Part shown: one piece after another, positions 1 to 64,000 of the stretch
How the letters are laid out: the number at the start of each line of letters is the position of its first letter
How positions within the stretch are numbered: position 1 is the first letter of the stretch
DNA from: Amoebophrya sp. A120
Lineage: Eukaryota > Protista > Dinoflagellata
Direction of reading: 5' to 3'
Assembly: GCA_905178155.1 (NCBI GenBank)
Contig: CAJINV010000001.1
Span: 8,504,394 to 8,568,393 of the forward strand
DNA: 64,000 nt
Translations under genes and position numbers: made by a program
The notes under the pieces: model-generated
The model's input: only the letters and a program-made list of their open reading frames with translations
Told to the model about the DNA's origin: nothing
Databases searched by the model: none

Positions 1-2
1 AG

Positions 3-2228
3 AAAAACGAGCAGATCGGCGGCTCCTCCTCCTCCCGCGCTCGAAACACGAATGCTGGCGCAGCTTCATCGTCTCCTTCTGCTGCCAACAGCAACAAGCG
101 GAAGTCGAGTCGGAAACAGAACCCGGTTATTGCAGCAGAGTCGGAGAAGAGTAAGAAACAGAAGGTGGAACAAACAAGCCAGGGCGGCGGGAAAGGTGAC
201 TGGACGCTCCATCACGTAGTTGACGACGACAACAGTTCGGGCATCTTTGGGGGCGAAAATCGAGAACAATCCCCAAACGAGGACCCAGATGAAGGCGCGG
301 AGGTGGACGACCCGCTTTCCTTTCTGGAGGAACAGCAAAACAAGCCGAAGAACGCGAAGGTCAAGCCAAAGACCGCGAATAAGGCGGCGAATCCGAAGCG
401 GAAGCCGGCGAAAAAACCCAAGAAGGACATCACGGGCGGGAATTATAATGGCAGCCAGAGTGGTGCCCTCGTGCTCGTCGCAAATGACAACCAAGACGAC
501 GGAGTGGAGCACGAAAACAACCAACTCGCGGTCCTTTCACAGGAGAACATGATGAAGCCTTGGGAGGGCGAAGTCGACGAGTCCCTGCCGCTGCAGGAAC
601 AGCGGTTGCTCCACCGGGAGCGTACGCAGGCTAAGTTTTCCCTCTACTCCAAAACAAGCAACATCGTCCCCAAGGCGAAATCCGGATTCGAGCTTTGGCT
701 CGAAGAAGAGGGCTACCTGCACGACGACCCCGAAGCCGCCTGGAAAGCCTGCCCCGACCAGGCGCAGTACTTCGCCAGAGCGAAGGACGACGTGAACAGG
801 TACACTCGTCTCTTCATACGTTTCTTGAAAGCTCGTTGTTGATGGGATTTATTGTCCTCGCTTGGCTTCAAACTCAAGAGTGAATTTCCATTTTTTTTCA
901 CTTTCCGACTTTTGCCACGGAAATCAATTGCAGGACCACGATGACGTGTACAACATCTGTCAGAAATGAAACCAAAAAACAGGTATGAGGAAGAACTGAA
1001 CGAAGTCCACGGAGTGCGCAAGGACGCGATGTTCTCTTTGATTATGCTTGCTGGAAAGCGTTCCAAGAATAAGGGCGCGCCCGCGAGCAAAGCCCAGGAA
1101 CAATTGGTTGTCCAGGAACCCGACGAATTCGCAAATCTCTTCGGCAACACCGGGGCGGAGGCAGGAAGGTATAGAAAAGTGTCAACATCTTCCAGTGCAG
1201 CTGATGCAAACGCAGCATTAACTTTTTGTCCAAACCACGGCCGATGAGGAGCTTTCAAGTAATATCTGTAGATCTTTACAACTTCACAACTTCACAACTT
1301 TCAGATCCAGTTTCTCTTTTCATCCGAGCGTTTTACTTTTACAACTTTCTTCTAACAAACCCACAGCTCCGGAAATGTGGAGAATAACAACGAGGAAGAA
1401 GAAAATGCGCTGGCCATGTTCGGGGAGGACCCGCAACCGGCGGACAACAACGACGTGTCCGGCAACAACGGACCGGTCGCGCAAGTCCGTCTCGACGAGA
1501 ACGGCGAGATCGTGATTGAGGACAATTTGAACATGGAAAACGGACAGATCGTCGACGCCAAGGACAACAACATGCAGCTCCCCGAGCACTCCCTCCTGGC
1601 CAACATGGCGAACCTGGGCAGCAACCACAAGCGGAGGAAGGCGGCGCAGAAGTGGACCGTCGAGGACACGAAGAAATTTTACGAGGCGGTGTCCGCGTTT
1701 GGCTACGACCTGGTGCTGATCGGCTCCGTGTTCCCGCAGAAAACTGCTGCGCAAGTGAAGGCAAAGTACACGCAGGAGATGAAGAAGAACCCGGATCTGA
1801 TGGACGGGGCCTTCATGGAAAAGAAGGACTGCAAGAAGTTCTTCGAGAAGGAGAAGTGGAAGATCGACGAGTCCAAGCACTGGCGGCCGCCGCTCGCGAA
1901 CGGCAGTCCGGAGGAGGAGATGAAGGCGCTGGAAAACGGGGCGGCGGACGACTTTACCAGCGGCGACTTCTTCCAGGACATGGGGTTGGAAAACACCAGC
2001 GGCCTCTTCGGCGGCTCGCCCTTCATCAACCCGGCCTCCAGCTCGCGGTTCGGGCCGCCCACTGCGCAGGGCGGGCCGAAGAAGCGCTTCGCGCCGCCCG
2101 GCCAACAGGTGGGGTTGCCGGTGTCAACCTCGGCCGCGCGACCAGCGGTTGCTCCGCCACCCGCTCCGAAACCGGACACCGACGCCGACTTGTTCGATGC
2201 GCTATTTTACGATGGGGCAACAGGATGA
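3..2228 (+). CDS. Bdp1-like (TFIIIB B'') SANT/Myb protein with an upstream HMG-box-like segment; 5'-partial, exons <3-799, 983-1168, 1367-2228
   Basis: The frame is open from base 3. GT-AG introns 800-982 and 1169-1366 join ORFs 165, 966 and 1377 in frame. KWTVEDTKKFYEAVSAFGYDLVLIGSVFPQKTAAQVKAKYTQEMKKNP resembles the Bdp1 SANT domain. PKAKSGFELWL...AWKACPDQAQYFARAKDDVNRYEEEL resembles an HMG-box. Confidence 0.75.
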
Positions 2229-4558
2229 CGGAGGACGGACGGTGCGAGTTTGGTGTGATCACGTTGATGAAATGACTTTGAGTATAGCGACAATGAGTAA
2301 TGAGTGATATTTGCTCGATGGTACAATAAGGATTCGCTTTCTGGTAGCAAGCGCGCAGAGATTAACTTGCCACTACGTACTGGCGGAAACAGCAGAGACG
2401 AGCACGGATCTAGGTTAGCGTTGTGACCAAGAAGGAAAAGCAGCTTTTTCCATCGTAAATGGAGCAAGATTGTATAGCAAGTGTTCGCCACTTTTACTGA
2501 TGACTCCAGACCTGCACCTGCCGCCGCTCAAGATTTCGTCAGAGCAAGTGCGCTGGTTTTGGCTGCGTGATTTCCTTCGAGTTCGTTTCAGATCGCTGCA
2601 CTGCAAGAGGGGCGCGCCCTTCCGTGCGGGCCGCGAGTTGTCGGGGTCTCTAGCGGAAGGGTCGCGATCTCCGGCCTCCATCGGAGAAGGCGCGGGCCCG
2701 AGGTGTAGCGCCCCGGCAGCGGCGCGCGCATTTCGGGGCTGGGGCGGAGCTATGCCGCGGCGGGCGGCGTAGCTGGCGCGGAAGGCCGAGGGCGCGGGAG
2801 CCGCTGCCACTTTGCTGGGGCGCCTATTCGCGACAGGGCGGGCCCGGCGCGCCAGAACTTTGCAGAAGCGGCCCCGGCGCTGCTCCGAGGGGTGGCCACG
2901 CTCCACACGGATCTGCTGCGCGAGACAGGTAGAAACGGACCTACTGCGCGAGTTGAGCCCAGCGGCGTGGGCACCAGGCTGCCGGTGTGCCCGGTCGTGG
3001 GCATCGCGTTGGGCGATGCTGAGGCCATGGGCCGGCCCCTTTCGGTGTTGGAAGTGCGTTTGAGGGAGAGCGTTTTTGTTGGCCTGTGCCGCGATGTGGG
3101 GCTGCCGGCGGACGTAGGGGCGCCGCGACTGGGAAGGCCGCAGCAACTACTGGCCAGGATCGACGAAGAACGAGATGGGCGCGCTGTAGTTGTGTGGGAT
3201 TCGGATGTCGGTGCGTGCTGCTCTGGAGGAAAACCCCCGCAAGCGCGAACCTCCGCCGAAGCGGCGCCGTTCCTACTGCGGACCACTGGCCTGGCCAACA
3301 CGCTCAACCGCCTCGCCTTGGGGCATTCGAAGGGGCCCCGGGGCAAGCTTTCTAAGGTCTGCGCCCGCCTCTGCGGGCAGGGCGGCCGGCGCGTTATTAC
3401 CCCGACCCCCTGGCCCGGGCGTGCGCCCGCCGGCAAGGCCCAGGCCCCGGCAGAGCTTGGCGCCGCGCGTGCGCGCCCATGAAAGAGTCGCCGGAGAGCG
3501 TACTTGCCAAGACCCTGACCGAAGCCGCAGCCGAAGCAATCGCGGACGGCGCCAATAACAAGACGCGCCGAAGCAGAGCGGTTCCGGTGCAGGATCTACC
3601 CAATTACTGGGCGAGGTGCCGGGCCATTCCGGTGGCGGTGCCGAGATCTGGAACGGGGGAGGCCCCCCCCTTTGAGAGGACCGGCGCCGCCGCCGGGGAA
3701 TCTGTATGCTTGCTGCTTGCATTTCATGCAGCGCAGCTTTTTTCTAGATTCGGCGGGCCGGCCCGGGGGCTTGCCAGCTGGCCCAGGCGCCCATCCCCCA
3801 TCGCCCGCCGGCGCACTCCAAAGCACTGTCGCGCTTCTACCCTTAGCGCAGTGCGTGCCCCTGGCGCTTCTTAGCGTTGCCCTTCATATAGAAAGCGGCG
3901 CGGTGGCGGGGCATGCTGCGAGCCGTGATGGAAGACGGACGAAGGCCAGTTGCGTGTGAGTGCGCCTGCGCATGTCGGAGTTTGTTGCAAAAGGGCCGGC
4001 GCGCAGTCTCCGCCGCCGATTCTAGTCATTCTAAAAATTTCGCCCGTCGCACTTCTGCGACCCACAAAAGTGCTGACTCGCCTGTGTTCCAAGAAGCTAC
4101 ATGTTAGTCCACAAGGACGTCGCGCAATCGTGTAGTAAGTTCTGAGCCGCTGGAAGTATAGTGAAAATCTGCTACAGCAAAAACATTTGAGGAAAATTCA
4201 CTTGGTGACGAATTTCTGTTTTCAGTTCTACTCTCAAAGGACAAAATGTAAATGAAATCGCCAAGAATGGAGCACGGCGCCACGATGGATGCGCGCTTTC
4301 TTAAATGTCAATGTTGATCCTCATGACACTAAGATCGAGATCATCATGCCGAAACTGAGCGCATCTTCGCCTCAATTTCTCTAGATCACTCGGACACGAC
4401 TGAACTTAAGCATAAAACTCACAGGACCTCTGGCATTCACCATGAGTAGTGTTCTTTTTTTCAACTGTTTAGAAGACCCCACGGTGTAGTGCTCAAAGTC
4501 AATAACACGTTCAAATACACGACTTTCTACGCAACTTCCAAAACAACCAGAAATCAAT

Positions 4559-4930
4559 ATGGCGGGTACGGACGCTCGCATGATATTTGTGGGCGGGCTC
4601 CATGAGGAGGTGACCGAGGAGTCCCTACGACAGGCATTTCTGCCCTTCGGCGAGATCAAGGAGTGCAAGATACCAAAACGAGAAGGGAAGACCCGGGGCT
4701 TCGGCTTTGTAGAGTACGAGGATGAGGAGGATGCGAAAGCGGCCATCGACAACATGGACCAATCAGAGTTCTTCGGGAAAACACTGGTCGTGAACACGTC
4801 GAAGTCCCAAGCGCTCGGACAGACGGCGCAGCGCATGACAAAGCCGGTATGGGCGGACGACATCCTGCACGGGCAAATGCTGCAGCGGGGCTTGGGACTG
4901 CAGAAGGGGAAATTGCGGTGTCTCGCATAG
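4559..4930 (+). CDS. Single-RRM protein similar to the N-terminal RRM of cyclophilin E (PPIE/Cyp33)
   Basis: RNP2 IFVGGL and RNP1 RGFGFVEY are present, followed by AAIDNM and KPVWADD as in PPIE-type RRMs. The 3' end is uncertain. Confidence 0.8.
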   Translation: MAGTDARMIFVGGLHEEVTEESLRQAFLPFGEIKECKIPKREGKTRGFGFVEYEDEEDAKAAIDNMDQSEFFGKTLVVNTSKSQALGQTAQRMTKPVWADDILHGQMLQRGLGLQKGKLRCLA

Positions 4931-5809
4931 TTCTTACTAGGCGGCGTTTACGCCATATGCGAGCAAACGAAAAGAGACGAACTAGTGCCCGCGTGAAGAT
5001 TTTAATCCGCACCCCCAAGGACGACCCGAGAAAACCTGCAACCTCCCCGGTTTGGCGTTCCAATTTTATCGCAATGATGACGCAAATTTAAACTCAAAAG
5101 CAATGCGACCTCCGGATTTCCGGATGGTGTAGATCATTGTATACTGCTGATGCTTTGTTGTTCGATGCAGCAAGAGAAGCTAGGTGTTTCGTCATTTTGA
5201 AGATCGGTGACCGCCCAAGAAGCATTCGGTTCGATGAAAAACAATTGCTCGTCGGATTCTGTTGTAAGTTGCGGTTAGATTCGGTTGAAATAAGTTTGTC
5301 GCCTCGGTTTTGTCCCCAAGCGGTTTCCGCAGAAGTCTCTTTTGTTTCGTCGGTACTGAAGCTGACGGAAAAATAACCTGTATCGGAATGTAAACGAAAA
5401 CGAAAACAAAGGTTCATCGGATGGTAAATTATTCACACGACGCTCCTTGGAATTGAAGCCGTCAGAAAAGTTGTTCGGTAGAAGTGGAAGGAATTTCATT
5501 GATGCTGGTCACTGTTTCTTTGTAAAAGTAAAAGTGGAGACTTGTGATAAATTTTCAGGTCGTCAACATTCAATATTTGTCCCTGCGCACTCTAATATAA
5601 AACAGTAGTGTTGATAATCGGAAAACCATAAATCATGTTCGACGGATCCTAACCCCATATTTGTATTTTAGGATGAATAAGGCGACTTGGATTTCGAACA
5701 GAAGTGTTTTGGTATTTCGCAGCGTTATAATGTATCGACACCGAGTCGATAATTTGAATTCTTAGTGCCAGAGACATCGGAATACTTTTCTTCTACGCCC
5801 TAAGTGATA

Positions 5810-7776
5810 ATGAGTTCCGCGTTTCCGGCGTCCTTCTCCGGGAACGGCGGGCAACGGTCCTCGGGTAGCGCCGTAAGTCCGCCGCGACCCACCACTCATT
5901 TTGACATTGCGGCTCCGACACCCTCCAGACCCCGTCGGTTAAGCGAACTGCAGGACCAGCTAGAGGAGCAGCGCTTGGCGCTGGAAAGAGTCAAGCGGGC
6001 CAGTGGTGCCTTTCTCGTGGAGAGAGCGTCCGCTCCGAGACCCGCTGCACGGGCATCTACTACATCGGAAAACATCAAAGCCGATGCTGAGTTCGTCTCG
6101 GCTGCCTTTGGCGATTCGTACAGGAAAGAGCCAGAGGAAAGGATTGATGGCCAGCACTTCCGTGTACACGAGAGCGCCGCGCGCACCACGGGGGCACAAT
6201 CTGCTTCCCTGGCGAGGAACACCGGCGCGCCGGAACAGGTGAAAAAAGCGCGGCAAGCCGTGGACTTCAATCTTCCTCGGGGAAGTTTGAAGTCCACGGG
6301 TTCCCCCACAACCCACCGTGCCTTCCCGACATGGATGGAGCGCGAATCGGAGGAGGAAGGGGAGGACGACGACTGCTGTACCAGGTTCCGGAAAAAGTTG
6401 AGCCGATTCGTGAAGCACCCCATGTTTGAGACGGTCATTCTGTTGCTCATCCTCGTCTATCCTGTGCAAAAGTATCGTACTCGTATAAATGCGAGTCTTG
6501 CATTACAAATCTTTTTCTTATCGTAAATCCGCACTACAAACTTTATAGTATCATGCTGAGGAAATTTGTAATGCATTTATACGAGTGCGATGCTTTTGCA
6601 TTTGATATCGTCGACCTCTTTGTCGTGCTCTCTTCCGAACAATCCAGCCACGAATTCCAGTTCAAAAGCCACCACGGCTACGGGAAGCAGACCCTCATCG
6701 TGGGGTACGACGAAGCGAACGATGTTTTGTTCATGGAGCCACCGACTTACCACCCACCTGCTGGAGGTACATCAGGAGGCCACAGCAGTTTCTCGTTTTT
6801 GGAAACTGAGGAAAGAACAGGGGTTCTTGCAGCGACTTCGATTTTGGTTCAGGATGGAGGAATTGCAGGATCTTCCGGGGGGCATGGTGTTCCGTTTCGT
6901 GTTCAGGCGGATGTGGAAAAACGCGCTGGAAGCGAAACTTCTGCCTCCACCGATGAGGCGATGACTGTCGAGGAAAAAATGGGTCTGGTCGTCGAAGATT
7001 TGTCCAGGGAACAAGGAAATTTGCCGGACAGTGGGGGCGCGCGGCGTCGGCGGCGAACTGAGGCCGGCGGAGATGATGATGACACTGCGCACCGGCACCA
7101 GAGCAGCGGATTTTTGGAAGTTAACAAGGTTGGGGAGAAGAAAACGGGCCGCACGACTACAAAACTGGGAAGAACAGCAACAGGAACGACAAAACACCAA
7201 GTTTCCAGCGGTCACCACGAGAAGCCATCGAAGGCGTTTATTAGTCGCGCGTGGAAATTGAACTTCATCACGGTGGTCATTTCCAAAATCCTGCTTTGCA
7301 TCTTCATGTTGGAGATCACACTGCACATCGTCGCGCACGGCTTCAAAGGCCACTTTCTGGAGGGCCACGGGCACTGGTTCACGTTGGTTGGCCACTGGAT
7401 TGACGCCATCGTCGTGCCGACAAGTTTTGTAATCGAATTCTTCTTCGAGGAGTCCATGCACGCCGCAGATCTGCTCATCGTCCTCCGGCTGTGGCGGTTC
7501 GTGCGGATTCTGGTCGGGTTTTACCAGTCTATCGCCGTGGTGGTGGACGAACAAGCGCGCTGTGAGAAGATGATCGAGATCACATCGCAGGTGAATCACT
7601 TTCTGTCCCAAAAGGGGTTGCATGACGAGTTCGAAACATACCTCGAAGAGCACGACGAGCATCAACACGGAGAAGAGGGGGACGCGAACGCCGGCAGTGC
7701 GAAAGAAAGCGCCTTGTCTGTCTTTCGCTCCTTGCAGAAAGGGTCTTTTCGCAGTGGGAAAGCGGACGCGGAGTAG
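5810..7776 (+). CDS. HVCN1: Voltage-gated proton channel Hv1; exons 5810-6457 and 6613-7776
   Basis: After removing the 6458-6607 element, S1 reads FETVILLLILVDLFVV with the selectivity Asp. S2 is ILLCIFMLEI, S3 is WIDAIVV and S4 is LIVLRLWRFVRI (the RxWRxxR Hv1 signature). No pore domain follows. Confidence 0.88.
6458..6607. mobile_element. Introner, 150 bp, TSD TCGTC
   Basis: Imperfect TIR tatcctgtgcaaaagtatcgtactcgtataaatgc / gcatttatacgagtgcgatgcttttgcatttgata. TCGTC at 6453-6457 and 6608-6612. Excision gives ...LILV|DLFV. Confidence 0.9.
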
Positions 7777-8656
7777 TTCTTGATGGGGAGTATTTATTGT
7801 TTTTTTATTCCATTGGTGTTGTCATATATGAAACCTTGTTTTTTCGTAGCGTTTAAGTAACATGTAAGATCGCATCTCAAGTACCATTTTTATTTTAACA
7901 TTGACCTCATTTAACATTGACACGACAGTCACAGTAATTGATAGAGTAAATCGCAAACTCAAGAAAAGACTACGCAGAAAGATTCTTTCGTGATCCTACA
8001 GATTCGGGATCAGCAGTAAAGTTCATTCATTACAAACCAAGACGAATTCTATGGTTGATGATGAAAGGAGACGCACTGCGACGGATGAAAAACAACAAGG
8101 CGGCTGCAGTGCCCCGCCCATAAGACCAGCCGCAGCAGGGAGCAGTTTTAGTGTACGTTTGCTGCTATCGGTGCTGCACTTTTTGTCTCGAAAGTTTACC
8201 AAAAACATCGAACATTGGTCGGTTGTACCGGAGCAGCTCCCTGTTTCACCGCATCTCGCAAAGGCAGGAGCTTTTATTCTCGGTGTCACGAAAGAACGTC
8301 CCGTAATAAAGTCCTCCGTCATGTCGGTTTGATCTCTGACTCTCGTGAAATTTAATTGGTCGCAATACCAGCAGCAGGCTTTCCTGCAGTTCATCGGAGA
8401 ACAAGTCTTTTCTTATTCCAACTATGCGAATTTCTCTTCTGCATTGCAGGTAAGTGGGACAGGAGTCCTCGTTGCATGGGGAACACTAGTTCTCTGTATT
8501 GACGAAGCACTTGGGAGGACACGCTTATACTATAGAAAAAAAATTGCAACTCCTTCAGGTCGTGTAAGTACTTTTCTCTTGCGTACTAACTTGCTGCAAT
8601 TTGATATTTCCAGCACTACATCAGTAGTATCCCCAGCAATTTTCCGCAGCCACAAA

Positions 8657-9924
8657 ATGAGTGCAAAAATCGATTGCCAAGAACGGAGTCCGATTCAAGA
8701 GAATGAAATCGTTCCCGGGCTACCGCCCGAAAGCGCCCGCGGAAGCAGTAGTCGGTCCAGGAACAAGAGCCCGCTTAGCAGTAAAGCCACGTCCCGAAAA
8801 GGCTCGAAGAAGCGGGCGCGGTCGGTGTCTCCGCAATCCCCGACGGCGGTGGAGAACGTCGGTGTGAGCCCCTCTGTGCGGGACTGGAACGACGTACCGG
8901 GGGCGATGATTGTTCCGATGGATCACGCCGGGGATCATATAGATGGTGGAAATTTGGATCCTACAAATGCAGAAACCAAAGAAAAATCAAAATCCTTCTG
9001 CATAGCCTTTCACCCGGCCGTGAAGAGCAAAGTTTCCGACGCCAAGAAAATCGTGCTCGTTTGCTGCCCGGGGAATGGGCTCGGGCCTGGCCCACTGGGG
9101 AGCTTCGGCCCGGACAAACTGTTCCTCAAGCTCGCGCAAGAGATGACGACCGCGTGCCGTACCTGCCGGAAGCACCGGCACTGCGAGATTTCGGTCGTCA
9201 ACGTCGTGTACCACCGGCGGGCGCAGGTGGAGCCGGCCGTCGAGGACGTCGTCGTCGCGGTCCAGTGGGTCGCGCGTCAGTTTCCGCCCGACACCATGGT
9301 CGTTTTGCTAGGTTGGTCCATGGGCGGCGCGGTCGTGATTGAAGCGGGGTATCGGGTGACGCAGACTTTGAAGGTCGTTCCACCCGAAAATTGTAGCATC
9401 ATCACGCTGGGCGGGCAGTCGGCCAAGGCGGGGAAGATTGTCGCTTTGCACGAAAAGACGCCACTGCTCATCCTTCAAGGGGGCGCCGACCGGTGTATCC
9501 GCCCGCAGTGTGGCATATCAAAAGTCAAAATGTCTGAGTCTGGAAACTTGTGATGCTGGGTGGCGTCTCATGATGACGCTACAAATGCTGTCTCAGCATG
9601 ACAAGTTTCTGAGCTCCTAGGTGTTGCCTATTCTGCATGACAAACTGCGCTTCTGCGTCACAGAAAAACGGAGCTCTTGGGTAACGTGCGTGACAGATTT
9701 AAGAGTCATGTCAGACAAGCATGACAGTCATGAATTCTTCCAGACCCAGACATTTTTACAGTTGATATGGCAGGGGCTTGTACAAAAGGAGCCTGGACGC
9801 GGGAAAAACCAATGTTTTCTACGAAGAGTTTCCGGAAGACAGTCACGACACCGAGACGGCTTACCAGTTTTTGATCAAGCAACAAAAACTGCTGGAGTTG
9901 CTGGGCGCAAAAAAGGAAAAGTAA
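8657..9924 (+). CDS. Alpha/beta-fold serine hydrolase interrupted by an introner
   Basis: Nucleophile elbow GWSMGG and acid loop LLILQGGAD. After excising 9516-9767 the frame continues RPQCGRGLYKR...EEFPEDSHD, supplying the probable catalytic His, to TAA at 9922-9924. Confidence 0.8.
9516..9767. mobile_element. Introner family A, 252 bp, TSD TGGCA
   Basis: TIR tatcaaaagtcaaaatgtctgagtctggaa / ttccagacccagacatttttacagttgata. TGGCA at 9511-9515 and 9768-9772. Confidence 0.92.
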
Positions 9925-11022
9925 GCGAGTTTTTACATCGGAACAAACAAAATTTGCCAATCAAAAAAGCGTAAGACAGGCCCACAACGACCTGCAGCGT
10001 TCGTAAGCGACACAAGCAAGAAGAAAGTTCAAAAATACAATAAAAAAAAAAACAGTTCCTTCAAGCACAAGCTCCAAACTTTTTACACTTTTTACTTTTC
10101 AACAGCGAGAAACAGGACTACGTTTAAATTTTTAGAACATCACTGCTTTGTAGCCTTCCCAGCTTTTCAGTAGACTTTTAACTTTCAGCGTCAAGCTTTT
10201 AACTTTTCAACAACTTCAGTAGCAAACAAAATAGTACTCCCAAATCACTTTCGAACTTCTTATAAGAAAGAGCTTTCTCTCGTCCTCAGCAGCAGTTCCT
10301 TCTAGTTTTTCTAAGGTTGGAGCCAAAGCAGCTCCACCAAGTTGTCCTCTTTTTGTTGAAGTAGCGCTAGACACATGTGAAGAAAGAACAACTTTCAAGC
10401 GGTTCCATGTGACCACTCTCAACAAACAAACAAAAACTTGCCATCCACTAGTTTTCGAATCGCACGGACCTCCTGTGGACCGACCTGAACCTTTGAACCT
10501 GCGAGATGCGACCCTTAGTGTGCCAATCTCTACTTCAATATTGCGTCTTTATACTTTTGGTTTTGCTTACGTTAGGGGGTACTTTGCCGATCAGAACGAG
10601 TGGTGTTCAAGCGGGATTGGACAAAACAGGGCTCGTGCATCCTGAGTGTTGTTGCGTAATTTGAAGGAGCAAATGCCGCTGCAGCCAGAAAGCATTGCCA
10701 TCGTGATGTAGGAAAAGTGCAAGATCGGGCTCCCATTGCTGGTCTACGCTGCCCTCAGAAAGAACAAGTCGTGTAGATCTTCGGTCAGATTGTATGTCTA
10801 TGTAGTCAATGAAGTTCCGACGCAGAGGCAAGTCCTGCAAAACAGCGATCTTAAAGACCCTTTTTCGCCCAGGTCCTCATTTTGGAATGGGACTTCTTTA
10901 CTTATAATTTGTGTAAGTATGATAAAAGTGGCTACTTCGACGTACTGCTTCTGCTGCACCTGGGTCGTATAACGCTGTACCAAACACAGTAGGACACTCT
11001 AGATACGAGTACCAACAAGATC

Positions 11023-14000
11023 ATGCGCGAATTCGTCGAGGCCTGCCTGGCGCAGGCCCGCGTGGATGCGGAAGAGATGCGGCCGCGCAACTTGCTCAGA
11101 AAGGGTCGATCCCGGGGCGAACGCATCTACATGCGGGTTGTGGGCCTGTGCGAGACCTCACTTCGCGGGTTTTTGGTGAAACTACCCCTGTTCCTGCTGG
11201 AGAGGATACCGCACGCCGCCTCGCTCTGCTCCATTGGGTATCTGTACGTGTTTGCGCAGTGCACGGGGATGGCGTGGATGCTGCTGCTGCATTTTGCTTC
11301 GGTGTTGACCCAGGCGTTCGCTCGCTGTCTAAAGGACAGCTCGGCGAGCTGTTTGCGACCGCCGGAACACATAGAAGCTTCAACACAAACAGCCGGATCA
11401 GCAGCGAGCTCAATTTTCTCGGCATCAGTGCAGAGTGGTGGAGAAAGGGAAAAGGGGACAACGACTAGCAAGTCCCCAGCAGACATTTCGATCATTGAGC
11501 CATGGAACTTCAACACACCATCAACGGAGACTTTGATCGTCTTCTACCTGTACTATGCCATGGGCCGCATGCTGATCTTCGTGGTCTACGGACTGTACAC
11601 CATTGGCTGGGAGTCCTTTCACGACTTCCCCACCGTGCGGAAGACGTATCCCACAGAAAAAAGCCGGCAGGGCATATTTGTAATGCAAAAATAAAAACAC
11701 AGAAAAACCTGTCATGGGCGGCCTCATAGCGTGCTGTTTAGGATACGCAATACAGATGTTTTTGTGTATTTATTTTTGCATTACAAATGTGAATGTCTAG
11801 AAAAAAAAAATCCAATAGAAATTCTCCCCCGCCCCAATAGAAATTCTCCATATAGAGAATCTCCCGCGTCGAGTCTTTCGGTTCCCGCTTTGTCTTCGAT
11901 TGCGTTTGATCTTCGCCTTCGCCTGGCGCAAAAGCTGTTGACCTTCCTCTGGCGCAAAAGCTGGCCGACTTTTTCAAAGTGCTCTTCTTGTTCCGTGCCC
12001 ATGGACGGGTAAAAAAGTTCCTGTGCATGTTTCGGCCTCGGGGGGTTCAGGTTTTTCGGGAAAGAAAGAATAACTCTGCAACGACCTGGCGGCCGGCGTA
12101 GGGGAAATAAAGAATATTCCCGCACAGTGCGCGCGCGCGGGCTTCTTTTTGAGCGGCCGGACGCTCTTGCTCGCCTATGCGCGGCATCTGGGTGGCGGCG
12201 TGGCGGAAATGAAAAAAATTTCTGCGCACTGCGTGGGCGCGGGCTTTTTCTTGTGAGCAGCCGGAGGCCCCTTATCGCCGGCCCGCGCGCCACATCGGTC
12301 TTGCGGCGTGCCGGTATCGGAAAATAAAAATGCGCGCCGTCGCCCGCGCGCCGCGCTTTGTAGCGATGTGGGATCGAAGTCTAAAAATTTTCGCGCGCTG
12401 CGCGCTTGCGAGTTTGCTTTTCTGAACGGCCGCGCACTCCCGCCGCCCGCGCGCCGCGTATGGTGGCGATTTGGGATCGAATTCAAAAAATTTTCGCGCG
12501 CGGCGCGCGCGCGAGTTTTTTTCTCTGAGCGGCCGCGCACCCCAGTCGCCCCCTTCGCGCGCCGCGCTCGGTGGTCATGCATGCGGAATCGAATTCGAAA
12601 AATTTCCGCGCGCGGCGCGCGCGCGAGTTTCTCTCCCTGAGCGGCCGCGCACCCCCGTCGCCCGCGCTTTGGCGATGCGGAGTCGAATCGAAAAAATTTT
12701 CGCGCGCTGCGCGCGCGTAAGTTTTTTTCCCTGAGCGGCCGGGCACCCCCATCGCCCGCGCGCTGTGTTTGCTTGCTTGGTGGCGGGGCGTGGGATCGAA
12801 TTCCAAAAAAATTTGCGCGCTGCGTGCGCCCGAATTTTTTTCCCCGAGCGGACGCGCACCCCCGTCGCCCGCGCGCCGTGCTTGGTGGCGATGGGTGTCT
12901 GTCGGGTCGAATTCAAAAAATTTTCGCGCGCCGCGCGCGCGCGAGTTTTTTCTCTGAGCGGCCGCGCATCCCGATCCCGGTCGCCTCCCTGCGCGCCGCG
13001 CATGGTGGCGATGGGTGTGCGGTCGAATTCAAAAAAATTGTGCGCGCTGCGCGCGCGCGATTTTTTTTCCCTGGGCGGCCGCGCATCCCCATCGCGTGCG
13101 CGCCGCGCTTGGTGTCGATAGATGTGGAGGCGAATTCAAAAAATTTTCCCGCGCTGCGCGCGCGCGAGTTTTTCTCCTTGGCCGGTCGCGTATGTCCGTC
13201 GCCCGCGCTTCGCGCTTCGTGGCGATAGATGTGGAGGCCAATGCAAAAAATTTTCGCGCGCCGCGCGCGCGAGAGTTTTTTTCCTTGGCAGGTCGCGCAT
13301 TTCCGTCGACCGCGCTTCGCGCCTGGTGGCGATGTGGGATCGAATTAAAAAAATTTTGCGCGTGGCGCGCGCGTTTCTTCTTCTACTGGGCGGCCGCGCA
13401 CTCCTTTGCGCGCGCCACACATGGTGGCGCGTTTGCTGGGATTCAAAAAAAGTTTCGCGCGTTGCTGTCGCGCGCGCGGGTTGTGGGGGGAATGGGTTAA
13501 ATTCTTTCGCGCGGGGTGCGGCTGCGTCGTGGTTGGGTCGGTGGAATGGGATAAATTCTCCTGCGCTGCGCGCCTGGAGTTCGTTTTTTCGAGCAGGCGG
13601 CGCGCGCTCCTTTTCGTGCGCCGCGGCTCTCGGCGTTGGTTGCGGGAATGAAAAAAAAAACTCCTCACGCTCCGCCCGCCTAGGCTTTTTCTTTCGTGCG
13701 CCCTTTTCCCGCGTGCCGCACCTAGATGGCGGCGGACCGGCGTTGTGGGGGCCCAAAAAAGTTTCGCCCTCTTTCGGGCAGGCGCGCGGACGTTCTCGTG
13801 TGTCGTGCCTGGCGCCGCAAAGTGGGCCGATCAAAGATTTTCGAGGAGCGCCGCGCGCGCCTACATTATCGCGCGTCACACCTAGTCGGTGTGGCCGTGC
13901 GTCGCGAAGATAATCTTCCGGGCTGCCGCTAGACGGCCTGGGCTGCGTACCTGTAGCCTTCCTGGGCAGGCTGCCCCTAGCATGATTGGGCTACCTCTGG

Positions 14001-17000
14001 CCTGCCGGGGCTGCCTAGCGAAGCCCGGCTTGCGGGTCTGCCGAGCAACAAAAGCCGATCTTGCTGGGCTGCCAGCCTTACGCACCTAGCAGAGCCTGGC
14101 CTGCTGGGCTGCCTGCCTAGGCTAGTTGCTAGGGCTGTCAGCCTAGCCGAGCACAGCCTGGCGCGCTAGGGCTGCTGGCCTAGCGAGGCACAGCCTGGCT
14201 TTGCTTGGGCTGGCAGCCTAGCAAAGCCTGGGTTGCTGGCTGGCAGCCATCTTAGATAGAGAGTCTCCATCTGAGATAGAGAATCTCTATCTCAGATGGA
14301 GAGTCTCTATTTCGGATGGAGAGTCTCTATTTCGGATGGAGAGTCTCTATTTCGGCTTCGCCACTGGTGGAGAAGCTGCTGAAATATAAGAAAAACACAT
14401 GGGAAAACAGTAAGAAACAGAAAAAGAAAAAAAAGAAAGAAAAAAGAATACAGATACTCTATCTCTCATGGAGAATTTCTATTCTCCTCCGAGAATCTCT
14501 ATTTCAAATAGAGACTCTCGGAGATTTTCTATTTCGAGAGCTGTACAATTGACCTTCCAGCTTTTTTCTGTGGGATAAGACGGTTTCCCTGTCCATGCGC
14601 GAGATCGCGGAGCGGTACACGGTATCAAATGTAAAAATGTCTGGGTCTGGAAGATTGCAAACTTGTCATGCTAAATCTGCAGCATGCAAAAATCTGTGTT
14701 GCATGATTAGCAAAAGTCGCCCGATTTTGACCAAGTCGGGAGGTAGTTTCTCATGCAGGATAGGCATTACAGAGGTCTCGCAGAATCTGTCATGCTAGGT
14801 CCGGCATTCCAGACCTCCTGGGTCATGGAAAAGCAGCATGACAAATCGCGCATTATTCCAGACCCAGACATTTTTACATTTGATACACGGTGCGGGTGAC
14901 GTGCCGGAGCCGCAGCCTGTCGCCGGCCGCGGGACTGGACAGCACGGCGACCTCCCGAACCTTCCCGCCGAACTCGTCCCACGCGAGCAGTGGTAGTCCG
15001 TTGGAAATCGACGAGTACCCGCCAATAGTAGACACGGATCGACCGAGCACCGCCTCCCTGGAGTCACGGTCGACGCGGGCGAATAGTTCCGGCGTCGGAA
15101 GCGATACCCTGGTGTCCTCGCACAAGATTGTGGACGAATTCGACCGGAGTGGGACCACCACGGCCACCGCGATAAGCGCGGTGACGGGAAAGGCCGCGCG
15201 GGTAGTAGAACTGAGCCCGAGAGAGAGCCAACTGCGGTCGGGCAGCAGTGTGACAGAGGAAACAGCGGGGCTCCGCCAGCGCCATCCGCAGAACGTTCGC
15301 AGCCACAACTCGTCCGCCAGTCAGATTGATGGCAGAAGTGCGGGCGATCGCGACAACAGGTCGGATATATTGAAGGATGGGCTGGAGATTGTGGATCATG
15401 GAACTGTCCACATGAAGGGCCCCACTACGCGGAGCCGCAGTATCCAGAGCGAGGTGTCGACCGAAGGTGAGGAGCCTATGACTCCAAATACGGAACAAGG
15501 GGCCAATGGCGCGGGAAACAATGCATTTTTCTCGTCAGAAGACGAGGAGCGAGCGAGGTTACGCCGGGAGAAGAAAAAAACCGGGGGTCGACGCGCGCTG
15601 CTGATACTTCCGCTTGTCTGGCTCTTCGTTTTGTGCGGCTGGCTCGCGGTCAGCAGCTTCTACTTCGACTTCACAGAGGGGTTATCTTCAGCAGATATGA
15701 GGAACAGCAGCAGTAGCACGCTGTCCATGTCGGAGAGTATCATGCGACCCACGGGGCGCCTCCACCGGTGCTTCCTGTTCCTGATGCTACTCTCGCTCGT
15801 CCAGTGGGCGGCGCAGTACCTGTTTCTGTTTCCAAATCTCTTTTCCGCTTTGCTCCTCACGCCGCGCAGCACGGCTTTGTTTGGGTTCTACTTCCTCTTT
15901 TCCATCATTGGCGGGGCGAGGCTAGTGTCCTGGTTCCTGTTTCCGCAGGGGAAGCAAACGAAAATGTTTTTCGGGGTCATCCCACACCACTTGCTGGATG
16001 TGGTGCTCGTGATGGCGTGGATGGGCTGGATGATGTGCACGTTGTTGCACTTGTTCGGTTCGCGGACGGCTTTCAAGCAGACCGGGTTTTTCAAGGAGCG
16101 GTTCAACGACGACCAGCTGTGGCGCAACCACATCGCGATTTTCAAAGTGACCTACATCGTCCCCTTGATTCTCCACTTCTTCCGGGGATCGCTCTTCTCC
16201 TCGCATTTGGGAATTCGGCACGCGATGAACGACTCGCTGATCATCATGGTGATGTACCCGCTGCTGCTGTTGTTGATTTGGACCGCGACGTTTCTGCTCG
16301 TCGCGGCCCTCCGCCGCGGCCGGCGCATCGGCATGCTGCAGCTCGCCACAATGGTGCCGCTCTGGTTCGTCAGTCAGTACGTCTGCTGGCGCTACTTGCA
16401 GCTGGAGTCGAAGTCAGCGATTTGTCTGGTCTGGGCGCATGGTGTGAGGCAGAGCTTACGGTTGTTCTCGCGAAAGACGCCCGCGTGGCTGGCCGCGGTG
16501 ACGAGGGATTTTTTCGCGCAGATAGATGCACTGCTAGGAAGGGAGCCGAATGTGGTTGACAGGAACAATACTAAGAAGCTGTCCGCCGCTGCGTCGCCCA
16601 CCTCCCCTGGCGTTTCGACGTTGTCAAAATCGAACCACGGTACTGCTACCGCGACGCCAATCTCCGCCGTCAAAGATGAGCCGGGGTTCGCTAGTAGCAA
16701 GCGCCGGGCGCGCATGTCCTCGCCGTCTCCGGAGAGTCCGATTTCAAAAATCAGTGTGGGCTTCGCGATGGGCAGCGCGGGAGATCCGCACGGGGAGCGG
16801 GACGAGGAGAACGAGAAAAATCCGATTATGAAGAAACCCAGACAGTCCATGCAGTACGTCATCGACGGGTACGGAAAGATGCTTTTAGTTTTGTCGGTGG
16901 TGTACCTCGGCACCTGTCTGTTCCTCGCTTTCGTCGGCGAGATGCAGCGAATCTACAACATTCTCCCCATGACGATCTCGATGCACACGAGCGCATCGGA

Positions 17001-19199
17001 CATCATCTCGTTTGAAGCGAACCAAAGGGGTGCGGCGGAGAACGGTGAACAGGAAGCCACTAGTTTGGCGGCAGGCGAGAGCGATAAAGTAGACACTAGC
17101 CTTTCTGGCGAACAAACAAGCGTCACACTACTCCCAGACCCGAACTTCGTTTCTGTGAGCCACGTCGTGAGCCACTTGCAGGTGAAACTCGCAGACGCGA
17201 AAAAGCAGAAAAGTTCCAATTGGGTCGGCGGCTTGCTAGCTTCCATCACCGGCGGGGATAAAGAACAAGCAGCGGTTTCTCTTTCCGGTGCATCTTCGAC
17301 AGCTCAAAGTACTGGGAAAAATCATCTCGGGGACCAGCAAGCGCAACCGCCGGACGGGAAGAGACCGGACGAGGATGGCAGCGAGGTAGAGTCAGAAGAC
17401 GTAAATGTCCTCTCTTCCACCTCGGCTGAACCTGGTAACGAATTCCGGAGCCGGAACCCGTTTTGGACGGTACCCAAGTACGCCGCCTGCGGCCAGCTCT
17501 ACCACGGGCTGACGCTGCTGGATTGGGCGCTGGTGGCGGAGAGCGTGTACCTCGAGTCGAAAGAGGAAAGGGAATATTTTCTGGAGAAAGTGGTTTTTCC
17601 GAATTCCTGGTACGAAAAGGACTTGTCGCAGCGGCCCCAGGTGCGCACGCACTCGTTCTCGAAGCACGGCAGTGCCGCATACATGGAGATTTTCTTTCCG
17701 GAGCAGGACATGACCGTGGTCGCGATTAAAGGTAAGTAACTAAAAGGGTCGATGTTGAGATTTCGAGATCTACAAGTAATTGATTTGGGATGCAATTAAG
17801 TTGTAGTTGTACACGGTAGTTAGAGTTACTTATTCGTTCTTCGGTTTTCAACGCAGTGAAGATCATCACCACATCACAGGTACCGACCCGCTGAAGTTGC
17901 TCGATTTCCTCGAGGACCTGCGGATGTGGCGCGATGCGGTGGTGGTCAGTTTGCTCGCAAACCTATTTCCCGCCGTTCGCGCCTGGCCAAAGGCGACGAC
18001 CGAGATGGTGATTCGGTTCCAGCACGAGTTTCTAGAGAATTTAGGCCTGGTCGAATCTCACTGGGCATTCGACGAGTTGCTGCACAAGTACGGCGGCAGT
18101 GAAACGGTACTAGTACAACCTACCGGGATCACAGAATTGCAGAACATCAAGTCGGAAAATGGTGTTTCCACGGCCTCGGCCGCGGCGAGTCCTGCCCCGC
18201 TTGATGCAGATGCTGCAGAGCCACCACCGCAAGAAAAAGAATTATCCGACGAGAATCCTCCTGCACCGAAGCCGTCAAAAACCGTGTTTGTGGGGCACAG
18301 CATGGGCGGAGGTATTGCCAGCATTCTCGGGTTATCAAATGCAAAAATGTCTGGGTCTGGAAGAATGCAAGTTTGTCATGCTTGTCTGGCATGACTCGAG
18401 GTCGAGAATGTGTGTTGCATAGGCACGAAAAAGCCCTCTTACCTGTCATGCAAAAACGCAGTTTGCCATGCGGAATACGTAAGACATGGTAGCCAAAAAA
18501 TTTGTCATGCATAGCTGCGTATTGCAGTGCGTCTACCATTCATTTTTAGCATTACAAGTTTCCTGACCCAGACATTTTTGCATTTGATACAGGTTTCTTA
18601 ACCACGCACCGGTAGTCGCTTTCCAGCCGCCCGGTGTGTACCACTCGATCGCGAAATTTCAGCAGGTAAAGCGGGACATGAAGGCGTATGACTTTGTGCA
18701 CCACGAAACTCTGAACATTCTGGTGGAAGACGACTGGATCAACAACGTGTTTGACGAGCACGGCGGTTTGTTGCAGCAAATCGGGTGCGATTACCCCAAT
18801 CGCAGCATGTACCTGAGCTGTCACCTGCTCGAGTCGGTAATCAACCACTTGTACAAGAGCTGCGGAGAGGACAGAGCGGACGACCTGGTGGAAATGGTCG
18901 AAGAGAAAATAGTTAAACCCGCGGGAGCAGGTAGTGCTGCCGCGTCTACCTCCACCAGCAAAGAGGCCGGCGTGACGAGGACCACAAAGGTAGAACGGCG
19001 CATCAGCAAGAAGCCGAAGCGGTTCGACTATGTGGAGTGGAAGTTTGAGGTGCTGACGCAAAGCACTTGGGACACGATTTCCGAGGAGGTTTCGACCTAT
19101 GTAAGATCGTCCACCTTCTACAGCTACTTTGTCGCGCTGTCCTCGTTCCGCTACACGGCCGCCTGTCTGGCGCTCGTCGCGGTGGTGCGGTTATTGTGA
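11023..19199 (+). CDS. Large multi-transmembrane class-3 lipase; exons ~11023-11646, 14583-14622, 14891-17731, 17880-18330, 18593-19199, with more upstream exons likely near 10.6-10.9 kb
   Basis: Three introners and a GT-AG intron (17732-17879) excise in frame. Lipase_3 motifs VVAIKGT, VGHSMGG and VVAFQPPG follow many hydrophobic segments. The start is uncertain. Confidence 0.8.
11676..11788. repeat. Internal inverted-repeat (MITE-like) module inside the giant introner
   Basis: atttgtaatgcaaaaataaaaacaca ... tgtgtatttatttttgcattacaaat. Confidence 0.8.
12200..13620. repeat. Tandem array of ~100-115 bp GC-rich, self-complementary units (roughly a dozen, degenerate at the edges)
   Basis: Recurring tcgaattcaaaaaattttcgcgcgc..gcgcgcgcgagtttttt..ctgagcggccgcgcaccccc.tcgccc...tggtggcgatg, with units starting near 12478, 12589, 12684, 12796, 12907, 13023, 13130 and 13340. 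Confidence 0.85.
13920..14250. repeat. Degenerate ~35-bp CTAG/GGCTG-rich tandem array
   Basis: Repeated gctagggctg.cagcctagc...cacagcctggc-like units. Confidence 0.7.
14250..14356. repeat. 20-bp tandem repeat
   Basis: gatggagagtctctatttcg occurs three times at 14295-14354, preceded by degenerate copies. Confidence 0.85.
14623..14885. mobile_element. Introner family A, 263 bp, TSD CACGG
   Basis: TIR tatcaaatgtaaaaatgtctgggtctggaa / ttccagacccagacatttttacatttgata. CACGG at 14618-14622 and 14886-14890. Excision joins into ORF 14890. Confidence 0.95.
18333..18589. mobile_element. Introner family A, 257 bp, TSD CGGGT/CAGGT; also removable as GT-AG intron 18331-18592
   Basis: TIR tatcaaatgcaaaaatgtctgggtc / gacccagacatttttgcatttgata. 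Excision gives ASILG|FLNHAPVVAFQPPG. Confidence 0.93.
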
Positions 19200-19566
19200 T
19201 GAAAATTAACACGAGGAGATTTGATTCCGAAACGCAACATGATCCAGATCTGCTGGCTCGCTGCAGGAGCACTAGTCTTAGTCGAATCTTCCTTCTGAGG
19301 AAAGTTGCGCTGCTAGAGTGAAAATCGATGCTGGCGTGTTCCATATTGATTTACCGCACACAGGTTGAAGATTGGTGTTTACAAATATGTAGACGGTCTC
19401 CTCTCTTTCATTTTGCAGTTTCAGTTTGGTCTCTTCGTTGAAAGATCATATTCAGCGATCACTTTGCGAATTTGAAGGTTCAGTACGTAAGCAGTCGACT
19501 TGTTCACCTTACTGTGGAGAAAAAGAGTCGTCGCATCATCTGATGAAATTCTAGGAGCAAAGAAAA

Positions 19567-22500
19567 ATGAATGAAGGCAAAGTCGAGACCAGCGCAGCTG
19601 TCGGAGATGCCGTTTCTGCGGAGCAGGACATGAAGCGGCAGGAGGCACGGAAGCTTGTCACAAAAGCTCTTTTGTTGGGGGGACACTTACCCAATGACGA
19701 GGACGCAACTTCGTATTACCTGGGTTATGCAGGGCGCGGTGCGGAAAGTGCGCTGACGTTTGACGAGTGCGAAGAAGATTTAGCGCAACGAGAAAGATTA
19801 GCAACTCGCGCTCTAGAACTAGACGCGAACTGCATTCCTGCCTACGGAGTATTGGCCGGCGTTGAATACCATCGGGACAACTTGGTACCCGCAATGTTAT
19901 CTGTTAGCGAAGCAATACGGAGATACATCGATGGGCGCGGAACCGCGGATGCAAGAATGAGGGAAGAGCTGAGTCGGATTGGGGATCTAGTGTGGTCGAT
20001 ATACCACGACGCAAGGGACGAGGCGCAGTTGCTCGCAGCATTGGGGTGCCTGAAAGAACGCATTCTTGTCGTCACAGCGGAAGAATCTGCCCGTAATAAA
20101 AATTTGCTCTGTCGTGTTTCCTCATTGCAGCGACTGTTTGCAACTCGATTGTGTATAAGACGACGGGCCGGCTTCGATCGTGACGCACTGTTCGATGCAG
20201 TGGCCTTGCAGGTATGCAGTCTGAGGGAAAGTAGCTTTTATCGCTACGGTGCCAGTAATGCCGCGGAGCTGGAGACGGAGATACGCAATAGGTTAAGACT
20301 CGCCGCAAATGTCCGCGCTTGTGAGGATGAAGTCCGAGAGGATGGCGACGTAGAGCAGGTATGCAGCAGTTCTAGGTCTAGTTTATACGTCACAGATATG
20401 CGGACGTTTCGCGGCTACAACAGTTTTGCGATGGAGGTGTGCCGCTCTGATGTTCGTCTGCTTGGTGTCGGAAGAAACAGGCCAGAAGCGCAAACGATCG
20501 TCGCAACATTCTTCAAACATTATTTTATGAGATGTCCCTGGTTGGCGTTTTTTTTCCTCAGGCAGAAGGACGATCATACCCAAGACGCCCGGGTGGATGA
20601 GAATTACTGGAAATTATCGCTCATGTACGCGACGGGGGTAGACGTATTTAATTTCAAGCTGGACCGTGAGGGTCACGAACTGTGGGAGCAACTTGGTCCG
20701 AAATTGTCCGATGATATAGTGATGGAAGATTCTCCCATCGCCATGAAAGCTCAATACCCGCAGCCTCTGGAATTACGTATGGAAGACATACGCGACATGC
20801 GGTCGCCGTACTCGCAAGCAGCGGTATCCGCATATCTGAAGCAAGGGCCGATGTTTATTCGCTACAGACAATTCCCAGGCAAGCGCGGGCGGATGGTCAT
20901 ACTCTGTACGGCAGATTCCACACTCGTACCAAAGAAGGCTCGAGAAGCTCGTCAAGCCTTAACACAGAAGGAGGACGAGCTTCTTGTATACGTGTTTGAA
21001 CATGCTCATCTGGTAGTACACCATGCGGGTGTGAGTTTAGTGAGAGGCCTCGGCCAGCTGAAGCTATTTGGCGCGGCCGACGCATGCGAAGGCTGGCTAC
21101 TTCTGCGGTATTCCGACATTGAAGACTTGCCGCGTCTTTGGTTTTTTCAACAATACAACCGCATGCGCCAGAAGGAAGGATTGCCCGACCCTCGTGTGTC
21201 GCCGAATAGCGAGGGCGTCGAGCGCATTTCTTGCAGCCCGCTTGCGCGGGAAACAAGCCGGAGTCCGCGACTCAAATCGGACAAAAGCTACCCATGTCCC
21301 GACTGCGGAAGCACTTTTTACGAGAAGGACAAACTGAAGCGCCATCGAAAGAATTGTGAGCAACGAATGGTCGTCTGCACGGAATGCGGCGAGAGTTTTG
21401 CAGCATGTGATCTGGCAAACCACGATAGGGAAGAGTGCGCTTACGGGCTGACATCTTGCAAAGATTGCGGAGCGGAAATGAAAAGAATGCATCTTGAGGA
21501 CCACTTACAAAAAACGTGCACAGAGCGCACCGTTTCCTGTGGGCAGGTAAACAGCGACGGATCCAGAGCATGTAAATGGACCGGTCGGTTTTGCGAGCTA
21601 GCAGGACACAGGCTAGATTGCGCTTTCACGACAGAGCCTTGCAGCTGCTGTTTGCTAGAGGTGCCGCGGTGCGATCTGCAAGCAGCGCGACACAGGTGCC
21701 CCACAGTGGACGCGACAGATACATGCAAAATTTGCAGGGAGACGTTTGGAACGCTGTATGCAGGGTCTTCCTCGACGGAACCGGTGCTGCCAGTGATTCC
21801 ACTGCTGGGCGCGAAGCGGCTTTGTACCTGTCGTGACTGGAATTACTGCGTATCCTGCTTTCGCTCTTCGTTGCGCAATTTTGCCGGCGATACAATGCCG
21901 TGCATGTTTTGCCGCCAGCTCTGCGATGAGGCGACTCTGGTCCCGCTGCATTTAGTGTCCGGCTTGGCGGTGAAATCTTCACTGAGCACGCAAATGAGTT
22001 TGCGTGGTAGTGGACCGGCGTTCGCGGAGCTGAACTCGCAGGCAATGTTACTTCCGCGCCGTGGTGCTACGATCGGGTCAGTCCACTGGGTCTCTCCGCT
22101 TCACGTTCGATTCACTCACGACAGTATCAAACTATGTTTCGGTGAGTATATGGACAAGCGAACAGGCTTGCAACACACGGACCAGAGCATCCTGGATTCG
22201 CTGGAGCAACAGCTGAGATCTGTCGCAGAAGACGGACCGGCCGGACTCGACTGCCTTGACGTCTGCTGGGCGCGTCCGCTACATGGTGAAAAATTGGAAG
22301 CGGACGCGCTTTTCCTCGCCGGAACGGGCAATCGCAGACTCTGCATGTGGCGGATGCTGGCGATCATGCGTCCAGAGAACTTCGCGCTCATAAAGGTTCG
22401 CATAGTCAGCAAGGACAGCACCAAGGTGAGGTTTCCTGAGAAGTGCACAACATCTTGCGCAGGGAGGTGGGTAGAGATTCGGACAAAAGGCCGGGTGCGT

Positions 22501-22695
22501 TTTTTCGTGGGCTCGCAGGAGCATGCGGACGGCAAGTGGAACCCTGCGGATCCCCATTGCAAAGGCGATCCTGGTATAAAATGGCCGGACGCAGAGAAAA
22601 TTTTTTCACGTTACGTAGCAGACCCACGGAGTGGTCCCGCATCTCAGCCACCCTTGGCGGAAACATCAAACATGGGAAAAATCGCTGGAGCATGA
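19567..22695 (+). CDS. Intronless 1042-aa protein: TPR-like N-terminus, C2H2/TRAF-type zinc fingers, RING-like finger, C-terminal ParB/sulfiredoxin-like motif
   Basis: ALELDANCIPAYGVLA is TPR-like. CPDC...HRKNC, CTEC...HDREEC and CKDC...HLQKTC are tandem zinc fingers. CKIC...CVSC...CMFC is RING-like. SPLHVRFTHDSI...GNRRL is ParB-like. Domain calls are by eye. Confidence 0.7.
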   Translation: MNEGKVETSAAVGDAVSAEQDMKRQEARKLVTKALLLGGHLPNDEDATSYYLGYAGRGAESALTFDECEEDLAQRERLATRALELDANCIPAYGVLAGVEYHRDNLVPAMLSVSEAIRRYIDGRGTADARMREELSRIGDLVWSIYHDARDEAQLLAALGCLKERILVVTAEESARNKNLLCRVSSLQRLFATRLCIRRRAGFDRDALFDAVALQVCSLRESSFYRYGASNAAELETEIRNRLRLAANVRACEDEVREDGDVEQVCSSSRSSLYVTDMRTFRGYNSFAMEVCRSDVRLLGVGRNRPEAQTIVATFFKHYFMRCPWLAFFFLRQKDDHTQDARVDENYWKLSLMYATGVDVFNFKLDREGHELWEQLGPKLSDDIVMEDSPIAMKAQYPQPLELRMEDIRDMRSPYSQAAVSAYLKQGPMFIRYRQFPGKRGRMVILCTADSTLVPKKAREARQALTQKEDELLVYVFEHAHLVVHHAGVSLVRGLGQLKLFGAADACEGWLLLRYSDIEDLPRLWFFQQYNRMRQKEGLPDPRVSPNSEGVERISCSPLARETSRSPRLKSDKSYPCPDCGSTFYEKDKLKRHRKNCEQRMVVCTECGESFAACDLANHDREECAYGLTSCKDCGAEMKRMHLEDHLQKTCTERTVSCGQVNSDGSRACKWTGRFCELAGHRLDCAFTTEPCSCCLLEVPRCDLQAARHRCPTVDATDTCKICRETFGTLYAGSSSTEPVLPVIPLLGAKRLCTCRDWNYCVSCFRSSLRNFAGDTMPCMFCRQLCDEATLVPLHLVSGLAVKSSLSTQMSLRGSGPAFAELNSQAMLLPRRGATIGSVHWVSPLHVRFTHDSIKLCFGEYMDKRTGLQHTDQSILDSLEQQLRSVAEDGPAGLDCLDVCWARPLHGEKLEADALFLAGTGNRRLCMWRMLAIMRPENFALIKVRIVSKDSTKVRFPEKCTTSCAGRWVEIRTKGRVRFFVGSQEHADGKWNPADPHCKGDPGIKWPDAEKIFSRYVADPRSGPASQPPLAETSNMGKIAGA

Positions 22696-23574
22696 TTTCG
22701 TCGACCTGGAACAGTATTTCAGATACAGAAAAAGGTCTCTATTCCACACACATGGTCCACGTCCACGAAGATGATTCTATGAGATCATCGCAGCAAAAAG
22801 ACCAAATGCAACTTGCAAGGAGCAAAGCGTATAAAGAAGAAGTACCGCGTCCGTGTGGTGAGTTCCATTCTGTTCTGTCTGACTTTGAGATCATTACAGC
22901 TACCATTGCGATCTGAAGGTCCTTCGACTTCCAAGAAGTTTTTTTGAATTTTCTTTCACCGTGCTCTCCTGTGTAGCGAGACTGGTTTTGGATTTGCATA
23001 ATATATGTGTCGCTAAAGGTTGTTGCGCTGAGTTTCAAAGCCCCAGCAGTGTTTTAGGAGTGGTAAAGCCATCACGTAAGACATGTTTGAAGAAGATAGC
23101 TAGTATCTAAAAGATTCTCTCGCATTGATTACGCTTAATTTCAATGGAATGAATGCATTTTTGTATTGTCTGTGATTGTGCACGAAATTCAAATTTTGTT
23201 TCACCAGCCGAACATCACAATGCCCGTTTTTCCAATGGTCGTCAAAATGAAAACTACCTCCTGTTGTCTGTTTCAAGCACACAAGCCTATAAAGCTATCG
23301 ACCGGGTGAGCACTACTCCCGGGTGAAGATTCCACGACGCGGCGCGGCCGTCACGTGGAAATAAATCCTACATGCCGCAAATTACGCGGCCCTTATCATG
23401 AACAAAAACGGCAACCGTTTTGTCTTCAAATCTTTTCTTCCTTGCCTTTCCCGAAACAATTTCTTACCGAGCAGTCCAACGATGAAGTACCAGAAACAAT
23501 AACGGCAAGCAATCCTGACCAGAAAGTGGCAGCGATCACACCGAGCCCGGAAGCACGACGTAATAGTTGCAGCA

Positions 23575-26500
23575 ATGTACAAGCGCACCGGCGTATTTTT
23601 CTGTTTCCCTCGTGGCAGAGTGCTACTGCGGTCGGCAGTAGTCCTGCTTCATTTTTTCCAATTTCACCCGAATTTTGCGGCCGCCGGATCACCAGCTAGC
23701 CACGAAGTAGAGCAGCCCTCTGTTACTTCGACAGAGCAACAACTGCAGCGATGCTTGCGTCGCAAGAACAGCGATATTATCATCCGGGGCCGGCACCACC
23801 GGTCGAGCTCGCGAAGTGGGCTGCAGAATCCCCGCGCGGCAGGGCTGAACTGTGACAGCTTGCCGGGAAGCAGTGGACAGCAAGCCGATCCCGCCGTGAC
23901 CATTGTGCGGCGGAGCCGCTCGACCGGCAAAATCGGGTCTTTATCACACTTATCGAAAACGCCGACGACCCGCGGGGGCGCCGCGACGCCCTTCAGCGGC
24001 TCCAGCAGTGCGACGCCCTTCGGGTCCAGCACCGCAACGCCGAAGCAGCCGTATTTTTTTGCGGCAAATTTCGGCCCGGGGGTGCAGCCCTACTTCGTCC
24101 AGCGAACGGAGTCGTTACCGGAGGCGGCAACCGGAAGTGAAGAGGTGGAAAATGAGGAAAATCCGGTTTTGCAAAAGAGTGCGAGCTCCGGGTCACTGCA
24201 GATGCGGGACCGCAGCAAGGACTCGTCGTGTGCAGTTGGACCAGGACCAGCATCCTCTTTGATGAAGGCCGCCGTTCGGGCGGCCAGCGATCGTGCCGAA
24301 TCTTCGGAAAGCGCTTGCCTCAAAGACGTGGGTGGCGGTGAAGGAAGGCATTCGGCGGAAGATACCGGTACCGACGCGATCAAGCAGAAGGCGCCCACTG
24401 GAGGTGTAGCAGCACCATCTGTGCACGCCGGCACGAGCCCCGTCCCGACGGATGTCCCCGCCTCCAGTCCGGCGAATAGTACCGGTTCTTCTTCGACGGC
24501 GCCTCCGCGCGAGGATCCGGTGTCGCGCGTTTCGTCCGCCGGGCGTGGTAGTAGTTCATCCGATATGCAGCAGTCCAAAAGAGCGGAGCCGCAAGTTCGG
24601 GAAGTTTACGATCCAAACGACAACAATGAAAATGCTATGATTCGCAATTGCATCGTGAAAACCGCTTCTCGCGGCATTCAGGACCTGTTGGCGGCGCGCC
24701 GGGCGGAGTCGCCGTTGCCGAGCCTCCCCGGAGCCTCGTCTCCGGGCTCCTCATCAGCGATACCAGAACAGCACGAGGACATCGAGGGAAGGGCCGAAGC
24801 AGAGCAACCAGGAGCGGAAGGTGAAACTCGAGTTACGAAAAAGCTTCTTCCCTCGGCCACTGCCGTCGCGACGCCCCCGTTTTCTCCAGTGAAGCCGACG
24901 AAGCCATTTCAGGGCAAATCGGCCTCTACCGCATTTCTAAACGGATTGACGCCGGCACCGACGCCCTCGACGGTGTGTCCCACACCGGAAATACTGGAGC
25001 ACCGTGACCCGACTAGCCTGGCGTCAATAACACTCGCGGCCGTCTTTGCGCAGAAGTGCCGGGTTAGTGACTCAAATAAAAACGGCGCAGAATCATCAGC
25101 CCCGCGATCCAGGCCATCTTCTCCGCACGCCAAGCACCACAAGCGACGAGGATCCAAGCAGCGACTAGAGGAGGAAAGCGCAAGCTCTTCCGCACCGCTG
25201 CAAGACCAAGCGCACTTGCCGCCGCCAGACGGAGGACACAGACGCGACGGTACCATCGCGGCGTCTGCGACGACAAGTAGCCAGGCAGCGGCTCCTTCCA
25301 AAGCGTCTGGAATTTTTGTGTCCGAGCTGCAATCTTCTAAGCTTCGCACCCCCCCGGGTGCTGCAATTTTGACGTCGGGTGCTAGTTCTTTACCGTCCTT
25401 TGTTCACAACGGTACTGCCTCGCGCGCTGCGGGATCACGCCCGGCGACGCCGACAAAAGCAGCGGGCAAAAGTAAGCCTGAACAAGAACTGGCTGCGCCG
25501 CCCGCGGTGCCGCCGCTAGACCTGAGCTCGGCATCAAGGGCACAACCTGCACCCGTGGTGCCACCGCTGGACCTGACGTCGCGGCGGCCCTTGATGAGCA
25601 AGGGGCTGACCGTTGAGACCAACGAAGACGCGGCGTCCTCGCCCGAAATCGAGGACGAACAGGAGATGAAGCGGTGGACAACTATGGCCTCGACGCCATC
25701 CGTCGTGTTTGGGCGACAGCTCAGCGACTGCACCACTGCAACCGCCTGCGGAACGCCACTCGAGAGTCCCGGGGACGGGGCCTTATCTGCTTTCACGCCG
25801 CCCATGCGGGTCGCGAAGCACCACCAATCGCGGGCGACGCGGATCGGGCAGCTGCTAAATTCCCCCCAAGTGCAGCAGCAGCCGAAGTTGCGGCCAAGGA
25901 TCGTGAAGCTGCACGTCCACGTGAACGGAAGGTTGCGCTTCTCGTACGAGGAGCACGACGCCCTAAGCGATGCGGAGATCATTGCGCGGGCGGAGGAGCG
26001 GCTGCTGGCCTCCTGGGGCTGGCAGGAAGTGAACCGCGAACAGTACAAGGACTACGTGCGTCTTGTGCGGGCTAGTACAACGCCGTCGGGGGAGCAAGAA
26101 CAGTTGGAAGGGCCCCCTGCATCGTCGTCCTCGTCGGCGGGGACAAATAAGAAGGTGTTTGTAGACTACGCCGACAACACCGTGACGTTGCTGGAGCGCG
26201 ACTCGGCGAAGAAAATGCGTGTTTCGACCCCGGCGTCTGAGAGCCCCCCGGTGTCGCGCCGGCACTCGGAGAGGGAGCAGCAACTGCTGCGAATCGACGA
26301 GAATGCCAGCAGCACCTATCCACAGAAAAAAACCCATGCACATCCATTTTTTGCATGACAAACACAGAATTTTATGCATGTTTTGCATGACAAATTGGAT
26401 GCGAGAAGTAAGGAAAAGATAATATTAGTGCCCGGGGATGAAGATATACTCGCGATACTTTTCGCGGTTCTGACCCTAGATCTCCTGCGGCCGTAGCTGC

Positions 26501-27929
26501 TTGCGGCGACGGTGCAAAGGTTTTCGATGTGGCGCAGTCGGGTATGCATGACAAATTGGATGCGGATGGGTTTTTTTCTGTGGATAGCACCGCGATCGAT
26601 CGCCAATCGTGGGTTTTAGATTTGGAATACCACGGCCCGGTTCCGGTTCGCGTTGCAAAGGCCTTCAGCAGTCGCGTTCCACGGGGAAACAGGCGGCTGA
26701 TCGAGCTCGGCCTGCAAATGGCAGGCAACGAACGGCTGTGGGACGCGGGACTGCCGGCACCGAAGGGGGCGCCTTCGTATTTAGCCATAGTAGACCCGAG
26801 CTTTGGCGAAGTGGTCGATTTTATTCGCGTAGAGAAACAGGTGTGTTTTGTATATGTAGTTATGCACATGCCTCTTGTTGTCGCTGATCCTCTGTAGCCT
26901 TGAAAGAACTGCTGCAATATAATGTACCACAGATTTCTCGAAGGCGAGGGTACCGCGTTTGGGTGGAGGATGAGTCGCATATACGGCTGGGGGCTGATCA
27001 ATACGAGGGAGGATGGCGACCCAAGCGTGGCGCGAAAGATTCACGATTTTTTCCTGCGGCGCCGACGCGATTGGCTGTCGCAGTCTGCCTTGACAGAGGC
27101 GACTCTGAAGGATCGCAGCCTGCATCCGTCGGTGCGGATTTGGGAGTCGTCGACAGTGCTCGCGCTGCCCTCCTCCCGTCCCCACAGTCGCGAGCAGGAC
27201 GTGGCTGCTTCCCACGACAAACTTGTTCCAGCTCCAAACACAACGGCAGACGAAGAGCACGAGCACCTTTCCGAGCTCCCGGCGATCCCGAAGCGCAAGA
27301 GCCGCCGCAGCGCCACGGAGTCGACTTGCGCCTCCTCACTCGACGGGGCGCAGCAAGAAGCAGCAAGCACTGCGCCGGGGCAAGTGGCGACTCCGAAAAT
27401 GGCGGTCGGGCGAGCGGGGTCCAGCACGGATTTAACGGCGGTTCCGGCGCAGCATTCGTTCGGCGAAAATCACTCCGCGGACGGCGCCTTACCCAAGGCT
27501 GTGCTGGACGCGATTGCCGAACTCCGCTTGTTGCGCTTGGAGAGCCTGCACAGTGCCCTGGGGTCCCTAAACGACCTGCAGATTGCGCGCGGCAACGACC
27601 CGGTTATACTGGAGAGCGTGGTTTACTGGGCAGAGCTGGGAGACGCAGAGCGTCTGAATGACCAGCTGTCCAAGAAGGAAAAGTCCATGTGGAGAGGCCT
27701 GAAATGGAATGGGTTACGCTACTTCGACAAAGCAGCGGAGTTTCCCATTGCCCCGACGTCCTTGCGTCAGCGGATCTTGCAATTCCTGGAGCAAGCAGCG
27801 GATTGCGTCGATGATAGTCCGAATAGCCGCCAGCTTTCTCCAAACACTGCCCGGCGCGCGTTGAGAAAGTTGGTTGGTTCTTCTGCAGCCCTAATTGAAG
27901 GGGCCGACGAGGCGCGGCGAGCGGCCTAG
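23575..27929 (+). CDS. Large low-complexity hypothetical protein with possible signal peptide; exons 23575-26316, 26592-26840, ~26907-27929
   Basis: The 927-aa ORF joins ORF 26529 after introner excision (ASST|AIDRQSW). A probable GT-AG intron 26841-26906 joins ORF 26922. Confidence 0.65.
26317..26586. mobile_element. Introner family B, 270 bp, TSD GCACC
   Basis: TIR tatccacagaaaaaaacccat / atgggtttttttctgtggata. GCACC at 26312-26316 and 26587-26591. Confidence 0.93.
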
Positions 27930-28894
27930 GTGTAGATTGTTTTGTTGTCAACGGGGAAACAGGCAGGAGGCACCGAGAGAAATATTTTTCACATGTAAGT
28001 CGCCGTCCAAGGCGAGTAGTTAGGGTCGGGCACTGAGTCTATTCTTCGTTCCCACTATTCGAAGTTTTATTTTGATCGAAAGCATTTTGTCGGCACTCTT
28101 TCAAATGGATGCCGGTACCTAAAGCTATTTTCCCTTCTGGAGACCCATATGTAGTATATATCCACTTGTGAGGACGTTGCAGACTGTTGCAATCATGTAA
28201 GAGTAAGAGATACTAGATAGTTGTGTGCACTTGTGCGCCACTTGTATGTCCGTGTCTGTCAAAAAGCGCAATGCAACAGTAGCAATGATCTGTACGAACT
28301 TTACTATGTTGAAATAATGTTATAACAAAAGAAACGAGACCACCAGACTCTACGTAGGTTTCTGCGGAAAATCATTACAGAAGCACGACCGGAATCCGAA
28401 TTTCGTGTGTCACTTTTGCAGGGTTTCAGTACTCTCTTTCACACCTTTTGCCTATCCGAAAAGTAGCGGCTCTCCACCTGCTGGCTGTGTTTACGTCGTA
28501 AACGATACGGACCTTTTACGATTTTCAAAGAACCGGCTATCGAAGAATGCACACAATTCATCGCACAGGTGGACATCTTTTTAGCCACGAACGCTTGACT
28601 CCGTCTTCAGCCGCCTAGTTCTCCTGCAGTGACTGTTCGAGCCAGAAAGCCAAAGCTTGTCGAGGCTACCTTTGCGTTTCCGCATGCACTGTGTATCGAT
28701 TGTTTTCCAGTGGGGCTTAGTCCTCGAGGAGGCTACCTTGGGGTTGCTGCATGAAAAGTTGCACAGCGATTATCAGCGTGAATGCGCGCGTCGTTCGACG
28801 TTTTGTGTACGGATATAATTTCAAATCTCTGCTTTTGATATACTGCATTGCATCGATTTTGCTCGAAGTGTTGCACATCACATCTCAGTGCATC

Positions 28895-29593
28895 ATGGCC
28901 AAGCAGAGTTTCCATTTTCGTGCTGCCGTAGTCGGCGACGTTGAGGCCATCGCAAAAATTTGGTACGACGTTTACCAGATCTCGCACGCACATCTCGTTC
29001 CGCCGGAACTGTTGCAGCATCGAACCCTGGAGACTTTTAGGCAGCGCACGCCGGGCGACTTGGCGAAGACGCTTGTCGCGGTGACAGGTTCGTCGAACGC
29101 CGACTCGGAAGATTCGCTTCCGGAAGGGCAGGTATGCGGATTTGTCTCGACTCGAGGCACCGCAATTCTACATTTGTTTGTGGGTCTTCGCGGGTGCGGA
29201 GTCGGCCGGCAACTGCTTCAGCTTGCGGAAAGGCAGATCTTTCATGACGCGTCAGGTTCAGCGTCGAGCAGACCGGACGCAGACGGGTCGACGCGCTGCG
29301 AACAAGTCGTCGCGCATCTGCATGTCGTTCACGGGAACGAAGCCGCTCGTCAGTTCTACAAAAAATGCGGATGGGTTGAAGTCGGGGAAGAAACATACGA
29401 GGTAGAGATCTTAGCTGCAAACGGTGGCACAGAACATTTTCCCGTGCCGTGCCTCAGATGGGAGAAGAAAGTTTCCGCGAACGAGCGTGAAGGGCAAGCC
29501 GAATTCATGCGATATCCAGAATTGAAAGCCATACGCGACAGTAGACATGAGTGGTTTATTTGGGCGGATGAAAACGCATGTTGTTCTCGCTAA
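28895..29593 (+). CDS. GNAT-family N-acetyltransferase
   Basis: FRAAVVGDVEAIAKI, LHLFVGLRGCGVGRQLL (motif A) and GNEAARQFYKKCGW (motif B). Confidence 0.8.
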   Translation: MAKQSFHFRAAVVGDVEAIAKIWYDVYQISHAHLVPPELLQHRTLETFRQRTPGDLAKTLVAVTGSSNADSEDSLPEGQVCGFVSTRGTAILHLFVGLRGCGVGRQLLQLAERQIFHDASGSASSRPDADGSTRCEQVVAHLHVVHGNEAARQFYKKCGWVEVGEETYEVEILAANGGTEHFPVPCLRWEKKVSANEREGQAEFMRYPELKAIRDSRHEWFIWADENACCSR

Positions 29594-30070
29594 GGGTAGT
29601 TATTAACAGACGCTCTGCTCCTGCAGTAGGGGATCAATTTTCTGTCAACATCTCGTGCGAGCAAATTGTATAGCAACGGACTAGAAGACTTTTGACCGAT
29701 CATGACACCACGATGAAAGATCTGAATAAAAAAAGGAACAAGTAGAACTACGAAGTCGCCTATCTCCGTTTTCATTTAGAGAGCTTCGGTCCACCGTCGG
29801 CACCATTTCTGCAACTGGATCATCTCTGTCTATTTACGCGTTCGACACCTTTGTTCGGTGCCGGAAAGTCGCTTTTCCAGTTGGACCACAGTACGTATCT
29901 TTTTGGTGATTTACTATACCGACTGCGACATCGACTCTTTTTCCACTCACTTATTCCCTTTATTCCTTCCCTACTTCGCTTTTGATATCACAACGTTTAC
30001 GCTTTGAGAGGAGCTATAATGCAAGCGCTGTCCTCCTGCCGGCGCCGTTGCTGTTGCTGATGCGAGGAGG

Positions 30071-33000
30071 ATGACAACGCTCTTCCGGCCCGTGCCGGTT
30101 ATCGACCAGCCCTGCCGGGGGGATACGTTCGAATGCCTCGCGTACGGCTGCAACTTTTTGTACGTCGGAACGTCCGCCGCGACGGTCCTGTCCTTCACGG
30201 TAGCCGCTTCGAACCGCACCGATGAGGAGTTGCAAAACAGTGGCTGCCCGCAGCGGAGCGTGCAGCTGCTGCCCGGCTCGGGGAAGAAGGTTTCTTTTAC
30301 TAACTTGCTAGACTGCTCGTGAGCAGTTGTGATGCAGCGGCAGTCCAAGCACTACACTGCTTAGGGTGATGCTTCTGCTTTTATCTGTTCGTCCCCTTTC
30401 CGCCAGAACGAGTAGGTCGGCATTGCTGTTTGCTTAATTTGATCATTCTCACTTGTTTCCGAAACTGTTGAATCTCAGATCGAGGAGCTGGTATGTCCGG
30501 AAGGGAGCAATGCTCGCATTTTCGCGGTTTGCGATGGCGGCATTCATATTCTGCCGGGCAGTTTGGCAAACGCAGGCACGGTGCTCGCCAAAAATGCGCT
30601 TTGCTTCGCCTTGCAGACGGATCCTGCGGTTTTCCACGCCACTACAGAGCAGTTTCGTGGATATGACGTGGAGCACGGACACATCTGCGTTGGCAGCAAA
30701 CGGAAGCTGCATCTCTTCCGACCAGTTTCTCCTCCAGGACAAGGTGGCGCGGGAGGGGTATAGTGGTTTTTTTTTCTTGACAAAAATGTTGAAAATCTCT
30801 ACAGCGCAGTTGCCTCGCGTGAATGTTGATCCACTTTCTTTCACTGTACCAGTGCCGTTTTTCAACATCTCACGTGAGATTTCAGTATACGCTTGCTGTA
30901 TAATTGTGAGATGTTTCGCATAATTGTGGTGCGTGCGAATACACGACCAGGAGCTCCACCTCGACTCGGACGATATCGCAAACCTCAAGTACGAGCTTTA
31001 CCAGGAAATTCCCTTGGCCGCGGGCTCTTCGTCCGCCCGGAATCAGGCCGACCCCAAGGAGCGCACCGGGCCGCAGCTCTGCCGGTGGCACAAGAGCAGC
31101 ATCATCGTCGGGTTCAAGCGGGAGTACGTGTTGGTAAACCAGGACGACGGCACGGTACGGGACATTTTCCAACTGGACGGCAAAAGTATTCCGCGGGTCT
31201 TGGTGTTGCCGCACGACGAGGTCTTGTTGTTGCACCAGGACAAGGTGGGGCTCTTTTTCAACGTGCACACGGGCCAGCCCAGCACGAAACACACTGTGGA
31301 GTTCAAGGACACACTGCTGCATTTGAACACCAAAACACCCCAGTACATTTTGGGCACGAGCAGGACCGGGATCGAGGTTTTTTCGGTCCGAGACCAAAGC
31401 TGCAAGCAAACCTTGCTGTACCTGCAAGAGCACGGGTTTAGCGACAACAATTTCGGGCAAAATCTGACCTGTGTCTCCGACGGCAATAAGCGGCTTTTTC
31501 TCGGAGCGAGTGGTGCGTCCAAAAACCAAGTGTTTTGTCTCTCGGAAATTCCGCTGCGAACCCAACTAGCGAAGCTGTTGGAGGAGGAGAGGAGGCAAGA
31601 CGCGCTTGATTTGCTGACGGCGCACCTGGCGGGCTCGGACACGCATGCGGACCCCGCGAAGCGGCATTTGGAGCTGCAGAATTTCCATGAAAAGGCTGGC
31701 TGGGTTTTTTTCGCAAAGTTGAAATTCGAGCTGGCCTTTCACCACTTTGCTTTGTCCGCCGTCCCGGTGCCACACTTGCTGCGCTTCTTCGCGACAGGCT
31801 TGCTACCCGCCGAGTGGTTCACAGAGCTGGAGGCGGAGGCCTGGGAGATTGCGCGCCGGCTGCGCAGGCGGGCCTTGAACGACGCGCCTGTGGTGTTTCT
31901 GACCGAGAGCCCCTTCTATTACTGCGACGAGAATGCGGAGGACGAAGAGGAGCACGCGGGCATGCAGAAAAACGCAAACCAACCGCTCGACTTGAAACCG
32001 TTCATCGAGCAAAAATTGCGGGACGGTGCGCTTCGTTCGAAAGACGCAGATGACGAAGATAAGCTGCAACCAGTAGGACCGGGGACCACGACGGGTCCAG
32101 TACCGCCAAGCGTCGACGTTCTGATGCAGCAAGCTCAGCAGCACATGGCTCGATTTCTACTCACGGTGCGCGGCGCGCAAACCTGGATGCAGCAGTCGTT
32201 GTCCGAACGCAAGAGGGCGGACATGGTTCTTCTGCGGCTGTCCACCGGTTCACCCGCACGGAATCTCGTTTCCCAAGAGAACTTCAGCTGCGTGGCCGGC
32301 GACTTTCCTGAGCTGTTCTTGAAAGAGCACCGCGATTTGTACGCGTTGCTTCTGAAGAAGGAGAACAGGCTGGAAGAGGCGCTTTCCATCTACACGGACC
32401 TTTTCAACCGCGAGCCCAAGAACCAGGACTTTGTGCACGAGATCCGGTCGATTCTGAGCAAACTGCTGATTCACCACAGCACCGCGTCCGTGGCCAACAC
32501 GCAGCAGGCGCTGTTGGGTGGGTCGCTGGGGTACCTGCAGGCGAAACCGTCGCAAATCCGGGAACTGATTTTGTCGCATTTGGCGAAACTCCCCCGCACC
32601 GCGGTGGCCGATCTGTTCACCACCACCCCTCTGGCGAGCTACCAGGCGGTGGTCGCACCCTTGGAGGTGTTCCGCTTGACCTTGCTGAACACGACCACGA
32701 GCGATCTAGCGCCAGCAGACTTGGTCGAGCAGGTCGGGAAAGAGGAGAGGAGCTTCAAGGCGCCCCGCTTGCAGCAGGCGCAGCGGTTTCTGGAGCACCT
32801 CATCTCCCAGGAAAACGTGCAGGATCGCGATTTGAGCACGGCCCTGGCGGTGTTGTACGCGCACAGACAGTCGAGCGAAGGACAACATCAATTACCGCAG
32901 CAACAAGGCTCGTCCACGTCTGCGCTGTCCGCCATGACGCGTGCGGCGTCTTCCACGTCTTCCCTGCACGGCCGCGGACAGCTCGCGCAGTTTCTCGATC

Positions 33001-34114
33001 AAGCCTCGACGATCGTGAACATAGACCGAATTTTACTCACGCTGAACAACGACCCGACCAACACGTTCGACTGGGAAAGGTGTTTGCTGTTTCGCAAGCA
33101 GGGCCGCCACGCGGAGGCGTTGAAGATCCTCTGCGGGGGTCGCCTCGGGGGTTTGCAGCAGGCGGAGCTCTACTGTCTCGGGGCGGTCGGGCTGACGTCA
33201 GACGCGGAGAATATTAGAAGTTCATCGGGAAATAACAGCTATCAAATGCAAAATGTCTGGGGCTGGAAACTTGTGATGCAAGACAGTCAATAACAAATGC
33301 ACTGTAATGTGCCGCCAAGCAAGACAAGTTTTTTCGTGCTTCTGTGCTACGTATTTTGCATGAGAAACTGTGTTTTTGCATGAAAGGCGAGAGAGGCTGT
33401 TTGTGGCCACGCAATACAGATTTAAGGGCCTTGCCAGATCAGCATGACAAGTCTCACCATCTTCCAGACCCAGACATTTTTGCAGGTGATAACAGCACTA
33501 GCTCCGCGATTGAGACGCGGGACCTGGTCTTAAGCAACAGCAACACGTCCAGCAGCGAAATCCTGCAGTCGTTCGAAAAACAGCCCCGGAGTATCACGAC
33601 GCAACTCTTGCCGCAAGCGAGCGCCGAATTGCAGTTCGACACCGGAAAACGGCTGAACGAGGTCTTGAGTCGGGAGGCAAAGACAAGTCGCGCTTCCGAC
33701 TCGGTATTTCAGATCTGTTTCGAGGTGCTGCTCGAGTCCGAGAACAAGGTGCCTTTCCCGAAGATCCTGGCCTTCTGCAACCGATACTACGAGTTTCTGG
33801 ACGCGGAGCGGGTGATCGACCAACTGCCAGACGAGGTACCCGTGAATCTGTTGGAGGAATTTCTGCGGAAAAGCGTGCTGCAGATGATGCACACGCAACG
33901 CCAGCAACAGGTGGAGGAGAAGCTCTCGGCGGCGGCGTACCAAAAAACGTACCGGGACTGGTACCAGACCCGCCAAGTCTGTGTCCACCTGACCAGCGAG
34001 CGGTGCTGCCCCATTTGTCACCGCCGCGTGGGCGACAAGGCCTTTGCCGCCTCCTACAACGATCTCAAAGTGTACCACATTCACTGTCTGCAAGGAAAAA
34101 AATCGCTTGACTGA
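30071..34114 (+). CDS. Vps39/Vam6/TGFBRAP1-like HOPS/CORVET subunit; exons ~30071-30289, ~30479-30757, ~30950-33239, 33497-34114
   Basis: CNH-like N-terminus (LYVGT, ICVGSKRKLHLF), helical repeats (GRHAEALKIL) and a C-terminal CPICHRRVGDKAF...YHIHC finger. Introner excision gives GNNS|TSSAIE. Confidence 0.8.
33240..33491. mobile_element. Introner family A, 252 bp, TSD ACAGC
   Basis: TIR tatcaaatgcaaaatgtctggggctggaa / ttccagacccagacatttttgcaggtgata. ACAGC at 33235-33239 and 33492-33496. Confidence 0.92.
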
Positions 34115-36011
34115 GAAGTTCCAAATTAAGTATGAGCCGAAACGACTAGTGCGAAAAAGTCTGCGAGTTGCCAGCACTTGCGTCTGTTTACTGTAGTGCT
34201 CCCCGAAGATGTTGTTCGAGGAACGCGGAATTATTTGAAGAAGATCTAGTACACTAACATGCCAAGTAGAAACCGTTAGAAACGGAGAAGCACAGAGCGG
34301 ATCTATTTCGAAGAACTTCTTCTAGCAATTCTACTGCTGATGGATCCAACCCGCGTTCTTGACGACTGTCTGTCCTCTTGAAAGCACTACCACGAGGATC
34401 CTTGACACCACTCAACAGCGATCTCTGTGATTCTCCTGAAGACGTTCTTCTTGCCAATCTACGAAGGAGCCTACACCCTGACGTAAGTAGTACACTCCTG
34501 CATGTTGCTGGAAGATCTCACCTATTCTTTTTTCCTGACAAGGATCTCGTCTTGACCGCTCCAGGGATTACGCATATCGTGGCAAAACGACCGGATGCGA
34601 TAAGAAAGCAATGGTAATTCAAATTCATAAGAAAGTACCTTTTTCAGGAACATGTGGAACGGCTGTAGTGTGGCAGTCATGAATTGTTTTTTTTTTTGTA
34701 GAATTTGTTTACCGGGTGCATAAAATCGCATTGTTCTCATTTGTTTGCGAGAAGATCCTTTTTCTATAGTTGTGCGCAAGTAGCACCATCCATATACAGC
34801 TTTTTTGCTGCAAAGGTTTTCTCCGAGGACGTCACGAACACATACAACATTCATCATGTATGAGTAACATGTTTTGAAAGAAAAAACACCATAATTGTTT
34901 TGTCGGAAGTTTATTTTCTGAACACAGAAAAATCGTGTCCTGCTCCTGATCTGTCAATCTCTGTTGTAGCGAGAAGCGGCACAGAGACCACTGTGAAGCG
35001 GCGGCCGCGCAGTTGTGGCACTGAAAGGAGTATACAACCTCCCAGCTGCTTCTGAAGATTCATTTAGAAATGTGCAAAGGCACGGGCATCCACAGGTTTA
35101 TTCACTGTCTGCCTGATACCTTGCTCCACCTTCAACACTTATAATTTTCCGCGAAACACTATTAATTACCCAAAAGAAGTGGTTTTTCCATGGCGACGCA
35201 GAGGACGAGGCGATTTTCCCGAACACGTAAATTATAGTATATGAAAGCCCTCTGATGAATCTGAAAAATTGCTAGTTTGAGAAACGAAAAGTTCTCGTGC
35301 TTATGAAGAAACGGGGTGAAGTTTGTCGAAGATAAATCGGAGGTTTCATCATTACATGAACGCCTTCGAGCTGTACAATCTCTTTTGTTTTGACGAAAAT
35401 AAAAAGACAAATTTCAACCTTCTTCACTAACACAAACAGCTCATCCACTGATTGTTGATAGACCCTGTCTGCCGAACCGTAAGGACGTCGTCCGTTGGAT
35501 CTCTACAACACACCTCGCACTGGGACGAACGTACATAGAAAAGTACAAATAGAACATACATTTAATATCAATAGTCCTGACTAGGGGAAGTAGATTGATG
35601 GTCACCTGAATCCGAAAGACGAAGCGAGCTTGCATTTGCATTCTCATAGTTTTAGACTACTACGTTTGTGCCAAGAAGGTGATGCGATAACAACGCTTGA
35701 GATCTGTATTTCTGCAAAAATTCCGTGTGCACCAAAGCATGCGTTGTAAGAAATGCTACTACTTGTTTCGCACCTGTAGCCTAAAGTACTATTCGAGAAG
35801 TTGAAAATAGCCTAGTTTTGAAAGTTTTGGCCACGAAACGAAATTTGTGAATATTTATACCGCTAAGGAGCTCTTTGATTCTCTCTCTTCGCGTATAAGA
35901 TTGCCGGCAAAGCAGCTGAGGACCCACTGTGTATCGCGCCTCATAACGACAGCGACACTTCAAAATTATCTCCGGAGAAAGTAGAGCTTCGACGGTCTGT
36001 AAAAATCTATA

Positions 36012-39000
36012 ATGAAGATTTTTAACTTTCGATCGTGGGCGGCATCCGCGGTTTTTCTGTTTCTGTTCCAGGGGAGCTTTGAGGGGAAAAATGCAATCTC
36101 CCTGCAGGGTGGCCATGGGAAAGCGAACCAGACCGGCGCAGGAAACAAGGCAAGTGCGGGCAGCAGTTCCTCCGCCTCTGCAGCGAGTCCGAAGGCTGCA
36201 CCAGCGAAACGAAAAAGAGAAACCGCGAAAGCGAAAGCAGGGGCTGCTAGTAACAGCACAACCTCGACCTCGGGAGCAGCTTCGTCCGCGGCCGCAGGTT
36301 CGTCAAATAAGTCGCCTGGTGCAAAACCAGCCCGCAACAGTACTGCCACCGCGAAAAGTCGAGCTGGTCCAGCGAGGAAGACGTATCCTGAGGTGCCTTT
36401 AGCAAAAACCCGAGCTGCTAGTAGTGGGGCAGCCGACCCCGCAGTAGTATCAGCGAATCTGGTATCGGAACCTGCAAAAAAGCGTGTGAACATCACAGGT
36501 GCTAGTGGAACCGCGCCGGCCCTGCCTGCCATACCAAAAGCGCTTGTGGGAGCAGTATACGATGCAGCCTCCGCCGCGTATCCGAATGGTACAGCTGCAG
36601 CTTCGGCCCGACCGAGCGCGCTCCTTGCACGCAGTGGAGGCGCAGGATCTACTCCAACATCGTCGGGGGTTGCGGCAGGCACGGTGTCGGTAAGGGAAAT
36701 GCGAGACGCGACGGGAAAAACGATTGCAACCGTGGTTACGCCGCAGAATGCGACGTCGCCGGCCAGCGCCGCAACCGCAAAGCCCGCTACCTCGTTGCAG
36801 GTGCAGTTGCAACTGCAACCTGCGGCTGTGACAACAGGAGCCGCCTCCTCTGCATTGAACCTTGGTGCAACGAGCCGGACAGCCGCGGAGCCTGTGTTTA
36901 AAGAGGCTGCATCAAGCACCAGGGTGGTCGCAGCTCCGGCAGGTAGTACCTCTCCCGGGGGGCCGCGTGGCGGAGCTATCGCTGGAGTAGCAAGTGCAGC
37001 TCGGGTTGTTGTTTCCGCGGTACCGGCTTCTGCCGGGCTAGCGGTCGAGAGTCTCCCCGCACGAGGTACTCTCTTGGCGGAGGTCGGCAGTCTCCCCGCT
37101 AATCTTGGCGGAGGAGCGGCAAGTGCAGGCTGCGCGGTGCACGGTTTGTCTTCAAGCGTAGGAACACCGGTTGTAGTCAATGGACCAGGTCGCGGCGGCC
37201 ACGGCGCTTCTCCGGCAACAGGAACCGCGACAGCACCCGGAGTAGAATACGGAGGTGCTAGTGGAGCTGTGAGTGTGACTAGACCTCCAGGCCGGCAACT
37301 AAAGTTGACGCACACGGATCAGGGGCAGGGGGCGACGGCCAGCACGGCGTTCGGCGAGGAGTACACGCAGGGCGTGGGCGCAACCGCCGCGGGAACCTGG
37401 GCGGAGGGGTTTGGCTGTGGGAGTCCGGGGGCCACGGACGGCGACGTCGCAGCAGGAGGACTAGCTCCCAACTACGAGCAGGGGGCAGCTTCAAACTCAG
37501 CGGGGGGAGAACTCCTGCTGCAGCACGCCGCACTAGACGCTGGTGAAGAGGAGGAGCGCGACGAAGCCTGCAGGCCGCAACCACGAGATGAAGCCGCAAC
37601 TGTACTAACACCTGTAGCAACTACAACGCATCACCTCCGACAGCGCTTCCGGGTGTGGCGGGGCGCGACGCACGTTCACTTGGCCTCGCGAGCGAAGGAT
37701 CGTGAAAATAATCGCAAGAACAACGAGGTCAAAACGCGGAATGCGCAGGCGACCAAGTTTCTGATCAAAGGGAGCAGGAACGCGTTGCTCTGTCCGCTGC
37801 ACTACCGACGCAAAAAATTCTTGCAGAAGCTGCGAGAAAAGAGCGTCTTCCTACGGCAGGACGGCCTGGACGATGGCCTGCCCTCGCTCGCCGAGCTTCC
37901 CACGCAGCTGTCTTTGTTCACCTCGTGCAACGAGGAGCAGAGGAAGAATGTGCACTGTTTCGACGGCCGCTACACGTACGGCGTGGCCATCGACAGCGGG
38001 AACTTTGGGCAGGTGTTTAGCGCCTTTGACAACCACCGTAAACAGAAGGTCGCCATCAAGCAAGAGCGCCTTTGCGTGCCGCCGCACCGCCAGCAGCTGG
38101 AGGCGGAAAAGCGAGTGTACCAAGAACTGCACAAACCAGCCTCCCCTTTCGGCACGGAGGATCCACTCGCGGACCCCAGCAGCACCTCGCCGAGATTCGC
38201 AGTTGATAGTTCATCATCAGGAGAGTCTCGGCAGTATTCGAAGGAAAGTGCGGCATGCGCCTCAGGCTGCGCGTCGTCAGGAAGTGGAACCACCACTTTG
38301 CCCCCCAATAAGCGCAGCAGGGGCTCCTGCGGTCCGCCGTCTGCCTCGCTCTGCATGCACGCCGAACTCGGGTCAATTCCAGCTTCGTGGAAGACGCACA
38401 AAATCACCGACCAAACAGCCGCTACATTCTGTAGTCCTCTGGAAGCCTTGGACGCGACCGCCAGTGAGGTTCTGGCGCAGCGAAAACTGCTTTTGGAAGC
38501 GAAGAGATCGCAGGGAGAGATCGAGGCGGCGATCCAAACTGCTGCAGCGGCCTCTCAGACGGAGGTGAGGCGGGAAAAAGTGGAACTGAAGCCAGGCGGG
38601 AGCGCCGATAAAGTCGCGTCACAACCTCCAGGCAAGACTCGCTCGTCAGAAATAGTTTCTGCGCCTCAAGAAAAGGGTGACCAGGTGGCTCTGGACAGGC
38701 CGCCAGAAAGTGCGATTACCGTCCAAACCCGTCCGTGTAGGAGTTTCTCGACTCAGCAAGATGTTGTAGCAGGAGCGCCGCCGGTTGAGCACGCGTTTAA
38801 GGAGGATGTTTTTTGTATCCTGGACTCCGAAGACGAGGCCGAAAAGTCGCACGAGCTAACTTTTTCGCCTGTCGACGAGTGCGCCGACTATCGAAAAGTC
38901 ACGCTGAACAACCGCACTGCGGCGAATAGTACCTCGACGGTAATGCAAAGAACCCGTTTCCACCAGATTCTCAAAACCGGTATTGGTATGCTGCAATTCA

Positions 39001-42000
39001 TCGGCAACCGAGCAGGCTGCTTTATGGGACGGAAAGCAAATCGCGGCCCGAAACCCCCACCGCTGTACCAGCGCGACGGATCGGGTGCCGCGCACCAAGG
39101 CATCTTGCCGTGCGAGCAATTCGGGGTCGAGCACCCGAACGATCGGGAGAACGGCTTTCGTGCGTTGGTCCTGCAGAGCGGTGGACTCAGCATGGAGAAA
39201 CTGCTGCACGCTCCCTGCGAGAAGTCGCACCGCAACTGGGACGCGGCCACAACGGCAAAGATCGGCTTGGAGCTGGTGGATCGCCTGGAATACATGCACT
39301 CCAAGGGCTTCATCCATCGCGATGTGAAGCCGGAGAACTTCTTGGTGGACGAAAAGCGTGCCTTTCTGTGGCAGAGGGCCTACCAGTTGCAATCCGAGAG
39401 GCTGTACGAAGACTTTCGTCTAAAGGAGGCGGCCATCCACGCGACCTACCGGGGTAGCCCAATGGTCGCTCGTCGCGGAGATCGCCACGCACGTCATCAT
39501 GACCCCCCTGGCGAGATGAGAGCGCAGGCAGGAAAACCGCCTATACTTCGCGTTCGACGTAGAACGAAAAGCAGAAGAGCAGTATCGAGCGGCGCGACGA
39601 CCGTGGTTCAGGATAGATCTGCTCCCGGTCTTGATGAGACACCGGTCTGTGCGCCGCCGCGCAAGCAGGCCAGCGTTCGGCGATTTCTGAAAGGGCGATC
39701 TCTTTCCGCATCGTCCGCGGCGTACCGACGGCGCCTCGATCAAGCCCTGCGAGAACTGGAGGACCTGCTGAAGCACGAGACCAACGCGCTCCACTTCTGC
39801 TGTCCGGCCATTATTTCCGCGGTTGATTTCGGACTGTCCAAGACGTTTTTCTGCCGTGCTGACAAGGCCCCACAAGCAGGAGGAGGTGCAGTAGCTGCTG
39901 CCAGTGGTACGTTTGCGACAAGCGGCACTGTGAGTACCGAAGGGCCCCCTACTTGCGCCTCGGGTGTAGTGAATTCTACGGAGGCACCAGGAGGACGAGG
40001 AGGCCCAGAAGAAGAAGCTGCGCATCCTGGACAAGAGCCGACCAAGGGACAAGGTGACGACCAATTACGACTACGACCCGCTGGCTTTGAGACCAGGAAG
40101 CGCATCGGCCTGCGCTCCGCGGACCACCCGGCGGAACAGGTACTAGATGTGGGCTCGGGGGAGGAAGTAGAAACGGAGCAGCGCCTCCCGTTGCACGCGA
40201 ACGATCTGCAGGTCGAGATATTAGACCTGGAAGACGGGGTAGAGGACGACAAAGAGGACAAGAAAAATAATAAGTGCGACACCTGTTATTCCACAACTGT
40301 GCCGGCAACGACTGCAGGCTGGGCACGCATGGACACGAGTACGCCAAATAGCCCTGGATGCAGTGCCGATTGCTTCGGCGGCGGCCGGGGGCCGGGCCTG
40401 AGTAGTCCGGCCCCGGCGTCGCTTCCCGGGCTGGACGAAGAGCAGCCGCCGACCGCGTTTCCGTGGAGCAGGCAGGTGGCTCAGGACAATGGTTTGAGCT
40501 TGTTGCCGTTAAGAAACACGACTTCGGCGGACCACAACGATACCATTAGCTTGACTAATAACACGACAAGTGCGGAGCGAGGAGGACACGGGCAGCAACA
40601 GCTCATGCATGCTGGCGGTCCCGACTCACCAAAAGCCGCTGGCTTAGGTGGTCTTTCTCGGCGCCAACCCCGTTTGCCTGATCTGCAAAAGGACTGCGTA
40701 GAAGTAGCGGCTCCCACCGGGCGGGGAGAGCGTTTTTGCACGCCAGCGGGAGGCAGTGGCGCACAGTTAATATCAGAGAAAATGGTACCGAAAGACCGGC
40801 AGAGTGTTCCTCGAGTGCTTAATGCACTACGCGTACGCACCGAAGAAGATGCTCCGGGTATAATTAACAAGGCCATACTGGACGGGGTGGATCCTTCTAA
40901 AGATTGCGCTCGAGCAGGAGACCACCTCCGACCGCAGTTCCATGCCCCAAAGCTGAAGCACATTCCGTACACTTCGGGCAACATGTTTGTCGGTACGCGT
41001 CGGTACGCGTCGCTTAACGCGATGAAGGGCGCGGAGCACAGCCGCCGGGACGACCTGGAGGCCATGGTGTACGTTTTGCTCCGGTTTCTGAAGGGCGGCC
41101 TGCCGTGGCTGCACCTGCCGAACCCGCCCAAGCCCACGGAGGACGAGCTCGCGCGCATGCGCGCGGAGATCCGCGAGAGCCTCGGGACAAGCGCGAGTCA
41201 GGAGGACTTGCAAAATGCGCTCGAGTGCAAGCTCCGAAAGCGCCGAGACTGGATCGCGGGGAACCAAATCCGCGACAGTAAAGACCGCCACACCGCGGAA
41301 CAGATCGTCGGAAATGTGCCCTACGCACAGAACTGGGTGCAGCTTCTATCGCACGCAGAAATCATTTTCCTCTCACACGACCCAAGGCAGTGAAGTTGTT
41401 GTCATGTTTGCGCATTGCTATTGCAGCACAAGATGAAAACATCATTTTTATGCTCGGAATTGTTCATCGGCCTGAAATAAATTCCGTCGCGCCTCAAGTT
41501 GGATGTGTTTCAGTACGTATTTTTTACCAGGGTTATGCTGATCAAGAAGTTAGTTGTGGAAACTCGCAACTTATGACACCAACGGGCTGTTTTAAGCAAA
41601 ACTATACTTCTAGTCAGTGAGCATTCCTTCGGTTTCAACACAAAGTCGCTCTTCAGAAGGTGGTGTGAGGGCGAGATTGCTGCTCTCCTATAGCGTCTAA
41701 GGTACACACGACAGCTGAAGTTCGACCAGAAGCCTGACTACGCGTGGATCCGCAAAATGCTGTTAGATATCTTTTACCGCGAAACAGCACCTCTGTGCCG
41801 GTTGCGAGCTGCGCAGGCACGGTGGGAGAGGAGTAGTGCAGGAGCAGTTGCGCCCGACGCAGCTGCAGCAGCGCGGGAGGTCGTCGCCCAGGCCGTAGAT
41901 AAGACTAAAGATGACATCAACAGGCTCTCGCCTCCGGTGTTGGATGGTAAGTTCCCGACACCACCTCCTCCTCCCGGCCCCATTCTACCGCTGACGAGAA

Positions 42001-43120
42001 GTACTTCGAACGAAAGCTCCTCCTCGTCACGCACGGCTTCCCTTTGTGGCTCTCCTGTATCCTCCGCTTCGTCCTCTGCTTCCGGGAACAATAAAACACC
42101 GGTGTCGTCGAGAATAGCGCCGCCCTTCACTTTTTCGTGGCAGAAGTACCACCCGGAGGCGGACGTATCCTGAGTAAAAACGTACCCACACCAGAGTCAG
42201 GATGAGGATTTTGCAACACAAACCTAGGAGTTTTGTGAGTCACGCATGACAAGTTGCGCTCTGCAGTGTAGTGCAGGTTAGCAAGTGCAGCCGCATCACA
42301 GATTCATCTGCTCATCCTGTTCACAGCATCACAAATTCCCAAACACGACTGGAAATGGCTTTCATGGGGATGCGCATTACGAGTCTTCCTGTCTTTGCAA
42401 ATCTGCATTACAACTCTGGTGTGGGTACGTTTTTACTCAGGATAGGACGGGAGCGATCCTTACTGGGAGGATTGCGACGCCCGGACGAAGCTGCAGCACC
42501 TCGCCTGCTACCAGAAATGGCTGGCGAACAGCCAGCGGGAGGCGGACCGGTTATCAAATGTAAAAATGTCTGGGTCTGGAAGAATGCAACTTGTGATGCT
42601 GCATATGGATTCCAAAAAAATCTGTATTGCATGAGTACCAAAGGGAATGTAATTTTTGCTACGCGGAGAGGGCATTTGTCATGCGGAATAGGCATCAAGA
42701 AGCTCTCAAAAAATCTGTGATGCTAGGGCATGCATCACAGACATCAGGGGTAATGCAAAACGCGCATGACAAGTGTCAGAATCTTCCAGACCCGGACATT
42801 TTTACATTTGATACCGGTGGTTGAAGCACAATTCTCTGTCCCGGTGTATCCTCCATATTGAGCAGGCCAAGGTAGCGGTATCAGCGGACACGAGCATCCA
42901 AAATAATTCCGGCGGTTCCTGCGCAGATGACGGCGGGCATAGAAGAGCGCAAGCGAGAGGAGGTAGTTCCGCCGTTGGCCAGTCGAGGCCGCATCAACCA
43001 CAGAGTTTTATAACTCCTGTTGGGCGGTCGGAAGACCCGCGCAACGAACTTGCAGTGCGGCAGGGGACAGCCACGAACTTGGACGAAATAGGGCTTCAAG
43101 TTGTCGGGAGGGCGACATAG
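36012..43120 (+). CDS. Casein kinase 1-like Ser/Thr kinase with large insertions; exons 36012-41350, 41702-42165, 42450-42551, 42819-43120
   Basis: [48 protein letters not shown] and LPW are present. A GC-AG intron 41351-41701 gives [16 protein letters not shown]. Two introners excise in frame. Confidence 0.85.
42166..42444. mobile_element. Introner family C, 279 bp, TSD GGACG
   Basis: 32-bp perfect TIR tatcctgagtaaaaacgtacccacaccagagt. GGACG at 42161-42165 and 42445-42449. Confidence 0.95.
42552..42813. mobile_element. Introner family A, 262 bp, TSD CCGGT
   Basis: TIR tatcaaatgtaaaaatgtctgggtctggaaga / tcttccagacccggacatttttacatttgata. CCGGT at 42547-42551 and 42814-42818. Excision gives EADR|WLKHNSL. 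Confidence 0.95.
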
Positions 43121-44791
43121 TAAGTAGCCCGTACGACGTCCTCAGTGTAGAGGAGCACGCAACTTGCGAAACAACAGAGATTGTCGCGGAATAGGTCGTG
43201 CAGGAACGAAGGAAACGTGGGGAGTCCGCAAGAACCACGGAGGTTGCGCGGATGGTGCTAATCGTATATTTCTGACGTAGTCATGTTTTCGAGCGAAGTT
43301 TTCCCATCTTTGAATGGGTCGAGGCTCTCGAATCAACAGTTTTTGGAACCGATGAAGTGACGATGTGCATCTGCCACTGTTTTGAAGGCTCTCGTCCCTC
43401 TTTCCTGTTTTGGAGTCCGTCAACTGAAGCTTCTACCTCATTATCATAACAAGCCATTTTACTTTTTTTTTTCTGGCGGCAAGAATTCTGAGCAGGCGCC
43501 TCGGTGGCCGTCGTATTTGACGTAAAAATCTTCTTTTTCTCTTTTTTTACAAATCAAGCGCTTGTTTAGGGCTTTCTCACATTTAAGTTCGATAGATTCT
43601 TCTACATCATCATCGTCTACTACCACTTCTTAAAAGACAATAATCATCAATCAATCGCTAGAAAACTTTACCACCTGTTCATCGCTGACGCCGATCGTGT
43701 GTATTCTGAGAACTTTCAGCCCGGCCGCACCACAAAAAAGGATAATTTCGTAAAAAAAAATGAACTGAACTCCACCGGGGTGAATTGTGGAGGAACCAGC
43801 TTTTATTTTCTTGTAAGATCTTCCTTCTGCGAGTGGTATCGCACTAATGAAAAAATTGGTGAGCAAATACTCACCGTGAATAGTTTATCAAAGAATACTG
43901 GTGTACAAGTCATTCTTTTTGAAATGAATCATCTGCAACTGCATTTCTCAAGAAGAAGTATAGCGAGGTGGGTTGTAAACATAAAGGGAAATGTGGTTGT
44001 CGTGTCTATTTTCCTGTTTAGAACGCACCCTATAAACGCTCGCAGGAGTATCGGACAGGATTTGCAAGCACTTGGTACAGCATCAGACCGGGAGAAAGAA
44101 TCCCGTCTGTTCGATCAGCGCGCGACCAAGGAGCACTACGTACGATGGACAAGCAAGACATCATTGATACGTAGGCTCTAGAACTGACCAGGAACATTGT
44201 ACATGTAAATTTGCGGGCGGCAACAATCTTTTTCTGAAGCAAGCATGAGCGGAGAGAAAAAGTAATTACTCGGCAATGAATGCCAAGGACGATGCGCACG
44301 TTGCTGGCAGCGAAGTCGATAGCTTTAGCATACCATAGTGCTCGAAACAGGAGCAGAATAGGTGAAGGGGTCTGAAGATCGCAAGCGGCGTACAAATACT
44401 TACTTTGACCCGTATAAACGAGGCGCTTCTTTCGAGTGTTATCTACATGAAAACCAAAAGCATGCAACCATACACAGCTAGTAGCGCAGTGAGGACCTGT
44501 AATTGCAATAGTTTATTCATCAACGATCCGGTGTTCTGTTCAAGCAGGTACCTAGCTTTCCCCAGCTTCGCTGTGAACCTTGAAGATCCTTTGGAGTCGA
44601 AGCACGGGACTTTTTGCACTCTGTATTGTTTGACTTTGTCGGCTTGAAACAGCGATTTATTCAGGATCTGCGATTTTTGTAAGAGGGCATCTCAGGTTGC
44701 GACGGCCTACTTTCTGTTTTTGTACTTCTCTCTCTGTCTGTGGCGTATCGCACCTGTGCCGATATGCAGCCCCGTTTTGCGCCTTGAGAAC

Positions 44792-47700
44792 ATGATCATG
44801 CCGGGGGAAGATATGCAGGCGAGTCACAACCACGGGCCTGCCGTGTGGAACGGTAGATGCAAAGTTTTGGTTGGCTTTCTTGCCCGTGGCTTCTTGCTGG
44901 GAAGCTTCTGCAAGTGCACATTTTCCACAACTTGTGTCAGCGCTTCGGCAGGCAATTTTCAGGACGATCTCGCCGCGCAGATGACTGCTGCTGCCAAACA
45001 GTTACGGGCCCGTGCGTACGAAGCAAACACCTGTGTGGTGCCCTCCCTGTCGAGTGTGCAGTCGTTGCTGCATTCCTTTCTGGAGCCAAACAGTCTGCCG
45101 CCCTCGCGGTCGGACATCTTTGCGCATTTGCTCGAACGGGGTTTGCCGAAGATGAAAACAGCAAAGCGAGCTGCTCTTGAATCTCCGCGTGACCCCACTA
45201 GTTTTCCCGCCGCTCTTTCGCCTCGTAATGCGCAAAGCCGCGGTAGTCAACCTGATCCTGCCTTTGACAGATCGCCGTCAGGCGACGAGGAGAGACTACA
45301 CCATCGTGCGAGACATGTCAGTCCTGAGGCAGGCGATGCGCGAGTGGAAGAAGGGACCGGAAGAAATGGCGACTGGCCGGAAAGAATGACCGCGGCGACG
45401 CAGACGGAACGAAGCATGCTTTCTGAGGGTGCCACTGCCAGTTTGTCTGCCTCCAGAAGTGCGGGGCGTGGTGTTGTACGAGAAGACCATTCTTCGGAAG
45501 TAGACCGCCAGACGACTGAGCGTGGAGACCTCCACAGAGGCGAGCCACAGAGTGGTACACGCGTAGTTGCAGAGCGTGGTCGCAAAGAGCGGTCGCGTGC
45601 CCCCTCCCCCAGCCTAGAACGCATTCTGGAAGTCAAGCGCAGACGCGTTTCCGAGAGTAACGTGCAGCGGTTTCTTCACGGGGATCCCAACAGCAAGGTT
45701 GCCGTGCTGAGCCCAGATGAGGCACCGAGAGAGGAAGAAAGGAAAAGTTGTGTCAAGCGCAAGCGCGGTTCTTCGCGTTGCCGGGTGAGGAGGCAGGCTT
45801 CTTCTCCAACCGCAGGCCGTCGTGGGACTGCAGATCATGCGCCAGCCCGTCGTCGCCCGTCAACTCAGCCTAGTGACGCTGTTGCGGCACCACGTCAAGC
45901 ACCTGCAACGCGCCCGCCATCGGAGCTGCTTTGGTCCACGAAACCTCCGCGAACCAAGATTTTCTTTCTGAAGAAGTTCCGCATTTTTTCGCAGGAAGTG
46001 TACCATTCCTCCCATCTGGACCTGCTCATGAGTGATTTCGATTCCGTTTTTGTGCAACGGGAGTACCGGCTCCCGGAACAGGACGAAGGTCGTTTCTCTG
46101 ACTTTACCGTTTTTCTTATTGTGAGGAATAATCCCCCCTCCCCATACCAAACCGGGACACTTCTGAAAATTTGTGATGCAGATTTGAGACCACATGGCAT
46201 TGCATGAAGGCAAGTCTACAGGCTCCGCCACATTCTACAGGCGGCTTGTCATGCTGTTGCTCCTACAGCGTAGACGTCTGCCATGCTAAGCGCCTAGGCC
46301 AAAACTTGTCTACTCAGGCCTGATATGGGCCTGCAGTCCTCGCCAGCAAGACAAATCTGATTTGTGACCTCAGATACAGCATCAACCTCCCCTAAGTGTG
46401 ATCATTTCCGCCTCCCCTAAGTGTGATCATTTCCGCCTCCCCTAAGTGTGATCATTTCCGCCTCACGCCGGCGGTCGACTGTCGGCTATCTGGCTCCCCC
46501 AGCTCATGATTGCGGCGTTGGCTGGTGATGACGAGGTTGCGGACAGTTGACTTGTCATCTGTCTGGTTCGCTCACTTTGCTGCCACGACTGTTTGGTCCC
46601 CGGCCCCCTGAGGCGGGGGGATACGGGTTACCTGGTCGGGATGTCGCGCGGAAGGTGTCTCTCACGTCCCTAGCTCTTCGTACTCGCCGCTGAGTACAGT
46701 CGTGCTCCTTGGTTGATCGCCACACTGTTTCATAGTGCTGAAACGACCCGGCTTTCACTAGGGGGAGCATTCGTACATTTTGTGCCCTCCGGGACTATGC
46801 CTCTGCTTCCGTCTAAACTGAGGGGTCCACTTATCCCTCTCGGTATTCGGTCGCAGGGAAGGGTTGCCGGGGTCTCCCTCGCATCGGTTCTCGATGTCGG
46901 GTGTGAGTTTGTGACTGCGGGGGCAGTGGTTGGCTTAGGTTTGTGGAGTACTTCTGAAAAGAGGCTCCCATTCCTTCTTCCAGGCAGTGATCCTAGATCG
47001 CTGCCACGCGGAGCCACCCCCGTATTTCACCCCCAGGGGGTTGTGGACCTGGCAAAACCGATGAGTTCGGGCTGCTGACTGTTCCACCTCCCCTAAGTGT
47101 GATCATTTCCGCCTCACGCCTCAAATACAGCATCACAAATTTCGTTTTCGATATGGGGAGGGGGGATTTTTCCTTTCGATATTTCTCTCCGTGCCTGCGC
47201 CGGCAGGAAGACCTTCTGCAGAGATGAAAGAAAAGGAATTGTGGCTGCGAGACGAGGCGGAGTGCAGGGCGTTCGTTCGGGGCGAAAACGTTTTGTCAAG
47301 AAGATCAAGTTCTTCATCCACCAGCTCTTCTTGCGAGGCGGAAGCAACCTCGTCTCACGAAGGCGATGAGAGTCCTTTTTGCAATGTTTCAACGCCGCAA
47401 TCTTCCTCCTACGCGACGTCTTCTACGGTCAGAACATTGGAGGACTTTCCGCAGGGCCGGGCTAGCACCAGCTCCTCGACGTCCTCCGCGGGTCTCTCCT
47501 CCCCTCCAGCGGTGAGAAGTCTGCCAAGCCTCTCTCTCGACCCCCCGAGACCAGGGGGCCGCTCGTGTTTTCTTCACGGAGAAGATCTTCATGTCGCCTC
47601 GATAGATCTGGAGCAAGGCTGCTTTCTCAGAAGTGGTAGCAGCTCAACTGCGAGTTCGCCCTCCGTGGCTTCCCCGCCGGCCTCCTCGACCACGGGAAAG

Positions 47701-48960
47701 TTCCTCGTGGTCGGAGGAGACCAAGGGAGAACCGCAGCACGAGCATCAAATGATCCGTGGGAAGATACAAGAGTAGCAGTGGCAGATGACAGAGCGGTAG
47801 CCGAACTTGCACCACTCGAGGATTTTTTGCCCAGAGCTGCATCTTCCTCCGGTCAGCAACAACATGGCGGTTTCAACATTTTTGATGTAGTACTTCGGCC
47901 AAGTTTGGTTATCTCTACTTCGACGTCGACCCCATTAGAGCAGCAGGCCCTGTTGATGTCCTCTCCGTCCTCCCTCTCGGGCGTGTCGAGTACCGGGCGC
48001 AGCTCTTCCTCTCTTCCCTCATTGGTCACGTCCCCGTCTGGCGTGCAAGATCGGAATGGCGTTTCGGGCGCGGCAGTGCCGCTGAGGCGGTCAGGCATTT
48101 TGTCTATGGGACGAGCGGGCACAAGAACTACTCGCCCAGCTTCGAGTTCATCGTCGGCACGAAGAAGCAGTGCGGACGTCGCGGCTAACGCTGGTAGTTT
48201 TCCACTAGACGAAGACCAGCGCGCTGGGGCACAAGACGACTCTACTAGGGGGCGTTCACGTCGTCCTGCTTGGGAGTTCGAGCTTGGGGATCATGAAGTA
48301 GAGAGTGAGGCTGCTGGTTCAGTGGTGGTCGACGAACGCGGGTGCAAGAAATCTCGCAAGAAAAAAGCAAGTGCGAGGAGCAGTCAAACGGACTCTCCCA
48401 AGGCCATTGACCGCGTTTTCGAGCAGCATAGCACCGCCATGATTTTCTACGACAAGGATTTGGCACACGGGTTCCGGGGGCGTGTATCGGATTTGGACCT
48501 AGATCGAGGCTTCTTTCGCGTCATTTTGTCTCAGAAGGAAGCGAGTTTTACTTTGCAGCAAGCATGTTTAACGTCGAAAGCCCGAGCAAGTCAACAATCT
48601 AAGAATCAACGCAACGACACGAAAGTTGAGAATGCGGGTAATGCACACAATCCAAATTATCCTGTTGACGAAGACGATGACGATCAGCACCATTCCATCT
48701 GCGGCAGTGTTGAATTATGCAGCCACCATAAGTTGAAAACGGTCCCAGGAACAAAGAGTGACGGCGACGGCACCTTCGGGACTTCGGCGGGGACCAACAA
48801 CAAGAGCACGGGCACTATTTCAATGCACTGGGAGATCGATTTTCACTTGCACGAGCATGCAGTTTACGTGGTCCGCCATACCACGGTGGCCAGCTCCGAG
48901 CTCGAACGGATCGTAGCTGAGCAGCCGGGTGGGGAAGACACGACCGAGTTTTTGGCATAG
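44792..48960 (+). CDS. Large hypothetical protein (exons 44792-46116, 47187-48960; further exons to ~50041 possible)
   Basis: ORFs 44720 and 47191 join in frame after excising 46117-47181 (FTVFL|SVPAPAG). No recognised domain. Confidence 0.6.
46117..47181. mobile_element. Introner family D carrying a nested insert, 1065 bp, TSD TTTCT
   Basis: TIR tattgtgaggaataatcccccctccccata / tatggggaggggggatttttcctttcgata. TTTCT at 46112-46116 and 47182-47186. Without the insert it is 314 bp, close to the 311-bp and 325-bp family D copies. Confidence 0.92.
46385..47118 (-). mobile_element. Non-coding retroposon-like insert, 734 bp, with 17-bp TSD and terminal direct repeat
   Basis: TSD cctcagatacagcatca (46368-46384) / cctcaaatacagcatca (47119-47135). 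The 25-mer cctcccctaagtgtgatcatttccg occurs three times at 46386-46460 and once at 47087-47111. The strand is inferred from the tandem tail. Confidence 0.75.
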
Positions 48961-50753
48961 GTTAAGGTTTTGAACAAGAAGATCACCTTCTTGGTGGTGT
49001 GTAGATCAGAACAAGCTACTCCAGCAGCAGCGTTCCGCTCTTCATCTTGAAGCCGAGTCCTAAAAATTCTCAAGAATACAGCTGCGCAAAATTTATTTTT
49101 TGGAATTCTGACCGCTTTAGAAAGGGATCTGCGAAACCACGACGTTTCATCTTCAGCACCCGAAGTTGTGGAGTTTCTGCTCATGAGCTGGGAAAGTATT
49201 GAGAGTACACAATTCGACGGAAGTACTTACACCCTCACGTCGGCGCAAGGCTGCGCCTGGAGTGTTCTACTGCGGTCGAGCTTTTGCTGTCGACGGGAAA
49301 GAAGAAGAAGAAGTCACAAGATGATCAACATACAGCTCCGCTGGCCTTTGCCTTTGGCCTTTTCGACTTTATGTTTTGGTTACGTATAATCTTGTCGGCT
49401 TCGTGCCGTGCATTTCTGCGCATATGGATTTGAAAAATACACTGCTTAGCGAAATTTTTCGATCAGCGAGTAAATGTAGTCCAGAGTTTGTGGAGTGGAG
49501 AGGCAAAGAAGCCTTTTGTGTAGCTTGTGTTTTCGTTTTGATGTTTTTTGCAGTACCCTGACAAGTTGAAAAAGATGGACCAGCGGCAACCTTTAGGCGC
49601 CGAGGTTCGGATCACCACCGCCGACAAGGAGATACATGAGGGAGAGCTTTTTTGGTACATCTATGGATTTTCGTGCTAGAAAGGTAGTTGGAGTTATTTC
49701 ACTGCAGATCGATGACTGTAATGCTGATTTCTGTAAAAAATCTATCATCTCCAAACACCAGGTACGACATAAAAGCTGGCGGGATGCTTTTGCAGAAAAA
49801 GATTCCTGGCACCAACACGGCGCACTTCACTTGGATTTCCGATGAATTTGTGACGAACGCCAAAGCGCTCAAGCGACCTCCAGAGAGTCCGCCCTCCCCA
49901 CTGCCCGCGCTAGATTTTGACGCTCTTCGCGAGCGCCTCGAAGGAACGCTGGAATGGAATCGCGCTTCCTGTGTAGTCTCGCCCACAGCAGCGGCTGCCG
50001 CTCAGCGTGGGCCAGGAACCACTTCTTCTTCCAACAAGTAAGAGTAGCCTACTGTGTCGCTATCGGCAAAGACGATGTGGGGAAAAACTCCGCTTCAGCA
50101 GGAGCTGCCTCCGTCTCAGGACCTGCTTGTTTTCCTGTGATTCGCAAAGATATTTTCTTCTGAGTACGCAGCCCCAATTGACGATTGTATATTTCATTCT
50201 TGTGCCAGAAAGAACAGAAAGACTAAGACAAATATGACGATTCATGTCGCTGGGTAATCTTCTCCCTTCTAGGATGCTGATTCATGCGAGTTCAGCTCTG
50301 AGTTTCAGATTTTTGCTTGTCCATAGTGACCGGATTAAGTTTGGCATTGCTAGCTCCTGTAGGTTTTTGTCACGCATGGAACAGAGACGCACGCCATGCG
50401 CATCGGAAGGCCACACTTTTCAACGTGGACGTACTTATGATCTCGCCGAATCTTGTTGTTCGAAGAATTTTTTTTTCACGCCCCTGCAGCTGCAGGCAGC
50501 TGCGGAAGATCGCGATCCTATATCTATCATGAGACAGTCACAGTGGGGATAGCACTGGCGCTTTTATTGATCAATATCGTATTTATTGCAGAGTACTTCA
50601 TAGTTTTGCTGTAACACACAATTGTCCACCAAGTGCTTGAGTAACTTTCCACACGAGCAGACGAGTTTTACTTGTCAACAGCACCACGTTCTCTTTATCT
50701 ATTGAGAAAAGGCGCTGCCACTGGCGCTTTGGAAGTATTATTTCGACGAGCAA

Positions 50754-51866
50754 ATGATGCTGAAGCAGTTCGAGGGCCGTTGGGAGGCCGTCGAGGAGTT
50801 GGAGGGGGATCCTTTGACATCCGCGTGGCATCAGTTTTGGGCCGACTGCGACCCCGATGAAGTCTGTGCGAAAATCACCAGCTCGTTTGAGTTTTCGATT
50901 GTAGAGGAAACCTCGACCACCACGACCGCAGCTGTGCCTGTTGAGACTAAAAATACAACTACTGGGGCGGAAAAATCGCAGCATGCAACTACGTGTCAGA
51001 CCGTGCGGTTGCATTGCGATGAAGATAATGGTCAAGGGTCGACATTGGCCTCTTTCGCAGAGGTAGGAACGCACCCCGGGCTCGTTGACGGGCGGCGGGA
51101 AGCTGATGTGACGTTGACAGCCAGTACAGCCTCTACTTCCGTCTCCGCCGATCATCCGCCGCGATCGACACTGTTGGAGGAAGAGGATGATCATGCGAGT
51201 AGAGCCAGCGAGGCTGGCGGCAAAAGCGAACTCCTCGCGGCTGAGCTTCAACCCAAACAGGACGGAGCTCGCAGGAACGTGGATCCTGTCCTCGGCCAAA
51301 CCCAAACTGCACTGTCCGAAGACGACGAGAGCAGCGAGGACGAAAACGCGGGCGAGTGGGCGCTGCTGGACATGGCGCTGGGTCACGGAAAGAACATGGC
51401 CACCACGGTTCCACCGGCGGTTGCCCAGTTAGTGCGCTTGCTGTGCAACACGTTGAAACCGGCAGAAAGAAATCCTGAGGCGGATGCGCTGTTGCGGACT
51501 GCGTGCGTTAAAAGTGAAATCAGTGTCACGACGCCTGAAGATCATTTGCAGGTAGGGCAAGGTAGCTCTGGTGTTGGGAACACGGGGCCAGGAAAGAGCC
51601 AAGTACCGCCGACGCAGATGAAAACGTTGCTGGGGGAGTGCAGCAAACAGCTTTGGTACCATGTTTTCTTCGCCACAGACGGGTGTTTGGTCCGCCTGCA
51701 GCCTCTTACCCGAGACGGAGTGCGCGGATTCTGGGTGCGGAAATTCCAGGTTCTGCCGGAAAATGGCAATCACATGGCGGTCCAGGAGTATGTGCTCAGT
51801 ACGCGGGGAGAACCGTCGTGGTTCTTCGGAAAGGAGCGACAGGTCACGTACAAGCGAATCGGGTGA
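50754..51866 (+). CDS. Hypothetical protein, 370 aa
   Basis: Long ORF with coding-like composition. FEGRWEAV and a beta-rich C-terminus loosely suggest a calycin-like fold, unverified. Confidence 0.55.
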   Translation: MMLKQFEGRWEAVEELEGDPLTSAWHQFWADCDPDEVCAKITSSFEFSIVEETSTTTTAAVPVETKNTTTGAEKSQHATTCQTVRLHCDEDNGQGSTLASFAEVGTHPGLVDGRREADVTLTASTASTSVSADHPPRSTLLEEEDDHASRASEAGGKSELLAAELQPKQDGARRNVDPVLGQTQTALSEDDESSEDENAGEWALLDMALGHGKNMATTVPPAVAQLVRLLCNTLKPAERNPEADALLRTACVKSEISVTTPEDHLQVGQGSSGVGNTGPGKSQVPPTQMKTLLGECSKQLWYHVFFATDGCLVRLQPLTRDGVRGFWVRKFQVLPENGNHMAVQEYVLSTRGEPSWFFGKERQVTYKRIG

Positions 51867-52330
51867 GAGGGGGCTGAAAACCAGATGTGTTGCGCTTGCG
51901 GTCTCTTCTTTTTCATGTTTGCACTCATGATAAGAACTGGCGCTCCTGGTCCTGGCATCTTTATCGCAAGAGCCTCGAAAAGATAAAGATCTACTTTGAG
52001 AAAAGAAGTACATAAGTGTGAAGAAACGGAGCAGTCTACGCAAAAGTATCGCGGCTTGTTCGTGTTCACGGGAAAAGATGAGTATGTCGCTTCGTATTTG
52101 TCGTTCTTGTCGATTCGCCATCGTGAAAGAGTCATTTTGTATCCACACCTATGCCAGTGTGTGTCGCATTTTACATCTTGCTGGGCTCGTAGTGCGACTG
52201 TCGTTTTTCGATGTCGGTCGTTTCATTGTTCAGCAAAAAAATGAAAAGCTTATTTCTTACCACACAGCGAAACTACTTCAAGCCTGTGTTGCACCGCGCC
52301 AGGTATTCTAGAAGGGAAAACAGCAAGATC

Positions 52331-52867
52331 ATGTTACGAATGGACCAGTTGCTCGGCATAGCAGATCACTTTCCGTTTTCTGGTTTTCTGCACCCGCTTA
52401 CGCCAGCGGCGCAACGCGCAGCAGCAGCCCAGGCAAGCGTGCCGCCCCTTTCCGGCCACAGCGATTGTGATCAGCCAGTCCCTGCCGGTTTAGCGCGCTG
52501 GCGATGGCACGGACGAACCGCTCACCACACGTCCTCCTTCTACATCACTCCGGCGGAATTGCGCGAGGCACTGGATAGCCTTGACGAGAAACTGGACGAG
52601 GTGCAAAAATTGAACACTGATTGCGCGAACCTGCATACAATGCAGAGCGGGGACTTTTACGCCAAAGTGCAGAAGGTAGTGGAAAACGCTGACACGGTAG
52701 AAAAAGGTGCGGAACTACTGAAAACAACCGTCAAGGAGGCGCCCGACAACACGGCGCAAATTGGCGTCGGGCTACAGGACGCAAGTGTAGATTGCACAGG
52801 CTTCTCGGACTGCTTTAAGAAGGCGCAGGATGCCTGGAAGGCCCTTATTACAGCAGTGGAGTCGTAG
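52331..52867 (+). CDS. Hypothetical helical protein
   Basis: ORF with a coiled-coil-like C-terminal half (ELREALDSLDEKLDEVQKL). The start is uncertain. Confidence 0.45.
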   Translation: MLRMDQLLGIADHFPFSGFLHPLTPAAQRAAAAQASVPPLSGHSDCDQPVPAGLARWRWHGRTAHHTSSFYITPAELREALDSLDEKLDEVQKLNTDCANLHTMQSGDFYAKVQKVVENADTVEKGAELLKTTVKEAPDNTAQIGVGLQDASVDCTGFSDCFKKAQDAWKALITAVES

Positions 52868-53657
52868 AGCGCTGATGTTGTGTGAAACCAAGAAGAAATG
52901 GATGCACCGGCGTCCATCGTGGCGCTTCCCTAGCGCCATTGCACAGTAGAAGTTGATGAATTCATGTTGCAGAGGATTTGTTTCAAAGTGTAAGATCAAA
53001 AACTATCTGTATCTGAGAAGTACATTGCAGCCAATCAAGACAACAAACAGTTGCAAACGATCTACATTTTTCATACCATGCGGCGTGAGGTTCTCTACTT
53101 GTTCAGTGAGTAGCGATTCGATTGTCCTTGTCGACGGACGTAGTTCATGTGTATCCACTGTGTCATTGAAAGATGAAGATCCCGAACAGTATTCCACTGT
53201 CGAACTTAGAGACACAAGCAGGACTGCTGCATAACAGCTCTGGACCGGAACTTCAAAGAATTTCGCTGGTGGAATTTGTCGTGCTGCTCCTTTTTCGATT
53301 TTTCGATAATCTTCAGGCTGCGATGAGTTTTGCTGGTGCCATTTTTTTTTTTTGTTTATGAGTGGTAGTTCAAGTTCTTATAAGTAGAAAGATCCTGGTC
53401 AAAGTCGCGTTTCTGTTTTCTGCTCTTTTCTTGGATCGATCGGTTTTTCGCCCAGTAGAGTAAGTTGCTTTATACTAGCATTTTGACCCACATCTCCAGT
53501 ATTAATTTCAAATCTTCTTGTTTCACAACATGGCTAGATGATCCACGTGTAAAAAACGGCTTTCAATTACTTATTATGGCAATTTGGTAAAAAAGAAACT
53601 ACAGAAAAAAACACAGACGCGCAAGATAGAGTGGAAAAATCTGGCACAGCTATCGCT

Positions 53658-55656
53658 ATGGACCTGCTGGCAAAAGCGTTGTTGCGAGGTGGGGGGCCCG
53701 ACTTTCGCGCTATAGCGGAGCAGGTACCCGTTGACCAGCTTAACGCCCCCTGCAAGAAACTCAAGGATGAAGCACCGTTGATTTTTGCCATCCAGAATCA
53801 AGATACCGATGCGGTCCTTGCGCTGGCGCACATGCCCGAAGTGGAGCTCACGGTCACGAGCGAGGAGGGAACCCCGGCCCTCCACGTTGCCATCGAAACG
53901 GGGTCCTTTCCGCTTTGCGAGGTCCTTTGCAGAGGTAATTTTGCAGTTTTGACAATGTAGAAGCAATACTGGTGGGTTCGGACAATATTGTTATTACTCT
54001 TACGATACTCATACTTGCTGTGCGTGAGTTTGCATATCTGCGGCATGGTCGTCCATGCAGAAACCGGAATGTCAAAGATCATCTATCATGTGTAAATTAT
54101 CACAAAAATAAACAGCTTTCATGTTTCAGGGTTACATGCCTAGCGAATGGGAAACGTACATTCTCGCCGGCAAGCAAGAAGATCCGCGAATATTGCAGCT
54201 GCTTTTCGATGGACGAGACCCAAAAAACAGCACATTCGTCCACCCCTTGAACGGCCGCACGTTGCTGCACGAACTTGTGCTTGAAGGTACTGTCCTTCCA
54301 ATGTAGTACTTCCTTGCATCTAGTATGTCGATAAGAAAAGTGGTTATAGTGATCTGGTTCTGCTGGTCCGTGACGTTGATTCAGTATATGCTTCGCGAAA
54401 CCTCCAACACTCCAGGCGCGACGGGGGGCGCTATCGAAGTTTGTCTGCGCTACAACATCTGCAACGTGAATGAAGTGGATCCCGACACGGGGGACACCCC
54501 TCTGGTCGCGGCGGTCCGGCGAAAGCACAACCATCTGCTGACGACGCTGATCGAGGGAGGGGCCGATGTTTGCTTCGAGGACGAGAAAACGGGGTTCACA
54601 GCGTTGCACGTGGCGGTACTACTGGGCGCGTCCCAGAAGGTGCAAGAGTTGCTCAAGGACGCCAGCGAGATACGAAATAAACTGGGCCAAAAGCCACAGG
54701 ATCTGCGAGCACAGCGCCTGCAAGAACTGGAAATGCAGGAGAAAGCGAAGGAACAGGTAGGTCAGTTGTGGTAGAGACAAAGATCAAGTAGTAGATTACA
54801 GTCTTTGGGAATGCACTGGGGTGAGCGTCTTGTTTCTGGGCACCTGTCGTATTGCTGCTGTTTCTGCGTTCTGGAAGGTTCACTGTCACGCTGCTGTTGT
54901 ATCTGTGTAACAAACGAAATCTCAGGCAAAAATTGCGAAGAGTAAGGCGCGGCGAGACAAGCGCCACGAAGAGCAGGAAGCGACGTACGATGCTAGTGAG
55001 ATCGCCGAGTTTCTCAAGAAATACGACATCACTGACGCCAGCGTGAGTATGCGATGTGAAAAAGCAAAAGTCTGCATTTGTACTTGCGGAAGAATTTTTG
55101 CATGAGAAAACAAAAGGGCGTGAACAGGCAAAAGTAGTTCTCGTTCGATTTTCCAGATCTCAAAAGTAAGTGCAATGCGGCGACGCAAACCTTTGTCCCC
55201 TTCATAGCGTAAGAAAAGCTTTGCCGTCGATACGAGTCTGTTGACCAGCTGCTCGAGGAGGCCGTCCCGAACAAGCTACGGAAACTCCTTAACAAGGCGG
55301 AAACCGACCAGCTCATGGAGGCTCTCGACAAGGAGGATGCGGAACGACAGCAGCGGGCGCTCGAGGACGCGGCAGAGCAGAGCGGTGATCGGCAGTGGAC
55401 GGCTATGGAACTCTTGTGCTGGCGCATCCTCGTGATCGCTGCGCCTTTTGTGGTGCTGGCCACGCTATACTTCGGGATCGAGGGAGACCGCGCCGCGGTG
55501 ACGAGCAGTGGGACACGTAGTAGTACCACCGGAAGTTCAGGTTCACCTTCAACTGCAAAAAGAAAAACGGGGGCAGCCGCTTCAGCAGCAGCAGGCAGTC
55601 GCACTGGCGAAAGAGGGAGGGGTACTACAGGCGGACGATACGCGCGACGCAAATAA
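53658..55656 (+). CDS. Ankyrin-repeat protein with a C-terminal transmembrane segment, multi-exon
   Basis: GTPALHVA, GRTLLHEL, GDTPLVAA and GFTALHVA ankyrin motifs lie across exons separated by GT-AG introns (donors near 53935, 54287, 54757, 55043). TM segment ILVIAAPFVVLATLYF. Confidence 0.75.
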
Positions 55657-56354
55657 ACCGATCCTCCGAAAAATGGACCGCCTGAACTCAAAGAAATTTC
55701 GTAGGATAGAAAGATGACAAGGATTGTTGAGTAAAACCGTAGCCGTCCGAAGATGCTGGATATTTCTTTGAGTCAGGTGACCCACTTTGCAGGATCGAGG
55801 ATTTTCCTTCGACAAACTAAAGCACGGACGACGCAGTAGTTCGCACTACGACGCTGACGTCAATGCCGATGAGCTGTAAAGATGGGAACGAAATATAGTA
55901 CTGCATCGTGCTGTGAAGTGAGTAATTAATGATTAGGTACAGCGATGGATTCGAATTAAGTTGTCGCATTCTGTGGAGTAGAAACCCTGCAATCCCCGTG
56001 CAATAAGTCATATGTGAACGAAGCATAGTGCAGGTGAACCGTAACTCGGAGTTCGAGTTTATCCTTGCGGTGGAATTATATCAGCGCTGACAGTCTGCAT
56101 CGTTCATCCGCCTCGATCAATATTTCCAGTTTCATACACCAAGAGGAAAGAAGATTAGACCGAGAGTCGCCCCCGCGGCTCCTCTTCATCAAACTTACGC
56201 TTCTTGGTGTTCCAACGGAGTCTTTCTCGCGTACCACTAGCTGGTAAGTTGTGATGTACACTAGTAATTCTAATTTTAATATCTATCGAAGTCAAAGTTG
56301 TGGAAGGATCGGTCTCGTTGCCAAGCGCACTACAAGAATCAGTCTACTCCGAGA

Positions 56355-58400
56355 ATGCGGGACGAGGAAGCGGCAGAACAGCGTGCGCAGCCCGGCGGGA
56401 GCAAAGACATAGACACGCTCGACGATGCCGAATTCCGGCGCGTCGACATCGTTTTTACGGATTTGGACGGCACCTTTTTCCCGGGGGCCTACGAGGAGGT
56501 TCCGCAGGAGGAGGCACGCATGTTTCGTCGGAATCTGAAGCTCGCGGAACAGTTGGAAAAGGAATTGCACATTCCCGTCGTGCCGGCCACGGGCAATAAT
56601 TTGGGCATCGCCCAAATGAAGTTCACGTCGACCGCCGCAAAGGACAAGGGTGCTGTCCTCCGCGACTTGAAAACGACGCCGGGGATCTACTGCAACGGGG
56701 CTTTGGTGAAGGGGGTGAACGTATCGAAAGGAAAAATCCCCCCTCCCCATATCGAAAACGAAATTTGTGATGCTGTATCTGAGTTCACAAATCGACTCGT
56801 CATGCTAGAAGGCCAAGAGCCGCAGTCGTGGCCTCGTTTGCAGGCAATTTGTCATGCTGTTTCCCAATCTCAGCTGCCTCCTATCATGCTGAAGATGCAA
56901 GGCTTCCCCACGCCACCCAGCACTACAGTCCGCATCTTTTCCCGTGTAGCATGACAAAGCTGATTTGTGACAACAAATCTGCATCACAGATTTCCGTTTT
57001 GATATGGGGAGGGGGGATTCTTCCTTTTGATAGAACGGGAAAGAAATAGCGGCGGAGATCGTTCCGAAGACGTTCGTGGAGAAGCTCACACAAACTGCGG
57101 CAAGGTTCGCGGAAGCGGTGGAACCGGGCGCGTGCTTCGCCGGCCTGGGGCGGGACGTTTGCTGGTTGCTTGACGTGCAGCAGGACGCTGTGCGCGAAAC
57201 CGGGAACAAATTCCTAGACCGGATGGGGCTCCTTCTGGCAGAGGACGAAAGTAGTGCTGCAAGCAGACGCAACTCGGGTGAAGAAGGAGCTCCGAAGTTC
57301 TACGAGTGGGTGTCGGATCCAGCTTTTCTGTCCTCGCAAGACTGCGACATCTTGAGCTTTTTGATTCTTTTTTCAAACCAGGGCGACTCGGAGACGCCAG
57401 CGGCGAAGGAAGTGAGGCTGCTGCGAGCGCAAGCCTTTTTGCAAGCCGAGGGCATTCTTGATTTTGGCCAGCATGGCGCGGAAAGGTTGGGAAACGGTGT
57501 GGGAGAAGGTGTCGTTTGCAAACACGTCCATGTTTATCAGGGGTAGTATGGGAAGAGGCTGCGTTCGTTTGGGTCTGTCAAACGCGAGGAACAGGGGACC
57601 CTGGTCCTAGTTAGGATGACAAAAAGAAGCCGTGCGTAGGGAACCAGATGGTAATTTTTTTGTTGAATACCAGTACCACCATATTGAAGCAAGGAGCTGC
57701 AGCTGCTCTTCCTTATTGTATGGTAATTGCAGGCGATGCCGATAGTATTTTCGGTTCGCATTCGGAGTTGCTCGGAAAAGAGCAGGCTCAGCGGCGCACG
57801 CTTTCCTTGCTCATACCCCTCCTGGTATCGGTCCAGAGATCGATATTTCACCTGACGGCGTGAATAAGGGGAGTGCAATTAGGAAGTTTCTCGAAGCAGG
57901 GGCTGGCGAAAATACTGGTACTGCGAAAACTGTCGCGGTTTTTGGCGATGCAGGTAACGACCTAGAGCTCTTCGGAGTGAAGCGTGGACCTTCGGCCGAG
58001 CTGTTGCCCTTATTCCAGGACGGTTTCGATTATCGACCGAAAATTCGTGTCGCCATGCCGTTATCCACCCTAACGGATGTGTCAGGGTCAGAGAAACAAG
58101 TTCAAGATGAAATTTGCACTGACAGGCAGAAAAGCCGCTGCGCCGAGCTGATTGAGCATAAAGGCATATACAATACTGAAAACGAGCGCAACGAGAATGA
58201 AATTTGCAATGACTTCTTGTTTCTACAAGGTACACGAGCTGTTTTCGCAAATATATTTGATGTTGTACTGTACCTGTATCCTGACCCTTTGACATGCATA
58301 GCTCTGGGCGAATGATAGTTTGTTGGTAAAGGACGCTACTATTGTTGACACGGTAGATAAGGTTTTGAAAAGGATTGTAAGCGCGAAGTCGAATCGGTAG
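56355..58400 (+). CDS. Cof-type HAD-superfamily hydrolase, multi-exon
   Basis: Motif I FTDLDGT, then VPATG, IYCNGA, EIDISPDGVNKG and motif IV FGDAGND. The last exon reads VAMP|WANDSLLVKDA to TAG at 58398-58400. Confidence 0.82.
56722..57032. mobile_element. Introner family D, 311 bp, TSD GAACG
   Basis: TIR tatcgaaaggaaaaatcccccctccccatatc / gatatggggaggggggattcttccttttgata. GAACG at 56717-56721 and 57033-57037. Excision gives KGVN|GKEIAAE. Confidence 0.94.
58062..58300. mobile_element. Degenerate introner-like intron, 239 bp
   Basis: Starts TATCC and ends GCATA, with a residual inverted match (tgtcagggtcag / ctgaccctttgaca). The flanks GCCGT/GCTCT differ at two positions. Removal restores a HAD-like C-terminus. 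Confidence 0.5.
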
Positions 58401-58977
58401 TACTGCTACTGCCATCTGCGTGCTTTAATGGCAGGAGCAAATGCAACTCTATATCAATCAAAATTATCACATAAAGAGCTTAGGTGCTGGCTACCTGAAT
58501 ACAGGCTAAGGCTATACTGAAAGGCTTAAGTTGTTCAGTCGTGCTGATAGTCTTCTACTTTAATCTTTTGAAATGATTGCGGTTCTCTTTTTTTAGTCCT
58601 TGCCGAGGCTTTTGAGAGGGCGACGATAGTAGAGAGGGGTTTAACGTGCGAGATTTGTTGGCGCAGAGAAATGAAAGAGGTCTGAGGGACGAGCGGAGCG
58701 TCGTATGATTTTTGGCAAAAGTTGGGTTTACTTACAGTGTTTCTTTTGCAGGTGCGAAACCTTTTTGCTCCCTTCCGTGGTCCCACTTGCGAGTTCGTGG
58801 TAGGACGCGGCGACGCAAAGCTCTGACTGTTCTGCAGACACATTTGCACCCCCCCCATTGACATCTTAGCTACGGAAGAGTTAGTAGTCCGCAAAAGACA
58901 ACCCTTCACAAAAATGGCTACGACAGGGTCGAGTGCCGAACGCTAGTTCGGACAAACTGTCGTGGCGGAAGGCCACA

Positions 58978-61900
58978 ATGGGGCGGCTCGTGGAAAAGTC
59001 GCTTCGCGGCCTGGCGCTGGTCGGCGCGCTGCCGCAAAATCAGGACTTTTTCGCACCCAGCACCGGTTGGGGCACGTCTTCTTCTAGTTCCTCAAGGTTT
59101 CCCAACCACAATAGGCTGTTCGCAACGGCGTCCAAAGTTCTTGAAGAAGGCGTCGGCAGTGTGGAAAACAAGCAGAGCGAAGAGCGGCATGCAGGAAGTT
59201 CCGGAAGGGATCATGCCGAGGGGGGAAGTAGTACTGGTGCAAGCAACTCCGCTGCGTCCAAAGCTGCAGCTTCTGCGACCGGCGGAAGTGGAGTCGGAGT
59301 GCAACCGCGAAAAGGTTCAGCAAGCCCCCCGCAGGCCACGACGCGGCGCACCGCGAAGATACCTGATAAAGATGCGCCGCACATGCACGGGGCGCGGCAG
59401 TTGAACGACCGGAGGCTTGTCGCAGAGGAGCAGGAGCACTCAAAACACGCTAGAAATTCAGGCACAGCAAAGACAAGCTCGCACGAAGCGGCCATTAACG
59501 AGAAAATAGACTACGGCATCTACGGCGAAGACAATTTCAACGAGGAAGGTTTCGACGTGGTTGGGGCTCGAGGCGAGCTTGCAATCCATAGAATACCTGC
59601 GTTTCAGGAAGAAACCATTTTGAGCGCTCGGGACCCGAATTACGAGACCAGTGCCGCATTTGATGAATACAAGAAGAAGGTACTAGCGTGACTTGTAAAT
59701 AAACGTTTTTTGTTGACGAACTTGCTGCGTGAAGTTTTTTTGTATCTTGTTTGAAACGAGAACAGAGGACAATTTAAAAGTTCCATTGATCATCTCCTGC
59801 AGCGCGAGCCGATCGTGAACCAGTTGCGAGAGCGAAAACTGAAGCAAATCCTGGAGACCGGCCCGCAAGGCGAACTTCGAGAACACGTGGACGAGGGCGA
59901 GCAAATAGCGCGGCCCGAGCTTCACCAAGACCCGGGAAAAACGTATGAGGAAATTGTGTTTTCCGACGGATCCGCGGTGCGGTTTCCCGGAAAAACGGAA
60001 AGAAGAACGCTGTCGAGTGTACGCAAATTTTAAATTTTTAGACAAAAAAAGCACCTTATTCTCTAGTAGCTCTTCCAAGCTGTCAGTAGGTGTTGGTGTT
60101 TGATGAAATGATAATGTCAAATAGTAAAAAACTAAAAAAATCGCATTACAGTCCCATCTTCCGCGACACGACCGGTTTCTTTTTGCCAATAGCACGACGC
60201 AGCTCGCGAGCCAGCGCGAGATGCTGTTGCAGATGGAGCGAAAAGTCGTAAACCTCGAGGACTACATATCCTGCGTAAAAACGTCCCCACCCCAGAGTTG
60301 TAATGCAGATTTGCAAAAACAGGAAGACTTGCAATGCGCATCCCCATGAGAGCCATTTCCAGTCGTGTTTTGGAATTTTTGATGCTGTAAACGGGATCAG
60401 CAGGTCGATTTGTGATGCGGCTTTCCTTGCTAACTTGCACTACCTTACGGACTGAAACTTGTCATGCGTGACTCACAAAACTCCTAGGCTTGTGTTGCAA
60501 AATCCCCATCCTGACTCTGGTGTGGGTACGTTTTTACTCAGGATACTACAGCAGCAAGCATTTTGACAAAAGTGCTTGGAAAAAGTCGCCGTTTACCGAG
60601 TACAAGCGAATGCTCTCCTCGCACCTAGGGACGGACAATTCGTTCACGACCATGGCCTACCGGCACCCCGAGCAGTGCGAGCGCAAGGAGTGCATAGCCA
60701 ACAGCGAACCAAATTGCAAGGAGCACCTGCCAGGGTATATGAGCAACTTTTCTTTATTCAACATCCCGGTGGAGTTTTGATTGTGTGTGTCTGCTTGGAG
60801 AAATCAATATGGTCCATCTCAGTATTTGCGGAGCACTCTGCCTTCACCCTGGTGTTGTTCCTAGCTTTTTTTGTATCGAATCAACTAAACTGACCAGGTT
60901 TTATCTGAAAGAGCGAGGATGTGCGGACCACGCAGACGGCGGAAAGAGGATATGCACTGACTGCCAATACTCTGCGGCCCTGGGCCAACCAACCATATGC
61001 CAGTGCGAAAAGACACCATACTCAACCAAGGTGCAATACAACGAGCCCTGCGACAGCTCCAGGTACTTGTTTGGTTTTTTCATCAGTGTCGCTCCTTTCA
61101 CGCCGCGTTTCCCCTCGTGTGAGATCCTGAATTCATCATCTAGATGACTCTACTTTCGCTTTCGCTATGTGAAGCGCAGATCAGTCTTTCCAAATAAACA
61201 CCCTGCAGAGTGTGTCTGGCCGGCGAGTGCTTTCGCCCGTGCGAGTTTTTTCTTCACGTGAGCACGTGCCCAGAGGAAAGGTGTATGTGGAACACGACCG
61301 CGTTGAACTGTGTTGATATCCCCGCTTCTATTGAGAGGAAAAATCCCCCCTCCCCATATTGAAAAGGTATGTTTCCAAAAATTTGCGTTGCGGATTTGAG
61401 GTCACAAATCACGTCTGTCTTGCAAGAAGACAAGAGCGGAAGCGTCCGCCCCATTATGGAAGCGATTTGTCATGCTGTTGGACCTAAAGGGGGGCCGTTT
61501 GCCATGCTGAGCTACTAGACCCGTTGCACGCCCCTACCTAGCCTGGGGATCTGGCCGCAGTGCCTCTCTGCAATACAAAGCTGAATTGTGGTCACAAATC
61601 AGCACCACAAGTTTCCGTTTTGATATGGGGAGGGGGGATGTTTCATTTTGATAGCTTCGCTGGTCTACACGGAATGGGCTTCGCTGGTGCTCGGCTCGGA
61701 GGCAACAGAGGGCGTGCGCGGACCGATCATACTTGCCGGCGTTTCAAAAACCATCTTTCCGCTAAACTTCGAAAAGTTCAACCAGATGTCCAGCACGTAT
61801 CGGATCATGGGAAATCCCATTACGCAATACATCACAATGGTATACACATTCAAGTACTTTTGTTCTTCTTCTTTGCTGGGTAATTGGAATTGCGTAATTT

Positions 61901-63407
61901 TGATGTGATGTGTTCTCAGATCAGGCGCAGAAAATTCGAGAACCGGAATGAACGACAACATACAGGTGGAGTTTTTCCAGCGATTTGATCTCAACTACGA
62001 CGGCTTCCTGACAGCACACGAGTTCGAGCACCAGCTGACAAAAACCCTAGTCGAGCTGGAGGTACGTGAAAAGGTTGTTGCTTCGACACGATTTCTGCAA
62101 ATTTGAGTTTTAGGTTAGTCATACTGAAGGAACGCATTCAACACAGATTGGAGCGTCATAATTCTATTTGCCATCTGGATTCGCTGCTGTAGAAGTGCTG
62201 CGTGTTTTGTTCGAAAGAAAAACTACCTTGAAACCCCAGGCCGCGGCCGAGCTCCAGGCGGAGCAACAAGCAGTGCAGGCGATGCAGAATTTGCAGAACG
62301 CGCGTCAGCTGCAGATTGTGGGCAACGTCGCGGCGCACCAACAGCAGGCACTGTCGGCGGACAGCTGTCTTCAGGAGATTCCGCCGAAGTTCTACTGCAG
62401 CATCCTCGTTCTGTGCGTGGAGGACTGCTCCGTCTGCGGGTGGAAGTCCGTCGGCGACACGGAGTTTTTCATTTGCGTCGGGCCCTCGCCGGCGAGCTGC
62501 GCCGACGCGGGAAAGTACTACTGCGGCGCGGACCAGAAGTGCCACGACTTCTGCCGGGACTGCGTCGGCAGACCAATTCTGGACTACAGTCAAAATGCCT
62601 GCCTCAGCCCCTGGTGGGACCCCGAGCCCAGCTACGATACCTCCACCTGGATCTGCCGGCACCGGAGAAAAGTCGGCCGGTCGTGCGTGCACGACCAGGA
62701 CTGCATTTACGGGCTGCACAAGTGTCTGTCGGCGAGAACAACCATGGGCAATGTATATTCATACAAAATTTTTTATGATCGAATGACACTGCGCCGCGTG
62801 AACAAATAAACTTCACAGTCAGACGCGCAATGACAAGAGCTTTTCCCTATATACTGAATAACAGAAACGGGAGTGCATGCCGCTGCGGCCGTACGAAGAG
62901 ACGCACATTTGCAAGTCGCACTTCGACTGCCCACACGTTGACTACTACTGCCCAGACGATCCGACCGGCAACGACCCGTTTTGGATCAAGTACTGTCGGA
63001 TGCAGTTAGACGAGGGTCGCAAGTGCCAGTCCGACCACGAGTGCAAAGCCGACATGCTGTGCAACAGTATTGAAATTCCGGCCGCCCGGTGTAGGAAACT
63101 CTTTGACTTGCCCTTGGGCCACTTAGCGAAAGACGATAGGCTCTGCATCACCGGGTGGACAAACAAAAACCACGTCTGCACGTACAATTCACTTTTGTGT
63201 TTCTTTCATTTCGCGCATTGATTTCCTCCTGCTGACGTTCGTTCTACTTGTTGGCCTACTTAGTTATTCACTAAGGCCCATGGCCAACAGAAGTTGACTA
63301 GGAAAAAATGCAAAAAAAATATAGGTACCCGGCCAAGTCAAAAAGAGTAGGCAAAGCGTGCACGACACACGAGGATTGCACGACGACCGATCCCACGGGA
63401 AGGACAG
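58978..63407 (+). CDS. Cysteine-rich, probably secreted or surface protein with an EF-hand; many exons, 3'-partial
   Basis: Exons join across canonical introns and two introners (LEDY|SSKHF, DIPAS|LVYTEW). EF-hand FDLNYDGFLTAHEFE near 61984. Repeated C-x-x-D-x-D/E-C units (CVHDQDC, CQSDHEC, CTTHEDC). Confidence 0.65.
60267..60545. mobile_element. Introner family C, 279 bp, TSD CTACA, opposite orientation to the 42166 copy
   Basis: TIR tatcctgcgtaaaaacgtccccaccccagagt / actctggtgtgggtacgtttttactcaggata. CTACA at 60262-60266 and 60546-60550. The interior is close to the reverse complement of 42166-42444. Confidence 0.95.
61329..61653. mobile_element. Introner family D, 325 bp, TSD GCTTC
   Basis: TIR tattgagaggaaaaatcccccctccccatat / atatggggaggggggatgtttcattttgata. 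GCTTC at 61324-61328 and 61654-61658. Confidence 0.93.
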
Positions 63408-63584
63408 GTGAAGTGATTGTCGTGAAATTGCATTTTTCCTTTTGATTTTGGACCGTGAGGCAAGCAGCTATAACTCCTATTGCTGAGCTGCGGAAGTTAA
63501 AATTTTGCGACGGGGAGGAAAATCGTCCACGCCGAAAATTTTTTTACAGTTTTCAAACGTCCCAAAAGTTTCGCGATTTGCGAA

Positions 63585-63875
63585 ATCGCCCACCGCCCAC
63601 CGCCCAATTCGCATCGCCAAACTAGCCACCACTCCCATCGCCTAGCTCCCAACTTTCATCGCCCACTTCCCAATCCCCATCGCCCAGCTCCCAACTTTCA
63701 TCGCCCAACTCCAATCGCCCGACTATTTTGCGACGCAAAATATTTTGCAACTCGCAATAATTTGCGAATCAAAATACTCTGCAACGCAAAATATTTTGCA
63801 ACTCAAAATATTTCGAAACTAATATTTTGCGAGGCAAAATGTTTTGGATGTCGGAATATCTTGCAACTCAGAATC
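63585..63875. repeat. Two short degenerate tandem arrays inside an intron
   Basis: Repeated atcgccc/cccaact units at 63585-63720, then repeated palindromic gcaaaatattttgc units at 63723-63875. Confidence 0.65.
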
Positions 63876-64000
63876 TTTTTCCACCCTCGGAAACTATTCT
63901 GACCAGAAAATTTTTCGCAACATCAACCCCCCGAAGAAACCGCTTCCCCCGTTTTTGCAGCTTTGAAAGCGGGCGGCACGGGGAGAGCAGAAAGCACGGG

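What the first reader, a model, noticed from the sequence alone, without database searches (positions are those of the whole stretch)
6458..61653. Thirteen exon-inserted TIR elements from several families that must be spliced out precisely (introner system)
Seen: 13 elements at 6458, 9516, 11647, 14623, 18333, 26317, 33240, 42166, 42552, 46117, 56722, 60267 and 61329. Each has TAT...ATA termini, TIRs and a 5-bp TSD. All lie in coding sequence, and I found none between genes. Removing the element plus one TSD restores the frame every time, including conserved residues (Hv1 Asp, hydrolase His, lipase VVAFQPPG). Sliding the junction through the TSD gives GT-AG only for the 18333 copy; others give ends such as GT-AC, GT-CG, CA-AG or CT-AG. 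Known: inverted/direct-repeat non-canonical introners have been described in Amoebophrya, so the class is not new. Inference: excision is guided by the TIR stem rather than by splice-site sequence, through a mechanism that to my knowledge is unresolved.
Basis: partly seen in the sequence, partly recalled or inferred. Interest (0 to 1): 0.8.

Follow-up and report, generated by a model that had tools for sequence, protein, structure and literature searches.

The report
Amoebophrya introners cut at fixed offset
These are the already published hairpin-shaped jumping elements that sit inside genes of the marine parasite Amoebophrya A120 and are missing, to the base, from RNA-like contigs despite lacking normal GT-AG ends; worn-down copies point to one likely cut position read from the element ends, which would make the unknown splicing machine testable.

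Summary
Observation confirmed: 13 TAT…ATA elements with terminal inverted repeats and 5-bp duplications (one mismatched) interrupt reading frames; removing element+5 nt restores each. An exon is 100% identical to an annotated Amoebophrya A120 protein, so these are Farhat et al.'s (2021) introners: already known. These place the cut 1 nt before TAT and 4 nt after ATA (one junction unique, two with two options). That gives N-U-A donors, like the host's GUA (10 of 10). In 133 oriented copies from another assembly, G at +1 (41, expected 41) and AG (9, expected 9.8) are not enriched, and both orientations are equally common. Eroded copies are cut exactly although their predicted terminal stem is gone, so 'stem, not sequence' is only partly supported. 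Best guess: a modified spliceosome reads the symmetric element ends (~0.55); the rival is a separate endonuclease-ligase (~0.3). This scan reported the same 1+4 rule before on other DNA of this genome; my paper searches did not find it stated.

The parts
6458..6607 (+). Introner, family E, TSD TCGTC, in an Hv1-like voltage-sensor gene; predicted intron 6457-6611 (CT..GT)
9516..9767 (+). Introner, family A, TSD TGGCA, in an alpha/beta hydrolase gene; predicted intron 9515-9771 (AT..GC)
11647..14577 (+). 2.9-kb introner, family D ends, TSD AGACG, internal 107-bp tandem array, no Pfam ORF, in a lipase-like gene; predicted intron 11646-14581 (GT..AC)
14623..14885 (+). Introner, family A, TSD CACGG, lipase-like gene; predicted intron 14622-14889 (GT..CG)
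   Evidence: join not shown
18333..18589 (+). Introner, family A, opposite orientation to 9516/33240; TSD CGGGT/CAGGT; the right-copy change creates GT-AG one base left of the 1+4 cut, giving the same mRNA
26317..26586 (+). Introner, family D-like ends, TSD GCACC; predicted intron 26316-26590 (CT..AC)
   Evidence: X3 contig length fits removal of 275 plus a 156-nt GT-AG intron
33240..33491 (+). Introner, family A, TSD ACAGC, in a Vps39-like gene; predicted intron 33239-33495 (CT..AG)
   Evidence: X3 contig breaks at the left-most junction position 33231, other side not listed
42166..42444 (+). Introner, family B, TSD GGACG; predicted intron 42165-42448 (GT..AC)
   Evidence: skip of 284 nt in 4 of 4 runs
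42552..42813 (+). Introner, family A, TSD CCGGT; predicted intron 42551-42817 (TT..GG)
   Evidence: skip of 267 nt in 4 of 4 runs
46117..47181 (+). Introner, family C, TSD TTTCT, with a nested ~735-nt insert bounded by direct repeats; predicted intron 46116-47185 (TT..TC)
   Evidence: contig coordinates contiguous across 46111|47182 in X4, X5, X6 (table 8)
56722..57032 (+). Introner, family C, TSD GAACG; predicted intron 56721-57036 (GT..AC); 97.7% identical copy in L015
   Evidence: join not among the rows shown (3 rows hidden)
60267..60545 (+). Introner, family B, opposite orientation to 42166 (89.6% identical), TSD CTACA; predicted intron 60266-60549 (AT..AC)
   Evidence: skip of 284 nt in X3 and X4
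61329..61653 (+). Introner, family C, TSD GCTTC; predicted intron 61328-61657 (CT..TT)
   Evidence: skip of 330 nt in 4 of 4 runs
55047..55210 (+).
   Evidence: joint 55046>55211, both=0, 4 of 4 runs
55638..55818 (+). Eroded non-canonical intron A-TAC...ACA-AACT with a family-C-like right end; fits 1+4 or 0+5
   Evidence: joint 55637>55819, both=1, 4 of 4 runs
58061..58304 (+). Eroded non-canonical intron T-TAT...ATA-GCTC in a HAD-hydrolase-like gene; fits 1+4 or 0+5
   Evidence: joint 58060>58305, both=1, 4 of 4 runs (shorter side 29 nt in three runs, 81 in one)

Best explanation
These are Amoebophrya A120 introners, short inverted-repeat transposon copies flanked by a 5-base duplication that are missing exactly from RNA-like contigs, and they are likely cut from the pre-mRNA at one fixed position (one base before TAT, four after ATA), most likely by a modified host spliceosome that reads the element's own ends instead of GT-AG. 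Shown: the anatomy, frame restoration, exact skipping in contigs, near-identical copies elsewhere, both orientations in genes, and no preference for G+1 or AG. Inferred steps: (1) a DDE-type transposase encoded elsewhere inserts the element with a 5-bp duplication; the shared subterminal TTGTNATGC motif is its likely binding site. (2) The RNA hairpin brings the two ends together, standing in for U1-based recognition (U1 was not found by Farhat et al.). (3) The 5' cut falls one base before the TAT, so the element supplies U+2/A+3/U+4, as in the host's GUA donors. (4) The 3' cut is measured from the ATA (A-7 is a candidate branch or ruler base), four bases into the second duplication copy. Exactly one duplication copy is left, and the ends are symmetric, so any site and either orientation would be spliceable. 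Odds: A120 introner identity ~0.97; 1+4 register ~0.85; spliceosome as catalyst ~0.55.
For: Identity: exon 100% identical to A120 protein P0001. The five-exon model equals P0001 over 1520 aa, and A25 ortholog P0002 aligns without a gap at the three element junctions. Anatomy matches Farhat section 11: TAT+N7+AAA inverted repeats, 3-5 nt direct repeats. Removal: exact skips for 42166, 42552, 60267, 61329 and 46117 in contigs that also skip GT-AG introns; lengths fit for 18333 and 26317, and the left break fits for 33240. DNA-like run X1 runs into the element ends at unique-copy depth (table 8). Register: 55047 unique 1+4; 55638 and 58061 allow 1+4 or 0+5; 18333 allows four positions including 1+4. 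Donor likeness: 10 of 10 GT-AG introns here begin GTA (8 seen as joints, 2 by length), 3 of 3 eroded introns begin NTA. In Farhat Table S4, 9 of 9 predominant A120 pairs have T at +2 and 9 of 9 A25 pairs begin TT, where IRs start TTA. Second assembly (136 loci, 411 kb): frame continuity after removing element+5 in 55 of 57 clear same-strand calls; orientation 42:46 among the 88 assignable copies. A120 keeps nearly all spliceosomal proteins and U2/U4/U5/U6. Precedent: the U2 spliceosome removes TIR-derived non-GT/AG introns in Fritillaria.
Against: No tool tested the catalyst. The register rests on one unique junction plus three partly ambiguous ones, and I derived it from those same junctions. 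In 133 oriented copies there is no enrichment of G+1 (41 vs 41) or AG (9 vs 9.8) and no coupling of +1 with -1 (p=0.77), although spliceosome chemistry is said to depend on a non-Watson-Crick pair between the intron's end bases. Young elements are predicted to bury +2..+4 and -7..-5 in a stem (P 0.84-1.0), which would have to be unwound. A at -7 is found in only 6 of 10 canonical introns, and there is no branch consensus beyond [G/C]AT. All joints come from contigs of one sample and study whose RNA status is a guess, and hairpins between direct repeats are a known RT artefact. No transposase was found.
Confidence: 0.55

Rival explanations
1. Same elements and same 1+4 cut, but removal is by a separate non-spliceosomal endonuclease plus ligase that binds the hairpin and its TAT/ATA ends, as proposed for euglenid nonconventional introns. 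This is.
For: Complete indifference to +1, -1 and -2 and no +1/-1 coupling. Both orientations are used. Strong terminal stems, z -5 to -12 in 11 of 11 folded young elements. U1 not found. Euglenid TIR introns are released as full-length circles without lariats (review passage). Eroded introns keep a subterminal stem (14-25 expected pairs).
Against: Three eroded copies are cut exactly although their terminal pairs are predicted unpaired; two have MFE z of only -0.9 and -1.8. The kept 5' bases (U+2, A+3) are those of host GUA donors, in two strains whose TIRs differ (TAT vs TTA). 2 of 10 canonical introns show as much end pairing as the eroded ones.
Confidence: 0.3
2. The skips are largely reverse-transcriptase slippage across hairpins flanked by direct repeats (falsitrons), and real transcripts keep the elements or are rarely spliced.
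For: Young copies have exactly that geometry, and all evidence is cDNA-based or derived from it. X9 raw reads carry a family-A end joined to foreign flanking sequence, that is unspliced (table 7).
Against: 55047-55210 is skipped with no direct repeat (both=0) and no terminal stem. Retention would stop all 13 frames. The lipase-like protein stays conserved and contiguous with A25 on both sides of three elements. Element sites are enriched in coding sequence.
Confidence: 0.07
3. Elements are excised from DNA in the expressing life stage (like ciliate IES removal), or self-splice as ribozymes.
For: Removing the element plus one duplication copy is the geometry of precise DNA excision (recalled from ciliates, not tested).
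Against: DNA-like run X1 holds the element ends at unique-copy depth, and no exon-exon join is among its listed joints (173 rows hidden). There is no Rfam hit in the window. The families share no interior sequence beyond a 9-mer, and eroded copies still work.
Confidence: 0.04

Closest known systems
Introner elements / non-canonical introns of Amoebophrya sp. A120 (Farhat et al. 2021, PMC7789003; seen: abstract, sections 10, 11, 12, 16, 25, passages, supplement passages incl. Table S4)
   Same: Same organism; IRs starting TAT+N7+AAA, 3-5 nt direct repeats, hairpins, many families, non-GT-AG ends, no transposase inside.
   Different: [quoted passage not shown] Supplement figures (S19-S25) could not be seen, only legends, and may show part of this.
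A120 introners as TIR DNA transposons (Gozashti et al. 2025, PMC12130899; seen: passages)
   Same: A120 introners include diverse TIR DNA transposons, mostly non-autonomous; one family has a Copia-like integrase region.
   Different: No autonomous partner found here; the passages seen do not give a splice register; datasets not read.
Fritillaria borealis non-canonical introns (review PMC11282704 passages; bioRxiv 10.1101/2025.08.15.670264 abstract, sections 3 and 14)
   Same: TIR/TSD transposon-derived non-GT/AG introns removed by a U2-type spliceosome.
   Different: Fritillaria keeps biased ends (AG-AC, AG-AT), keeps U1 and has duplicated U2AF. Here the end bases match background composition and U1 was not found.
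Euglenid nonconventional introns (review PMC11282704 passages only)
   Same: Stem joining the ends, conserved bases a few nt inside each end, TSD-like repeats, non-canonical junctions.
   Different: Different end code (CAG +4..6 / CTG -8..-6, Y|R borders); released as circles. The product is untested here.
Canonical-site introners of Micromonas, Aureococcus, Symbiodinium (PMC9860276 passages)
   Same: MITE-like elements with TIR and TSD that become introns by taking splice-site bases from the TSD.
   Different: Those need GY/AG from the element or TSD; here only 6 of 133 copies can form GT-AG in any register.

Membership tests
Amoebophrya A120 introner elements | Host is Amoebophrya A120 | tested here: met
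   946-aa exon 100% identical to an A120 protein; model equals it over 1520 aa
Amoebophrya A120 introner elements | Terminal inverted repeat starting TAT, about 7 variable nt, then an A-run | tested here: met
   Strict TAT-N7-AAA at the left end of 11 of 13 and its complement at the right end of 11 of 13; every element has it on at least one end
Amoebophrya A120 introner elements | 3-5 nt direct repeat at the borders | tested here: met
   12 of 13 perfect 5-mers, 1 with one mismatch; 160 of 219 strong-TIR candidates in other loci have an exact 5-nt repeat
Amoebophrya A120 introner elements | Repeated, in families | tested here: met
   Families A, B, C have several members in the window; copies up to 97.7% identical in other loci
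Amoebophrya A120 introner elements | Absent from mature transcripts with non-GT-AG ends | tested here: met
Contigs of one study, RNA status guessed
Non-autonomous TIR DNA transposon (MITE) | TIR, fixed-length TSD, no coding capacity, both orientations | tested here: met
Non-autonomous TIR DNA transposon (MITE) | Cognate autonomous element with transposase (defines the superfamily) | tested here: inconclusive
   No Pfam hit in ORFs of the long elements; whole genome not held
U2-type spliceosomal intron | GT(GC)-AG termini | tested here: not met
   1 of 13 here; 6 of 133 in any register, 2 of 133 in the 1+4 register
U2-type spliceosomal intron | Donor bases +2/+3 as in host canonical introns (U, A) | tested here: met
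   10 of 10 canonical GTA; 3 of 3 eroded NTA at junctions fixed by contigs
U2-type spliceosomal intron | Branch point, lariat product, snRNP dependence | not testable with these tools
   Needs lariat sequencing or inhibition experiments
Euglenid nonconventional intron | CAG at +4..6, CTG at -8..-6, Y|R borders | tested here: not met
   Ends are N-TAT and ATA-NNNN with free border bases
Euglenid nonconventional intron | Release as full-length circle | not testable with these tools
   No raw reads of this strain covered the exons

The most novel reading that the evidence does not exclude
Amoebophrya has a splicing code with no constraint on the intron's first, last or second-last base: the cut is read from U+2/A+3 and from an A seven bases before the end, both supplied by the transposon's symmetric terminus. 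Any 5-bp-TSD element would then be a perfect intron at any site, in either orientation. This would mean either a spliceosome that has dropped the conserved terminal base pair or a second, undescribed nuclear splicing machine.
Probability: 0.6. Interest if true: 0.8.

Novelty: already known. Interest (0 to 1): 0.5.

Why it matters
The elements are published, but how they are spliced is open. A fixed 1+4 cut turns vague 'variable' borders into exact predicted donor, acceptor and candidate branch positions for tens of thousands of introns (29,850 in Farhat et al.). That allows lariat mapping, snRNA pairing models, reporter mutagenesis and correct gene annotation. If end bases really are unconstrained, it tests how far spliceosome chemistry can be relaxed, and it explains how transposons can flood exons without harm.

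Tried and rejected
No whole genome held, so no genome-wide count. No holder run is on record as RNA. Raw RNA runs X9 and X10 covered only element ends, not exons, so they say nothing on splicing or retention here. In one search the joint table was swamped by repeat copies from X1 (15 rows shown, 173 hidden); I used table 8 and length arithmetic instead. Elements 6458, 9516 and 11647 were never laid on reads. The hydrolase homolog search gave one 229-aa hit that does not reach the 9516 junction. The PDB search aligned only S2-S4 of the Hv1-like domain. Rfam: 0 hits. Transposase search in long elements: no Pfam hit in 6 ORFs or in 3 more from the two long window elements. BLAST of elements against the window found no fragments outside the 16 introns; eroded introns and the two large inserts had no hits in the 136 loci. 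Selection for GT/AG within TSDs was tested and rejected. Mismatched TSDs in the second assembly (10 of 133) were too few, and have no RNA, to place the cut. The 'any open frame' count (239 of 248) is uninformative and was replaced by a two-sided frame test: 240 testable, 172 unclear, 11 strand-discordant, 55 of the remaining 57 in frame. A at -7 in canonical introns: 6 of 10, not convincing. Paper searches for a stated register or mechanism returned nothing beyond Farhat 2021, Gozashti 2022/2025 and reviews. Roy 2023, Henriet 2019 and Guminska 2021 were not read (seen only as citations or through a review); subscription journals are mostly outside the library.


Full report
Observation. All 13 elements exist at the stated starts, with TAT and ATA termini and inverted repeats. 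Twelve have a perfect 5-bp duplication; 18333 has CGGGT/CAGGT. A strict scan found 11 of them in the window and one hit in 20 shuffled windows. Removing element plus 5 nt gives an open + strand frame in 13 of 13; keeping it gives a stop within 2-77 codons in 13 of 13. Only 18333 slides to GT-AG. They form families A (9516, 14623, 18333, 33240, 42552), B (42166, 60267; 89.6% identical, opposite orientation) and C (46117, 56722, 61329), plus 6458 and the pair 11647/26317 that share only end motifs. A 9-mer, TTGTNATGC or its complement, occurs in all 13; 33 of its 35 window copies lie in the 11% of the window that the elements cover.

Identity. A 946-aa exon is 100% identical to an annotated Amoebophrya sp. 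A120 protein, with an A25 ortholog at 45% over its best local alignment. My five-exon model (cutting 11647, 14623, 18333 and one GT-AG intron) equals that protein over 1520 aa, and the A25 protein aligns without a gap at each junction. The A120 annotation was built from transcripts, so it is not independent of cDNA; the ortholog is. Farhat et al. describe A120 introners with TAT+N7+AAA inverted repeats, 3-5 nt direct repeats, 29,850 copies in 1,954 families, and no U1 snRNA found. The class and these elements are therefore known.

Are they removed? Ten of the 13 were laid on runs. In four contig sets of one sample and study (RNA by guess, but they also skip 8 GT-AG introns), exact element+5 skips appear for 42166, 42552 and 61329 (4 of 4 runs), 60267 (2 of 4) and 46117 (3 of 4, table 8); 56722 is not among the rows shown. 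In one search, X3 contig lengths fit removal of 18333 and 26317 together with GT-AG introns of 148 and 156 nt. The contig breaks at the left-most junction position of 33240; 14623 is not shown. The DNA-like run X1 runs into the element ends without differences at unique-copy depth. Raw reads X9 and X10 did not cover exons. Contigs show presence, not the share of spliced molecules.

The cut position. 55047-55210 reads G-TAT...ATA-GCGT with no sliding ambiguity. 58061-58304 (T-TAT...ATA-GCTC) and 55638-55818 (A-TAC...ACA-AACT) each allow two positions. At 18333 the contig and the ortholog residue (ILG|FLN) exclude the two left-most positions. The only position common to all four is one base before TAT and four after ATA. 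This rests on one unique junction and was derived from these same cases. Outside checks: in Farhat Table S4, 9 of 9 predominant A120 pairs have T at +2, and 9 of 9 A25 pairs begin TT where the repeats begin TTA; each row is only 2-5% of introns, and border placement there is uncertain. Eight earlier scan notes report the same 1+4 rule on other DNA of this genome. I had written that reading before opening them; they are unchecked AI notes, not support.

What the ends do and do not need. One metagenome scan with the family-A end gave 136 loci, 411 kb (scan truncated, loci biased to family A). They hold 314 candidate elements, 279 with at most one TSD mismatch. Of these, 248 had enough flank and 133 could be oriented by a codon model trained on the window. 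In those 133, G at +1 is 41 (expected 41.0), AG at -2/-1 is 9 (expected 9.8), no TSD position departs from flank composition, and +1 is not coupled to -1 (p=0.77). Only 6 of 133 can give GT-AG in any register. Orientation relative to the gene is 42:46 among 88 assignable copies. Frame continuity after removing element+5 holds in 55 of 57 clear same-strand calls, with 172 unclear and 11 strand-discordant of 240. Non-coding-like flanks occur at 48 of 271 elements versus 830 of 1500 random sites. TAT and ATA were required by my scan, so their conservation in that set is by construction.

Stem or sequence. The 11 folded young elements form strong hairpins (z -5 to -12) with the TAT/ATA pairs predicted closed. 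In the three eroded introns those pairs have probability about 0, and z is -0.9, -5.5 and -1.8, though a subterminal stem of 14-25 pairs remains. They are still skipped exactly, keeping U+2, A+3, A-7 and A-5. All 10 GT-AG introns seen or inferred here begin GTA; 6 of 10 have A at -7. So the end sequence likely sets the cut and the stem likely bridges the ends. These are predicted folds and n=3.

Mechanism. I favour a modified U2-type spliceosome (~0.55): the kept donor bases are the host's, the pattern holds in two strains with different repeats, nearly all spliceosome parts are present, and Fritillaria is a precedent. Against it stand the complete freedom of +1, -1 and -2, which conflicts with the terminal non-Watson-Crick pair, and the need to unwind the stem. 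A separate hairpin-binding nuclease and ligase, as suspected in euglenids, gets ~0.3. RT slippage may inflate skips of young copies but cannot explain 55047-55210 or conserved frames (~0.07). DNA excision or self-splicing ~0.04. Mobilisation by an unidentified DDE transposase is inferred; none was found.

Literature seen. Farhat 2021: abstract, sections 10, 11, 12, 16, 25, passages and supplement text; supplement figures were not visible and may show the border offsets. Gozashti 2025 and 2022, the Mob DNA 2024 review, the G3 2025 Kv genome (canonical introns and U1 present in that strain) and the falsitron paper: passages. Tunicate preprint: abstract and sections 3 and 14; its supplements are closed. 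Searches for a stated register. Family letters A-E are my labels; the Hv1 Asp, hydrolase His and ciliate IES comparison are recalled.

Verdict. A real, published system. The added value is the exact register, the shown indifference to border bases and the orientation symmetry, which make the open mechanism testable. Interest 0.5.

Noticed in passing
window, all 13 elements; L001-L136: Subterminal 9-mer TTGTNATGC/GCATNACAA is shared across unrelated TIR families: 33 of 35 window copies inside elements; 637 in 80 kb inside versus 406 in 332 kb outside detected elements in the loci. No exact copy in the three eroded introns, so likely a transposase site rather than a splicing signal.
   Followed up: partly
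window 11647-14577: The 2.9-kb element is filled with tandem arrays (107-bp x10 at 12337-13401, 37-bp, 20-bp palindromic) and an inner inverted repeat at 11673-11791; no Pfam ORF; no match in the 136 loci.
   Followed up: partly
window 46385-47119: About 735-nt insert nested in a family-C element, with a 25-nt unit three times on the left and once on the right; RNA-like contigs match it with differences, so it is likely a repeat present elsewhere.
   Followed up: partly
window 18328-18594: A single change in the right duplication copy turned this introner into a GT-AG intron that yields the same mRNA; a possible route from non-canonical to canonical intron.
   Followed up: yes
L001-L136: Slight phase-0 excess among 133 oriented copies in the 1+4 register (59/38/36, p=0.026); may be a classifier effect.
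   Followed up: no
L068 476-2934: 2459-bp span with matching 5-bp repeats and TIR 16/20 holding a 415-aa ORF without Pfam hit; a candidate long element or a chance pairing of two ends.
   Followed up: partly
window 14623-14706 (run X9): 71 raw reads join a family-A end to a flank not in this window, while exons are uncovered: a related strain seems to carry the family at another site, unspliced or as DNA.
   Followed up: no
window canonical introns, 17732-61208: The 10 GT-AG introns all start GTA and end CAG, with A/C-rich 3' ends and no clear polypyrimidine tract.
   Followed up: partly
window 63589-63863: Tandem and inverted arrays (21-, 14-, 17-bp units) near the window end; possibly the interior of another large element.
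   Followed up: no
window 1356-58312: All identified genes lie on the + strand: Myb/Bdp1-like (1356), RRM (4490), Hv1-like, hydrolase, lipase-like, GNAT (28721), Vps39-like, a 1796-codon kinase exon without introners (36003-41390), ankyrin, HAD; a sub-threshold toxofilin-like hit (E=0.0066) at 52193-52864.
   Followed up: no

What the first reader, a model, noticed from the sequence alone, without database searches (positions are those of the whole stretch)
46368..47135. Terminally redundant, structured retroposon-like insert nested inside an introner
Seen: a 734-bp insert flanked by a 17-bp duplication with one mismatch; the uninterrupted family D copy at 56722 has this 17-mer only once. One end has three tandem copies of a 25-mer. 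The other end repeats the 25-mer plus cctcacgcc, giving a 34-bp redundancy (46436-46469 = 47087-47120). On the minus strand the unit reads gaggcggaaatgatcacacttaggg and is followed by gagg, which would allow template realignment. The body is non-coding and hairpin-rich (gccggcggtcgactgtcggc, gtactcgccgctgagtac, gcagtgatcctagatcgctgc, cacgactgt...acagtcgtg). Known: long TSDs and 3' tandem tails are typical of target-primed non-LTR insertion. Inference: a SINE-like or retrozyme-like element, possibly copied from a circular or tandem RNA, using an introner as a safe harbour.
Basis: partly seen in the sequence, partly recalled or inferred. Interest (0 to 1): 0.72.

Follow-up and report, generated by a model that had tools for sequence, protein, structure and literature searches.

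The report
Truncated retroposon aimed at introners
A 734-base non-coding insert inside a transposon-derived intron is a front-truncated copy of a multi-copy repeat, and a second copy sits at the same spot of the same intron family elsewhere, so it is likely an RNA-copied jumping element aimed at these introns, while its repeated ends are likely a one-off copying slip and not the mark of a circular RNA.

Summary
The anatomy is real: a 734-bp insert, a 17-bp duplication with one mismatch (11 bp exact), three tandem 25-mers and a 34-bp redundancy, inside a TAT…ATA introner. The interpretation needs turning round. Public contigs show a multi-copy family (roughly 7-14 times single-copy depth) that shares the RIGHT end and stops at different points on the left, so the + strand is the likely RNA sense and the 25-mers lie at the 5' junction, not in a 3' tail. 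The main family continues at least 166 nt past that junction with other sequence, so the redundancy is not a family trait. No ribozyme was found. A second, 98-nt copy (L002) sits at the same site and orientation in a divergent introner of the same family, without tags or duplication. One likely-RNA contig joins the host exons in frame across introner plus insert. Best reading: target-primed non-LTR retroposition aimed at an introner motif, with a template jump and slippage at the 5' junction. The scan has already noted introner-targeting retroelements on other DNA of this genome; this looks like one more family. Partner enzyme and true 5' end are unknown.

The parts
44648..46111 (+). Upstream open frame of the host gene (5' exon boundary not defined)
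   Evidence: 519-aa stop-free frame; X3 contig 9 matches 45800-46111 with 0 differences
46112..46116 (+). Left 5-bp target duplication of the host introner (TTTCT)
46117..47181 (.). Host family D introner (TAT…ATA inverted ends), enlarged to 1065 bp by the insert
   Evidence: removed together with one 5-bp repeat in likely-RNA contig X3-9, which restores frame
46368..46384 (+). Left copy of the insert's target duplication; contains the introner arm motif that is the likely target
46385..46467 (+). 5' junction tag: one A, three exact 25-mers and 7 further bases, all copied from the element's own 3' end; not part of the main family
   Evidence: main-family contigs leave the window sequence at 46468
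46468..47118 (+). 5'-truncated body and 3' end of the repeat family, non-coding, moderately structured
   Evidence: X1/X2 contigs 98% alike at about 7-14 times single-copy depth; fold
47086..47123 (+). 3' end of the element, ending in two CGCCTCA units; its last 5 bases are shared with the target
   Evidence: family contigs X1-7 and X2-13 both stop at 47123; L002 shares the end
47119..47135 (+). Right copy of the target duplication (one mismatch; 47125-47135 exact)
47182..47186 (+). Right 5-bp target duplication of the host introner
47182..48960 (+). Downstream open frame of the host gene, in phase with the upstream frame once 46112-47181 is removed
   Evidence: X3 contig 9

Best explanation
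The insert is a 5'-truncated copy of a multi-copy non-coding repeat that sits at the same site of a family D introner in both loci with known flanks, and it was likely inserted by target-primed reverse transcription by a LINE-type enzyme aimed at a motif in the introner arm. Steps: (1, inferred) a + strand RNA longer than 820 nt is made from a master copy; (2, inferred) an endonuclease nicks the introner arm next to the CA(A/G)AT-CAGCA motif and the RNA 3' end pairs over 4-5 bases with the freed target strand; (3, shown as structure) copying stops early, at 46468 here, 47022 in L002, about 47066 in a third piece; (4, inferred) in this copy the enzyme jumped on a 2-base match to a 3' end of the same RNA type, copied 34 bases, and slipped back 25 bases twice on a CCTC repeat before joining the target, which made the redundancy and the three 25-mers; (5, shown for structure) second-strand cutting gave an 11-17-bp duplication here and a small target loss in L002; (6, supported by one likely-RNA contig) the enlarged introner is still removed exactly, so the host frame is kept. 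Whether the family is a non-autonomous SINE-like element or the long 3' UTR of a LINE is open.
For: Common right end, variable left ends in 3 pieces (window; L002; X2 record 15). Main contigs are deeper at the right end than at the left (X1 333 vs 194; X2 492 vs 292; single-copy contigs 23-25 and 42-44). Main family runs 166 nt past 46468 with other letters in 2 of 2 DNA-like runs of one sample. L002: same orientation and same site within 3 nt, host left parts only 65% alike while the inserts are 93% alike (69 nt identical), so two insertions, not one inherited copy; rough chance of the site 2e-4 from window density. Tags carry this copy's minority-type bases, not the majority type. Unit start and end share 8 of 9 bases, 25 nt apart. 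+ strand folds better. X3 contig 9 joins 46111 to 47182 in frame. Precedents read: R1 gives both duplications up to 17 bp and target deletions (PMC2718515); R2 template jump with extra short repeats at the junction (PMC3414825 section 8); RNA-target annealing in SART1 (PMC7265360); Tx1 into Tx1D (PMC4494074, PMC6719617).
Against: Only 2 copies with known flanks; L002 has no duplication and could be a recombined piece of a third copy. Contig depth is not a copy number. No contig covers 46386-46460 or carries this copy's own body variants in X1/X2, so the tags rest on the window assembly alone. X2 record 15 (48 nt) is not shown to lie in an introner and ends at 47113. X3-X5 are RNA only by guess. 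Structure support is mixed: of 23 distinct listed variants at predicted pairs, 13 keep the pair and 10 break it; 2 pairs change on both sides (16 variants were not shown by the tool).
Confidence: 0.72

Rival explanations
1. Same retroposon, but the tags were made at the DNA level: repair of the 5' junction or later replication slippage copied the nearby 3' end and expanded the 25-mer, without a reverse-transcriptase jump.
For: Three identical 25-mers bounded by an 8-of-9 repeat can expand by ordinary slippage; tags match this copy's own 3' end.
Against: The first tag needs a + strand template at a time when only the RNA should exist (inference); repeats at an RT jump junction are on record for R2.
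Confidence: 0.15
2. Penelope-like partial tandem: the family normally carries its 3' end upstream as a pseudo-LTR, and this copy lost the sequence between that repeat and 46468.
For: Penelope elements form partial tandems, have 8-10-bp duplications or none, and a 31-bp optional tail (PMC3846280); the contig graph breaks at 47123, so what follows in other copies is unseen.
Against: Pseudo-LTRs there are about 200 bp, here 34 bp; no hammerhead; L002 has no upstream repeat; strict site choice in an introner fits a sequence-specific LINE better (inference).
Confidence: 0.07
3. Retrozyme-like element copied from a circular or multimeric RNA, the 46467/46468 joint being the circle junction.
For: More-than-once-round copying would give exactly such a redundancy; 650 nt and 59% paired positions or more fit plant retrozyme circles in size. 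A single accidental circle cannot be excluded.
Against: No hammerhead, HDV-like, twister or pistol match on either strand; the main family has other sequence at that joint; no 3'-to-46468 back joint among the joints shown (15 of 44, 2 of 2; contigs drop rare forms); no 350-bp LTRs and no tandem monomers.
Confidence: 0.05
4. The tags are an assembly error and the true insert is only the truncated body.
For: No public contig laid covers 46386-46460.
Against: The tool filters short and rare contigs; an assembler would have to invent three exact copies of a minority-type end 650 bp away with a clean duplication beside them (inference).
Confidence: 0.04

Closest known systems
Tx1L of Xenopus laevis inserting into Tx1D (Tx1 clade; passages of PMC4494074, PMC6719617)
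   Same: A non-LTR element that inserts into a non-autonomous DNA transposon family, read as a safe haven.
   Different: Here the target transposon is itself a spliced intron inside exons; the piece seen is non-coding; clade cannot be set without the RT.
R1 and R2 elements and their SIDEs (passages of PMC2718515; abstract and section 8 of PMC3414825)
   Same: Fixed site, 5' truncation, microhomology junctions, both duplications up to 17 bp and target deletions, in-vivo template jumps with short extra repeats.
   Different: Target is an introner arm, not 28S rDNA; the jump is to the element's own 3' end, not to snRNA or tRNA; no 5' HDV-like ribozyme in the part seen.
Eel UnaL2/UnaSINE tails and SART1Bm priming (passages of PMC1636434, PMC7265360)
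   Same: 3' stem-loop followed by a short terminal repeat, template slippage, and proposed pairing of target-like RNA bases with the nicked target.
   Different: The long stutter here is 25 nt and at the 5' junction; the 3' stem-loop here is not better than shuffles (z -1.2 and 0.0).
Retrozymes (abstract of PMC4918200; passages of PMC7229834)
   Same: Non-coding, 600-1000 nt, GC-rich, repeated ends.
   Different: No hammerhead, no LTRs, no tandem monomers; redundancy is not shared by the family.
Amoebophrya introner elements (host; passages of PMC7789003)
   Same: TAT-starting inverted ends, 3-5-nt direct repeats, non-canonical removal.
   Different: The passages seen do not mention retroposons nested in them. 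The organism was not confirmed here by protein homology.

Membership tests
Non-LTR retroposon copy (TPRT product) | Shared 3' end with variable 5' truncation | tested here: met
   Left ends at 46468, 47022 (L002), about 47066 (X2 record 15); right ends 47113-47123
Non-LTR retroposon copy (TPRT product) | Variable-length target duplication or target deletion, microhomology at junctions | tested here: met
   11-17 bp in the window, none in L002; 2-5-base overlaps at junctions
Non-LTR retroposon copy (TPRT product) | Dispersed multi-copy family | tested here: met
   Depth about 7-14 times single-copy contigs, diverged subfamilies, second locus L002; depth is only a rough guide
Non-LTR retroposon copy (TPRT product) | Autonomous partner with RT and endonuclease sharing the 3' end | not testable with these tools
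SINE | Head derived from tRNA, 5S, 7SL or snRNA with internal promoter | tested here: inconclusive
   None in the part present, but the true 5' end is missing from this copy
SINE | Non-coding | tested here: met
   Longest frame 134 aa; 0 of 5 frames reach a Pfam cut-off; subfamily changes even over codon positions, with a 1-base gap. Holds only for the part seen.
Tx1 clade / sequence-specific LINEs | Insertion at one position of a repeated target | tested here: met
   2 of 2 copies with known flanks
Tx1 clade / sequence-specific LINEs | RT and APE phylogeny | not testable with these tools
   No coding part recovered
Retrozyme | Hammerhead ribozyme in the repeats | tested here: not met
   Rfam to E=10 and own descriptors on both strands (descriptors recalled, simplified)
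Retrozyme | About 350-bp LTRs (plants) or tandem 150-450-bp monomers (animals) | tested here: not met
   Only 34 bp redundancy, absent from main family and L002
Retrozyme | Circular RNA in vivo | not testable with these tools
   Only contigs held the element; contigs cannot show circles of rare forms
Penelope-like element | Pseudo-LTR of about 200 bp from partial tandem | tested here: not met
   34-bp tag only, not in L002; full-length copies unseen
Amoebophrya-type introner (host) | TAT…ATA inverted ends, short direct repeat, exact removal from transcript | tested here: met
   X3 contig 9 lacks 46112-47181, frame restored; X3 is RNA by guess

The most novel reading that the evidence does not exclude
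A non-coding retroposon whose 7-base repeat tail mimics the introner arm, so that RNA-DNA pairing in different registers (CCTCA here, ACGC in L002) lets one element prime on several introner subfamilies: a retroelement guild that homes on self-removing introns and may be transcribed and released as excised intron RNA, occasionally re-read end to end.
Probability: 0.2. Interest if true: 0.72.

Novelty: new member of a known kind. Interest (0 to 1): 0.4.

Why it matters
If introner arms are a programmed landing site, retroelements in this genome can sit inside exons at little cost, and the host's unexplained non-canonical splicing is shown to depend on the introner ends, tolerating a 750-bp insert 60 bases inside one arm. 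The short target and short 3' end give handles to find the enzyme. I found no paper on retroposons targeting these introners in searches (listings, plus passages of two papers), but the scan has noted the theme before.

Tried and rejected
Rfam: nothing near a gathering score; no tRNA. Pattern scans: 25-mer type, 0 hits in metagenome and viral contigs; 20-mer, 3 metagenome loci of which 1 real (L002) and 2 chance; 0 viral, 1 prokaryotic chance hit; introner-arm motif, 0 of 21 viral loci are introners; 17-mer, 0 of 5 real. In all 1 of 30 loci is a relative. No RNA holder listed; raw RNA run X18 laid 0 reads, which is no test; 7 of 20 listed runs were laid (X1-X5, X7, X18). No cover of 46386-46460 is a hole that proves nothing. 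Earlier-findings search by sequence gave nothing for the insert or the D copy, and nothing nearby. Protein Atlas gave no answer. Sliding 120-nt folds: + strand z from -2.4 to +0.6, within the range of 23 exon controls (mean 0.10, sd 1.32, min -3.39). CCGATGAG at 47057 resembles a hammerhead core but has no matching GAAA arm. Supplement searches found nothing, even for the word Amoebophrya in Dataset S2, where long cells are cut, so they are uninformative; the other 13 files of PMC12130899 were not read. Hebe (PMC2861651) and Zorro3 circles (PMC3510499) were read in passages and do not match. LTR or gene fragment: no TG…CA ends, no Pfam domain.

Full report
Observation. The coordinates hold. 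The insert is 46385-47118, flanked by a 17-bp repeat with one mismatch, of which 11 bp are exact. The 25-mer occurs four times in the window, three in tandem at 46386-46460 and once at 47087, against none in 100 shuffles. The host is a family D element, 46117-47181, with TAT…ATA ends and a 5-bp TTTCT repeat; two uninterrupted D copies in the window show the empty site. Such ends match the introners described for Amoebophrya A120 (passages of PMC7789003); I did not confirm the organism by protein homology.

Host splicing. In run X3, RNA by the tool's guess, one 3489-nt contig matches 45800-46111 and 47182-47500 with no difference and nothing between. The loss is introner, insert and one 5-bp repeat, and it joins a 519-aa and a 631-aa frame in phase. 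An empty allele would look the same, but introner depth in X3 is tens to hundreds against tens of thousands in the DNA-like run X1, which favours RNA. This is one contig.

A family, and its direction. In X1 and X2 (one sample) contigs about 98% like the body lie at 194 and 292 depth on the left part and 333 and 492 on the right end, against 23-25 and 42-44 for single-copy contigs: about 7-8 and 11-14 fold. The tool warns that depth is no copy number, so this is a rough guide. Diverged subfamilies also exist (38 differences in 285 nt; contigs sharing only modules). Both right-end contigs stop at 47123, after two CGCCTCA units. On the left, the main contig leaves the window sequence at 46468 and runs 166 nt further with other letters, sharing only two C with the tag. 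A 48-nt piece (47066-47113) lies inside another single-copy contig. Contigs from likely-RNA runs X3, X4, X5 and from metagenome X7 also cover the body. A fixed right end with staggered left ends makes the + strand the likely RNA sense; the + strand also folds better against shuffles (z -3.3 vs -1.1).

A second insertion. One of three metagenome hits, L002, is a D-type introner with its own 5-bp repeat holding the last 98 nt of the element, in the same orientation and directly before the same CA(A/G)AT-CAGCA motif of the right arm. The host left parts are 65% alike and the inserts 93%, and the 3' end is of the majority type, so this is a separate event. It has no tags and no duplication; a few target bases appear lost, with a 2-base overlap at the left junction and ACGC shared at the right. 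The exact empty site of L002 is inferred from D variants among loose ends. From the density of D copies in the window, a second hit within 3 nt and in the same orientation has a chance near 2e-4, a rough figure. Two of two copies with known flanks share the site.

The redundancy. The tags carry the bases of this copy's 3' end, which differ from the majority at four positions and one gap; a minority type also seen in the 48-nt piece. They therefore come from the same RNA type. The unit begins and ends in 9-mers that match at 8 positions 25 nt apart, enough for slippage on CCTC. The simplest history is early stop at a C-run, a jump on two bases to a 3' end, 34 bases copied, two slips, then joining to the target. 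R2 shows an in-vivo jump with extra short repeats at the junction (PMC3414825 section 8), and R1 gives both duplications up to 17 bp and deletions at one site (PMC2718515 passages; general model in PMC2881922 passages). DNA-level slippage could have made the second and third unit. No laid contig covers the tags, so they rest on the window assembly; an X3 contig of this copy's type crosses the right junction, but with only 16-21 bases beyond it, under the tool's 31-base bar.

The duplication. CCTCA at 47119-47123 belongs equally to the element tail and to the target. Either the duplication is 17 bp with a later point change, or it is 11-12 bp and the RNA end paired with the target and supplied the mismatched A. 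Target-like RNA bases that anneal to the nick are proposed for SART1 (PMC7265360 passages), and slippage on terminal repeats for UnaL2 (PMC1636434 passages). I cannot separate the two.

Structure and ribozymes. Rfam gives nothing near a curated score. Simplified, recalled descriptors for hammerhead, HDV-like, twister, pistol and hairpin ribozymes found nothing on either strand. Short hairpins are not in excess and 120-nt windows lie within exon controls. Of 23 distinct listed variants at predicted pairs 13 keep and 10 break the pair; two pairs change on both sides (46817/46844 and 46881/46897); 16 variants were hidden by the tool. This is weak support for some conserved folding. Retrozymes are defined by hammerheads in LTRs or tandem monomers (PMC4918200 abstract; PMC7229834 passages); neither is met. 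Penelope pseudo-LTRs are about 200 bp (PMC3846280 passages); not met in what is seen.

Comparison and novelty. It works like Tx1L in Tx1D, a non-LTR element landing in a DNA transposon (PMC4494074 and PMC6719617 passages), and like R1/R2 in its junctions. Membership of any clade cannot be tested, since no coding part or true 5' end was recovered, and SINE versus LINE 3' UTR is open. Gozashti et al. report non-LTR-derived introners in Amoebophrya A120 (PMC12130899 passages), which is a different thing. Searches listed no paper on retroposons that target these introners; searches were used for junction precedents and read mostly as listings. Earlier unreviewed notes of this scan describe LINEs and leader-capped repeats at fixed introner positions in the same genome; they gave me the targeting idea and the Tx1L lead before I found L002, and none matched this sequence, so this is likely a further family. 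I could not check that their site is the same motif.

Verdict. Real, multi-copy, likely site-specific non-LTR retroposon copy in an introner that is likely still spliced out; the terminal redundancy is likely a private junction product. New member of a known kind; interest 0.4.

Noticed in passing
window 11647-14577: A 2931-bp TAT…ATA element with perfect 14-bp ends and a 5-bp repeat contains about ten copies of a 107-bp GC-rich unit and 20-bp repeats; possibly a giant introner or a telomere-like satellite carrier.
   Followed up: partly
window 46171-46190 (- strand), 56974, 56781, 61398, 61595, 42398, 60313, 33435: The CA(A/G)AT-C.GCA motif next to the insertion site recurs in both arms of D introners and in other introner families, so more landing sites exist than were used.
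   Followed up: partly
X1/X2 contigs laid on 46625-47091: Several contigs share only modules of the element (46909-46948, 47032-47091) and continue with other sequence, one 1113 nt long: a mosaic of related families or LINE/SINE pairs.
   Followed up: no
L002 685-949: A second introner (family of window 42552) with damaged termini lies 80 bp from the D copy.
   Followed up: no
L005-L023, L025: 20 of 21 viral contigs hit by the introner-arm 18-mer share one conserved AT-rich context with a G-run, unrelated to introners; likely a phage regulatory or terminal motif.
   Followed up: no
window 63587-63921: Short tandem arrays (7, 21 and 17/34-bp periods) at the window end.
   Followed up: no
window 36003-41393: A 1796-aa open frame with only a fragmentary kinase match.
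   Followed up: no
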